Numbered from the whole stretch's first letter, positions 1 through 63,464 are shown. The stretch is 63,464 nucleotides of DNA, filler included, from Reclinomonas americana ATCC 50394 (GCA_048213135.1; 8 parts of 3 records of this genome joined end to end with filler, not necessarily neighbours in it); one strand, 5' to 3'. Notes: generated by a model not told the origin, from the letters alone. Numbers and translations are program-made.

Positions 1-107
1 CATTCTCTCTCTGCCTCTCTTTGCCTCTCTCTCACGCACATACTCATTCCCTGATCGCCCTTCCCCTTCCGCCTCCCCCCTTTGCCTCTTACCCCTTCCC
101 TCCACAG

Positions 108-490
108 TCTCCGTGTACACGGCCGCCGCGCGCCCCAACTCCGTCGCCTCTCTGGTGGGCTCCCCGCCAACCCCCGACGCCAATCTTCTGCGAAGAGTAT
201 CGGCGAGATTAGCCACGTCGCGTCCGTCCAGTCGCGGCATCACCAGTCGCGGCCTGATGAGTGCCGGCGGCCAGGGGCCCGACTCGCCGTTGAGTTCGGT
301 GGTCGGCGGTGTCGATGAACCGGTATCCGGTCGTCCTATGGTATGTATGTGTGCATCAACTCATCGCCTGCGTCACTGTGTCGCTCACCTGTGTCGCAGA
401 CGTTGGACGAACTGGCGTCGCCACACGGCAACGCCAAGTCGGCAAGGAAGATCCGCTTCACTGGCGGCGAAGAGAGCGGAGGCACGTAGC
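108..490 (+). CDS. 3' end of an unknown Ser/Pro-rich protein (two exons, 5' part outside window)
   Basis: Polypyrimidine tract + CAG at ~107, open frame to ...GRPM|gtatgt intron to cgcag|TLDELASPHGNAKSARKIRFTGGEESGGT-TAG at 490; no recognisable domain. Confidence 0.45.
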
Positions 491-504
491 TCTCTCTTGT
501 ACAT

Positions 505-830
505 GTATGTGTGTGTACAGCAGAGTTGTTTTGCTTGTGGGTGTAACAAAAAATGGAGAATACAAATGTTATTTTGTACCTTGCGTCGCATGCCGAGAAT
601 TAGCAGAATGGAGTGTCGAAAAAGGGCGCGTTTCTGCCCCCACCTTTCCCGTCGCCTTGCGTGTGTACAGCAGAGTTATTTTGCTTGTGGGTATTGAGGA
701 AAAGGGCATGTCGGCTGGAAGGCACAATGGAGTGTCGAGAGCGGGACGTACGCGTTACTCAGTACAGTAGCCCCCTCCTTTCCCTTCCCCTAGCGTGTGT
801 GTACAGCAGAGTTGTTTTGCTCCACCATCC
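505..830. repeat. Three ~150-bp degenerate tandem units between convergent gene ends
   Basis: GTGTGTACAGCAGAGTT(G/A)TTTTGCT recurs at ~511, 661, 797; AATGGAGTGTCGA recurs at ~607 and ~726. Confidence 0.8.
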
Positions 831-894
831 TCTTCAGCATCATGTATATGCTGTGCAGTCGAGGGGTGATTTTGTGCAAGTCCAAGAATGCCCA

Positions 895-1275
895 TCACGC
901 GGCACCGACTGCCGTCGAGTTGCAGTCGACCACCGTGGGCAGGCATAAGCTGCTGGACGAGGAGCCGGACGGTGCGTCGTCAGGGTACCTATTGCTTGTG
1001 CGTATTGAGTTATTTGAACCTTGCGTCGTCGCACGCCGACACTGTATTAGAAAAAGAATCGGCTGGAACACACACGCACGCCCCCCGAGCGAGAGTTAAA
1101 GAAAGAGTGCCGAGAGCGTTACTCGGTGTAGTAGCCCGTGACCTCCTTGCCCTTCTCCTTGCGAATGGCGCTGAGGAGAAGCACGAGGGCGACAGTCGAC
1201 AGTGTCGCACCACCGACAATGGTCTGCCAGTGGAAGTACAGATACACCGACGCGCCGCCGTACAGGAACCCGCGC
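895..1275 (-). CDS. 3' end of an unknown membrane protein (5' part lost in N gap)
   Basis: Frame RGFLYGGASVYLYFHWQTIVGGATLSTVALVLLLSAIRKEKGKEVTGYYTE with a hydrophobic helix; probable gtaacg..aatag intron into YPDDAPSGSS...AVGAA-stop. Confidence 0.4.
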
Positions 1276-1377
1276 ANNNNNNNNNNNNNNNNNNNNNNNN
1301 NNNNNNNNNNNNNNNNNNNNNNNNNNNNNNNNNNNNNNNNNNNNNNNNNNNNNNNNNNNNNNNNNNNNNNNNNNNNN

Positions 1378-2220
1378 AGAGAGAGAGAGATCTGCATTAG
1401 GTGACATATATCGCTTACTGCATCTGTGTGTGTGTGTGTGTGTGTGTCGTTACCTCTCTCCTGTCCGCTCTCTAACTGCATCTTGACGAGTCTCCAATGC
1501 AAGCTGAGAGAGAAAGAGAGAGAGAGAGAGAGAAGAGAATGAGATGCATTAGGTGACGCCTACTGACGCCTAAGTCGTCACCTATCTCTCTTGCCCTCTT
1601 GTCTCTCTCTGTGTTTGCTTCTTTCCTGCCCGCTCTCTAACTGCATCCTTTTCTTTATTTCAATGCAAGCTGGGAGAGAGAGAGAGAGAGAGAGAGAGAT
1701 GAGGAGAATGAGATGCATTAGGTGACGCCTGCAGTCGCCTAAGTCGTCGCCTAGATCGTCTCTTGCTTCTCTCCTGCCCTCTTATCTCTCTCTGCCTTCT
1801 TGCCTCTCTCCTGCCTGCTCCTCTCATTGCATCCTTTCCTTTATTTCAATGCAAGCAAGCTGGGAGAGAGAAAGAGAGATGAGGAGAATGAGATGCATTA
1901 GGTGACGCTTACTGACTATATCGTCTCTTGCTTCTCTCTTGCCCTCTTGTCTCTGTCTGTGTCCTTGCCTCTCTGCTGCCCGCTCCTCGAACTGCATCTT
2001 GCCTTGCCTCCAATGCAAGCTGAGAGAGAGAGAGGAGGTAAGAGAAGAGCGACACCTGCAGTCGCCTTAGTCGTCGCCTAGATCGTTCTCTCCTGCTTCT
2101 CTCTTGCCCTCTTGTCTTTCTCTGCCTTCTTGCCTCTCTCCTGCCCGCTCCTCTCATTGCATCTTTCCTTGACTCCAGTGCAATCTGCGAGAGAGAGAGA
2201 GGAGATAAGAGAAGAGTGAC
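1378..2220. repeat. ~170-bp minisatellite (5-6 units) with embedded (AG)n
   Basis: GATGCATTAGGTGACGC...CAATGCAAGCTG(AG)n recurs at ~1390, 1543, 1712, 1892, with partial units at ~2050 and ~2215. Confidence 0.9.
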
Positions 2221-2413
2221 ACCCTACTCCTTTCCTGCCCGCCTGCAACTCTTTTTCTCCCTCTCTTTCATCATCCTGCTCACCTGCAGCTCTTCTATCT
2301 TTGCTTCTCACTTTCATCTCTTTCTATCGCTTCCTGCTTCCTGTTACCGCATCTCTTCGTCTCACTGTTCCCTCCCTCTCCCCCTCCCTCCCTTCTTTCT
2401 CTTTGCCCACGCA

Positions 2414-4387
2414 GCTCTGCATCAACCTACAACCATTGCGCTCACAAGTGCGCCACCGCAACGCACTCGTACGCCGCGTGGAAACCGTCATGCGCATGTC
2501 GTTTCCACGCAATCAGTACGAGTTATGCAAGCAAGCTCACTCTTGCCCCCCGCTGCTTCCCCCTCCTCATCGTGTGCTTGTTGGTGAGTGCAGTGTGTCG
2601 GTCAAGGTGTTTGGTTCGGCGGCGTCGGGGCTGTGGTTGCGCGACGCCAGTGATGTCGATGCGTGTGTCGTGGTGGAGCCGGTCAGTGAGAGTGTGAAGC
2701 CGTTGTCACCGCGATCGGTGTTGCGCGTGGCGGCGGCGTCGTTGCGGAGGAGTCTGATGGAGAGTGGAGGTGGGGAAAGGGGCAAGGGGGAAAGTGAGGA
2801 GGAATGAGTTGTCTCATTTGCTGTGTATTCATGTCTGCAAGTGACTGTCTGCTTGGCATGTTTGCATCTGTGTCTGACAGTGTCTGCATCTCTGCCTTCC
2901 TCTGTCTTCGTCTGCATCTGTTCTTGTCAATGTCACATGACGGTCAGCTTGTCTGCGTGAATGTTTGCTTGCCGCATGTCTGCATCTCTGCGTGCCTCCG
3001 TCTGCATCTATGGCTGCCTGTGATGCGTGTTGGTTGGCGTGCCCCTCTCTGCAGTGTCTGCTTGTCTGCATGAATATCTGCGCGCCCACATCTTTGCCTG
3101 TCCGTGTCTGTGTGCAAACATGGCTTTCCTTATTGAATTCCTCTGTTTCTGCACGTTTGCATCTTTGCCCGTCTGCACTGTTTGCATGTCTCCCTGTCTC
3201 TCTGTAGCTGTCTCTCTCTCTCTCTCTTCTCTCTTCTCTCTCTCTCTCTCCATCGCTCACCATGTTCGCCTGGCAGAGCGGTTTCGTGGCATGCAAATGG
3301 TCCTGCGAGCGCGAGTGCCCATTATCAAGTTTGCTCACCCCGAAAGGTGCCTTTCCATGTCTGTTGCTTTCCTGGCTGTGTCATTGCAGCGCCTGACCTT
3401 TTTCATGCAGTGGTCTCACGTGCGATCTGTGTGCGAATAATCAACTTGCTGAGGTGTGCGACTTGGGGTTTCAGGAAGAAACAAAACACTGATTCACCTT
3501 TGCTTGGTATCGCAGCACAATACGCGACTAGTAGCCGCCTACCTGGGAATCGACGTGCGCGCAAAACAACTGGCCACAGTGGTTCGTGTCTCCTCTTGCA
3601 GACTGTGCTGAAGATTCATCAATTCACCCTCGCACACGTGCAGGTGAAGCACTGGGCCCGACAGCGTGGCATCAACAAACCCTCCGAAGGCAGCCTATCG
3701 TCCTGTGCGTCTCTCGCCACCCTGTCACCATCCCCTGCTCCTCCTGCTCACGTGCCGCACCCGCAGATGCACTGGTACTAATGGTAATCAATTTTCTGCA
3801 ACTACGACCGCATGCGCCCGTGCTGCCGTGCTTGCAGCAAGTGCCGCGCGCCCTCTGGAAGCAGGTACCTCGTGTCTACGTCGACGGCTGGGATTGCACA
3901 TTCATGCACGAGAAGCGACACTGGCGTCGGCTACTGCCGGCCACGCCCAACAACGAGGATGTGGGCGCCTTGCTGATTGAATTCTTTCGCTTCTACGGCA
4001 CTCAAGTCGACGTGCCACGACACGTGATGAGTGTGCGCACCGGCCGCGCGCTGAACGTGGCAGCCGCCAAACCAGAGTGGGTCGGAGACGGCCGCTTCAA
4101 AGTCGAAGACGTTGCGTCCCCTCTCCTCCTTCTCACCAGCACTCACTCACGCACTCACTTCCCCTCGTGCGCAGCCATTCGAGTTGGAACACAATGTGGC
4201 GCGAACAGCGCCAGTGCACAACATTCCTCTGTTGCTCGGCGAATTTGTGCGTGCGTGGAAGGTGCTGGTGGAGACCGGCAGTGTGGACGAGTTGTGCAGA
4301 CCAGCGACCACGGAAGTGCGGGAAATGATGGCGTTGGACCGAATGACAGAGCTCGCAGAGAATCATAGAGACGCCGGCGAATCATGA
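2414..4387 (+). CDS. Cid1/GLD-2-family terminal nucleotidyltransferase, probably a TUTase (5' partial, ~7 introns)
   Basis: Spliced motifs VKVFGSAASGL..SDVD, ARVPIIKF, CDLCANNQLAEHNTRL, VKHWARQRGINKPSEGSLSSYAL, GALLIEFFRFYG, VEDPFELEHNVAR; the His in EHNV matches the UTP-selecting His of Cid1. Confidence 0.88.
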
Positions 4388-4459
4388 AACAACTATAACA
4401 ATGCGGCTTGATGACTGTACATTTTTCTCTCTCTCTTAAACAACAGATAACAGTGCTCG

Positions 4460-6469
4460 TCATGACGCTTGTCTGGCCCCGCTGCCGGCGGCCGCGGCAG
4501 GAGCAGGCACATCCTCGTCCACGAATACGGACGACACAGCCGACGCCGTGTCCGACTCGCCGACCATGATGGCCAGCTCGGAGTCGAATCTCCGCTTCGC
4601 CTGCGCCCACCGTGCGGCGAGGTCGTCGTTCATGGCGCCCGGCAGACCGCCGAGCATCTGGAACAGAAACATGATAATGATCTTCAGGTCGGTCTTGCTG
4701 GCCGTCGAGAAGGCGCTGAGTAGTGGCTCGAGAATGGCGCTGCTCAGCCACTGCTCCCCGCCCTCTTCACCGCCCTCACCACCCTGCCTGGACCGGCGCA
4801 TAAACTCCTTGCAAATGAGCTCCACATTGTCGGGCACCGCCAACAAGCTGGCCAGCAACTGTGCGCCGAGATCCACCACCGCCATGTCGGTGGCCACGAG
4901 GGTACGTGGAATGCACTGCAGTATTGTCGGTTCGGTGCGGACCAGCACCACCCGAATAGCGTCGTTGGCCGACGTCACCAGCGTATGCAACGTCACCAGT
5001 GCGCGGTAGCACAGGGCGCGATTGCGTGGCTGCAGCACTCGCTGGGCCAGGAAGGAGACCACGTTGGGGGCGCCCAGCATGCAGGCGTGGTTCATAGGGG
5101 AGACCACCAGGTCCAGGAACATTTGGAGCACGGTTTCCTGCAGGGGGGAAAGGGGAAGGGGGAAGGGGGAAAGGAGGGAGATGAGAGAGAGAGAGAGAAA
5201 AAAAGACAGCTACACAAGGCATGAGAAAGGAAGAGGATGAAACAAGAATGCGAGAGATCCAANNNNNNNNNNNNNNNNNNNNNNNNNNNNNNNNNNNNNN
5301 NNNNNNTTAATTAATTAANNNNNNNNNNNNNNNNNNNNNNNNNNNNNNNNNNNNNNNNNNNNGAGGTAGAATGACGACGCGGAGAGAGAGAAAAGTGACA
5401 GGGAGCGAGAGCGAAGTTCAAGACGAACACTGTCCACGCACACGGAGAATGTGCCACTGAACACAAAACCACCGTGTCAACTCACCTCAAAATCATCGCG
5501 CAACGCGGCCACATGCACCAACCCCTCCAACAATCTCGGTTCGTCGCCCACCAACGAGTCCACCACCGGATCCTCCAGCAGCACGTTGCTCAGCGTGCGC
5601 AGAGTGAACGAATGCACTCGCAGCATGGTCTCTGACTCATCGCGACCACTCCACAGCAGTGCCGAGATGCAAGGAAGCAGGGTTGAGTCGGTGGCGAGCG
5701 AGCGACGTAATGCTGGTGGTAGAAGGAGAAGGGAGGGTGAGGGGAAGGGGGCGAAGTGAAGGAAACGTGAGGGAAGGGAAGGAAAGCAAGAAGAGAAGAG
5801 AATGATGTTGTGAGGGTGGGTGACAAAGTGGAAGAGTGGCAGAGAGTGAGGGAGGGAGTGAGAGAGAGGGATGGCAAGGAGATGGGAGAAAAGGGATAAG
5901 GGAAGAGACTGAGTCAGTGCATGGAGTGAGTGAGGGAGTAACTGAGTGAATGAATGAATGAGTGAGTAAGGGAGTGGATGAGAGGGTGAGCGAGTGAGTG
6001 AGTGAGGAGTGAGTGAGTGCATGATTGAGAGAGTGAGAGTGATAGACTGACAGAGTGATAGACAGAGACAGATGATAATAGACGTGAGTCGCGACTGAGT
6101 GAGTGAAGTACACAGTATGAGAGAGTGCGTGAGGGTGCTTAAGTGAGTGAGAGAGTGACAGAGGCCAGCAACTCACCTCGTTTCTCGGGCCCACTCGTCA
6201 ACTCATACAGCCCGCGCGCACAATGCAGTTTCCCATTGATATCCCCACTACGCAAGCATGCCTCCAGCTTACGAACTCGACCTACGCGCACACAGTGAGT
6301 GAGACACAGAGAGAGAGAGACACAAAGAGACTGTGAGAGAGAGTCGGTAAAACACTAAACTGAATTCATCGCCCGCCTCTGTGTTCACTGCGCGAGTGCC
6401 TGCTCCATGCCGACGGTCTTCAGTGCCAGGAACAGCTCGCCGTGAGACAAACGCACGGGAGCTATCCAT
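4460..6469 (-). CDS. Armadillo/HEAT-like helical repeat protein
   Basis: Spliced exons MDSSRAF...DEFS|RVRKLEACLRSGDINGKLHCARGLYELT, LLPCISALLWSG..HSFTLRTLSNVL, CYRALVTLHTLV; Leu-rich amphipathic helices; crosses a contig linker. Confidence 0.55.
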
Positions 6470-6590
6470 TCTCCGCTCACACACACGCAAACAAAGAAAG
6501 AGACGAAAGAAACACGAAAGTCCTGCGCGTGTCCCGAGTCTTGCTCCTCTCTACTCCATCGCCTGTGCGCTCAGTGTGTGTCTCACTGCG

Positions 6591-13667
<7,077 letters not shown>

Positions 13668-13894
13668 TGTGTAAAACATTGAAAAGAAACTTACACTCTT
13701 CCGTCAACAAACATACAGCAAATATTCTTTTGTGGTGATAGCAGTGGTGTTGGTGGTGGTGGTGGTGATGGTGGTGCTCATTGGCGGTCACTCGCCGCAC
13801 ACACACACGCACGCACACGCCCACACACTCGTAACCTCTCTCATTTTTTCTCATATACAAAAACTCGGTCCTCCTCTTCCCGTGCTCCGTCCCG

Positions 13895-16800
13895 TCACAG
13901 GCCACTGCTTCCGTTCCGCACACCGGCTGGTGAGCGTGCATAAACCGGCACTTCGCCAACCGAATGCAGGCTGCCCATCGAGCCCACTGAGGCATTGCTG
14001 GTCGTTCGACGATGCAGCGCCGGTGGCGGGTGATGGCCGTTCGCCGACGGAGCATCGGCGCCGCCGGCCGATGCTGACGACGAGTCCAGCTCGGTGTCAG
14101 TGGAGCGCATGGCCGACACGGATGCGTTGACGAGCTTTTGCAGAGCGGCAGCATCGCGCAGCAACGTGCGAGCCTCCGGCGCGGCCATGGTGTTTAGCGA
14201 TGAACACAACCCGTCCACCATGGCCTTGATCTTGCTCTCGAGAATCACTCGTAGCGCTTGCCGTTCCTGTTGATATGAAAATGAGAGGATGATTCAGAGG
14301 CCGCACTGCACCTTGAACGTGATGACAAACCTTTGAGTTCATCGTGCACTGCTGCTTCAGCGACAGCAACTCGTTCAGCTGGTTCTGCCGCTCGGTTCGC
14401 CAAAACTCCTCCTCCATCTTCTTCTCGCGCTCCAAGTGTGCCAGTCGCTCCTCGTACACAGCCACCACCTCCTGCGAGTTGGCCGCGGCACCACTGCCGC
14501 CACCAGTCGCTTGCTGAGCAGCGGCGAGTGCCTGTCGCAGCCGTTGGTTCTCCTCATTGAGGTCCTTGATGCTGCGATTCTTCTCCTCGATGCGGGCGGC
14601 GACCTCCTCGCGGAACTGGGCGTGCTGCTGATTCAGTGACTTGACGCGGTCCTCCACGGCGCGCACACGCTCATCCTTCGCAGGGTCGGCAGACGAGCCG
14701 GAAGCGGAGTATGAACCACGGCTGCGCAGCTGGTAAATCTCCTGCTGAGCGGCGCGCAACAAGCTCTCCTTCTCCTCCAGCGCGCGCTGCAGTCTGGCAG
14801 CATCGCCACTGGCACTGGATGAGCCGCCGTCACGCAGACCCGCCAGCGCCGCCGAAGGCTCGGGAGTTGGCAGGTGGCCACCGCTGGCCTTCCACTCCTC
14901 GATCTGCGGGGTGAGAGAGGGAGGGAGGAGTCATGAGCTCGGTCGAATACGGGGAAGGATGTAAGTGTGACGAGAACAGACCTCGCGTCTGTACGAGTCG
15001 ATGCGCTCCTCGATTTCCGACTGCACCATCTTCTCCAGGCGCTCACGCAGCAAGTACTCCAACGACACCTTCTCCGCCTGTGATCAATCAAGTCGGTGAG
15101 ACACAGCACACTGTTACAGCCCTGAAGCTCGTCGATTACTCACCCGTACTTCCTCGAGTTCGCGTACCAACTCCATTTGCTCCAGCTGCTTGGCATCCAG
15201 CGCACGTTGCAAGTCCTGCACACTCGCACTGTGAGCAATCATGCAACTCCTCTCCAAGCATCTTCTTCTGTTCTCCCTCTCTCACCATGTCGGCGCGCAC
15301 AGACGGCGTCATCGGTCGCAGGCCCTCCACATCCGAGTCGTAAACTATTGGTGTCGCACGGCGATCGAGACCCTGCTCCCGTTCCACCATTCGGCGCACA
15401 TGATCACTCTGCTGGAACGATGTCCATGGCCGCTGTTGCTCCTCCATTGCCAGACCAAGCGCCTCCTCCAGCTGCTCAATGAAAAAAAGGGTTGCGGTCA
15501 GCAATCGAACGCGCGACAAAAGTCACTGGAATTACAATCAATCACCTGTGGGTGCTTGACGGGACTTTGTGCGTGATACTCCATGGCCACCCTTTGCAGA
15601 TGAATCAGTGTTGCTGTCTTGGCATCCAGTGCATCCTCCATGGACCGCTGCTGCCGATCGTACGCCTCCAGTTCTTCTTGTAGTGCCAAAATCTGCGCAA
15701 CAGCACATGAGCAACTCACTCTCCGCCCTCCATTGCGTATGCACTGCACCACTCACCGACTCATCACGCTCATTCAACCGTGCCGTCAGTGCAATCATAA
15801 TGTCACGCTGCTTCAACAGCAGTTGCTTGTAGCGATCGACCTGCTGCTTGTCCTCCTCAATGGTTTGCCGTTCACGCTCCAGCTCCGCCATGCGATCCTC
15901 GTAGGCCTGGTGTACACGCTGGTACTCCTGCTGCAGGGCGTTGCGGAACTGCGGCGTGTCCTCAATGTTGACACCGCCGACCAGCAGCTGACCCTCCAGC
16001 GACGCGATGCGCATTTCCAGCTTGCGCTTCTCCTCCTTTTCGCGCATAAACTCGCGCGACCGCTGCTCCAGTGCGGTTATTGCGGCCAGCTTGTCCTCCT
16101 CTGCTCGCCGACGCTCCTCCTCCAACTCCAGCATCCGTCGCTTGTCGACGACCTCCTTGGAGCGCACCGCCAGCTCCGCGCGCAGCTTTTTCAGCTCACG
16201 CTCGTACTTGCGCAGCAGGGCCTGTGCCGAAGGCAGACAGGTGAGAAAAGAGGACCGTCAAAGTGACAGCGCTTTCTTTGTGTACGCACCCTCTGATCGA
16301 GATCCTCATTGATCTTGGCCTCGTTCTTGATGTTCTTGGCTCGATTGGCGAACTTGAGCGTGGAGAGCGACTCGTGGAAGGCCTCCAGCGCCGGCGAAAT
16401 CATGGCCATCATGGTGGTCTTGCAGTTGCCGCCCAACGAGTCGGCCAAGATGCGTGTCAACTTGGCATCACGATACGGAATGTGCACGCGGCCTCGCGAG
16501 TCTGTCAGCGCCGCAATCACATTGCCCAGCGCCGACAGCGACTGGTTGATCTTCTTGCTCTCCTCGAGACGCACACCCGTGGCGCCAGTGTAGCGCACAC
16601 GCTCCGAGCCGGCAAGATCGACCAGGTTGAGCTTGCCGATCTTGAAACGCTGGCGCTGTCCGGTGGGTGGCCGCGGTGCCGATGCACTCGACGTCGACGC
16701 GCCATCGTCGTCCTGCGACTCGTCCATGGGCGGTTGCGCCTCACCCGGGGCGGCTGGGCAAAGAAGCAGCCAAGTGAGTTTGGAGAAGGAGAAGAGGGAG

Positions 16801-19120
16801 GGGGAATAGAAGAGAGAGGGTACGCACCATCCACCATCTCACTCTGCTCCACGATAATGATGAAAATGGCGTGGCTGCGCGACGAAATCTCGTTCATCTT
16901 GGTGGCGCCAGTGGCGCGCACACTCGCGCCGCGCTCCATGAGGGTATAGATTTCGCTGCTGCTGCGCACGACCCACTGCACGCCACCATTTCGTCAAATC
17001 AAGGTCGGCGCGGGGTGGGGAAGAGGTGAAAGGCAACGCACCTCAGAAAGATCCTCGACAAACACGCCCTTCTTCTTGTCTTCGCGGATTTGCAGGTTCT
17101 TGCGCTCCGGCTTCAGCAAATCGCTGATGCTCTCGTTGTAGATTTGCAGGTACGAGGCGCGCACAAGGAACTTGTTTTTGGAGTTGGTGCAGTGTTGAAT
17201 GTCTGTGCAGGGCGATGGTGTGGGTACGTGACGGAGAGAGAAGAAGGGGGCAGGCGACGACGCAACAGCTGAAAATGTCCTCGGTGGCGTGCGGAATGAT
17301 ACCGCGCTGCTCTCGTGGAATGCGCTCCGACGCCGAAAAACTGCGCATAAAAAGAGAGAATGAGTGGTCTGGGTGTCGTGCATCTGTCGTCGTCGCCGGC
17401 ATACGCACCCCTCCATTGTGTACGTCTTGCCGGTACCCGTCTGTCCGTACGCAATAATGGTGGCGTTGTAGCCCTGCAGTGTCGACACGACCACCGGCTT
17501 GGCGGTGTTCTCGTACACGGTCTGTGTCGAAGAGAAGGGTGAAGGATGAGCAAGAAAAGAAAGTGATTCATCTTTCTCCCTGCCCGACGCACCTCCTGCC
17601 GCGAATCCTGATCGTACACATGATCAAACGTGAACGAGTGCGTGTTGTAGAGCCCTTCGTAGCCCGCATCCGAGACCCCCGGATCGAGCGCCGCCGGATT
17701 CTCCGTAATGGTGATTGCACGGCACACGCCATCGTCACCCGCTTGCTCGCATCGCGTCACGCACACGAAGGGTTTCGGTCCGTTCAGCTCGCGCTCCAGT
17801 GGGGGGCGCACGCGGACCACCACCTGTTCGGAGGAAAAGGGGAGGAAGGGGAAACGAAGGGGGAAAGGGGAGTGAGCGACGGACTTGCACGGTTGGATGG
17901 CTTCCCAAGAGAGAGAGAGAGAGAGAGACAGGTGTTGACTCCTGCCTCTGTAGAGCTTGATATAAGACAGGCTATCTCGTGTTGCTCTCGAAACAACGTG
18001 CAAACAGACAGTCAGAGAGGGCGAATGAGAGACAGTGAGAGGCAGAAATAGAGGTGTCTGACTCCTCGCGTTCCCTGCCTCTGCAGCGGATCTTGCTGAT
18101 CGACTGCCTCCCACATCTGAACAGGCTGCTGAAGGACTCACTCGCTCTTCCCTGTTTCTTGCCAGCCCCTCGTGGATCGCTCACACATTGCAGCTCGCAG
18201 TCAGAGAACCGGAGTGCCACAGAGAGAGGAGAGAGGAAAGAGAGAGAGTGAGAGAGAGAGAGAGGCAGAAATAGAGATGTCTTTGTAGCGGATCTTGATA
18301 ATCGACTGCCTGTCCATGTGTCTCACGCTGTTGAACAGGCTGCTGATGGACCCAAACTCTCACTCTTCAATGCCTCTTGCCAGCAACTTGTGGATCTCTC
18401 ACACAGCAGCTCAAGTCAGAGAACAGGAGTGCCACAGAGAGAGAGAGAGGAGGGAGAGAGAGAGAGAGATGCAGAGAGGCCTTGACTCCACGCATTCTCT
18501 GCCTTGAAGAGGAGCTTGCTGGCCGAGTGTGTTGAGAAGGCCTCTCACAGAAGCTCAACAGACAACACCCCTCCCTCTCTCACACACATACACTCTCTCA
18601 CTGTAGACACACACACACCTTGAAGTTATCATTCTCATCTCCGCCCTCCGACGGCTGCTTGGGCGTCTGCACGAGGTGCGCCAGAGACTCCCGTCGCATG
18701 CGAGTCTCATGATCAATCAACTCCACTGTAAATCACACACACCATCATGAGAGACAAAGACACAGAGAGAGAGCACAAGAGAGAGACAGTGTGAGAGTGT
18801 GTGTGTGTATAAAAAGACAGAGAGTGAGAGGAGAGGTCCCGAGTGCGACATGGCCCGATCACAAAAGGCGAAGAGTGAAACGAAGAGTGGCGGTTGTCCA
18901 TGAACACGCGCGCGCGCATTACCTGTCTCTCACACACAGACACACACTCGCTCACACACGCACAGAGAGAGAAGCAGACAGCCTGAGAGAAACAACAAGA
19001 CAACTCCACGCATGATACCAAACATACCACAACACAGACACAGACATAGACGGGCAACACACACACGCACAAACACACAGACACAGAGAGAGAGCAGAGA
19101 GACATACCCCCGACTTCCAT
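13895..19120 (-). CDS. N-terminal motor kinesin with long coiled-coil tail (~14 introns)
   Basis: [30 protein letters not shown] (P-loop), [56 protein letters not shown]; first exon (ATG 19120) is inferred. Confidence 0.93.
17905..18500. repeat. Degenerate ~220-bp tandem repeat in a kinesin intron
   Basis: GGCAGAAATAGAG, GCGGATCTTG..ATCGACTGCCT, GAACAGGCTGCTGA and GGAGTGCCACAGAGAGA each recur about 220 bp apart. Confidence 0.8.
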
Positions 19121-19196
19121 TGCGTCCGGGTTGTTGCAACGGTGCACACGGACAGAGCTCGCGCTTGCAATTGTACCACTCGCAACTCTTCAACCA

Positions 19197-21743
19197 ATGC
19201 GCGTCATTGTGCTCCTCCTCTTGCTCCTGCTCTGCTGCTGCTGTCTATGCACGTGCGAACTGACACCAAGGATCATTGGTGGCTCGCCTGTGAGCAGCGG
19301 AGAGTTCCCGTTTTACGCCATGATTCGCGCCACGCGCGAGGGTCCGGCCGTGTGCGGAGGGACACTGGTGGCGCCGGACGCGGTCCTGACGGCGGCGCAT
19401 TGCGTCGGCGCCATTGAGCAGCAACTGGAGCTGGTCGTCGTCGAAGTCGGTCGCGTGCTCGACGTTTATCATCGTGAAGCTTCGGGAGTGGAGTGGCAGC
19501 CGGCGTCGCAGACTGCTGCTGTGCGCAGTATGCACATGCATCCGCAGTACATGCCGGCGCTGTCGCCGGCACACGATATAGCGCTGTTGTTTCTCGATCG
19601 GGCAATTGAGTGCGATGTGCGGCGATTTGTGATTGATACGGGCGTGCTGAGCGTGGAGGCTGCGCGCGCGGAGCAGGCGCTGACGGCGATTGGATTTGGG
19701 CGAGTGCGCGATCCGACGGCGCCCGTGGAGTCGCCTAATGATCCGACGCAGCCGGCGGTGTTGCAGCGGGTTACGCTGGTGGTGGCGGCGTCGTGCAAGT
19801 TGGCGCAGCCGGGTGGCGCCGATGCGTTTCAGGTGGGGCCCGGCGATTTTTGCTTGCGAACCACGCCTGGCTCGGATACGTGCTCGGGGGATTCGGGCGG
19901 GCCCGTGATTGACCCGTACACTGGTGAGGTAGAGGAGGAGACAAGGTCGCTGTCTGCACTCTCATGCACCCTTCCTTCTGCACAGTGTTTCCTCTCTTGC
20001 CCCTTCTTCTCCACTCTCCTCCCGTCCATATCAGCTTTTCGTTGTGCTGCTCTCGTGCTGTCGTCTTCTCTGCACTCGCCTCTCTCTCCTTCGCTCCTCT
20101 GTCATTCACACTGGCTTTCTTCATCGCGTTGCTCTCCTCACCTCATTTCTCTCTCGCACTCTGTTGCTGCTCCACTCGCCTCCCCATTGCGCTCTCGCTG
20201 TACTCTCTGCTCTGCCATAATTCACCGCGTTGCTCTCCCGCCTCATTCCTCTCTCTCGTACTCTATTGCTGTCCGTGCAGCCATCCACTTCAAGCGATCC
20301 TCCTGCGCTGTTTACTCCTCTTTCACTCCCTCTCCTCTGCCGTCCTCATCAGCATTATTCGTTGGGTTGCTCTGCTGCTCATATCTTCTCTCTTTCTGGC
20401 TTCGCCTCTCGTCACTTTCTCCTTGCCTCCTTTCCTCTTCTTGCTGCGCACTCGCTTCTGCCTCTTGTTCACTGCTCAGCCATCCACATGTGCATTCTCG
20501 TCTCTGTGCTCACCTCTCCCCACTCGCACCTCTCTATCCGCCTCTGCTTCGCTCCATTGCATCCACCATCAGCAGTTCTCGTCTTTCTGCTCTCGCGGTC
20601 ACCTCCCCCTCTCTCCTTCACTCTCTCTCTCTCTCTTCGTACTAACTTCGTATATGTATGCTATACGTAAGTTATTACGTAGACACGTGGTGGTTGGTTG
20701 GTGGTGGTGGTGAGTGGTGGTGTCTCTATTGGTCGGNNNNNNNNNNNNNNNNNNNNNNNNNNNNNNNNNNNNNNNNNNNNNNNNNNNNNNNNNNNNNNNN
20801 NNNNNNNNNNNNNNNNNNNNNNNNNNNNNNNNNNNNNNNNNNNNNNNNNNNNNNNNNNNNNNNNNNNNNNNNNNNNNNNNNNNNNNNNNNNNNNNNNNNN
20901 NNNNNNNNNNNNNNNNNNNNNNNNNNNNNNNNNNNNNNNNNNNNNNNNNNNNNNNNNNNNNNNNNNNNNNNNNNNNNNNNNNNNNNNNNNNNNNNNNNNN
21001 NNNNNNNNNNNNNNNNNNNNNNNNNNNNNNNNNNNNNNNNNNNNNNNNNNNNNNNNNNNNNNNNNNNNNNNNNNNNNNNNNNNNNNNNNNNNNNNNNNNN
21101 NNNNNNNNNNNNNNNNNNNNNNNNNNNNNNNNNNNNNNNNNNNNNNNNNNNNNNNNNNNNNNNNNNNNNNNNNNNNNNNNNNNNNNNNNNNNNNNNNNNN
21201 NNNNNNNNNNNNNNNNNNNNNNNNNNNNNNNNNNNNNNNNNNNNNNNNNNNNNNNNNNNNNNNNNNNNNNNNNNNNNNNNNNNNNNNNNNNNNNNNNNNN
21301 NNNNNNNNNNNNNNNNNNNNNNNNNNNNNNNNNNNNNNNNNNNNNNNNNNNNNNNNNNNNNNNNNNNNNNNNNNNNNNNNNNNNNNNNNNNNNNNNNNNN
21401 NNNNNNNNNNNNNNNNNNNNNNNNNNNNNNNNNNNNNNNNNNNNNNNNNNNNNNNNNNNNNNNNNNNNNNNNNNNNNNNNNNNNNNNNNNNNNNNNNNNN
21501 NNNNNNNNNNNNNNNNNNNNNNNNNNNNNNNNNNNNNNNNNNNNNNNNNNNNNNNNNNNNNNNNNNNNNNNNNNNNNNNNNNNNNNNNNNNNNNNNNNNN
21601 NNNNNNNNNNNNNNNNNNNNNNNNNNNNNNNNNNNNNNNNNNNNNNNNNNNNNNNNNNNNNNNNNNNNNNNNNNNNNNNNNNNNNNNNNNGTACGTACGT
21701 ACGTACGTACGTCCGTCTCCGTCCTCCTCCTACCTCCTACCTC

Positions 21744-21806
<63 letters not shown>

Positions 21807-21821
21807 CTCCTCCTCCTCCTC

Positions 21822-21893
<72 letters not shown>

Positions 21894-22380
21894 GCTTCGA
21901 CTCTTGTCAGTTTTTTTCTCGACCCCATCTCCACTCTCATTCCCCTCTCTCACGGTCTCTGTTGCTGCTCTGTCTCGCGCTTGCTTCTCGTTTCTGCAGG
22001 TCTATCTCTATCTCTGTCACCGCCCTTTCCTCTTACTTCTCCCTCCCTTCCCCCACACCCCCTTCCCCCTTCAAGGCATCATCATGGGCATCACCTCCCG
22101 CGGACCAATCGCCTGCGGCGCCGAGGCCAGTGTCGCCGTCAATGTCGACGTCTCCAAGTACCTCGACTGGATTCGACAGCAGGTGCCGAGCGTGCGCACC
22201 GCGTCGCCCTTCGCCAGCACAACAGCAGCGGAGACCGTCGACGGTCTGTGTGGACGCGACTTTGCGCCGGAGCTCTTCCCGGCGATTGTTCGCAATGGCG
22301 CACCATCGTCTCTGGTGGCAAGACCACTCCCACTCTTCATCATCATCATTGTCGCTCTCCTCCTCCTCCTTGTCACGTAA
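19197..22380 (+). CDS. Secreted S1A trypsin-like serine protease with a C-terminal GPI/TM tail
   Basis: Signal peptide MRVIVLLLLLLLCCC, activation site R-IIGG, CGGTL, LTAAHC, HDIALL, SDTCSGDSGGP; exon 2 from 22077 IIMGITSRG..YLDWIRQ, ending LFIIIIVALLLLLVT. Confidence 0.92.
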
Positions 22381-22404
22381 ACCACTAAAATTTGTTATAT
22401 TTCT

Positions 22405-25400
22405 TTACTCATTCATGAGATCGTTACACAGTTCGGTAAAGTGCACAAAGAACTTCGTGGTGTCGAGCGGATCGAGACCCTCCACCACCACGTCCAGCAC
22501 GTGCTTGTCGCACACCGATCGAATGTCCACCACGCCGAGCTGCGCAAACAACTCGGTGTACTTTTGCAGTCCATGCGCCGCTAGCCACATGGAGACTGTG
22601 CATGTCGAGGAATCAATTAGCACGGGTGAGACAGAAGAGGGTGCGTGGGGGCGGAGTGCACCTGAAATCTCCTCCAAAAAGAGCACATCCAGGGCGAGGC
22701 AGTCGCCCGACTTGAGGTGCCACACGTCAGCGTCGCAGGAGATGGTCTCAAACGTCAGCTGGCTGACACGCTTGCGGATGCGTGCAATGCACGTGGCGGT
22801 GACACACAAGCTGGCCGACAGATTTCTCCGCAACTCCCACAGCGGGTCGTCGGTCTCGCGCTCCAAGTACACGGTGGCTGGCTCCTGCAAGATTGGGGAG
22901 GGGTGAGACACACACACACACACACAGCTCACGCGCACTCGCTTCCACACAGCCACGCAACTGCATTGCTGATACCGTACAGGTGTACAAAGGCCTCGAG
23001 AAGCACAGGCATGGATCGGGGCATGATAAAGGCAAACGAGGACTGTGCCGGCTCCGGCAGCGCCACGGCCACCTGCGGTCGCCTCCGCCCCTTGCCGTCC
23101 AAGCTGCCGGCCGAGGACGACGACTTGAGGGTGGGTGGTGTGAAGAGCGACAGTGACGACGTTGGCGGCATGAGACCCTGCGCGCGGGCAATCGGCGACG
23201 GTGGTACACCCGGCTTGAATGGCCGCAGACTGCCGGCTTGATTCAGCACGGCGTCGTGGAACACAGTCACGGTGTACTTAGTGCCCATGCGCCACGGCAC
23301 ACTCGGCACGAATGTCAGGCACATCTGCTCGGCATTCATGTCCACTTTGCCGTCCACTGGTGCGCCGTCGGGCTCCTCGACCACCTGTGCATGTGTGTCA
23401 CCCGAATGAGGATCGTCATGGAGAAACACAGAGAGGCGGCAGATGGGAAAACGCACTCTCAGCACGCGGTTCAGCGCAATGACTTGCGGCACAATCGATC
23501 TTGAGCTGAGAAAGCGACGGAACCATATGGAGACCGATTCCGACGGGAGGAACATTCTGCGGCGTTTGCAAGACAATGTGAGCAGCAAATTCACGCATCA
23601 CCAACAAAACAGCTTCGCAACTTAGGCTCATCGTCGCCCACACCCGGAGCCACCTTGAAAATGCGCGGGTGATCTTCTTCCGAAACTGGTGGTAGTGCGC
23701 TCTCTGGTGACATCAAATCGCCGCTGTCTTCCGCCTCTCTCCGCCTCGACTCCTTCTCCGCCAGGATGCTGCGCATCTTGTTCACGCGCTCCGAAAACAC
23801 AGTCGTGCTGTGCTCCTGATCGCTGTCGTCGGTGGGCGAGCTGCTGTTGAAATCCTCGTCGTCTTCGTCGCTGTCAAAACTGTCGTCACTGTCGTCGCTA
23901 TCGTCGCTGTCGTCGCTGTGGACCAGCTCCCCGTCAGCATCCCCATCGCCCTCTACCGTCACTCGAATGCCGCCAAATGGCATTCGCTTCCCATCCGACA
24001 CCTCCGTCTCCATGAACACGTGACCTCCTGACGACCCTCCTCCTCCTCCCACGTCTCCATTGGCGTAGCCGTTGCCATTGTGACCGTTGCCGTTGCCGGC
24101 GGGAGGTGGATCCGCAGAGGAGCCCACCGAGTTGGCGTCGGACGAGGGTGCGGTCTTGAGTTGCAGCTTGAAGTTGGAGGAGGAGGATGACGACGATGAC
24201 GATGACGATAACAAGGACGTGTCGTCGTTGGCGGCGGAGGGCGATCGAGACACGGCAAGCGTGCGCTGCTGCGGCAAACTTACTGTTGGCGTCTGCGACA
24301 CCGATGCCGACGAGAACGCATTCGCTTGCTCCTTGTCGGTGACAAATGGTGACGGGGGCGGCAGTTCGGGCGCCGACGGTCCCACCGCCTCGAAGGGATT
24401 GTAGGCGCCATGAACCTTGATCTGCAGTCCAAAATTCTTCGGCGACGACGAGCTGTGGTGGCAAGAAGAGGTCAGCTGGTATGTCAGAAGAATTGTCAAT
24501 GACAGGAGAGGCAACGCAACGGTGAATGCCGTGATTCGACCACAATCAGATCGCCTGGTGAAAAGCCGCACTCCACGGCCGTCACCGTGTCGGGACAGTT
24601 GTCGGTCGAGTACAAGGCGCCTGTGTGGTTGCGGCGGGTATGCGTGAGTCTGTGTGTAGAGCAGCAGAGCGTGTCTCCAAAATTCAACATACCTCCGAGA
24701 CGAATGCACATTTTGGCGACGGGCGCACTCAGGTGGCGCGAGGCAATTCTTCTCAACTCACCCTACACGACACACACGACACCGTCAGCTGCGGTGCAAT
24801 AGCAGACCACCTTCCCTCTCCCAATCTCACCATGGTCATGGTCTCAATCGGTGGCGAGTGGAAGCTGGCGGTACCCGTGGTCGGCAACTGCAACCGAATG
24901 GTGCGACGCGGATTGTAGTCCAGTATCGACTGGTACCCCACCTGCACCTGGTGCAACATTTGGTCCTCCTGCACGAGCCCGTCGAAGCGGTAGTGCTCCG
25001 CCGGAATGTCTGTCGCACTCGTTAGCAAACAATACAGAGACAGACACACTCTCTCTCTCCCTCGCAACTCTTCGACGTCTCAATGAGCGCCTTCAGCTCG
25101 GAAATCTTGAGCGTCGGCATCGCGTCCATGTCAAACTCCTCGTGCACCACCTGCCGCGCACGCACCACCACCGCTCGCACGCGCACTCGATACCGAAACA
25201 TGCCCTCGGGCGACGGAAAGTACACGCGCAGCGTGGCGCCTTCACGCAACCCTGTCGACTCGATCGTGGCGGTGGCGCGTGATGAGGCCTCTGTGTAAAG
25301 GAGGGAGTGAGGCGGGGAAGGAGAGAGGGAAGGGGAAAATGGGGAAGAGAGGGGGCTCGCACCAATGTAATCTGCGGTATTGCTCCACAACACCGCGCCG

Positions 25401-25441
25401 TTCAGCGACATAACGAATTCGCCCAGTGGTACCACGCCGCG
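22405..25441 (-). CDS. Multidomain protein: tandem divergent ubiquitin-like domains, acidic linker, Ig-like (Big_5-type) domain, SAM-like C-terminus; 5' partial
   Basis: PTLKISELKALIETSKNIPAEHYRF and TIESTGLREGATLRV (UBL-like); LTFVPSVPWRMGTKYTVTV (Big_5-like); TVSMWLAAHGLQKYTELFAQLGV (SAM-like); exons join in frame. Confidence 0.6.
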
Positions 25442-25579
25442 CTGCGAAGAGGAAGAATGAGGGAAGGGCAATGGGGAGAGAAGAGGGAGAGGGAGAGAGG
25501 AAGGAAGCAGGAGACACGAAAGAGAAGGTAATGAGAAATAGACAAGGCGCGCACGAGAGAAAGGAGGTGAAGGAGTGAA

Positions 25580-26500
25580 GAGAAAGCGACAGCGACACAA
25601 GAGCAAGCGATCGTCAATCGACTCGAGACACATTCTATCGCAAACAGACGCAAGGAAGAGCGGCGACGCGCGCAGCGACAGGCAACAATCCACGAAAACT
25701 TAAAGAGAGGGACGGGGATGTCGACGAAAAATGAGATCGACTCTCTCGACATATTCCAACCCAAACACGCGCGCACAGATGAGGAGAGAGAGAGAGAGGA
25801 GAGAGGAGAGCGAGGAGACACATCGACGTGGCAGCAACCCGCAACGCTTCACGAACACCAAGAGCAGCGGGAAGCGATTATGAATCGTCTCTAGACAGAT
25901 TGAGATCGACTTTCTCGACACGTACCAACGCAAGTACACAGATGAAGAGAGAGAGAGGAGCGAAGAGAGTCGACACGCAACGCTCTCTCGCCACGCACAC
26001 GAAGAGACCAAGAGAAGAGAGAAAGCGATCGACATAGACGGAGATTGACTTTCTCGACACTCCAACACAACGCAAACAGACGAACGCCTGCGCGCAGAGA
26101 GGAGACAGGAGACACATCGATGTGACACTGACACGCAGCACTCTCGTCACGCACACAAGAAACCAAGCGAAGCGGGAACGCGATTATGAATCGTTTCGAC
26201 ATAGATTGAGATCCACTGATTGACACATTCCAACGAAACGCAAACACGCGCGCACAGAGGAGAGAGAAGAAAGGCAACGCGACACCGACAAGCAGCGCTC
26301 CCTCGCCACGCACACAAAGAAACAAAGTGAAGAGTGAAAGCGATAATGAATCGTCTCGAGACAGATTGAGGTCGACTTTCTCGACACATTCCAACGCAAC
26401 GCAAGCACACAGATGAAGAGAGAGCGCGCGCGCGAAGAGAGTCGACACGCAACACTCTCCCTCGCCACGCACACACACACACGAAAACCACGATCATTCC
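25580..26500. repeat. Degenerate tandem repeat array, probably intronic
   Basis: CGATTATGAATCGTCTC..GACAGATTGAGATCGACTTTCTCGACAC and GAAGAGAGTCGACACGCAAC variants recur at ~25730, 25875, 26030, 26180, 26340. Confidence 0.85.
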
Positions 26501-26603
26501 TCCNNNNNNNNNNNNNNNNNNNNNNNNNNNNNNNNNNNNNNNNNNNNTTAATTAATTAANNNNNNNNNNNNNNNNNNNNNNNNNNNNNNNNNNNNNNNNN
26601 NNN

Positions 26604-27496
26604 GAATTTGATGAGAGTGCAAAGGAGCTCGTGTTTCACACGTGTATTGCAGTTTCGACCACGACGCAAGGTCACTGCCCGAATGTGCCCTCAATGAACG
26701 CCTCGATCATCGCTTGCGAATTGCGCGGTTGGCTGTGTGTCATGCGATATTGAGATTCATGCATGCACACACACATAATTAATACTGGTGGAGGTGCACG
26801 GCACGCAACTCCATCGGGACCAAATGTCCAGCCGCGTGGACGATTGCGTGATTCAGGTGACCGGCGCAGCGAGTGAATCCAGCCACTTGCCCGTCGACCT
26901 TCCACACCTTGCGAGAGGCATTCTTGAAGGCGGCAGCACCTGCAAAATCCCGGGTAGAATGTGAGCACGTTGTGTTGAGAGCGACGGGAGTTATGCTCGT
27001 ACCTGACCACTGCAGCGTGTCAATCCACGCCTCGTTCTCTGCGGCGCCGTCTTGGACTGCACTCATCCAGAGAGACTTCATGAAAACGAAAGAAATCCTC
27101 ACGCGCAGTTCCGACCAACGCAACAATCAAACTGGCCCTGATACAGAAGCACCGGGAACTGCTCAAGAATCTCTGGAATCCAAGGCTTCACGCTGCGCAT
27201 CACTGGTTCACAGGAAAACAGCAGTCACGGTCGAATCGCGACGCAAGTCCCACGACACCGTTCTTACCGTCGTTGGCGAGATGGTTGGCCACCTGGTCAG
27301 CGGTGCTGCCCCACGCATGGCCGGAACCAATAACGTTGAGGGCGCTGATGGCATTCGGAAGTCAGTATCAGAGCGATGAGAAGTGGCGTCTGCAGCTATC
27401 GATCGACTCACGTGCGAACATCGTTGCGGCTCAGGTACGAATTCAGGAAGTCAAAGTTGTACGGCTTGATGATGCGGACTGGACGGTGAGAGAATG
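26604..27496 (+). other. Possible coding or degenerate coding fragment of unknown identity on a short linker-bounded contig
   Basis: Complex, non-repetitive sequence with open frames 26604-26730 and 26873-27379; no motif recognised and no clean gene model. Confidence 0.2.
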
Positions 27497-27807
27497 AGGT
27501 ACAGGAGAGGGGAACGAAGAAAAGGAGAGGCTCTCACTAATTCCCTTCTTTTTCTTCTCCTCCTCCTCCTCCTATCTCTTTCTCTATTACTCCTCTTTCT
27601 GTGCCTATGTATCTGTCAGTCTGCCTGTCTTGCTCTCCTCTCTTTCTCTGCATGTTCCTTTTACTTCTCCGTCTATCTGTCTGACTCCCTCTTATTATCG
27701 CTCTCTCTTCTCTGTCTATCTATCGTCTCTCTTCAAATCTGTCTCTCTCTCTCTGTCTGTCTCTCTCTCTCTCTCTCTGTCTGTCTGTCTATCTGTCTAT
27801 CTGTCTC

Positions 27808-27884
<77 letters not shown>

Positions 27885-28503
27885 GTCTGTCTGTCTATCT
27901 GTCTATCTGGCTGTCTGTCTGTCTCACTTTCTCTCTCTCTCTCTCTCCGCCTCCTCCTCTCTCTACGTCCATGACACGAACCATCGTAGGGATTCATCGG
28001 GTCACCAGCCGCCTTGTCCACCAACGAGAGCAGTTGGTTGCGGAAGTCCAGGGCCGAGGCATAGTCGCCCGAATTCACAGCCTGCCATCACCAAAGGATG
28101 AATCGACACCGCTGAATCGAGGACCTGCTTCCCCCCTCTACCTCTCCTGCGTTCATTGTCACCCATTCCTTTCCCCTTCTTCTTCTTCCGTGTGCTTTCT
28201 CCCTCCCTCCACTCTTCGCACTNNNNNNNNNNNNNNNNNNNNCCCGACGTGCAGCGGCTGGCCTCTCAAGCTGTGCAGGTCTGTGTCGGAGGGGAGGCCT
28301 AGGGGGAAGGGAGATGTGAGGGTGAGAGAGAGAGAGAGAGGACAAGGAGGGCGAAACTGAGGGAGTGGGTGACAGAAAACAGAAAGGAGAGGGGGAGTGA
28401 CGGNNNNNNNNNNNNNNNNNNNNNNNNNNNNNNNNNNNNNNNNNNNNTTAATTAATTAANNNNNNNNNNNNNNNNNNNNNNNNNNNNNNNNNNNNNNNNN
28501 NNN

Positions 28504-29788
28504 CAACTGGTTCGAGGAGATGAGACCGAGATTGAGGGCCAGCTCGGGTTTGGCCAGGGTTTGTGTGGCCGGGTCGGTGAGACCATCGCCAATGGCGATG
28601 CCAGCGAGTGGAATGTTCGCACCGGCCTTGTTGGCGGCAATGATAGCGTGGGCCACCGCCGGCACGTAGTGGCCACCGTACGACTCGCCGGTGATGTACA
28701 GCGGCGCGCGCGCCAGCTGCGGATAAAGGGCGTAGAATTTCTTGAGAAAGGTCAGCAACATGGCGCCGACATCGTCCTCGTTGTTGGCATAGTTGTTGCT
28801 CTGCGAAAAAGAATGAATGGGTATTACTGACGACAGGTGCGTCCTCAAAAAAGCAAACTACAGCCCGGAGCACACAATGCCTCAACATGATATGTACGAA
28901 AAGAGACATCTATGCGAGCGTGTGATCAGCTCTCGCCCTGTGTGTGAGAGAGAGAGGGAGAAACGCGGATGCCTGTGCGTGCGTGTGTGCTCCACACAAA
29001 CTGCCTTCTTACAATCATGCAGAAGCGTGGGGCATGTGTGTTATTCTGTGCCCATCTGCCTGCGTTCGTTAATGTCACTCACGTTGGTGTAGCTGAAGCC
29101 AGTGCCGACTGCGCACAAGGATAGACAAAGACAGTCACGCCCCGAGCTGTGTGGAATGCAAGCAACGACGAGCAAGCGCAACGCAACCTGGATTGTCAAC
29201 GGCCATGTAATGGTACCTGTGGAGGAAGAAGAAGCACGCGTGGTGGGTACAAAGCCGAGCGTCCACTCATCCTCAACTCCACCACAATAGCGCAACTTGA
29301 CGCCCCACGTGCCGTTGTTGTCGCTGAGCTGCAACGAGATCGGATCCAGTCGCAGTGGCCCGTTCTCGACCAACAATCCCAGCAAGCTAGAGCTCCCTGG
29401 TCCACCCTGCAACCACACCACGAGCGGAGTCTGCTCCACCGACCTCATCGGCTCTTGTCAGACACAAACAGAACGAAATGAGCTCCTCGCCATCGGAACA
29501 TTATCATCAGTCAGTCATCATCATCATGTCACACGCACTCTGCGCGGGGAAGAGCCAGTAGAACATTTGCGACTGTCCATTGTCATCGTCGCGAACGGGC
29601 ACGTAGCCGGCGTAGGACTCGGCGGCAGTGGAGTTGGCGGGCAAACCCGGCAAGTTGAGCACGCGATTGGGCCACGATGCTTCCTCGTCGGGGGCGCCAC
29701 GCAGCGGCACAGCGTCCGTGGTGAGCACAAGTGCCGACAAGAGGACGACGGCAAAGGAAAGCGCGAGCTGTGCGCTGGAAGAGTGCAT
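28504..29788 (-). CDS. Serine carboxypeptidase (S10, CPVL-like), 3' truncated at a linker
   Basis: Signal peptide, LPGLP, SYAGYV, MFYWLF, VVWLQGGPGSSSL, VDNPVGTGFSY, YITGESYGGHYVP, IAIGDGLTDP. Confidence 0.95.
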
Positions 29789-30069
29789 GTCGGTGATCGG
29801 TGGGGTGGACAAAATGCAAGAGGACGATGGCGTTGTCCTCACTTTTCCGTGGTGTTTGCGGCTGCGGATGGCCATCACCACAGTTTTCTTTGCATCCTCG
29901 ACTTCGCAATCGGAGAGCTACCTCCATCCGCCTCTTTATAATAATTCAAGCCTCATGATCACTGAACTCCGTGTTGAGGAACTCACGCCTCTTGTTCCGT
30001 TATCCCACCTACAGGAGCTCCGTGTTTTAGAAAAACAATGGTACTTCCCTCCACTTTCCTCGTCTCACC

Positions 30070-31209
30070 TCACTGCGCCACCAGAATTCTGCCGAAGCAG
30101 ACCTCGGTGTTGAGGAACTCGTGCCCAATGTCTATGCCACCGCATGTGGCCTTCTCCAGCCGAGAGTAGCCCGTCATGCCAAAGTTGAAGACGGTGCAGT
30201 AGAATCTGTGTGTGGTTGTGACGACGCATGCATGAGACTCCTCCCGATCCCACAACGTCGATCGCCCTCGCAAGATGTTAACGCAACACGATGCAACCAC
30301 CGAGCACAGTCGAATCGCGCGCCACAGCCACGCCAGTGACTGGGACGTACGACACGGGGGTCACGTCATGCGGATGCGCCACCGCACTCCACGCTTGCTG
30401 CTGGTGATCGTAGTGCGCGACGCCAAATGTCTTCTCATTGGCGCCGTACACCACAGCCGTGACGGTGGAGGACACGGCGTTCCACTTCATGCCGACCACC
30501 CGCGCCATGCCATTCATCGACGGGTACGTCGTGGAGGAGCCGTCGCGCGTCATTTGCATGAAAAGCACTTGTTGGTCGGCGCCGTGAGCGACCACAAACG
30601 GGCCACCCTTGGGCACGAGCACAATCGAGGCGTGTCGAACGCCAAAAACGTACGGCTGCGAGTCGCCGCCCACCTGCGTCCACGAGCCGTCTTGCATGTT
30701 CAGCTTCACCACGCGACTGTAGCCCGTGTTGTGCTGCGGGACGGTCATGAAAGTGACCAGGCCGTACACCTCCTGCGTGTCGTAGTCGACCACCATGCCG
30801 CTCAACGCCGGGGAATAGGTGGTGGAGTTGGTGGGGAAGGTGAAGTTGGTAAACTGCACCGCCCTCTTCGTGCTGGCATCGACCGTGATCACCGAAATGA
30901 CCTCGCTCTCGTCGCCGCAGTGGCACGAAAACAGCAGATGCGCGACCGGCAGCTGATTCGGATCGGCGGCCGCCATGTCGGAGCAGAAGCAGGAGGCGCC
31001 GTTGCCGAACACGTTCATGTAGTGCGTGATTTGCCCGCCGTTGCTGTCCATCGAGTCGAGCGTGTTGCCGACAGAGTCGATGCCGAAGATGAGGCGGCCC
31101 TGCAGGCGAGGCAGAGTCAGATCAGGCAGAGGCGCGAGGAAAAAGGCGAGGGGAAGAGAGAGTGGGTACCGAAAGAGGGGAGAAGAGCAGGGGAAGGAAG
31201 CAAAAGGCG

Positions 31210-31248
<39 letters not shown>

Positions 31249-31364
31249 CGGACACATGCATGACAAAACGCCAAGTTTACCTCCACCACAACCATCTCCT
31301 GCAGCGCAGCGGCCAACAAGCACGCCGCAAACAGCGCACACAGTAGCTTTCCCGTGCGAGACAT
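30070..31364 (-). CDS. Secreted beta-rich (possibly beta-propeller) protein of unknown function; exact 3' end uncertain
   Basis: Signal peptide MSRTGKLLCALFAACLLAAALQ, ~820-nt open exon with motifs such as GMVVDYDTQEVYGL and N-glycosylation sequons. Confidence 0.65.
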
Positions 31365-31679
31365 GGATGAGAGAAGAAAAAAGTAGACAAACGCGATTCT
31401 TCCGAATATTCAAGAAGAAATGGAATGGGCCTTGAGCAGTTGCTGTGTTGTCAACAACAACAACAACAACAACAACAACTTTACTAATACCAAACAGACA
31501 ACACAGCTGCATGATGATCACCATCTTGAGTGAGCACCAGAAACTCAGACATACAACGGAAAAAGCGAAGAAAAAGTCNNNNNNNNNNNNNNNNNNNNNN
31601 NNNNNNNNNNNNNNNNNNNNNNTTAATTAATTAANNNNNNNNNNNNNNNNNNNNNNNNNNNNNNNNNNNNNNNNNNNNT

Positions 31680-31776
31680 ACTACGGAGAGAGGAGGACGA
31701 GGAAAGGGAAAGGACGAGGGAAGAGAGAGTAGGTACGGAAGAGGGAGGAAGAGACGAGGGAAGGAAGCAAAAGGCG

Positions 31777-31814
<38 letters not shown>

Positions 31815-32140
31815 AGCGGACACATGCATGCAAAACGCCAAGTTTACCTCCACCACAACCATCTCCTGCAGCGCAGCGGCCAACAAGCACGCCGCAAACA
31901 GCGCACACAGTAGCTTTCCCGTGCGAGACATGGATGAGAGAAGAAAAAAGTAGACAAACGCGATTCTTCCGAATATTCAAGAAGAAATGGAATGGGCCTT
32001 GAGCAGTTGCTGTGTTGTCAACAACAACAACAACAACAACAACAACTTTACTAATCCAAACAGCAACACAGCTGCATGATGATCACCATCTTGAGTGAGC
32101 ACCAGAAACTCAGACATCACGGAAAAAGCGAGAAAAAGTC
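31680..32140. repeat. Near-identical direct copy of ~31120-31577 across a contig linker
   Basis: Same first exon and upstream sequence with small indels; probably a haplotype or assembly overlap. Confidence 0.9.
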
Positions 32141-33003
32141 GACGTCGAGATGGCTAATGCTGGCGTTTCTGCAAGAGAAACCACGGCTCATGACAAGCAC
32201 CACTTTACCTTGTCGCCACTGAATTCGAATTGTGCAACTGACGTCCACGGATCCGGATCGGTATCGCGATCGATATCCGGACCCAGCTTTGCTTTGTTTG
32301 CAATTGCCTGGCAGTGGCCTTTTCCCCGAATGCGATGTGCCGTGTAGGACCGGAGAAAACGCTATGCGTCAATGCAAGTGCGTCAAATCCACTGTTACGG
32401 TGAAGATATCGATCGCACGCGCAGTTCTCGACTTGTTCGAATTCGAAGCTCCGAGAACGAACACACGCACACAAGGAACCTGCTGCTGCCTCACGACTAG
32501 TGTTTGTGTTGATGAATTTGGATACGGTTGAACTTCGTCAGCTGCTTGTTTGTTGGTGAATTCGAATTGTTTTTGTTCGAATTCGAATTACTCGATCTTG
32601 TGAATTCGAATTCCCACTTTCCAGTTGCAGCAACAACATCCCTGTACTCACTCGCACATGCATACACACCACCACCCCCCTTCCAGTCCCAAAGTCGACC
32701 TGTCACATTTGCATTTGCACGGCGGACAAATACGTCATCCACGACCGTTGGCAATCTGTCCATATCACTGGCACGCGCGCTTCAAACGAAATCAGTCACG
32801 CACGCGTGCTGATTCACTGCCCGCACCCCACACACAGAGCGCGTTGCAGGTGCGTGCGTGCGTGTGTGTCTCATTTGTGTGCATGTGCCTCGATTCCTCA
32901 CCCAGAGAGACTGTTTTTTTCGTTAGGCCAGCCTGTTTGCCGGTTTTTCTTGTCGTTGTTTGTTGTTTTTCAAGCGAGAGAAGACGAGCGGTGAAACAGA
33001 GTG

Positions 33004-35785
33004 ATGGCCTCGCAAGACACAGATGTCGGTGTCTCCTCAGTCGCCGCCGCTGCCTCCTGCAACACTCTCTCCACGGACAACAAGCTCGAGCTGAGCACCG
33101 CGCAACAACTCACAAGACGCACCGCAAAGGGAGCGCATGATGAAGACGATGATGATGATGACTTGGTCGCAGCACTGGCAGAGGTAAACCCCCTTCCCAC
33201 TCTCTCTCACACGCTCACTTGTCTCTCTATGTGTTGCTCACGATGCCACACAGGCTCCTGTTCTCGCCGCCTCTGCGGCACTCTTGGAGGGATTCGCCAG
33301 CATGCAGCGACGCCAATCAGAGTCAGATGTGCTCGTGCCGGCCACGCCCTCACGAGTGACGAATCTGCGACTGAAGGAGTCGCCGTTGCCGCCACCGTCG
33401 CCGCCACCACTGAACTCGCCCGTGCGGAGAGAGAGCTTGGTGTTTGCGGAGCCGGTGTTGTTTGATGGGCATCAGCAGCAGCCGGTGCGGTTGATGGGCG
33501 AGGATGCGGAGACGTCGGCGCATCCGCTCTTTGTGGTGCCTCCCACCACGGTGGTGGCATCACCGACGGAGACGACGACCACGACGACCACGACCACAAC
33601 GACGACTACGACAGCACGTTCGCGCTCTGGAGAGGACAATGATGGTGCGCCATCGCCACCGCTGGCCGCGCCCAAGGCCGTCGTGGCTGCTCCACTGGCG
33701 CCCAATCGCGTAATCATTCAGGCGCCGGGTTCGTCGTCGTCGTCGTCGTCGACGACGACCACGACAACCGCCACGGCTGCTCCAGTTTTGTCACTCCCAG
33801 GAGCAAGCTTGGTCACGGCATCGGCGGCATCGGCGACTGCACCACCACTCACACCGCGTCGTGTCGACGGTCCGGCCGCTGATGACGACAAGGACGAGGA
33901 GGAGAATGCAGACAAGCAAGACGAAGAGGAAGACGATGACGAGGACGAAGAAGACGAGGAGGATGTTTATGCGAGCGATGATGAGCCGCAGCGGGAGAGT
34001 CGGCACTTGTTGCCTGAGGCGGCCTCGGCACACGTGATTGCGACCTCGGCGGCTTCGCTGTTGGCGAGTGCACCGGCCCCTGCTGCTGCTGCCGCCACCG
34101 CCACCGCCGCCTCTGCCACGAGCAACGATGCAAACAAGAGCGCCAACGACAATAGCAGTGGCGAAAAGCAGCATGGGCGCGCTGGCAGAAGCGACGACGA
34201 CGATGACGACGAGGAGGATGACGATGCCGAAGACGATGCCTCGCTGAGCAGCGATGAGTCGTCGGCAGTTGGCAAGCGCAAGTCGCCGTCATCAACGACA
34301 CTCAGACGGCGCAAGAAGGACGCGTCCTCCGCCAACGACGACGAAGACGAGGCGAAGGGCAGTGCCGACGGCAAGATGGCGTCCTCAGTCAGTGAGATCT
34401 CCACCAAGGAGTCGTCTCGCAAGCTGTCGCAACCGGCCGTGAGCCCGTGCGCCGACAGTCACGGTGGTCGGAATCGAACCCTAATTGTGGCCTCGGCAGT
34501 GCTCGTCGCCTGCGTCGCCTACTTGCTCTTTGGTCATCAGCTCTTGTATCCTGGTTGCGTCCTCGCCCTGTTTGCTTTGTTGTTTGCCCCCGCACTGCAA
34601 CCGTACTCACTCTATCTCTTCCATCATTGCGCGCAGCACCACTGCCACCACGGCTCACGCAGGCACCAGTGTCGTTGCACGCGTCGAGCATGCAGTTGGC
34701 CATTGGATGGAGCGATCATTTTGAGAAGAATGCCGACGGACGCAGCAACACCACGGAGGAGGGCATCACACATTGGCGCCTACAATGTGTACGCGCACGC
34801 AACATGGCAGCCACACTGGGTGCCGCGACCGACGACCTCGCCGACAAGGACAAGGAGGCACCGATTGTGGTCGAGGTGCCGCGCGATCAGATGCGCGCCA
34901 TGGTGCGCAACCTGACCCCCGACAGCACATACGAGTGCCACGTGGCGGCCGTGTCGGCCGAGGGTGAGGCACCGCCGTCCATGATGGGCTACTTTGCCAC
35001 GCCGCGCGAAGGTGTGTTTTTTGTATGATGATGGCAGTTCTCTCCTCGACATCTCACACGAGTGCTTCTTCCCCACACCCCCAGACACGCAAGCGGACTT
35101 TTTGACGCCCAAGGTGTTGCCGATTGCGGGCCGACCGGGCCACGTGACGGTGTCCTTCCAGCGACCGTTCCTGCAGGGCTGCAGTTGGATTTCCGATTTC
35201 CGCATTGCGTTCCGCCACACGGCCACGGACGAGTACGTGCATTCGATTCGCCTCACGGAGGTGCCGGAGACCGAGGACCATTTCATGGTCGACGCGGCGC
35301 TCCCGTCGTACGTGCCGTTGGAGGAGCTGGCGGTGGAGGTGTACTCGCAGCCGTCGCGACGATGCGGCTCCCAGCTGTCCACGGACTCGGAGCGTGACGG
35401 CACCATGCGCTCGTTCTACGTCACCGGCCTCGGCTTGAGCTTGGTGCCCAAGCTCAAGGAGCTCGGTCTGCAGCGCGCTCAGGGTGGCATTTAGTTGCGT
35501 CGCACTTCTATTCGTACAGAGCATCCTGGATTTTGGTGTTTCTGACTTTTCTTCTTGCTTCTTTGCAGTGGCCCGCACGCGAGCTCGCTCGAATACGTGT
35601 GGACGAGTCGCCCCGACATTCTCCGCCTGCTGCCCGACAGTCCGGCTCGTGACCATCAGCCGTGGGTCAACCACCTCTGCAACGCTCGCCGTCTCACCGA
35701 TCCGGTGGAGCTTCATGGCACCCTGGCTGCTGCCTACCCGACCGAGCGTCTGCAGTTCCTGCCGACTACCTGGGTGCTTCGTCGC
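33004..35785 (+). CDS. Acidic low-complexity N-terminus + TM + fibronectin type III + start of a tubulin-tyrosine-ligase-like domain; 3' end in N gap
   Basis: TM TLIVASAVLVACVAYLLFG; FN3 VRNLTPDSTYECHVAAVSAEG; WVNHLCNARRLTDPVELHGTL...LQFLPTTWVL resembles the TTL motif VNHF..LT.K..L...F.P.T..L. Confidence 0.65.
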
Positions 35786-35904
35786 NNNNNNNNNNNNNNN
35801 NNNNNNNNNNNNNNNNNNNNNNNNNNNNNNNNNNNNNNNNNNNNNNNNNNNNNNNNNNNNNNNNGGAATAGGGAAAGGGAAAGACTATAACATCGCGATT
35901 ATTC

Positions 35905-36033
35905 TTACACGCGGTGCATCTGCGGCACCGTTTGTTGTTGTTGTTGTTGTTGCTGCTGCTGTTGTTGTTGGTGCTGCTGTTGCAATTGCGAGTCGAGTTG
36001 CACCAATTGTGGTTGCTGGTGCACCTGCTGCAC

Positions 36034-36073
<40 letters not shown>

Positions 36074-37573
36074 TGCTGCAACACAGGTGGCGGCTGCTGC
36101 ATCTTGACAGGCTGCTGCTGCTGCTGTTGTTGCTGTTGCTGTTGCTGCTGCTGCAACTGTGCCATCTGCAGCAAGAGCTGCTGGTACTGCTGCTGCTGTT
36201 GCAAGAACTGCTGCTGCTGCTGTTGCTGCTGCTGCACCGACTGCTGCGGTGGTTGCGATGGCGGCACTGCAGTCGGCGAGGCAGGAGCAGCGGCACCGGC
36301 ATTGGTGGCCGTCGGAGTGCTGGTCGACAGAGGCGCGTGCATCGCGTGTGTGGGCGGTGGCGGCGGCGGCATCTGCTTCACTGGAGCCTGCACGGCCGGT
36401 GCCGACTGGGGGACACCAGCGGGAGACGGGGCGGCGGCCGCGGCGGCGACAGGTGGCGGCGACGCCGGTGCCTGTTGCTGCTGCTGCTGAGGCGGTGAGG
36501 CCGGAGCAGCGGCAGGCGGTGCCGGCGCAGTGGTGGGCGGAGTGGCGCCACCGGCAGCAGTCGCGGTGGTGGTGGTAGTCGTAGCAGCAGCAGCGGGAGT
36601 CGCCGGTGGTGCCGGCGGCGGCAACGTCATGGCCGCCAACACCGGCAAGCCATCGCTGCCGGTTCCCCACAGCGGCGACAGGCGAGACTCGTCAATGGCG
36701 TTCAGCAGCGAGTCAGTGTCCGCGTACATGGACTCGACAGGCTCGGCGCACTTGGTGGGCATCGAAAGGGCCGATCCGGAGAGGCCAGCAGAGCCGCAGT
36801 GCATCAGGTAGAACGAACCGACGTTGAAGTACTTGGCCGTACCCGCTGGCTCGAACGTGCACGTGTTCGAGTTGAGGTACTGGTGATGCTGCAGGAGCAC
36901 TNNNNNNNNNNNNNNNNNNNNNNNNNNNNNNNNNNNNNNNNNNNNNNNNNNNNNNNNNNNNNNNNNNNNNNNNNNNNNNNNNNNNNNNNNNNNNNNNNNN
37001 NNNNNNNNNNNNNNNNNNNNNNNNNNNNNNNNNNNNNNNNNNNNNNNNNNNNNNNNNNNNNNNNNNNNNNNNNNNNNNNNNNNNNNNNNNNNNNNNNNNN
37101 NNNNNNNNNNNNNNNNNNNNNNNNNNNNNNNNNNNNNNNNNNNNNNNNNNNNNNNNNNNNNNNNNNNNNNNNNNNNNNNNNNNNNNNNNNNNNNNNNNNN
37201 NNNNNNNNNNNNNNNNNNNNNNNNNNNNNNNNNNNNNNNNNNNNNNNNNNNNNNNNNNNNNNNNNNNNNNNNNNNNNNNNNNNNNNNNNNNNNNNNNNNN
37301 NNNNNNNNNNNNNNNNNNNNNNNNNNNNNNNNNNNNNNNNNNNNNNNNNNNNNNNNNNNNNNNNNNNNNNNNNNNNNNNNNTCGTCTCCATTTTGAGAAA
37401 AATACATGTTTTGGCTTGAGAGTGTGTACGCACAATCCACTTGGCAACCTGAACAACAAAGTAACACAGTGTAATACTGCGTGGAATGTCGCTTGCGAGC
37501 TTCTTCCACCGTAGGTCCACCGAAAGCTTTGACGTCGACTTGCAGAAAAACCAAGTGTGGGACGCGAAGTCAT
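35905..37573 (-). CDS. Unknown protein with a Pro/Ala-rich and poly-Gln C-terminus; 5' exons uncertain because of an N gap
   Basis: Open frame 36900-35905 with a unique segment followed by mixed CAG/CAA Gln tracts and TAA. Confidence 0.6.
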
Positions 37574-37611
37574 TTGGCACAGTGTGTTGACCCGACGCGG
37601 GCGCGGAAGGA

Positions 37612-40600
37612 ATGGTTCGTAATGATGCCCCTCTGTCACCTCTCATCGCTCCCGTGATCTGTGTTTGCGCTCTTGTGCGCCTCTGTGTGTGTGTGTCATG
37701 AGCGCCATCTCCCTCTTTCCTCTCTCCGTGTTGTGAATGAGCATGCATGCAGTTGCACGCACTCACACACTCTCTCTTGCACACGCGCACAGGGTCACAA
37801 GGCATTCGAATGGAAGACCATTTTGCCCGACATGCCAGTCAAAGTCGAGGGTCAGTGTGTCTTTTCTCTCTCGCACACCTCTTCTCCTCTTACTCACCAC
37901 CTCTCCCTCTCACTCACACACACAGCAATGACAACATGGGGTGCGGAATGCCATCATACACACTCACACTTGCACACTCTCTTCTCACATTGACACGTAG
38001 GTGATCGTCTATTGCTGGTGACACACGGCGGAGGCATTGTCGTCTACCAAGTGTCGACACTGGAGAACGGCGAGATGCAAGTGCGTCGCGAGGTCACTCA
38101 AGCGGGTTTCTCGAGAAAGCCCGTGCAGCAATTGTGCGTGTTGGAGGATCTCGGACTGTTGTTGTCGCTGTCGGATGGGAACCTCGCCGCGCATCGCCTG
38201 GCCAACCTGGAAAAGTTCCCCGATCGCGCACTGGATCGCATTCGTGGATGTAATATGTTTGCGGTGGAGCTGAAGCGCTCCGGGCGGCATGCAATCTGCG
38301 CGGCTGTCAAGAGGAAACTGGTCATTCTCTCCTGGGCCAGCATCTCGTTTGTGGAGGAAAAGGTTATCCGTCTGTGTGTGGCAAAGCACTGTGTGTGCGT
38401 GTGCAGCGAGTTGCTGATGCGCAGATGCAGGAACTGGCGATTCCAGACCAGGCGCGGTCGCTGTCGTGGAGCGGTCGGCACCTGTGTGTCGGGTTCAAGC
38501 GCGAGTACATTATGATTGACACGGAGACTGGCCAGTTGAATGAGGTGTTCCCCACGGGCCGTTCGCAGGTGCCGATTGTGTGCAGTCTCGTGTCGTCGGA
38601 GCTGTTGCTGCACAAGGAGGGTGAGTGGGCGGGGCGAGACTTGTGGAGGGGGAGCAGGTGCATGTCACACGCTGACTGGCGCGCACGCTGCAGGTGTGGG
38701 TATTTTTGTCGATCTGGACGGCAAGCCGACACGCGCTCACGGCATCACGTGGCACGAAACGCCAGTAGCTCTCGGTACGTGTGCGTGTTGGTCGTCGCCA
38801 ATGTGTGTGTCCACTCACATTGTGGCAATCGGCAGAGTCGGCGTGGCCGTATTTGATCTCTCTGATGCCGAGCAAGATCGAAATTTGCATGCTGACCGGC
38901 GCCGAGGGCACCGACCCCTCCGTACAGGAGTTTCCCATTCCCAACGCCAAGACCACATCACTGCCGGCCATTTCTCGCCAGTCGCTGGCCATGGTGATGC
39001 AAGGTGTGTGATTGTCGCCACTCGTGGTGCATGTGTACGTGTTTCGGTGTCGGCTGACTATGAACAGGGTGGGCGTCGCCATCGGAGGGCGTGCGGGTGT
39101 CGATGGAGCCGCTACCGGAGGGTGCAGAGAGTCTGTACAAGGCGGTGGCGCGTGGCTGGGTGTATGTGGCCACCGACAATGACGTCTACTTGTTGCAACG
39201 AGTGCCGTTTGCGAAGCAGGTGAGTGGGCGGCGGAACAGTGACGCCCGCGAGTGTGGTGCTCATCTTTGTGGTGCAGATTGATGATCTGGTGTCGCGTGG
39301 CGAATTCGAGGAGGCGCTCCGACTGTGTGAGATCATGGATGCCGGCGACGTCGACGAAAAGGTGGCGCAGAAGTGTGACAGCCCTCATGACGATGGCTTC
39401 GTGCTGACTCTGCGTGCACATACAGCTTCGTCGCATGCGCAGTATCCAGGTCGAGTATGGTGTACACTTGTTCCGCAATCGGCGATTTGGGCAGGCGCTG
39501 GAGATCTGGTTGCAGGCGCACGTGCATCCGGTGCTGGTGCTCAGTCTCTTCCCATCGCTGCTGCCGAACAGGGGCAGCGTCACAGAGACCGATCCAGTCA
39601 CTGGCGAACCGATGAAGCTGACCAAGTTTTCGGCTGATTCCGAGCCGGTCGTGAGACTCATCGGTGAGGCAGTCGGCGCCTGTGAGGTAAAGAAGAGATT
39701 GTAGCTGACTCAGCATTGTGTCGCTCGGTGCAGGACTCATGGAGAGGGAAATCATCCGAAGCGATGCTCACCTCGATCGATCTGTACTGGAGACGACGAC
39801 GCAGTATGCTGCGCTGCTGAAGCGTGTGGATCCGCTGACCAATTGTGCGTACGCCATCTCTTAAACTTCCCTCACTTCTCTGCATCCCAGCGCTTACGTG
39901 TGGATTGTGCCCGTGCGCATTGCAGCGGAAGTTGTGAAGCAGGCACTACCCGACATGATTCGATTCCTCACTGGGCACAAGATACCCGTGTACGACGAGC
40001 AGTTGTCGGAGCTGGACGGCAGCACGGCGGCCGCGGTGGACACGGCGCTGCTGAAGGTGCGGAGGAGGAGAGGGAAGGAAGGAATGCCAGAATTGTGGAT
40101 GTGACTCCTTTGTTTTGTGTGCACGCAGGCATACATGGAAGTCCAGCAAGATCGCGTGACGCCTTTTGTCGAGCGACCGAATCGCTGCTTTGTTGACGAT
40201 GCCGAGAGTGTGCTCACGGCGAGCAAGGTGTGTGTGCTCGGTGAAGTGCACGGGAGATATCCACGCTGACGTCCGTGTGTCGCAGCGAACGCGTGATCTG
40301 ATCAATTTTTATCAAATTCGAGGCTTCCACCGAAAGGCGCTCGAGCGCTTGTGCCTGTTCGTCTCTCGTGTAGTGTGCCCTCTTTGCGGCGACAATGTTG
40401 CTGACGGGCGGTTTTCGTCGTCGCAGATTCGGTTCAAGTACCAGCAGCGGCAGCAATGCACCAGATGTCCAGCTGACCGGACCCGATCCCACCATTCAGT
40501 ACCTGCAAAGTCTCAACTCGGATCACGTGGACCTCATCATGGAGTTCTCATGTTGGGTGATTCGAAAGAAGCCCGACGCTGCACTGGAGGTGTGATTGCG

Positions 40601-41790
40601 CTGCCTGGTTGTGTGGTTGAGTGGCTCTGTGCACCATATGCTGACCCGCCACCACCACCACCAGATCTTCAAACATCCACGCCCAGTCGACAAGTTGCTG
40701 GATCCAGAAGCAGTGTTGGATCACTTTGGTGCGTCGACACTTTCTCGCCTGTTTCCTCCACCAGGTGACCGACTGAAGAATGCCTTCATTCTGTTTAAAC
40801 GTGCAGAAGCGCAACGCGTCAACCCCGAGTCTCGTGTCAAATTCCTCGAATGGGTGCTGCTGGGACAGGGCTCCACGCTGTACGGCGACCGGGTACCACC
40901 ATCGCTGCACGATCAGCTGGCCGAGGCGTACTTCCGGCAGGTCACGAGCCTGCATCGCTCGCGCAACACTGGCGGCAACACACATCGCTTCGAGACGCAC
41001 ATTGCCGACGAGGACGAGCAGATGAGGGTTCTTCGCAGCCGGTTGCTGACATTTTTGCGCGACTCCAAGTACTACAACCCAGCCGCCCTCATGTCAAGCA
41101 TGCATGCCGAGGGTATGTGTAAGCGTGTGAACTTTGATATCTGTGTTTCGCTCACGGCTGTGTTGTTGTGGTGGTGCGCAGAGTTGTACGAGGAGCATGC
41201 GGTGCTCTTTACGCGTCTCGGCGCGTACGAGGAGGCCCTCAACATTTATGTGCACAAGCTGGGCGACTGCGATGCGGCCGAAAGGTAAGGCTGTCGAGGA
41301 CGATGTGCGGAGACGGTGTTATTTACGTTTACTTGCTTTGTCCCCCCATTAGGTGCTGTGAGGAGCGCATGTTGGAGCGCCCGGACGACTCGGAGATCTT
41401 CCAAGTGCTCCTGCATGTGTATCTGCGACCGCCGGCCGGCGCGCGTGCCATGGTCGAGCGTGGTATCTCGCTGCTGACGCGTTTCTGCGAGCAGTTCCCA
41501 CCGCAGCAGGCGTTCGAGTTGCTGCCCGAAGACACGCCGCTGAATGAGGTAGGGAGAGGGAAGGGGGAGGGAGGTGGAAGGGGAAGAGGAGGGGGAGGGG
41601 AGGGGAAGGGGGAGGGGGAGGGAGGGAGGGGGAGAGGAGAGGAAGTGAGGGACAGGGAGGGAGAAGCAAGGGAAGGGAGGGATAGGGAGAGGAGGAGAGC
41701 ACGTGTCTGTATGTTGTGCAAGAGAGGAAGATACAGAGTGAGCGTGTGTATGCGCGTGAGTACCGTTGGTTGTTCTGGTGTGTATGTGTG

Positions 41791-41830
<40 letters not shown>

Positions 41831-42598
41831 TGTGTGTATGTATGTGCACATGAATGTGTTGTTGAAGTTCGTAAGTGTATGTGTGTCCGAGACATGCGTG
41901 CTGGTCATGGAGAACAGTCGCAGTTGACAATGCACCCAAGGTTGCCCTGCTCTTGCACACCCCTCTCTATTCTGCTTCCCATTCTCACCTGACGACTTGT
42001 CGCCTTGCATGTTGCTGTTCGGATCTCTCTCTCTTCCCCCCCTCTCTCTCTGTAGCTGTGTGTGTGCGTGGTGTTCGGTGTAGTCAGCTGCTTGATATGC
42101 TGTCCCTGGCGTCGATGGGCGTGCGCGATGAGGCTGTGTGTGCTGAAACAACTGCTTTTCTTCGCAGGTTGTCGAGTTCTTCGAGACGCTGATGAAGAGG
42201 AACCAGGCCCACAGAAGAGAGCTGCAGCTGCTCAAGTACCTGCACCGATCGGACAACCTGAAGGTGCAGTGCACTCTCAATCCTGCGTGTGCCGATCGCC
42301 GCGACTAACCCCTCTTCTTTGCACCAGGTCAACCAGCAGCTGATTGCGGAACGGTCACGACGAGTACGCATCAAGCAAGAGAAGGTCTGCCCAGTGTGCT
42401 CCAAGAAGATCGGCATCAGGTACGCACCGTGTGCATGTCCAAGCAGTGGGCGGCGCTCTGACCTGCTTTATCTCGCGCAGTGCATTTGCGGCGTATCCGA
42501 ATGGCGTAGTCGTGCACTTTGTGTGCTGCAAAGATCGCTCTGCGGATCCAGTGACAGGCGAGCGGTTTACGCACCGCGACGTGCTGGACTTTGACTAA
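37612..42598 (+). CDS. VPS39: Vps39/Vam6 (HOPS subunit; CNH + CHCR + C-terminal Zn finger), ~22 introns
   Basis: M|GHKAFEWKTILPDMPVKVE, KPVQQLCVLEDLGLLLSLSD, AVDTALLK, HRKALERL, TIQYLQSL, YEEALNIYVHKLGD, CPVCSKKIG..AFAAYPNGVVVHFVC; TGFBRAP1/Vps3 paralogy not excluded. Confidence 0.88.
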
Positions 42599-42639
42599 CT
42601 GCCCGCACGACGAGCATGGAGTAAAACGAAGGGTGTCCT

Positions 42640-43774
42640 ATGAGCCATAGTTGTCCTCTTCATCGGCACGGTGAGAAGAGAGAGATGCGAAGCACACCTT
42701 CTTCCTCCTCTTCGTCGTACTCGCATCTTGGTCCCTCGCCTACTCGTCTCTTGACACGCATTCTGGTCACGTTGAGCGTTGCTGCTGTGCTGCTCACTGC
42801 TCTCGCCGCCTATTACGCTATCGTGCTGCAGCAGTCACCAAAGGAAGATCACAAGACAAGTGTAAACACAATGAGCGCAGCAGGAGAAGCAAGTGGCAGC
42901 AGTGGTACTGGTCCCACCATCCTTGAGATCTCATGGGAGCGCTTCCAGGCGGAGGTGAGTGTGCGCGTGCTGCACATCTGCACATCTGCAGATGTCTCAC
43001 TCTTTTTTGTTTTGCACGCGCCCAGTGCTATCAACTGGGCAAGGTCATTCTGAGGCACATTGAGCAGCGTGGTATCCGCCTGCGTGGCATTGTGGCGGTT
43101 GCTCGTGGCGGTCTCGTCCCCGCGGTGAGTGACGAGATCCGCTCTTATTCACAGTGATCATGCAGAATGATCAATGTTGACTGTGTGAGTGGGATTGATG
43201 CAGGCGCTGCTCAGCCAGACCATGGACATTCGACTGGTCGATACTCTGTTTCGTGCTTTGTGTGTGTGTTTGTCGCCATCGTTGAAGGCGCGTTTGTTAC
43301 TGACAACCAATTTGTACCAGTTGTGTCCGCTCATACAGCGACAGCCATCAGCGTGCGGAGATTGAGGTGCTGAAGACGGTGGCGGATCTGGAGAATGGAG
43401 GCGAAGGCCTGTTGGTTGTCGATGATCTGGTCGACAGCGGTGAGACGCTGGCGTTGGCACGTCGGCTCTTCCCCAATGCCGTGTTTGCTGTCGTTGCGTG
43501 TGGTATTCTGGTGATATCGGCTCGGCATTTGTTGGCGGCGGCGACTGAGCAGTCTTTGTGTGTGCTTGTATGTGTAGGTGTACGCCAAGCCGGCGGGTGA
43601 GCACACGGTCGATGTGTATGCGACGCGCATGGCACAGGAGACGTGGATTGTGTTCCCCTGGTTTGTCGACATGGGGGCTGTGTGTTCTCGTGAACGATGC
43701 CTGACATGTTGTTCTCCTGCGACAGGGAGAAGACAAATGACGAGCTGGACGCCAAGGTCGACGCACGCGACTAG
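42640..43774 (+). CDS. gpt: Xanthine-guanine phosphoribosyltransferase of bacterial Gpt type, 5 introns, possible N-terminal membrane anchor
   Basis: [66 protein letters not shown], colinear with E. coli Gpt motifs. Confidence 0.88.
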
Positions 43775-43924
43775 CGTGTGTTTGTGTGTGAGAGAGAGTG
43801 TGTGTGGAATAAGTAGACGAATGGTGTTTTTGTGACTGCACACACACACACACACACGTCTTCTTTCACTCGTCGCTCACTTTGCAGGGCAGCGGGGTGA
43901 CACACGTGAGAATCGTCACCGACT

Positions 43925-45786
43925 CTACTCCTGAGGAGCAGCTGCACTCTCCACTCCCGCCATGCCTTCGTCCTCGTCGTCACTCTCCTCCTCCTGCTCG
44001 CGCTTCACCGTCGCCGCACCCTCCTCCTGGGCAGCCACGCGCAGATCCTCCGGCACCAGAGCGTGCTGCCAGCCGCTCTCCTCGCACAGCCAGCTGGCCT
44101 CCAACTCAAAGTCCTTGTCTTTTTCGTCGTGCACGCGATGCAAACTGTTAAGAGGAGCAGGGTGAGATGGCAGCGATAGACAACGGAAGGTGGAGTGACA
44201 CACACGCAACATGGTGGACAGCAACACCAGGGCCTGACGGCATGAGAGCTCCTGCAGATTGAGCTTTTCGATTTCTGTCTTGGCGGCGTTCTTGCCCTTG
44301 CCAATGGCCACACCAAAGTAGCCCTGCACGACACAGCAATTGAGTTTGCCAGTGCTCACACCGGGTGTGTCAAAACGTGGAGACGCAACATAGGCCACGC
44401 CTGACGGCTCCACCAGGTACAGGCTCGGGCCGGCGCGCTCGTCGTGCGTCGCCAGCAACACCGAGCAGCCAAACGGCCGCACACTCCAGTACAGGGTGTA
44501 GGCGTGCACGAACGAGGCCAGTCTGTCGCACATGACGGCGCCGGGAATGGGGCTCTTGAAGGTCTGCAGGTAGTTGGCGGCCTCAGCGCGCGCCGTGACC
44601 ATCAATTGCCGTGCGTCGGGCAGCAGGCCGGCAGTGGCCTGTGAAGCAGGTGAGTTTGTGGATGACGAAAAGGGTGCGTGTGGATGTGAAAGCAGTGCCG
44701 CACCGCGCCGACATGTCGGTCCACGTGGAAAATGCGACGATTGGAGCCGTGGACAAGCATCTTGCTGACGACAAACTTCTCCACCACCATCACAATGCCG
44801 TCACGGCATCGCACGCCAATGGCCGTGCTGTGAGGGAGATCGGCGAGTGAGTCGACGGGGGAGGTGGGGAAGGGCAGAAAAGGAGACGCAAAAGACTCAC
44901 CCAGCATGGTCGACGGCCTTGCAGGCGTAATCCACCTGGACATGAACAGTGTGAGCGCGATGAATCTCAATGACGAGCACAGGACTGCTCGAATGAAAAG
45001 CAAGTGACGGAAAGAATGCACGATCGTCTCAACAGGACAGGAGCTCTTCAAAGGTGACTGCCAGTGACTGCATGGATGAGACGGGCAAACGTCGCAGCAA
45101 GGGCTGTGCGTCTCAACTCACAAGAAAAAAAGAAACATCTTGCAGCACGAACGGAGAGTATGCACTTCCCATCACAAGAGGAACTGCGTGTCTCTGCTGA
45201 GAGGAAACACGAAACATCTTGCTGCACGAATGGAGAGCATGTACACACTAATGAGCTGCGCTGCGTCTCTCCTAGTTACGGCCAAGACAAGAAGCATGCT
45301 CGACATCAGAACACGAGCTGCGCGTCTCTGCTCAGGAGAAAACCGAGAACGTGTGCACACTACAAAGGCAGAGAGGGTGCACTCCACAATACAACAGGAG
45401 CTGCACATCTCTCAAGTGCTCAAAAGAAGAGTGCACAGGAAGCACGAACGACATCAGAGCACGAGCTGTGCGTCTCTGCTCATTGCTCGAAAGACGAGAA
45501 ACTGAGCGCAAAGTACACAAGCAGAGAGGATGCACTCCGCATCACAACAGCAGCTGTGCGCGTCAGCTCACAGGTGAGAACGCGACACAGGATGCAATTC
45601 CCCTTCTTTCCCCCACACTCTCTCTCCACAAAAAATCAATCACACAAGAGACATAGCGTATCGCCTTCTCCCTTTTCATCATGCTCACCTGATGGATCTT
45701 GCCCTCGGGTGAGTAAGTTGTCACCGCCAAATCGTACTGCGCAAGAAAGTAAACAAATTTGAGCACACAAACACACATGCATTCAT
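43925..45786 (-). CDS. PSMA3: 20S proteasome subunit alpha-7 (PSMA3/Pre10)
   Basis: [83 protein letters not shown], acidic tail. Confidence 0.95.
45060..45570. repeat. Intronic degenerate tandem repeat in PSMA3
   Basis: GAGCTG(C/T)GCGTCTCTGCT and GCAGAGAGG..GCACTCC variants recur at least five times. Confidence 0.8.
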
Positions 45787-46287
45787 CTCACGCACACACA
45801 GAGACAGAGAGACAGAGAATCGCGCACTGCGCTCTTACACTCAAGCAGCTCACTGTCTGTCTCTGTGTGTGTGTCTGTGTGAGAGAGACAAGTGCGACGA
45901 TTGCTCACAGAGAGCGCGCTCACTGTGTACAACGCTGACAATGACGACGCGCTAACCACACCATGCATGACACTCAAGTGCGCGCGCGTGTGTGTGCCTG
46001 ACAGAGAGACACACAAGAGAGACAAGAGAGAGAGAGAGCGCGCAAACAAGAGTGGAAATGGCGCGCTTTCCTCCATGGCACAGCACCAACAAACAACACA
46101 CGCGCGTCGGAGTTGCAGACGCACAACGCACAACACAGCAGAATCATATGCACACACACGAGAGAGCAACGAACCCCGCTTGACATTGCACAGTGAGAGT
46201 GTGAGAGAGTTTGGTCGGCTGGAGTGGAGTGGTGAAATTACATTGATCACTTTTTTTATTTGCGCGTGTGTGTGTGTTTGCGCCGCA

Positions 46288-49200
46288 ATGTCATTCACTC
46301 GGGAGCGCGTCGTAGTGTGCGACAATGGCACAGGAGTTGCGTTCCTCCTCACCCTCTCTCACCCTCTCATGTGCTGTGTGGGTGTCACACGTGCAAAGTT
46401 TGTCGGGTCATTGCCATCGGGCATGTCAACTCTCACACGCACTTGCTCACACACACGCTTTTGTTGCACTGTGCTGCGGCTGTGCACGCTGAGTTGCTCC
46501 GCACACGCGCGCATGTGTCTGTGTGTCTGCGTGTTTTGTGTTTGCGCAAAGAGCATGTCTGAACTCCCGCACGCGCGCTCACTCGCTCACTCTCTCTCTC
46601 TCTCTGTGTCTCTTTGCGTGTGTGTCTCGCATGCAGTTTGTCAAGTGCGGCTTTGCCGGTGAGTCTCCTTCATTCCTTCATGCAACTCACACTTGTAAAA
46701 AGTTCCGATGATGACCTTTTTTCCCGCTCCCTCTCTCCCTCTCTCTCTTGTTTTGCAGGCGACAACTTCCCGCGCTCAGTGTTCCCTGCCATGGTCAGTA
46801 ATGCATTCTCCTGTCTCTCTCCTTGAGAATGGTCGACTCATACATTGTTATTTTGCAGGTCGGTCGGCCAATTCTCAGATACGAGGAGGATGTGGCGGGC
46901 TCACAAATGAAGGTCGGCTGGCTTCTGGTGTTCTTGTTGCTTTGTGTTTGTCTGGAGATACTCATTGCGTATTTTACAGGACATTATGGTGGGCGATGAG
47001 GCTGCACAATACCGCCAGAGCTTGGAGGTGTCGTACCCCGTCGATCATGCCGTCATCAAGAACTGGTTTGTGCCATCACACGCACACATGTACATCTCCT
47101 CTGTCTCGAGAATTCAATGACACGCACTTCCCAACTCCTCTATTCGACACACGGCACTCTCTTTGTGTCTTGTCTGACTTTTCCCGCTCTCGCACGGTCT
47201 TTCGTTCCTTCTTTCCGTTCTAGCATCTGGGGCTCAGTCGCCTGTCGTTCTCTCGCGCGACATCAAGTGCTTGTTCTCTTTCCCGCCTATCTCTATCCCC
47301 GACCTCATCCTTTGCGCGCCATTGTCGTTCTTTCCTTTCTGCCATAGCATCAGTGCCTTGTGCGGCTGTCTCATACTTGAGAGTTCAACGTTAAGAGCTC
47401 TTTCTTCTCCCGCCGCCCTTTTCCTTTGCGCCCTTGTCGTGACATCAAGGGCTCCTCTTCTTGTGTGCCTTCTTTCTCTCTCTCTCTCTCTCTCTNNNNN
47501 NNNNNNNNNNNNNNNNNNNNNNNNNNNNNNNNNNNNNNNNNNNNNNNNNNNNNNNNNNNNNNNNNNNNNNNNNNNNNNNNNNNNNNNNNNNNNNNNNNNN
47601 NNNNNNNNNNNNNNNNNNNNNNNNNNNNNNNNNNNNNNNNNNNNNNNNNNNNNNNNNNNNNNNNNNNNNNNNNNNNNNNNNNNNNNNNNNNNNNNNNNNN
47701 NNNNNNNNNNNNNNNNNNNNNNNNNNNNNNNNNNNNNNNNNNNNNNNNNNNNNNNNNNNNNNNNNNNNNNNNNNNNNNNNNNNNNNNNNNNNNNNNNNNN
47801 NNNNNNNNNNNNNNNNNNNNNNNNNNNNNNNNNNNNNNNNNNNNNNNNNNNNNNNNNNNNNNNNNNNNNNNNNNNNNNNNNNNNNNNNNNNNNNNNNNNN
47901 NNNNNNNNNNNNNNNNNNNNNNNNNNNNNNNNNNNNNNNNNNNNNNNNNNNNNNNNNNNNNNNNNNNNNNNNNNNNNNNNNNNNNNNNNNNNNNNNNNNN
48001 NNNNNNNNNNNNNNNNNNNNNNNNNNNNNNNNNNNNNNNNNNNNNNNNNNNNNNNNNNNNNNNNNNNNNNNNNNNNNNNNNNNNNNNNNNNNNNNNNNNN
48101 NNNNNNNNNNNNNNNNNNNNNNNNNNNNNNNNNNNNNNNNNNNNNNNNNNNNNNNNNNNNNNNNNNNNNNNNNNNNNNNNNNNNNNNNNNNNNNNNNNNN
48201 NNNNNNNNNNNNNNNNNNNNNNNNNNNNNNNNNNNNNNNNNNNNNNNNNNNNNNNNNNNNNNNNNNNNNNNNNNNNNNNNNNNNNNNCGTCGCCTACCTC
48301 CCCTCTTTCCCCTTCCCCTTTCCTCTTTCCCCTTCCCCTTTCCTCTTTCCCCTTTCCCCCTTCCCCTTCCCCCCTTTCCCCTCCCCCCTTCCCCCTTTTC
48401 CCTTCCCCCTTCCCCTTTCCCCCTTTCCCCTCTCTCTGTGCATCCCGGAAAACATGATCGTGGGCCTTTGCGTGTTCGCATGTGCGAGGCTTGAGCTACA
48501 GCGTCGATCATATCTTCAGCCGGCAGATTAATAGTTTACTATCGGAATCAAAACATCGTGCCACTACTTGGCTGCCATGCCACCGCGTGACGCGACACCT
48601 GTCTCTTCCGGACATTTTTCTATTCTCTCCTCCCACTCTTCCATCTTTCTCTTTCTCCCTCCCACCCTCTGTGTGTCATCACTGACACTGTTTTGCATGT
48701 CATGTTGTTGTTGTGTTTGCGTTGTCGTGTTTTTTTGACACAGGGTCGACATGGAGCACCTGTGGAACTACACATTCAACGAGAAGCTGAAGATCAAGCC
48801 GCACGAGTGCCGCATTCTGCTGACGGAGCCGCCACTGAACCCACTGGCCAACCGCAAGAAAATGCTCACCACCATGTTCGACACGTACGGTTTCCAAGGC
48901 GTCAATGTGCAAATTCAGGCCGTGCTCACACTATACGCACAAGGTCTGTTTTCTCCCCCCTTCTCCACTCTTTTTTATTTCGCTCCCGCTCACTCTTTCC
49001 CTTTGTGCTGCCACCAGGCTTGGTGACGGGTGTGGTCGTCGACTCTGGCGATGGTGTGACACACATTGTGCCAGTGTACGAGGGCTACTCAATCCCCGCC
49101 GCCGTGCGCCGTATTGATTTGGCCGGCCGCGACATTACCGAGTACCTGATCAAGCTGCTGTCACTGCGCGGCTACTCGTTCAACCGCACCGCCGACTTTG

Positions 49201-49884
49201 ACACGGCACGGCAAATCAAGGAGAAGTTCTGCTACGTTGGCTGCGATCTGGAGCTGGAGAAGAAGCTGGCGCTGGAGACCACGGTGCTGGACGAGCAGTT
49301 TACGGTGCGCCACTCCCCTTTCCCCTTTCACGTGTTCTCTCCCACTTACATTCTCTTTGTCGCGCAGCTGCCCGACGGCCAGGTGATCACAGTGGGTGCC
49401 GAGCGCTTCGAGGCTGCCGAGGCACTCTTCCAACCGCGTGTGGTCGACAAGGAGGGCAACGGCATGTCCGACATGGTGTTCGAGGTCATCAACGCCTGCG
49501 ACATCAACCTGCGTGCCAAGTTCTACCGCCACATTGTGCTCTCTGGCGGCACCACCATGTTCCCGGGTCTGCCGTCACGTCTGGAAAAGGACATTACGGA
49601 TCTGTACTTGAGGCATGTGTTGGATGGCAGACGCGACAGACTGCAGGCGGCGGTGCGTACCATGACACAAGATTATCTCTTTGCGTGTTCTGCTTGTCGC
49701 TCACCGCTCTCTCTCCTTGCAGAACTTCAAGATCCGCGTGGAGGACCCACCTCGACGAAAGCACATGGTGTTCCTCGGCGGCGCCGTGCTGGCCGACATT
49801 ATGAAGGAGCGCGACGAGTTCTGGATCTCGAAGCGCATGTACGAGGAGCAGGGTGTCGATCGCTTGATCCAGCCAGTCCAGTAA
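46288..49884 (+). CDS. ARP2: Actin-related protein 2 (8 introns)
   Basis: [89 protein letters not shown]. Confidence 0.97.
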
Positions 49885-50771
49885 TGGCACAGCAATCTCT
49901 CTCTCTCCCCCACTCTCCATTTTTCCTCGCTCGACTGTTTCCTGTGGCCCTTCGCTCTGTTTTCTGTGTCATCGCCAACCCCCCCACGCATATTCATTGT
50001 ACGTACCCGTGCGCAAAAAGAAAAAAACAAATTTCCGAACGACGATTTCGATTTTTTCTCACTCACGAGAGGAGAAGGGAGAGAGAGAGAGANNNNNNNN
50101 NNNNNNNNNNNNNNNNNNNNNNNNNNNNNNNNNNNNNNNNNNNNNNNNNNNNNNNNNNNNNNNNNNNNNNNNNNNNNNNNNNNNNNNNNNNNNNNNNNNN
50201 NNNNNNNNNNNNNNNNNNNNNNNNNNNNNNNNNNNNNNNNNNNNNNNNNNNNNNNNNNNNNNNNNNNNNNNNNNNNNNNNNNNNNNNNNNNNNNNNNNNN
50301 NNNNNNNNNNNNNNNNNNNNNNNNNNNNNNNNNNNNNNNNNNNNNNNNNNNNNNNNNNNNNNNNNNNNNNNNNNNNNNNNNNNNNNNNNNNNNNNNNNNN
50401 NNNNNNNNNNNNNNNNNNNNNNNNNNNNNNNNNNNNNNNNNNNNNNNNNNNNNNNNNNNNNNNNNNNNNNNNNNNNNNNNNNNNNNNNNNNNNNNNNNNN
50501 NNNNNNNNNNNNNNNNNNNNNNNNNNNNNNNNNNNNNNNNNNNNNNNNNNNNNNNNNNNNNNNNNNNNTCTCTCTCTCTCCCTTCTCCTCTCGCGAGTGA
50601 GAAAAAATCGAAATCGTCGTTCGGAAATTTGTTTTTCTTTTGCGCACGGGTACGTACAATGAATGCATGCGTGGGGGGGTTGGCGATGACACAGAAAACA
50701 GAGCGAAGGGCCACAGGAAACAGTCGAGCGAGGAAAAATGGAGAGTGGGGGAGAGAGAGATTGCTGTGCCA

Positions 50772-51911
50772 TTACTGGACTGGCTGGATCAAGCGATCGA
50801 CACCCTGCTCCTCGTACATGCGCTTCGAGATCCAGAACTCGTCGCGCTCCTTCATAATGTCGGCCAGCACGGCGCCGCCAAGGAACACCATGTGCTTTCG
50901 TCGAGGTGGGTCCTCCACGCGGATCTTGAAGTTCTGCAAGGAGAGAGAGAGCGGTGAGCGACAAGCAAAACACACAAGAGATAATCTTTTGTCATGGTAC
51001 GCACCGCCGCCTGCAGTCTGTCGCGTCTGCCATCCAACACATGCCTCAAGTACAGATCCGTAATGTCCTTCTCCAGACGTGACGGCAGACCCGGGAACAT
51101 AGTGGTGCCGCCAGAGAGCACAATGTGGCGGTAGAACTTGGCACGCAGGTTGATGTCGCAGGCGTTGATGACCTCGAACACCATGTCGGACATGCCGTTG
51201 CCCTCCTTGTCGACCACACGCGGTTGGAAGAGTGCCTCGGCAGCCTCAAAGCGCTCGGCACCCACTGTGATCACCTGGCCGTCGGGCAGCTGCGCGACAA
51301 ACGAGAATGTAAGCGGAAGAGAACAGGAGAGGGAAAAGGGGAGTGGCGCACCGTAAACTGCTCGTCCAGCACCGTGGTCTCCAGCGCCAGCTTCTTCTCC
51401 AGCTCCAGATCGCAGCCAACGTAGCAGAACTTCTCCTTGATTTGCCGTGCCGTGTCAAAGTCGGCGGTGCGGTTGAACGAGTAGCCGCGCAGTGACAGCA
51501 GCTTGATCAAGTACTCGGTAATGTCGCGGCCGGCCAAATCAATACGGCGCACGGCAGCGGGGATTGAGTAGCCCTCGTACACTGGCACAATGTGTGTCAC
51601 ACCATCGCCAGAGTCGACGACCACACCCGTCACCAAGCCTGGTGGCAGCACAAAGGGAAAAAGTGAGCGGGAGCGAAATAAAAGAGTGGAGAAGGGGGGA
51701 GAAAACAGACCTTGTGCGTATAGTGTGAGCACGGCCTGAATTTGCACATTGACGCCTTGGAAACCGTACGTGTCGAACATGGTGGTGAGCATTTTCTTGC
51801 GGTTGGCCAGTGGGTTCAGTGGCGGCTCCGTCAGCAGAATGCGGCACTCGTGCGGCTTGATCTTCAGCTTCTCGTTGAATGTGTAGTTCCACAGGTGCTC
51901 CATGTCGACCC
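50772..51911 (-). CDS. ARP2: Second, inverted partial copy of ARP2 (last four exons)
   Basis: 50569-52229 is the reverse complement of ~48430-50092; the coding differences I checked are synonymous. Confidence 0.85.
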
Positions 51912-52489
51912 TGTGTCAAAAAAACACGACATCGCAAACACCACAACAACATGACACGCACAACAGCGTCAGCTATGCACAAAGGGTGGGAGGGAGGGAG
52001 GATGATAGATGGATAGATGGAAGAGTGGGAGGAGAGAATAGAAAAATGTCCGGAAGAGACAGGTGTCGCGTCACGCGGTGGCATGGCAGCCAAGTAGTGG
52101 CACGATGTTTTGATTCCGATAGTAAACTATTAATCTGCCGGCTGAAGATATGATCGACGCTGTAGCTCAAGCCTCGCACATGCGAACACGCAAAGGCCCA
52201 CGATCATGTTTTCCGGGATGCACAGAGAGNNNNNNNNNNNNNNNNNNNNNNNNNNNNNNNNNNNNNNNNNNNNTTAATTAATTAANNNNNNNNNNNNNNN
52301 NNNNNNNNNNNNNNNNNNNNNNNNNNNNNGCAGCACAACTATTCTTTGCCTCTCTCTCACACATGCACCTGCAGGCTTCCGAGTCATCACTGAAAAACCT
52401 GCTGGCAGGGTCCAGTTGCGACTTGTCACCCTCTCTCTCCCTTCTCCCCCCCACCACACACACTCTCTCACACTCACACACACACAGGC

Positions 52490-55400
52490 ATGCGCGGCAA
52501 GTCGACCTCGACCTCCTCCACCTCCGCATCCACAGGTGCCAACAAGAGCGGCGACTGGGACGAGGCCGCTCTTCGCGCCATGTTGCCAATGGGATTCGGC
52601 AGCAGTGCATCGCGTGGTCGCGTTCCCTCTCCCACCAAGAAGAAGAACAAGAACAAGAAGAACAAGAAGCAGAGGAGAGATGCAGTGCGTGCGCATGTCT
52701 CTCTCTCTCTCTCATTGCATGCATGCATTGATGTTGGTGTTTGTTGTTGCGTAGAGTGATGAGGAGGAGGATGAGGATGAAGAGGAGGAGGTGGTAGTGC
52801 GAGGCCGAGGCAATGGGAGGGGCGGTGACGACGACGAGGACGAGGAGGAGAGTGGCTTGCGGGATGTGTCGCGCCATGCTGCCAATGTGCGCAAGTCGGC
52901 GATGGTTACCACGGTGCAGCCGGGCAAGGTTCGCGCGCGCGTGTGTGTTGTTCTCGATGGCGTGCTGCTCACGAGGCTGGACAGCAGAGTGCGCAGGCGC
53001 GGCGTCGCGAGGCCAAGGCGGAAGAGGAGGATGAGGACGATATGGTCGGGCCTCCGCGACCGCCCAGCAAGGTAACGAGGCTGTCTCATTGTTGCTGTCG
53101 TCGTCGCGCGCTGAATGCTGTTGAGTGGCAGGTGGAGAGCGCTGCTGCGGCTGAGCGAGCGGCGCTGGCGGCCATGGGAGTCGAGTTGAGCGACGATGAC
53201 GACGACGATGACGATGAGGAGGGTGGTGAAGCGCCGGCGCCCGAGGCAGTGGCGGTCAGCTCCGGTCCTTACTATGCCAGCAGCAATACGGCAATGTCGG
53301 CTGCGATGGCCGCCATGGGCGTGGAGTTGAGCGATGATGAGGACGACGACGATGATGACAGCGATGCAGCGATGGGACCGCCAAAGCCGCGCCCCGATGA
53401 CGGTGCTGGCAGGCGAGCACCGGGACCCGAGCGTGTGACGGTAATTCAATGTGAAGGAGAAGAGAGGGAGAGATAGCGATTGGACGTGCGTTTCTCACTC
53501 TGGCACGCAGGATGCGGAGAACCCGTACGCTCTGCCCATCACTCACGAGATTGAACTGCGTGGACACACCAGGGTGCGTCTGCTCCATATCCGCCAGCTA
53601 CTCGACCACGTCACCGCATCTCACAGACTGCACGTTGTCGCAGGGCATCACTGCGCTGTCGCTGGAGCCGAGTGGATCGCGTGTGGTGACCGGCTCCACC
53701 GACTGCAATCTCAATTTCTACGATTTCAATGGCCTGAACGCGGAACACACACCGTTCCGCTCCCTCGACGAGCCGTGTGGATCGTATTCGGTGCGCTTCC
53801 GCACTTGTTGACCACCTCTCCTCTCCTCTTCTCCTTACCTGTCTTTGATTTTGTGCAGTTCAATCAAATCGAGTTCAGCCACCACGGTGACATGTTTATC
53901 GCGGCTCCGGACTTTAATCGGCCGCGCCTGTTTGATCGCGATGGTCATCAGCTGTGCGTAATCAATCGTGTTTTTGCGTTGGTGCGATGCACGTGGCTCA
54001 CAATGTCTCATTGCAGCGCTGAGTTCATCAAGGGCGACATGTACATCACGGACATGAACCTGACGAAGTTGCGCCCCTTCTTCCCTTCTCATGCCTCCTG
54101 TTTTTCTCTTTGCCTGACACTGCCGTGCACAGTGGCCATGTGGCGCTGGTCACTGGAACGGCGTGGCATCCGCTGGATCGCTCGATCGTGCTGACCTCTT
54201 CCATTGATGGCACTGTTCGGTAAGTTGCCTTGCAACACGCAGATCATGTACCCTTCCTTCTGTCTCACCCTGCCCAGCATCTGGGACATCAACACGGTGA
54301 CCGAGAAGCAGCTGCATGTGATCAAGTACAAGGATGCACAGAACAAGCGCGCAGCAGTCACGTCGATTGACATTGACGCGGACGGAACCACGATTCTCAC
54401 CGGCTGCAACGATGGTTCCATTCAGCTGTACGCCCTGAAGGCGCCGTACAACCGACCAACAGCAGTGCGTCTGACTGTTCGTGGACAGGGCGTAGCGGTT
54501 GCTGACGTGATGCTCGTCACGCAGATGGCCCGCGGACATCACCGAGCCGGTCACGAAGTGAGCTGCGTCAAATTCTCCAAGGACGGCCGCACCATTATCT
54601 CGCGCGGCACCGATGACTCACTGCGAGGTTGGTTCTGCAATTTTTCCCGAGTCGTTGATAAGCCGCACGTCTGCTGACTCCTTGTGCAGTGTGGGACGCC
54701 AGACAGTTGCGCAAGCCGACCAACGAGTTCGAGGATTTGCCGAATCGCTTCTCGTACATGGACTGCGTCTTCAGCCCCGACTCCAAGTTCATTCTCACTG
54801 GTGCGCGCACGTGGACCATGGACTCATCTCGTTGTGTGAACTGACTGAGAGACACAGGCACCACGTCGGAGCGTGACCAACCGAATGGCCAGCTGTGCTT
54901 TGTTCTCACCAGCACCATGGAGATTGTCGCCAAGATTGGTATGTGCGTTTGCTTCTCGATGATCTCTGCTGCATCTCTCACACGCATACTCCATCTGCAG
55001 CCGTGCCCGACGCGTCTGTGCAGCGCATCCGCTGGCACCCCGTCCTCAATCAGGTAATCGCCCTCCCGTTACCTCTCCTCCATTCTATTGCTGACCGCGA
55101 AACATGCACGCGCAGCTGATTGTCGGCTGCTCCGATTGCAAGACACACGTCTTCTACGACCCGCAGTTTAGCACCAAGGGCGCCCTGCTGTCGATCAAGT
55201 CGCGCAAGCGCCGTGCCGATCCGTCCGACCTGCAGCTCACTCCGTTGCGTCACGCAATCTCGGTCAAGCATGGTAATATCGTCATTGCTCACTGCGATGC
55301 GTTCACAGGCACATTATCACACCGCACGCCCTGCCGATGTTCAAGACTGGGCCGTCGAAGAAGCGCCAGATGCTCAAGGATCGCCAGGATCCCATCAAGT

Positions 55401-55829
55401 CGCACAAGCCGGAGGCTCCCGTCTTTGTTGCGTTCCCTACTGACATTCTTGCCACTCATCCTCTGTCTGACTCCTCTTTCTCCGTGCGCAGGGCAACAAG
55501 GGTGCCGGTGGTCGTCTGGTGTCGTCGACCCTCACACAACATCTCGTCAAGATGGGTGGCGTTGTCAAGAACACCATGGGCGAGGAGGATCCGCGCGAGG
55601 CGTTGCTCAAGTACGCCGACAAGGCCAAGAGTTGCGCCGCCTGTCGCTCCTTCCCGTCCCTTGTGATGCTCACTGTTTTTCGCACATCGCAGGTCAACCA
55701 ATGTTCATGGGCGACATGTGGAAAGGCGAAAAGTACGACTACGATCGGCTGGCGTACGAACAGAAGCAAGAGGAGGAGCGTCAAGCCAAACTCGACAAGG
55801 CCGCCAAGGCCGCTCGAGAGCGCAAGTAA
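52490..55829 (+). CDS. WDR70: WD repeat protein 70 (5' end uncertain)
   Basis: AMLPMGFG, LPITHEIELRGHTR, EFIKGDMYITDMNLT, IITPHALPMFK, DPIKSHKPEAP, EEDPREALLKYA. Confidence 0.92.
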
Positions 55830-55886
55830 ATGGAGGGACTGATTCGCGCAACTACACGTACCAACTTAAATTCACGTACGAGGATC

Positions 55887-57081
55887 TCACAAGATCGTGC
55901 ACTTGCAGTTTTCGCCGCTGCTACCACCACCAGCACCAGCACCGCTGGGAGCCGCCGGCCGCTCTGGCTGCGGAATGGGTGGTATGCCCTCACGTACTCC
56001 AATGTGTGCCATGACACCGTAGAGAATGGGTTCGTTGACGCGCAGACCGGACAGTGCCGAGCATTCCACATAGGTGATCTGTTGCGCGTGGTGGTCAGAG
56101 ACAAACACGACTGGAGTCGGGTCACGAGCCACGCACCGCGCCAATATCTCGTGCCGTCTTATGTGCCGCCGCCGCAGTCACCAGCGAACGCGCCGACGAG
56201 TTGACGGACGGCACTCGCATATCAGCCTGCGTGTCACACCAGAGTCAGAACAGGCAAAAGAAACACGACAAACACGACCACCCGACAGACACTAGTCTGC
56301 ACGACACTGATGAACACAAAGTCGTCCGCTTCACCTTGGTGCCAACCAGCACAATCGTTGCGTTCCCCGGGCAGCTAGCGCGCACTTCAGGCATCCACTG
56401 CACCCACCGATGAATATCAAGCAAAAGGTCACGATCCGCGCGCGCACGCCCACGACAACTTACCAAGTGTTCGACGTTCTCCAGCGATCTCTCGCTGTCC
56501 ACGGAGAAGCACACCAGTACCACATTGGCCGTACGTAACGCGATCAGCCTGCGCCACCCATCGCGCACGCATCAGACAACAAAAACGGCGATGGAGTGAG
56601 ATGCGGACAGAACACTGACCGCAATTGATCGAGGTTCTCTTGCCCTGCGTGCATCGTGTGTGTCAGTCGGGAGGGCGAGAGACAGGGAGAAGGAGAGAAA
56701 GCTCGCACCTGCAGTGTCCCACAACACGAGGCTGATGCTGCGGTCGCCGACGTGCACAGCCGACTCGTAATGACTGCACAACACAATGAGAGAGCGCGTT
56801 GTGATGAGAGTCAGAGTGCGCACGCAACTCGACAGTCGTCGGCACTGTATCTACAGGAAAGTGGCCACTGGAGGCGCGCACCAGCAAGCACGTCTTGCCT
56901 GCACACATGTACAGTGTTGAGTGGAGTGCGTAACAGAACACTGTCGGAGAGAGAGGGCGCACTTACCGACTGCGCCATCGCCCACAACCACCACTGTGTA
57001 AGGGCATAGAGTGTGAGCGACACGTGCAAGACAGACAAGCACACGCACACACAGACCGTTGAGTGTTCCCACGTGCGCCAT
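55887..57081 (-). CDS. Rho/Rac-family small GTPase, divergent (8 introns)
   Basis: VVVGDGAVGKT, LWDTAGQE, LVCFSV, LVGTKADMR, YVECSAL, CAAX box CTIL. Confidence 0.92.
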
Positions 57082-57167
57082 GCTCTCTCGCAGTGTGAAG
57101 AAAGTCCGACGAGCTAGAATGAAATTTGCTGGCGTTCTGGCACACCACAAACTTTGCGACAACAAGC

Positions 57168-58005
57168 ATGAGTGACACCGACAGCGAGCCGATCCGCCTC
57201 CTCTTCGTCGCCTTTGACAAGAACGGCGACAAGAAGCTGGATGCAGCCGAAGTCGTCACGTGAGTCTCACTCTCTCTCTTTCTTTCCGTCACTCTCTCAC
57301 ACTGGCTTGCATCACTGCCTCGTTGCAGCTTCTTCCAGAGCCTGGGCGCCAAGATCGAGGATGGACCCGAGTTTCGCGCCGCCTTTGATGCCATCGACAC
57401 GGACAAGAACGGCTCACTGAGGTCACTCACCACCACCTTATCTCTCTTCTTCTCCCTGGCCTCACTCTGACGCGTTTGCAGTTTCGAGGAGTTCATGGCC
57501 GTGGCATCGACGCTGTTCAACCCGGAAGACCTGCAGAATGTGGCCAAAGTGCGCACGGTGTTTGAGCGGTTTGACTTGGACCACGACGAGTGCATTTCGA
57601 GAAGCGAGGTGACTCGCATGTTTGAAGTTGCGTGCTGCATGCAAGGTCGTAGTGGGAGGGGAGTGCGACGGAGAGTGCTGATTGGTGAGGCAGGAGCTGG
57701 AGGGTCGTGCCATGACGGAGGAGGAACTGGAGGGATTCATGAGACAGGCCAAGGACAGCTCGCAGAAGCCTGCTGACGAGGCGGCTCCGGCCAGCACTGG
57801 TGACAGTGGCGATGCGGGAAGTGCCAGTAGTGCATCGGTTGATGTGGTGACGTGGGCCGGTGCGTGCGCTGCTGCTGCGGCTTGTGTGATTTTATTCCGA
57901 CAAATGATGATGTGTGTGTTGTGTTTCGCAGAGTTTTTGCAGACGGCACGCAAGACGTTTGATCAGTTCGAGACGTACCACCGCGCCAAAGGCGTTCTCG
58001 AATGA
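57168..58005 (+). CDS. Calmodulin-like EF-hand protein
   Basis: FDKNGDKKLDAAEV, IDTDKNGSLSFEEF, FDLDHDECISRSEV; the fourth hand is interrupted by an Ala/Ser/Gly/Asp insert. Confidence 0.88.
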
Positions 58006-58140
58006 TAAAGTGCCACACACACACGCACTCACAACTTTTGCTGCCACTGCTTCTGCACGCATGTACGTTACCCCATCACAAGTAAACAAACAAGTCCTTA
58101 ACAGCAATTTATTCCGCTGCACACATCCATATTACATTGA

Positions 58141-58960
<820 letters not shown>

Positions 58961-59062
58961 TTNNNNNNNNNNNNNNNNNNNNNNNNNNNNNNNNNNNNNN
59001 NNNNNNTTAATTAATTAANNNNNNNNNNNNNNNNNNNNNNNNNNNNNNNNNNNNNNNNNNNN

Positions 59063-60080
59063 GATGATGGTACTGCGGGCGCTCGCAGATGGCGCGAATG
59101 GTGAAGAGGCACAGGGCACGGATCTCCAAACGTGGTTCGACGAACGCGACGTGAATGATGGCCTCGGTTTTGTTGTGCGACACCAGTTTGTCAAGCAAGT
59201 GCTCTGCGACAGCACGCGCGCGGTCAGTTGCCACGAAGGACGAAGTGTGTGGGGGAAGGACGCACCGTCACAGCAGGCCAACGATGCAATGTACATCGAC
59301 AGGTGACGGATGGCGCGGTTGGACGAGCGCAGCATGTCCTCCCAGAGTGAGAACATTTCACCGCGCAGCACCTGGCGCAACACGTCGACTGTGCGGCGGA
59401 GGGAGGGTGAGCTAGCGCACCCACAACATACACCGATCCAGGAGAATACTCACGTTGGGTGCACAGGTGCGACAATGCCGAGCAGGCGTATGCGCGACAA
59501 GCGCCCTCTTCATGCAAGGCGGCGTACATTAGCACCTGCAGCGCACCCGCCTCCACCAACATCCCCTGCACTTGTTCTGTGCGGTGCAGTTCAGCACCAG
59601 TGCACCATGCAACAGACGCATCACCGTCGCGCACCATTCTCACTGAGACTGGCCACTCGCTGGAGCGCCTGTTCACGCTCCTCCAACGACTCGGACGACG
59701 ACAGCGACACGATCCGTCGCAACACTTGAATGCGATCGAGACCATCTGACTCGTCGCGACCACGCTCAACTCTCGCAGACGCACCTCGATCGCGAACTGA
59801 CCACCACCACCACACATACACCAAAGTACGCACATGTTTTAGGATAATCCTCATTCGTGGTGACGACTGAATCACACTCACACGAACCTGCGCCATGGGT
59901 GTGCGATCGGCCAGCCGACATGACGGTGGAGACAGCGTACACACTCGCACTCTCTTCCAGTGTTGTACGTGCGTTGGATGGCGCAACGAGAGAAGAGCGA
60001 ATAGTGCGTACGTCCGGTGGGCCCGCGCGAGCGTTTCTGGTTTGGTGTGTACGGAAACCGACTGACTCATCACTTTCCAT
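59063..60080 (-). CDS. Armadillo-repeat-like protein, 3' truncated at a linker
   Basis: EREQALQRVASLSENEQVQGMLVEAGALQVLM..RAYACSALSHL; in-frame GT-AG joins. Confidence 0.6.
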
Positions 60081-60158
60081 CTCCTCCACACACAGCGCGC
60101 GCGCGTGAGTAATCCGACACGATTTGGTGTGCGTGTGTGTGTGTGTGCGGTGCAGCGA

Positions 60159-63100
60159 ATGTCGGGCGAGGAGACAAACCGGCCGACGTCGCGCGGGCCA
60201 CTGACACCCGGCACCGGCGGTCGCGTGTTGATGAGCACACGGCGCACAGGTTGTGTATTGTGTGTGTGTGTGTTTGTCGAAGAACTGTCGCGCCCACATG
60301 TGCACACACACGCACGCAACACAGGTCGAACGGCCACACATCTGGGTCAGTTCGACACAAGATTACAGCAGCGTCTGTCACATCTCAAGTATGCAGCCGC
60401 ATTCGAGCCGTCGTACATTCAAGAGGCTGAACCTGCACCAGTTCGTCCTCGCAACAACTTTGCTGGTGGTGGGTAGAGGCTCCCTCCTCCTCCTCCCTCC
60501 TCCAGAGTGTCGCACACCAAAATTAACACCTCGTGTGTGTACAGGCTCCAAGCCGGCCTCATTCCCCACCTCCAAAGGCAAAATGTTTGAGCACGACGAA
60601 AGCGACGAGGATGCTGCCGCCAAGGCAGCTGCCAGCAAGAAAAAGAAGGCGCGGAAAATGACTGCCAACGAGATGGTGGCCGAGGTGGAAAGCACACTGC
60701 GGCCGTACCGCCTCGGAGAAGTGATTACCACCATTCCCAGCGAGTTCAAGTTGCGTTGCTGCGTTCTTACACATAGACGGTCGCCACCACCAGCTTGAAC
60801 TCAATCGCTGCCGTGGCACAGAGACCGCATGGCCATGTGGTTCGCGGTGTCGGTCATTCTCTTCGTTCTCCTGCTCCTCATCACCATCTACGTCATGGTG
60901 CTGTGGGCGAGTGGTGCACTGTTTTCCGTGCCAACGCAAAAGATCCTCCTCACCGGCAATGTGCGTTTCCGCGAGTGTTGTGCCTTTTCTTTTGAGTCGA
61001 TGTGCTGAACCACCAGACCACCTTGCAGCCACAATCTCAAGCCCATGTCGACGAACTCACCGGTCGCATCGGCCTCTCTGCACCCAAGGCGATGACTGCC
61101 GCTGTCGACGTGTCGACGACCACGAGCCGCAACACTCATGTGATCATGGCGGCTCTGAATTCGACCGCGGTCCACAGTATCGATCTGGCGCTCTTGGGCT
61201 ACGGGAGTGCCCGCCACGCCAACATCCTCGTGTATCAGCAGCCGTACATACTGTTGCGTGTGATTCTCTTAATAGGTTTGCTTTCCTCTCACGGGACTCA
61301 CAACTTCTGTATCAGTGGCCCACCAACCAACACCACTCGAACTAGCGGCGCAGCCAGCGGGGGCCGCGTGCTGCTGCAGTCGACCACGGCCAACACACAG
61401 CAGTCGCTGCCGGGACTGGACGCCTTTCTCGGTCGCCCATCGGTCGTCGCCACCACCACCACCACCACCACTACAACAAAAGTCACAAAACTGAAGTGCC
61501 CGGGGTGTGTTCGCCATCCTCTTCCACCGCAGATGCAAATCAACGAGCAAGTGGACTTTCAGTCGTCGGCCTACTTTGATAGCATGGCGGTGGTGCAGAA
61601 GTTTACCATGTACTCCAATGGCACACAAGCATTCCGCTTCAGCAATGATGGTGGCGTTGTGACGCTGACGTCACCGGTGCGAGAAGTGGTGAGAATCGAG
61701 GGCCTCTCACTCAAGTTCCTCGGTGCGTATGTGTTCAAAGCTAATCATAAGTGGTTCGTCACGCCCAACACACGGCTGCGCTGCAGGTGACTTTCTGCTG
61801 CAACGCGATGCATCGTCGGACAGTCTCGCGGTGCAGAACTTTCTGACGTACGAGCTCACCTCCATCTCTTCCGGTGGTGGACAGGGCTGGGGGTTGCGTT
61901 TCCATTGATTGATGCCACAGTATACAACTATCGTCATCTTACTCGGTGTTTTCTCGTTGCAGCATTGTCGGCGGCAACGGCGTGGCCAAGAAGACATCCA
62001 TTCTCAAGTTCCTCAGCGTGAAGAACAAGTTTCGCGATCAGTTCGAAGACGTGTTCTCGGCCGTCGACAAGTACTCTGTGTCTCTCCGCAACTCGGTTGA
62101 CGGCCTGGAGCTGCTGGTTTGTCAGGGGCGCATGCGAGAGCACCACAGCTGTACTCGGCGCTGACGATACTTGCATATCAAAACACACACAGATGTCTCT
62201 GCGAGCAGCGTCACTGCCGACAATCTGGTCGTGGACCTCTCAAGCGAAGCAGTGGAGTCTGTTTACGGCCAACCTATCATTGCGCAACAATGGTGGATGT
62301 GCAGCCAGTGAGGTTCGTGTGTTCGTGAGGAAACTCCTGCAATCAGTCGGTGGTGAGTGTTGACACCGAGAGCAACGACAGGTGGCCGAGTTCCAGGCGC
62401 GCTCGCCCAACGATCTTGAGCAGTGCAACGACGTCAGTTTCCAGGCCAACGGCGTCAGCTACCACAACTCCACTCTTCTTGAGCTGTCCACCATCCGATT
62501 GCACGCACCGCTGCTGGTTCTCGACGCTGCGAACTCGACGTGGACACAGGATGGTGTGCCATCATCATCATCGCACACACCGCTTACCTCGTACGGCACT
62601 CATTCTTCCAACGCAATGTTCGCAGTGTTTCAAAACACCACCGACACCGTGCGGTACAAGTTGCAGTCGGACCTGGACGGCTTTCCAATCATTGTCGACG
62701 CCGGCATCGAGGAGCACACTCTGGATCTGCAGATGGACATGAACAGTCTGACGATGGTGCACGACTTCAATGTGACGTTCGGCTCGCATCGCAGCAACAA
62801 TGGACCGGCGGTGCTTCCAGTTGCGCTGCATGCACTCCTGCAACATCGTCAATTTGTTGTGAACCTGAACTTGCAACAACACTGTGAACAGTTCAAGTAC
62901 TTCACCACTGGCGGATACAAGTTGACACAGGCGGGTAGTCTCGACTCGTTCAACATACGCAGTACCGCTATCGATAGTTGGACGACGACGTACAATCGAG
63001 GCGCCACGTCCTCACATGTGGTGCGATTGTGGTACTTTGCTGCCGGTCACTTTATCCCGCTCGCTTCTTACCTCGTTGGTGCAGTTGTCTTTTGTCACGG

Positions 63101-63464
63101 ATACATTGCTCACCACCAGCAACATCGCGTATGTGACAACCCCCATTGGAAACGTCCGCGCTACGGTGTTGCAGCCGCTGTCGGCCAGGAAGGCCATTAT
63201 GACGGTGACGGCGACAGCTGGCAAACCGGCAGCGCTCGTCATCAGTCGCGGAACCACTGGCATCTTCCGCAACAAGTTGCGACTGCACGTGCACGACTGC
63301 AGATCATGATGCAAATGTGAGCTAACACGGCCACTTTCTGCACAGTTGGAGCTGGAAGTATACACCCACATCGGGCCCGCCAATGGTCGGAGCGCCGCGG
63401 CGCGCCGAAGCACTGCTGTGTACCGATCTGCACGGAATCGACCCCACACTGCTGTTGCAAAACA
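60159..63464 (+). CDS. Type II membrane protein with a long beta-rich, glycosylated ectodomain; runs off the window
   Basis: Charged N-terminus, TM WFAVSVILFVLLLLITIYVMVLW, many NxS/T sequons, about 12 in-frame introns; no family recognised. Confidence 0.6.

What the first reader, a model, noticed from the sequence alone, without database searches (positions are those of the whole stretch)
4111..62826. Abundant +1-shifted 5' splice-site class GTTGCG(T): candidate divergent donor-recognition system
Seen: 28 introns whose removal restores the reading frame, often a conserved motif, start with GTTGCG. Plus strand: 4111, 10172, 12797, 13251, 34554, 35494, 43493, 46336, 54068, 55244, 55427, 55631, 57627, 60750, 61253, 61893, 62820. 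Minus strand: 17266, 22961, 23621, 24520, 25068, 29187, 29296, 30287, 44210, 44389, 56828. Position +7 is T in 22/28. Examples: Arp2 DNGTG|FVK, TUTase VED|PF, PSMA3 VAY|GYF. This is the window's ordinary donor GTGCG(T) with one extra T, so the near-invariant +5 G becomes C and the G moves to +6. By hand estimate it is about one sixth of roughly 150-160 introns. Established: shifted or bulged U1 pairing is known for rare mammalian GUUAAGU donors, and +5G normally pairs with both U1 and the U6 ACAGA box. Inference: this lineage uses the shifted register as a major class, through relaxed or bulged pairing or through dedicated variant U1/U6 snRNAs.
Basis: partly seen in the sequence, partly recalled or inferred. 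Interest (0 to 1): 0.88.

Follow-up and report, generated by a model that had tools for sequence, protein, structure and literature searches.

The report
Abundant shifted splice donor GTTGCGT
Roughly one intron in five in this stretch of an unidentified, intron-dense eukaryote starts with GTTGCGT, the organism's usual intron-start signal moved along by one base; these starts are real, far commoner than comparable sites in humans, and suggest an unusual way of recognising where introns begin.

Summary
All 28 sites carry GTTGCG. A gene finder I wrote, which requires only GT at the donor, still made GTTGCG the commonest donor hexamer: 22 of 210 predicted introns and 15 of 91 high-confidence ones, against 0.4-1.3 expected from independent positions. 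Two of these sit at intron positions shared with distant eukaryotes. Three listed sites stay unverified: 10172, 35494 and 57627.

New evidence fits the shifted-register idea. The last exon base is G in 40 of 51 ordinary donors but in 0 of 15 GTTGCG donors. Intron phases differ between the classes. Only the GCG core occurs shifted, in 15 of 16 shift-type donors. Branch site, acceptor, length and composition match ordinary introns.

Whether one U1 pairs one base out of register, or a dedicated snRNA variant exists, could not be tested. No genome, RNA run or snRNA gene was available. I found no paper and no earlier scan note describing this donor class.

The parts
4111..4174 (+). GTTGCGT intron, 64 nt, Cid1-type nucleotidyltransferase gene
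   Evidence: Donor-blind model, high confidence. Joins ...KVED|PFELEHNV. PAP_assoc Pfam hit in the upstream exon.
10172..10787 (+). GTTGCGT site in the RasGEF region; intron unverified, end tentative
   Evidence: Motif present. No model uses it. Upstream coding score is poor and only a 616-nt intron fits.
12797..12860 (+). GTTGCGT intron, 64 nt, RasGEF gene
   Evidence: Donor-blind model. RasGEF profile positions run about 40 | 41 (split codon) | 42 across the junction.
13251..13324 (+). GTTGCGT intron, 74 nt, RasGEF gene; ambiguous
   Evidence: Donor-aware model only. An in-frame GTGTGT lies 12 nt downstream.
34554..34636 (+). GTTGCGT intron, 83 nt, fn3-domain gene
   Evidence: Donor-aware model only; the blind model took GTCATC 21 nt upstream.
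35494..35568 (+). GTTGCGT candidate intron, 75 nt, at the end of the same gene
   Evidence: In no model. By eye, TA|G would be a stop if unspliced; there is a CTGAC branch and a TTGCAG acceptor. The downstream frame is open to the gap (ORF 35546..35890).
43493..43577 (+). GTTGCGT intron, 85 nt, xanthine phosphoribosyltransferase-like gene
   Evidence: NCBIfam NF006613: the upstream exon ends at profile position 116 and the next exon starts at 117.
46336..46636 (+). GTTGCGT intron, 301 nt, Arp2 gene
   Evidence: Joins [17 protein letters not shown]. The downstream exons read as Arp2.
52415..52487 (+).
   Evidence: Both models, low confidence.
54068..54132 (+). GTTGCGC intron, 65 nt, WD40 gene
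   Evidence: Donor-blind model; WD40 Pfam hits in the flanking exons.
55244..55308 (+). GTTGCGT intron, 65 nt, WD40 gene
   Evidence: Donor-blind model, high confidence.
55427..55491 (+). GTTGCGT intron, 65 nt, WD40 gene
   Evidence: Donor-blind model, high confidence.
55631..55692 (+). GTTGCGC intron, 62 nt, WD40 gene
   Evidence: Donor-blind model, high confidence.
57627..57693 (+). GTTGCGT intron, 67 nt, EF-hand gene; weakly supported
   Evidence: Donor-blind model, but the acceptor and branch score poorly and the downstream exon has no homologue.
60750..60821 (+). GTTGCGT intron, 72 nt, gene of no known family
   Evidence: Donor-blind model, high confidence.
61253..61315 (+). GTTGCGT intron, 63 nt, same gene
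   Evidence: Donor-aware model only; in-frame alternatives exist.
61893..61962 (+). GTTGCGT intron, 70 nt, same gene
   Evidence: Donor-blind model.
62820..62891 (+). GTTGCGC intron, 72 nt, same gene
   Evidence: Donor-aware model only.
17203..17266 (-). GTTGCGT intron, 64 nt, kinesin-2-like gene
   Evidence: Donor-blind model, high confidence. The Kinesin profile ends at 93 and resumes at 115 around the 24-residue exon that precedes this donor. The next exon matches KIF3B/C.
22885..22961 (-). GTTGCGT intron, 77 nt, gene of no known family
   Evidence: Donor-blind model, high confidence; no homologues found.
23557..23621 (-). GTTGCGA intron, 65 nt, same gene
   Evidence: Donor-blind model, high confidence.
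24453..24520 (-). GTTGCGT intron, 68 nt, same gene
   Evidence: Donor-blind model, high confidence.
25010..25068 (-). GTTGCGA intron, 59 nt, same gene
   Evidence: Donor-blind model, high confidence.
26733..26809 (-).
   Evidence: Joins GHLVPM-D-QP without a gap against 5 homologues.
27057..27124 (-).
   Evidence: Joins YQGQFD-F-QDG; the split codon gives the conserved F.
29109..29187 (-). GTTGCGT intron, 79 nt, serine carboxypeptidase gene
   Evidence: Joins VDNP|VGTGFSY without a gap against 5 homologues.
29217..29296 (-). GTTGCGC intron, 80 nt, serine carboxypeptidase gene
   Evidence: Joins GTWGVK|YHYMAVDNP without a gap against 5 homologues.
30206..30287 (-). GTTGCGT intron, 82 nt, gene of no known family
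   Evidence: Donor-aware model only.
44145..44210 (-). GTTGCGT intron, 66 nt, proteasome alpha-3 gene
   Evidence: The two exons map to solved PSMA3 chains as 196 | 197 (split codon) | 198. Two metagenome loci have an intron at the same position and phase.
44324..44389 (-). GTTGCGT intron, 66 nt, proteasome alpha-3 gene
   Evidence: The exons map to solved PSMA3 chains as 159 | 160. Twelve metagenome loci have a phase-0 intron at exactly this position, with ordinary donors.
56774..56828 (-). GTTGCGT intron, 55 nt, Rho-family GTPase gene
   Evidence: Joins ...VPTTVD|HYES.... The upstream exon aligns to Rac/Rho chains. The spacing from the P-loop K to the DTAG D is 41 residues, the standard Ras-superfamily K16-D57 spacing (that spacing is recalled).

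Best explanation
GTTGCG(T) marks genuine 5' ends of ordinary major-spliceosome (U2-type) GT-AG introns. It is a discrete second donor class, about 16-24% of introns in this window.

The motif is the organism's commonest donor with its preceding exon base, G|GTGCGT, read one base out of register. The intron's own first G sits where the exon's last G normally sits, the second G is replaced by T, and TGCGT follows unchanged. I infer that the heptamer is recognised as a self-contained unit by pairing with the 5' end of U1 in a register shifted by one base, and that the later U6 contact is shifted too. Cleavage still falls in front of the GT.

Because the motif carries its own stand-in for the exon G, it serves junctions whose exon does not end in G.

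Shown: the sites are real donors, they form a separate class, and they have a shifted exon context. Inferred: the pairing register and which RNAs or proteins read the motif.
For: Real donors:
- Top hexamer in the donor-blind model: 22 of 210 introns and 15 of 91 high-confidence ones, against 1.28 and 0.40 expected.
- Seven junctions exact by homology.
- Two of these sit at intron positions conserved in 12 and 2 unrelated genomic loci.
- Of 32 GTTGCGT heptamers in the window, 24 lie at listed or added donor sites.

Same spliceosome as ordinary introns:
- Acceptor RCAG in both classes.
- A YTNAY branch motif in 18 of 24 GTTGCG introns and 57 of 60 ordinary ones, at a median of 19-19.5 nt from the acceptor.
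- Median length 67.5 against 68 nt, and the same base composition.

Shifted register:
- -1G in 0 of 15 GTTGCG donors against 40 of 51 ordinary donors in the donor-blind set (p = 2.9e-8). The donor-aware set gives 2 of 24 against 48 of 60.
- Among junctions without -1G, 15 of 35 are GTTGCG. Among junctions with -1G, 0 of 56 are.
- -1 is A in 14 of 30 sites, like ordinary -2. +7 is T in 24 of 30, like ordinary +6.
- Phase 0/1/2 is 7/6/11 for GTTGCG against 30/22/8 for ordinary donors (p = 0.0055).

Precedent: shifted and bulged U1 registers are proven for rare human sites (passages of PMC4856993 and PMC9311317).
Against: - No RNA evidence for any junction.
- With a human-type U1 5' end, the GUUGCGU consensus pairs very weakly: -1.4 kcal/mol, against -6.3 for G|GUGCGU and -4.0 for a shifted GUUGAGU. 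An unmodified, ordinary U1 therefore does not explain why only the GCG core occurs shifted: 15 of 16 shift-type donors, against 19 of 51 ordinary donors.
- In a one-U1 model, -1G should be neutral or helpful. Instead it lies below even the coding background: 3 of 30 against 31% G (p = 0.0075).
- The sample is one 63-kb window, and the gene models are my own.
Confidence: 0.5

Rival explanations
1. A dedicated snRNA variant reads this class, for example a U1 paralogue whose 5' end is fully complementary to GUUGCGU (ordinary position 8 changed from C to A), possibly with a matching change elsewhere. The genome would then run two U1-type recognition systems side by side in the major spliceosome.
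For: - The motif is far stricter than the ordinary donor. G, C and G are invariant by definition of the class and +7 is T in 80% of sites. Ordinary donors have +3G in about 71% and +4C in about 47%.
- Only the GCG core occurs shifted.
- 24 of 32 heptamers in the window are donors.
- Duplex energies with hypothetical U1 ends reproduce the coupling with -1. A variant end would bind GUUGCGU at about -11.8 whatever -1 is. That beats the ordinary donor without -1G (-9.2) but loses to the ordinary donor with -1G (-14.2). This is a model with invented U1 sequences, not data.
Against: - No snRNA gene was seen. The window has none and the genome is not held.
- I know of no precedent for a variant U1 serving a fifth of an organism's introns. 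Human variant U1s are minor (search listings only).
- The near-universal conservation of the U1 5' end, which I recall rather than checked, argues against it.
Confidence: 0.27
2. The ordinary U1 pairs in the normal register on the exon side and at +1/+2. One U (+2 or +3) bulges out and the rest (GCGU) pairs one step further on. This is the 'bulge +2/+3' register known from a few dozen human sites.
For: - The register is experimentally validated in humans. Table 3 of PMC4856993 lists 68 predicted and 54 curated human sites for bulge +2/+3.
- It explains cleavage at the GT and the +7T.
Against: In this register the exon's -1G would still pair and should be as frequent as, or more frequent than, in ordinary donors. 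It is 0 of 15 (blind set) and 3 of 30 (all sites), below the coding background.
Confidence: 0.1
3. The sites are not what they seem. Either the true donors are other nearby GTs, or the extra T is a systematic sequencing or assembly error in GTGCGT, or the introns are copies of a mobile intron family that carries this start.
For: - Most sites have other in-frame GT choices.
- The donor-blind model chose another GT at 7 listed sites.
- The assembly is a draft joined by artificial linkers.
Against: - Seven junctions are exact by homology, and two sit at intron positions shared with other eukaryotes.
- The alternative GTs share no motif.
- An inserted-T error would leave -1G at about 78%, not 0-10%.
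- A G-to-T error at +1 would shift the frame at the validated junctions.
- Intron interiors are no more alike within the class than between classes: mean local alignment score 7.82 against 7.83.
Confidence: 0.03

Closest known systems
Shifted (+1) U1 register at atypical human 5' splice sites such as GUUAAGU (Roca and Krainer 2009). I did not read this paper; I know it from the text and reference lists of PMC4856993 and PMC9311317.
   Same: GU is followed by one extra U and then the ordinary consensus one base late. Cleavage stays at the GU. The intron's +1G takes the pairing place of the exon's -1G.
   Different: In humans these are rare exceptions. Here they are about 16-24% of introns in the window. 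They are restricted to one core (GCG), nearly a fixed heptamer, and confined to junctions without -1G. A human-type U1 end would pair with this motif only weakly.
Bulge +2/+3 register of human 5' splice sites (Roca et al. 2012, known only from reference lists; Tan et al. 2016, PMC4856993, passages and Tables 2-3 read)
   Same: One extra nucleotide sits between the GU and the downstream paired block.
   Different: Table 3 lists only 54-68 human sites. The exon-side pairing expected for this register is not seen here, because -1G is depleted.
The two major 5' splice site classes: exon-side AG//GU and intron-side //GURAG, also called 'left-handed' and 'right-handed' (PMC11732430, PMC9803359, PMC11842720; titles and the start of the abstracts seen only)
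   Same: There is a trade-off between exon-side and intron-side information. GTTGCGT behaves as an extreme intron-side donor. Local donors lacking +5G (GTGCAT, GTAACG and others) mostly keep -1G.
   Different: Those classes share one register. Here the intron-side consensus itself is displaced by one base and +5 is C.
U12-type (minor spliceosome) introns
   Same: A second, sharply defined donor motif coexists with the ordinary one, and in that case it is read by dedicated snRNAs.
   Different: The donor is not RTATCCTT (that consensus is recalled). Branch site, acceptor, length and composition are those of the ordinary introns.
GTGCG(T/C) donor consensus of Ostreococcus (earlier scan note e1-560454, which cites Irimia and Roy 2008, PMC2483917; I saw that paper in a search listing only)
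   Same: The ordinary donor of this window has the same GC-rich core.
   Different: That note describes one rigid class in an intron-poor alga. No shifted class is mentioned there, and this window is intron-dense.

Membership tests
Major-spliceosome (U2-type) GT-AG introns | Intron starts with GT and ends with AG | tested here: met
   31 of 31 intervals start GTTGCG and end AG. For 10172 the end is only tentative.
Major-spliceosome (U2-type) GT-AG introns | Removal restores the reading frame and the protein alignment | tested here: met
   Seven junctions are exact against homologues or profiles. Two more were read directly. 18 of the 28 listed sites are used by the donor-blind model. Three listed sites are unverified.
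Major-spliceosome (U2-type) GT-AG introns | Branch-site motif and pyrimidine-rich tract upstream of the acceptor, as in the organism's other introns | tested here: met
   A YTNAY motif in 18 of 24 introns at a median of 19.5 nt, against 57 of 60 at 19 nt in ordinary introns. Both classes have the RCAG acceptor.
Major-spliceosome (U2-type) GT-AG introns | Spliced junctions seen in RNA | not testable with these tools
   No RNA run was listed.
Shifted-register 5' splice sites (U1 pairs one base out of register) | Donor consensus displaced by +1 relative to the ordinary donor | tested here: met
   GTTGCGT against G|GTGCGT. The composition at +7 and at -1 mirrors ordinary +6 and -2.
Shifted-register 5' splice sites (U1 pairs one base out of register) | The exon's -1G is dispensable because +1G takes its pairing place | tested here: met
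   -1G in 0 of 15 against 40 of 51, and in 3 of 30 over all sites.
Shifted-register 5' splice sites (U1 pairs one base out of register) | Pairing with U1 in the shifted register shown by compensatory U1 mutations | not testable with these tools
   This is a bench test, and the organism's U1 sequence is unknown.
Bulge +2/+3 register 5' splice sites | The exon side and +1/+2 pair in the normal register, so -1G remains favoured | tested here: not met
   -1G is depleted below the coding background.
U12-type introns | RTATCCTT donor and TCCTTRAY branch close to the acceptor (consensus recalled) | tested here: not met
   The donor is GTTGCG. Branch motifs are CTCAC/CTGAC, as in ordinary introns.
Mobile intron families (introner-like elements) | Sequence similarity between copies along the intron | tested here: not met
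   Mean local alignment score of intron interiors is 7.82 within the class, 7.81 among ordinary introns and 7.83 between classes.

The most novel reading that the evidence does not exclude
This lineage runs a two-register code for intron starts inside the major spliceosome. Junctions whose exon ends in G use ordinary donors. Junctions whose exon does not end in G use a fixed heptamer, GUUGCGU, read by a dedicated recognition component. The most likely component is a U1 paralogue whose 5' end is complementary to the heptamer, or a U1/U6 pair with displaced pairing. That would be a second, abundant 5' splice-site recognition system that is not the minor spliceosome.
Probability: 0.27. Interest if true: 0.92.

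Novelty: new variant of a known kind. Interest (0 to 1): 0.78.

Why it matters
Textbook models treat the +5G and the register of U1 and U6 pairing as nearly fixed. Shifted or bulged registers are known only as rare exceptions in mammals, a few dozen to a few thousand of roughly 200,000 sites (PMC4856993).

Here a shifted donor with C at +5 serves about a fifth of the introns. These include introns at ancient positions in housekeeping genes (proteasome, Arp2, kinesin, Rho). The shifted donor is tightly coupled to the identity of the last exon base.

This gives a natural system for three questions. How is the cleavage site fixed when the pairing register moves? How do exon-side and intron-side signals trade off? 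Can snRNA variants divide the labour of recognising intron starts?

It also matters in practice. Gene predictors trained on one donor matrix will miss or misplace about a fifth of the introns in this genome. My own donor-blind model misplaced 7 of the 28 listed sites.

Tried and rejected
- RNA evidence: no RNA holder was listed for window 52330-58962.
- Whole genome: none is held, so there was no genome-wide donor census and no snRNA search.
- Rfam at gathering threshold: 0 matches in the window.
- Earlier scan notes: none for this genome or its look-alikes, and none containing GTTGCG.
- Homologue searches. The large exon 23624-24451 gave nothing. The all-library search with the WD40 exon returned only multi-repeat WD40 proteins, none covering the C-terminal exons. 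The four or five GTTGCG junctions of that gene therefore rest on the gene model alone.
- Solved-structure searches. The 24-residue kinesin exon found nothing. The exon after 57627 found nothing meaningful. The second Rho exon hit only weak Rab matches.
- Pfam on short exons at E up to 10 added nothing.
- The protein atlas gave no taxonomic hint. The organism remains unidentified.
- The metagenome scan found no close relative (best identity 64%). It did supply orthologous intron positions.
- Literature. Searches for GTTGCG/GUUGCG/GTTGCGT with splice, intron or donor terms returned only primers and unrelated sequences. A guess at plasmodiophorids led nowhere. Roca and Krainer 2009 and Roca et al. 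2012 are not held. Supplementary files were not consulted; they could hold donor tables for related genomes.
- Rejected ideas: mobile intron family; U12-type introns; sequencing error (the -1G statistics and the frame at validated junctions); use of the second GT at +6/+7 (wrong frame at validated junctions).
- GTTGCG sites in the repeat array 25600-26500 (26453, 25981, 25845, 26400) were predicted by the donor-aware model, but I do not trust them as introns.

Full report
THE WINDOW

The window is 63,464 bases at about 53% G+C, with 3,873 N. Seven of the N blocks are N44-TTAATTAATTAA-N44. I recognise this from memory as the usual artificial linker with stops in all six frames, so this is a draft assembly of joined contigs. 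No whole genome is held, no RNA run was listed, and Rfam finds nothing in the window at gathering thresholds.

Pfam hits on open frames show a dense array of eukaryotic genes on both strands:
- a Cid1-type nucleotidyltransferase
- a RasGEF
- a kinesin
- a trypsin-like protease
- an S10 carboxypeptidase
- an fn3-domain protein
- Vps39
- a proteasome alpha subunit
- Arp2
- two actin-family genes
- a WD40 protein
- a Rho GTPase
- an EF-hand protein

I could not identify the organism. The best homologues of its carboxypeptidase exon are at most about 60% identical.

CHECK OF THE OBSERVATION

All 28 listed positions start with GTTGCG on the stated strand. No gene predictor was on hand, so I wrote a dynamic-programming gene finder. 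It scores codon usage (seeded from the Pfam-matched stretches), acceptor, branch site, intron length and composition.

In its donor-blind form it asks only for GT at the donor, so positions +3 onward cannot influence it. GTTGCG still came out as the commonest donor hexamer: 22 of 206 predicted introns in the first run and 22 of 210 after I capped the composition term. In the high-confidence subset it made up 15 of 91 introns. That subset requires both flanking exons to be at least 45 nt with a positive coding score, and an intron of 45-130 nt.

- GTTGCG is 79 of the 7,878 GT sites in the window (1.0%). The enrichment among predicted donors has binomial p = 6e-16.
- An independent-position matrix built from the same donors predicts 1.28 (all introns) and 0.40 (high confidence).
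- With a donor model added, the counts are 31 of 208 and 24 of 99.
- The blind model uses 18 of the 28 listed sites and the donor-aware model 25 of 28.

These models over-predict small exons in untranslated and intergenic stretches.

HOMOLOGY AT THE JUNCTIONS

Serine carboxypeptidase. Spliced translations made inside the script box align without a gap to five homologues across four GTTGCG junctions:
- ...GTWGVK|YHYMAVDNP|VGTGFSY... (29296 and 29187)
- ...YQGQFD-F-QDG... (27124)
- ...GHLVPM-D-QP... (26809)

Proteasome alpha-3. Three consecutive exons map to solved PSMA3 chains as 77-159 | 160-196 | 197 (split codon) | 198 onward. This fixes 44389 and 44210.

Xanthine phosphoribosyltransferase-like gene. 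Exon ends map to NCBIfam NF006613 positions 116 | 117. This fixes 43493, a site where my blind model had chosen another GT.

Junctions read directly:
- Arp2 gives [17 protein letters not shown], but only with a 301-nt intron, 46336-46636.
- The Rho GTPase gives ...VPTTVD|HYES..., with 41 residues from the P-loop lysine to the DTAG aspartate. That this is the standard spacing is recalled.

Approximate support from Pfam coordinates: 17266 in kinesin and 12797 in RasGEF.

Still unverified: 10172, 35494 (plausible by eye only) and 57627. Several sites in genes without homologues rest on the gene model alone.

CONSERVED INTRON POSITIONS

A metagenome scan with the PSMA3 exon found no close relative; the best identity was 64%. 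It did return genomic loci of other eukaryotes.

- Twelve of them carry a phase-0 intron at exactly the position of 44389 (after ...SGV-x-x, before G-Y/C-F-G). Their donors are ordinary: GTAAGT, GTATGT, GTATGA and GTATGC. A thirteenth, L010, has GTATTG there.
- Two carry a phase-2 intron at exactly the position of 44210, with donors GTAAGT and GTGCGT.

So these GTTGCG introns are old introns whose donor changed in place. The last exon base at the 44389 position is C or T in all twelve loci. The absence of -1G there is therefore ancestral.

WHAT SETS THE CLASS APART

3' signals and bulk properties do not differ from ordinary introns:
- RCAG acceptors in both classes
- CTCAC/CTGAC branch motifs at a median of 19-19.5 nt
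- median length 67.5 against 68 nt
- the same base composition

Intron interiors are no more similar within the class than between classes. These are not copies of a mobile intron, and not U12-type introns.

The exon side differs sharply.
- Donor-blind high-confidence set: the last exon base is G in 40 of 51 donors with +5G but in 0 of 15 GTTGCG donors (p = 2.9e-8).
- Donor-aware set: 48 of 60 against 2 of 24.
- The 28 listed sites plus the two added carboxypeptidase sites: -1 is A 14, T 9, C 4, G 3. That G count lies below the 31% G of coding sequence (p = 0.0075).
- Seen the other way round: 15 of 35 junctions without -1G use GTTGCG, and 0 of 56 junctions with -1G do.

Other differences:
- Intron phase: 7/6/11 for GTTGCG against 30/22/8 for ordinary donors (p = 0.0055).
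- The motif is effectively a heptamer, with +7 T in 24 of 30 sites.
- Of 32 GTTGCGT in the window, 24 are at listed or added donors, 2 at untrusted model sites in a repeat array, and 6 elsewhere.
- The 10 GTTGCG inside sense-strand exons almost all have C, G or A at +7.
- The shift is confined to one core. Among donors of the form GTT-N-N-G, 15 of 16 (blind) or 24 of 25 (aware) are GCG. Only 19 of 51 or 25 of 60 ordinary donors have the GCG core (p = 9e-5 and 2e-6). Shifted forms of GTGAGT, GTACGT, GTATGT and so on are essentially absent.

MECHANISM

The motif equals the commonest local donor with its exon base, G|GTGCGT, with the second G changed to T and the cut made one base earlier.

This is the anatomy of the 'shifted' U1 register described for rare human sites. 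There the intron's +1G takes the pairing place of the exon's -1G (passages of PMC4856993 and PMC9311317; I did not read the original 2009 paper). The missing -1G, the A preference at -1 (like ordinary -2) and the T at +7 (like ordinary +6) all fit this register.

They argue against the alternative 'bulge +2/+3' register, in which the exon side pairs normally and -1G should stay favoured.

What the shifted register with an ordinary U1 does not explain:
- the strict GCG core
- the near-fixed heptamer
- the avoidance of -1G

Nearest-neighbour duplex energies with a human-type U1 end give only -1.4 kcal/mol for the class consensus. That is weaker than a shifted GUUGAGU (-4.0).

With U1 ends that I invented to match the local consensus, the pattern can be reproduced. 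It fits best if a second U1 with a heptamer-complementary end exists. That is a model, not evidence.

My estimates:
- about 0.95 that these are real donors of a separate class
- about 0.5 that one U1 reads them in a shifted register
- about 0.27 for a dedicated snRNA variant
- about 0.1 for the bulged register

The remainder goes to a protein factor or something not considered.

COMPARISON WITH WHAT IS KNOWN, AND NOVELTY

Shifted and bulged registers are established, but as rarities. Table 3 of PMC4856993 lists 54-68 human sites for bulge +2/+3 and about 4,270 non-canonical-register sites in all.

[quoted passage not shown] GTTGCGT behaves as an extreme intron-side donor, but with its consensus displaced by one base and C at +5.

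These searches cover open-access text only. Supplements were not consulted, and the organism is unknown, so a lineage-specific description could exist.

I therefore file it as a new variant of a known kind. It would become something categorically new if a dedicated snRNA is found.

Noticed in passing
5263-5362, 12400-12499, 26504-26603, 28404-28503, 31579-31678, 52230-52329, 58963-59062: Seven blocks of N44-TTAATTAATTAA-N44. This is the artificial six-frame-stop linker used to join contigs (recalled), so neighbouring segments need not be truly adjacent. The carboxypeptidase gene nevertheless continues in order across two of them.
   Followed up: partly
48702-49881 (+) and 50775-52084 (-): Two actin-family genes in inverted orientation. 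They have identical exon translations for Pfam, identical intron positions and identical donors (GTCTGT, GTGCGC, GTGCGT), so this is a recent inverted duplication. Neither has a GTTGCG donor.
   Followed up: partly
42871-43771 (+): A gene matching the bacterial-type xanthine phosphoribosyltransferase model NF006613, interrupted by about five spliceosomal introns. It may be a gene of bacterial origin that has since acquired introns.
   Followed up: no
25600-26503: A degenerate array of units of about 155-160 nt upstream of a large gene of no known family. It holds four GTTGCG copies (26453, 26400, 25981, 25845) that the donor-aware model spliced but that I do not trust as introns.
   Followed up: partly
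31281-31400 and 31848-31960 (-): Two near-identical segments on either side of a contig linker, with the same predicted 46-nt intron (tcgcGTTTGTCTA...). This probably reflects overlapping contig ends or uncollapsed haplotypes.
   Followed up: no
38363 (+) and 2522 (+): Two other donors with an extra T after GT: GTTATCCGT in Vps39, which resembles a U12-type GTATCC start with one extra T, and GTTATGC in the nucleotidyltransferase gene. The second is the only non-GCG candidate for a shifted donor.
   Followed up: no
37612-42595 (+): The Vps39 gene has about 17 predicted introns and no GTTGCG donor. Four other genes have four each, so the class may be unevenly spread among genes.
   Followed up: no
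10172-10787 (+): A 600-nt G+T-rich stretch with (GT)n runs inside the RasGEF gene region. It is either a long intron starting at the listed 10172 site or a gap in the gene model.
   Followed up: partly
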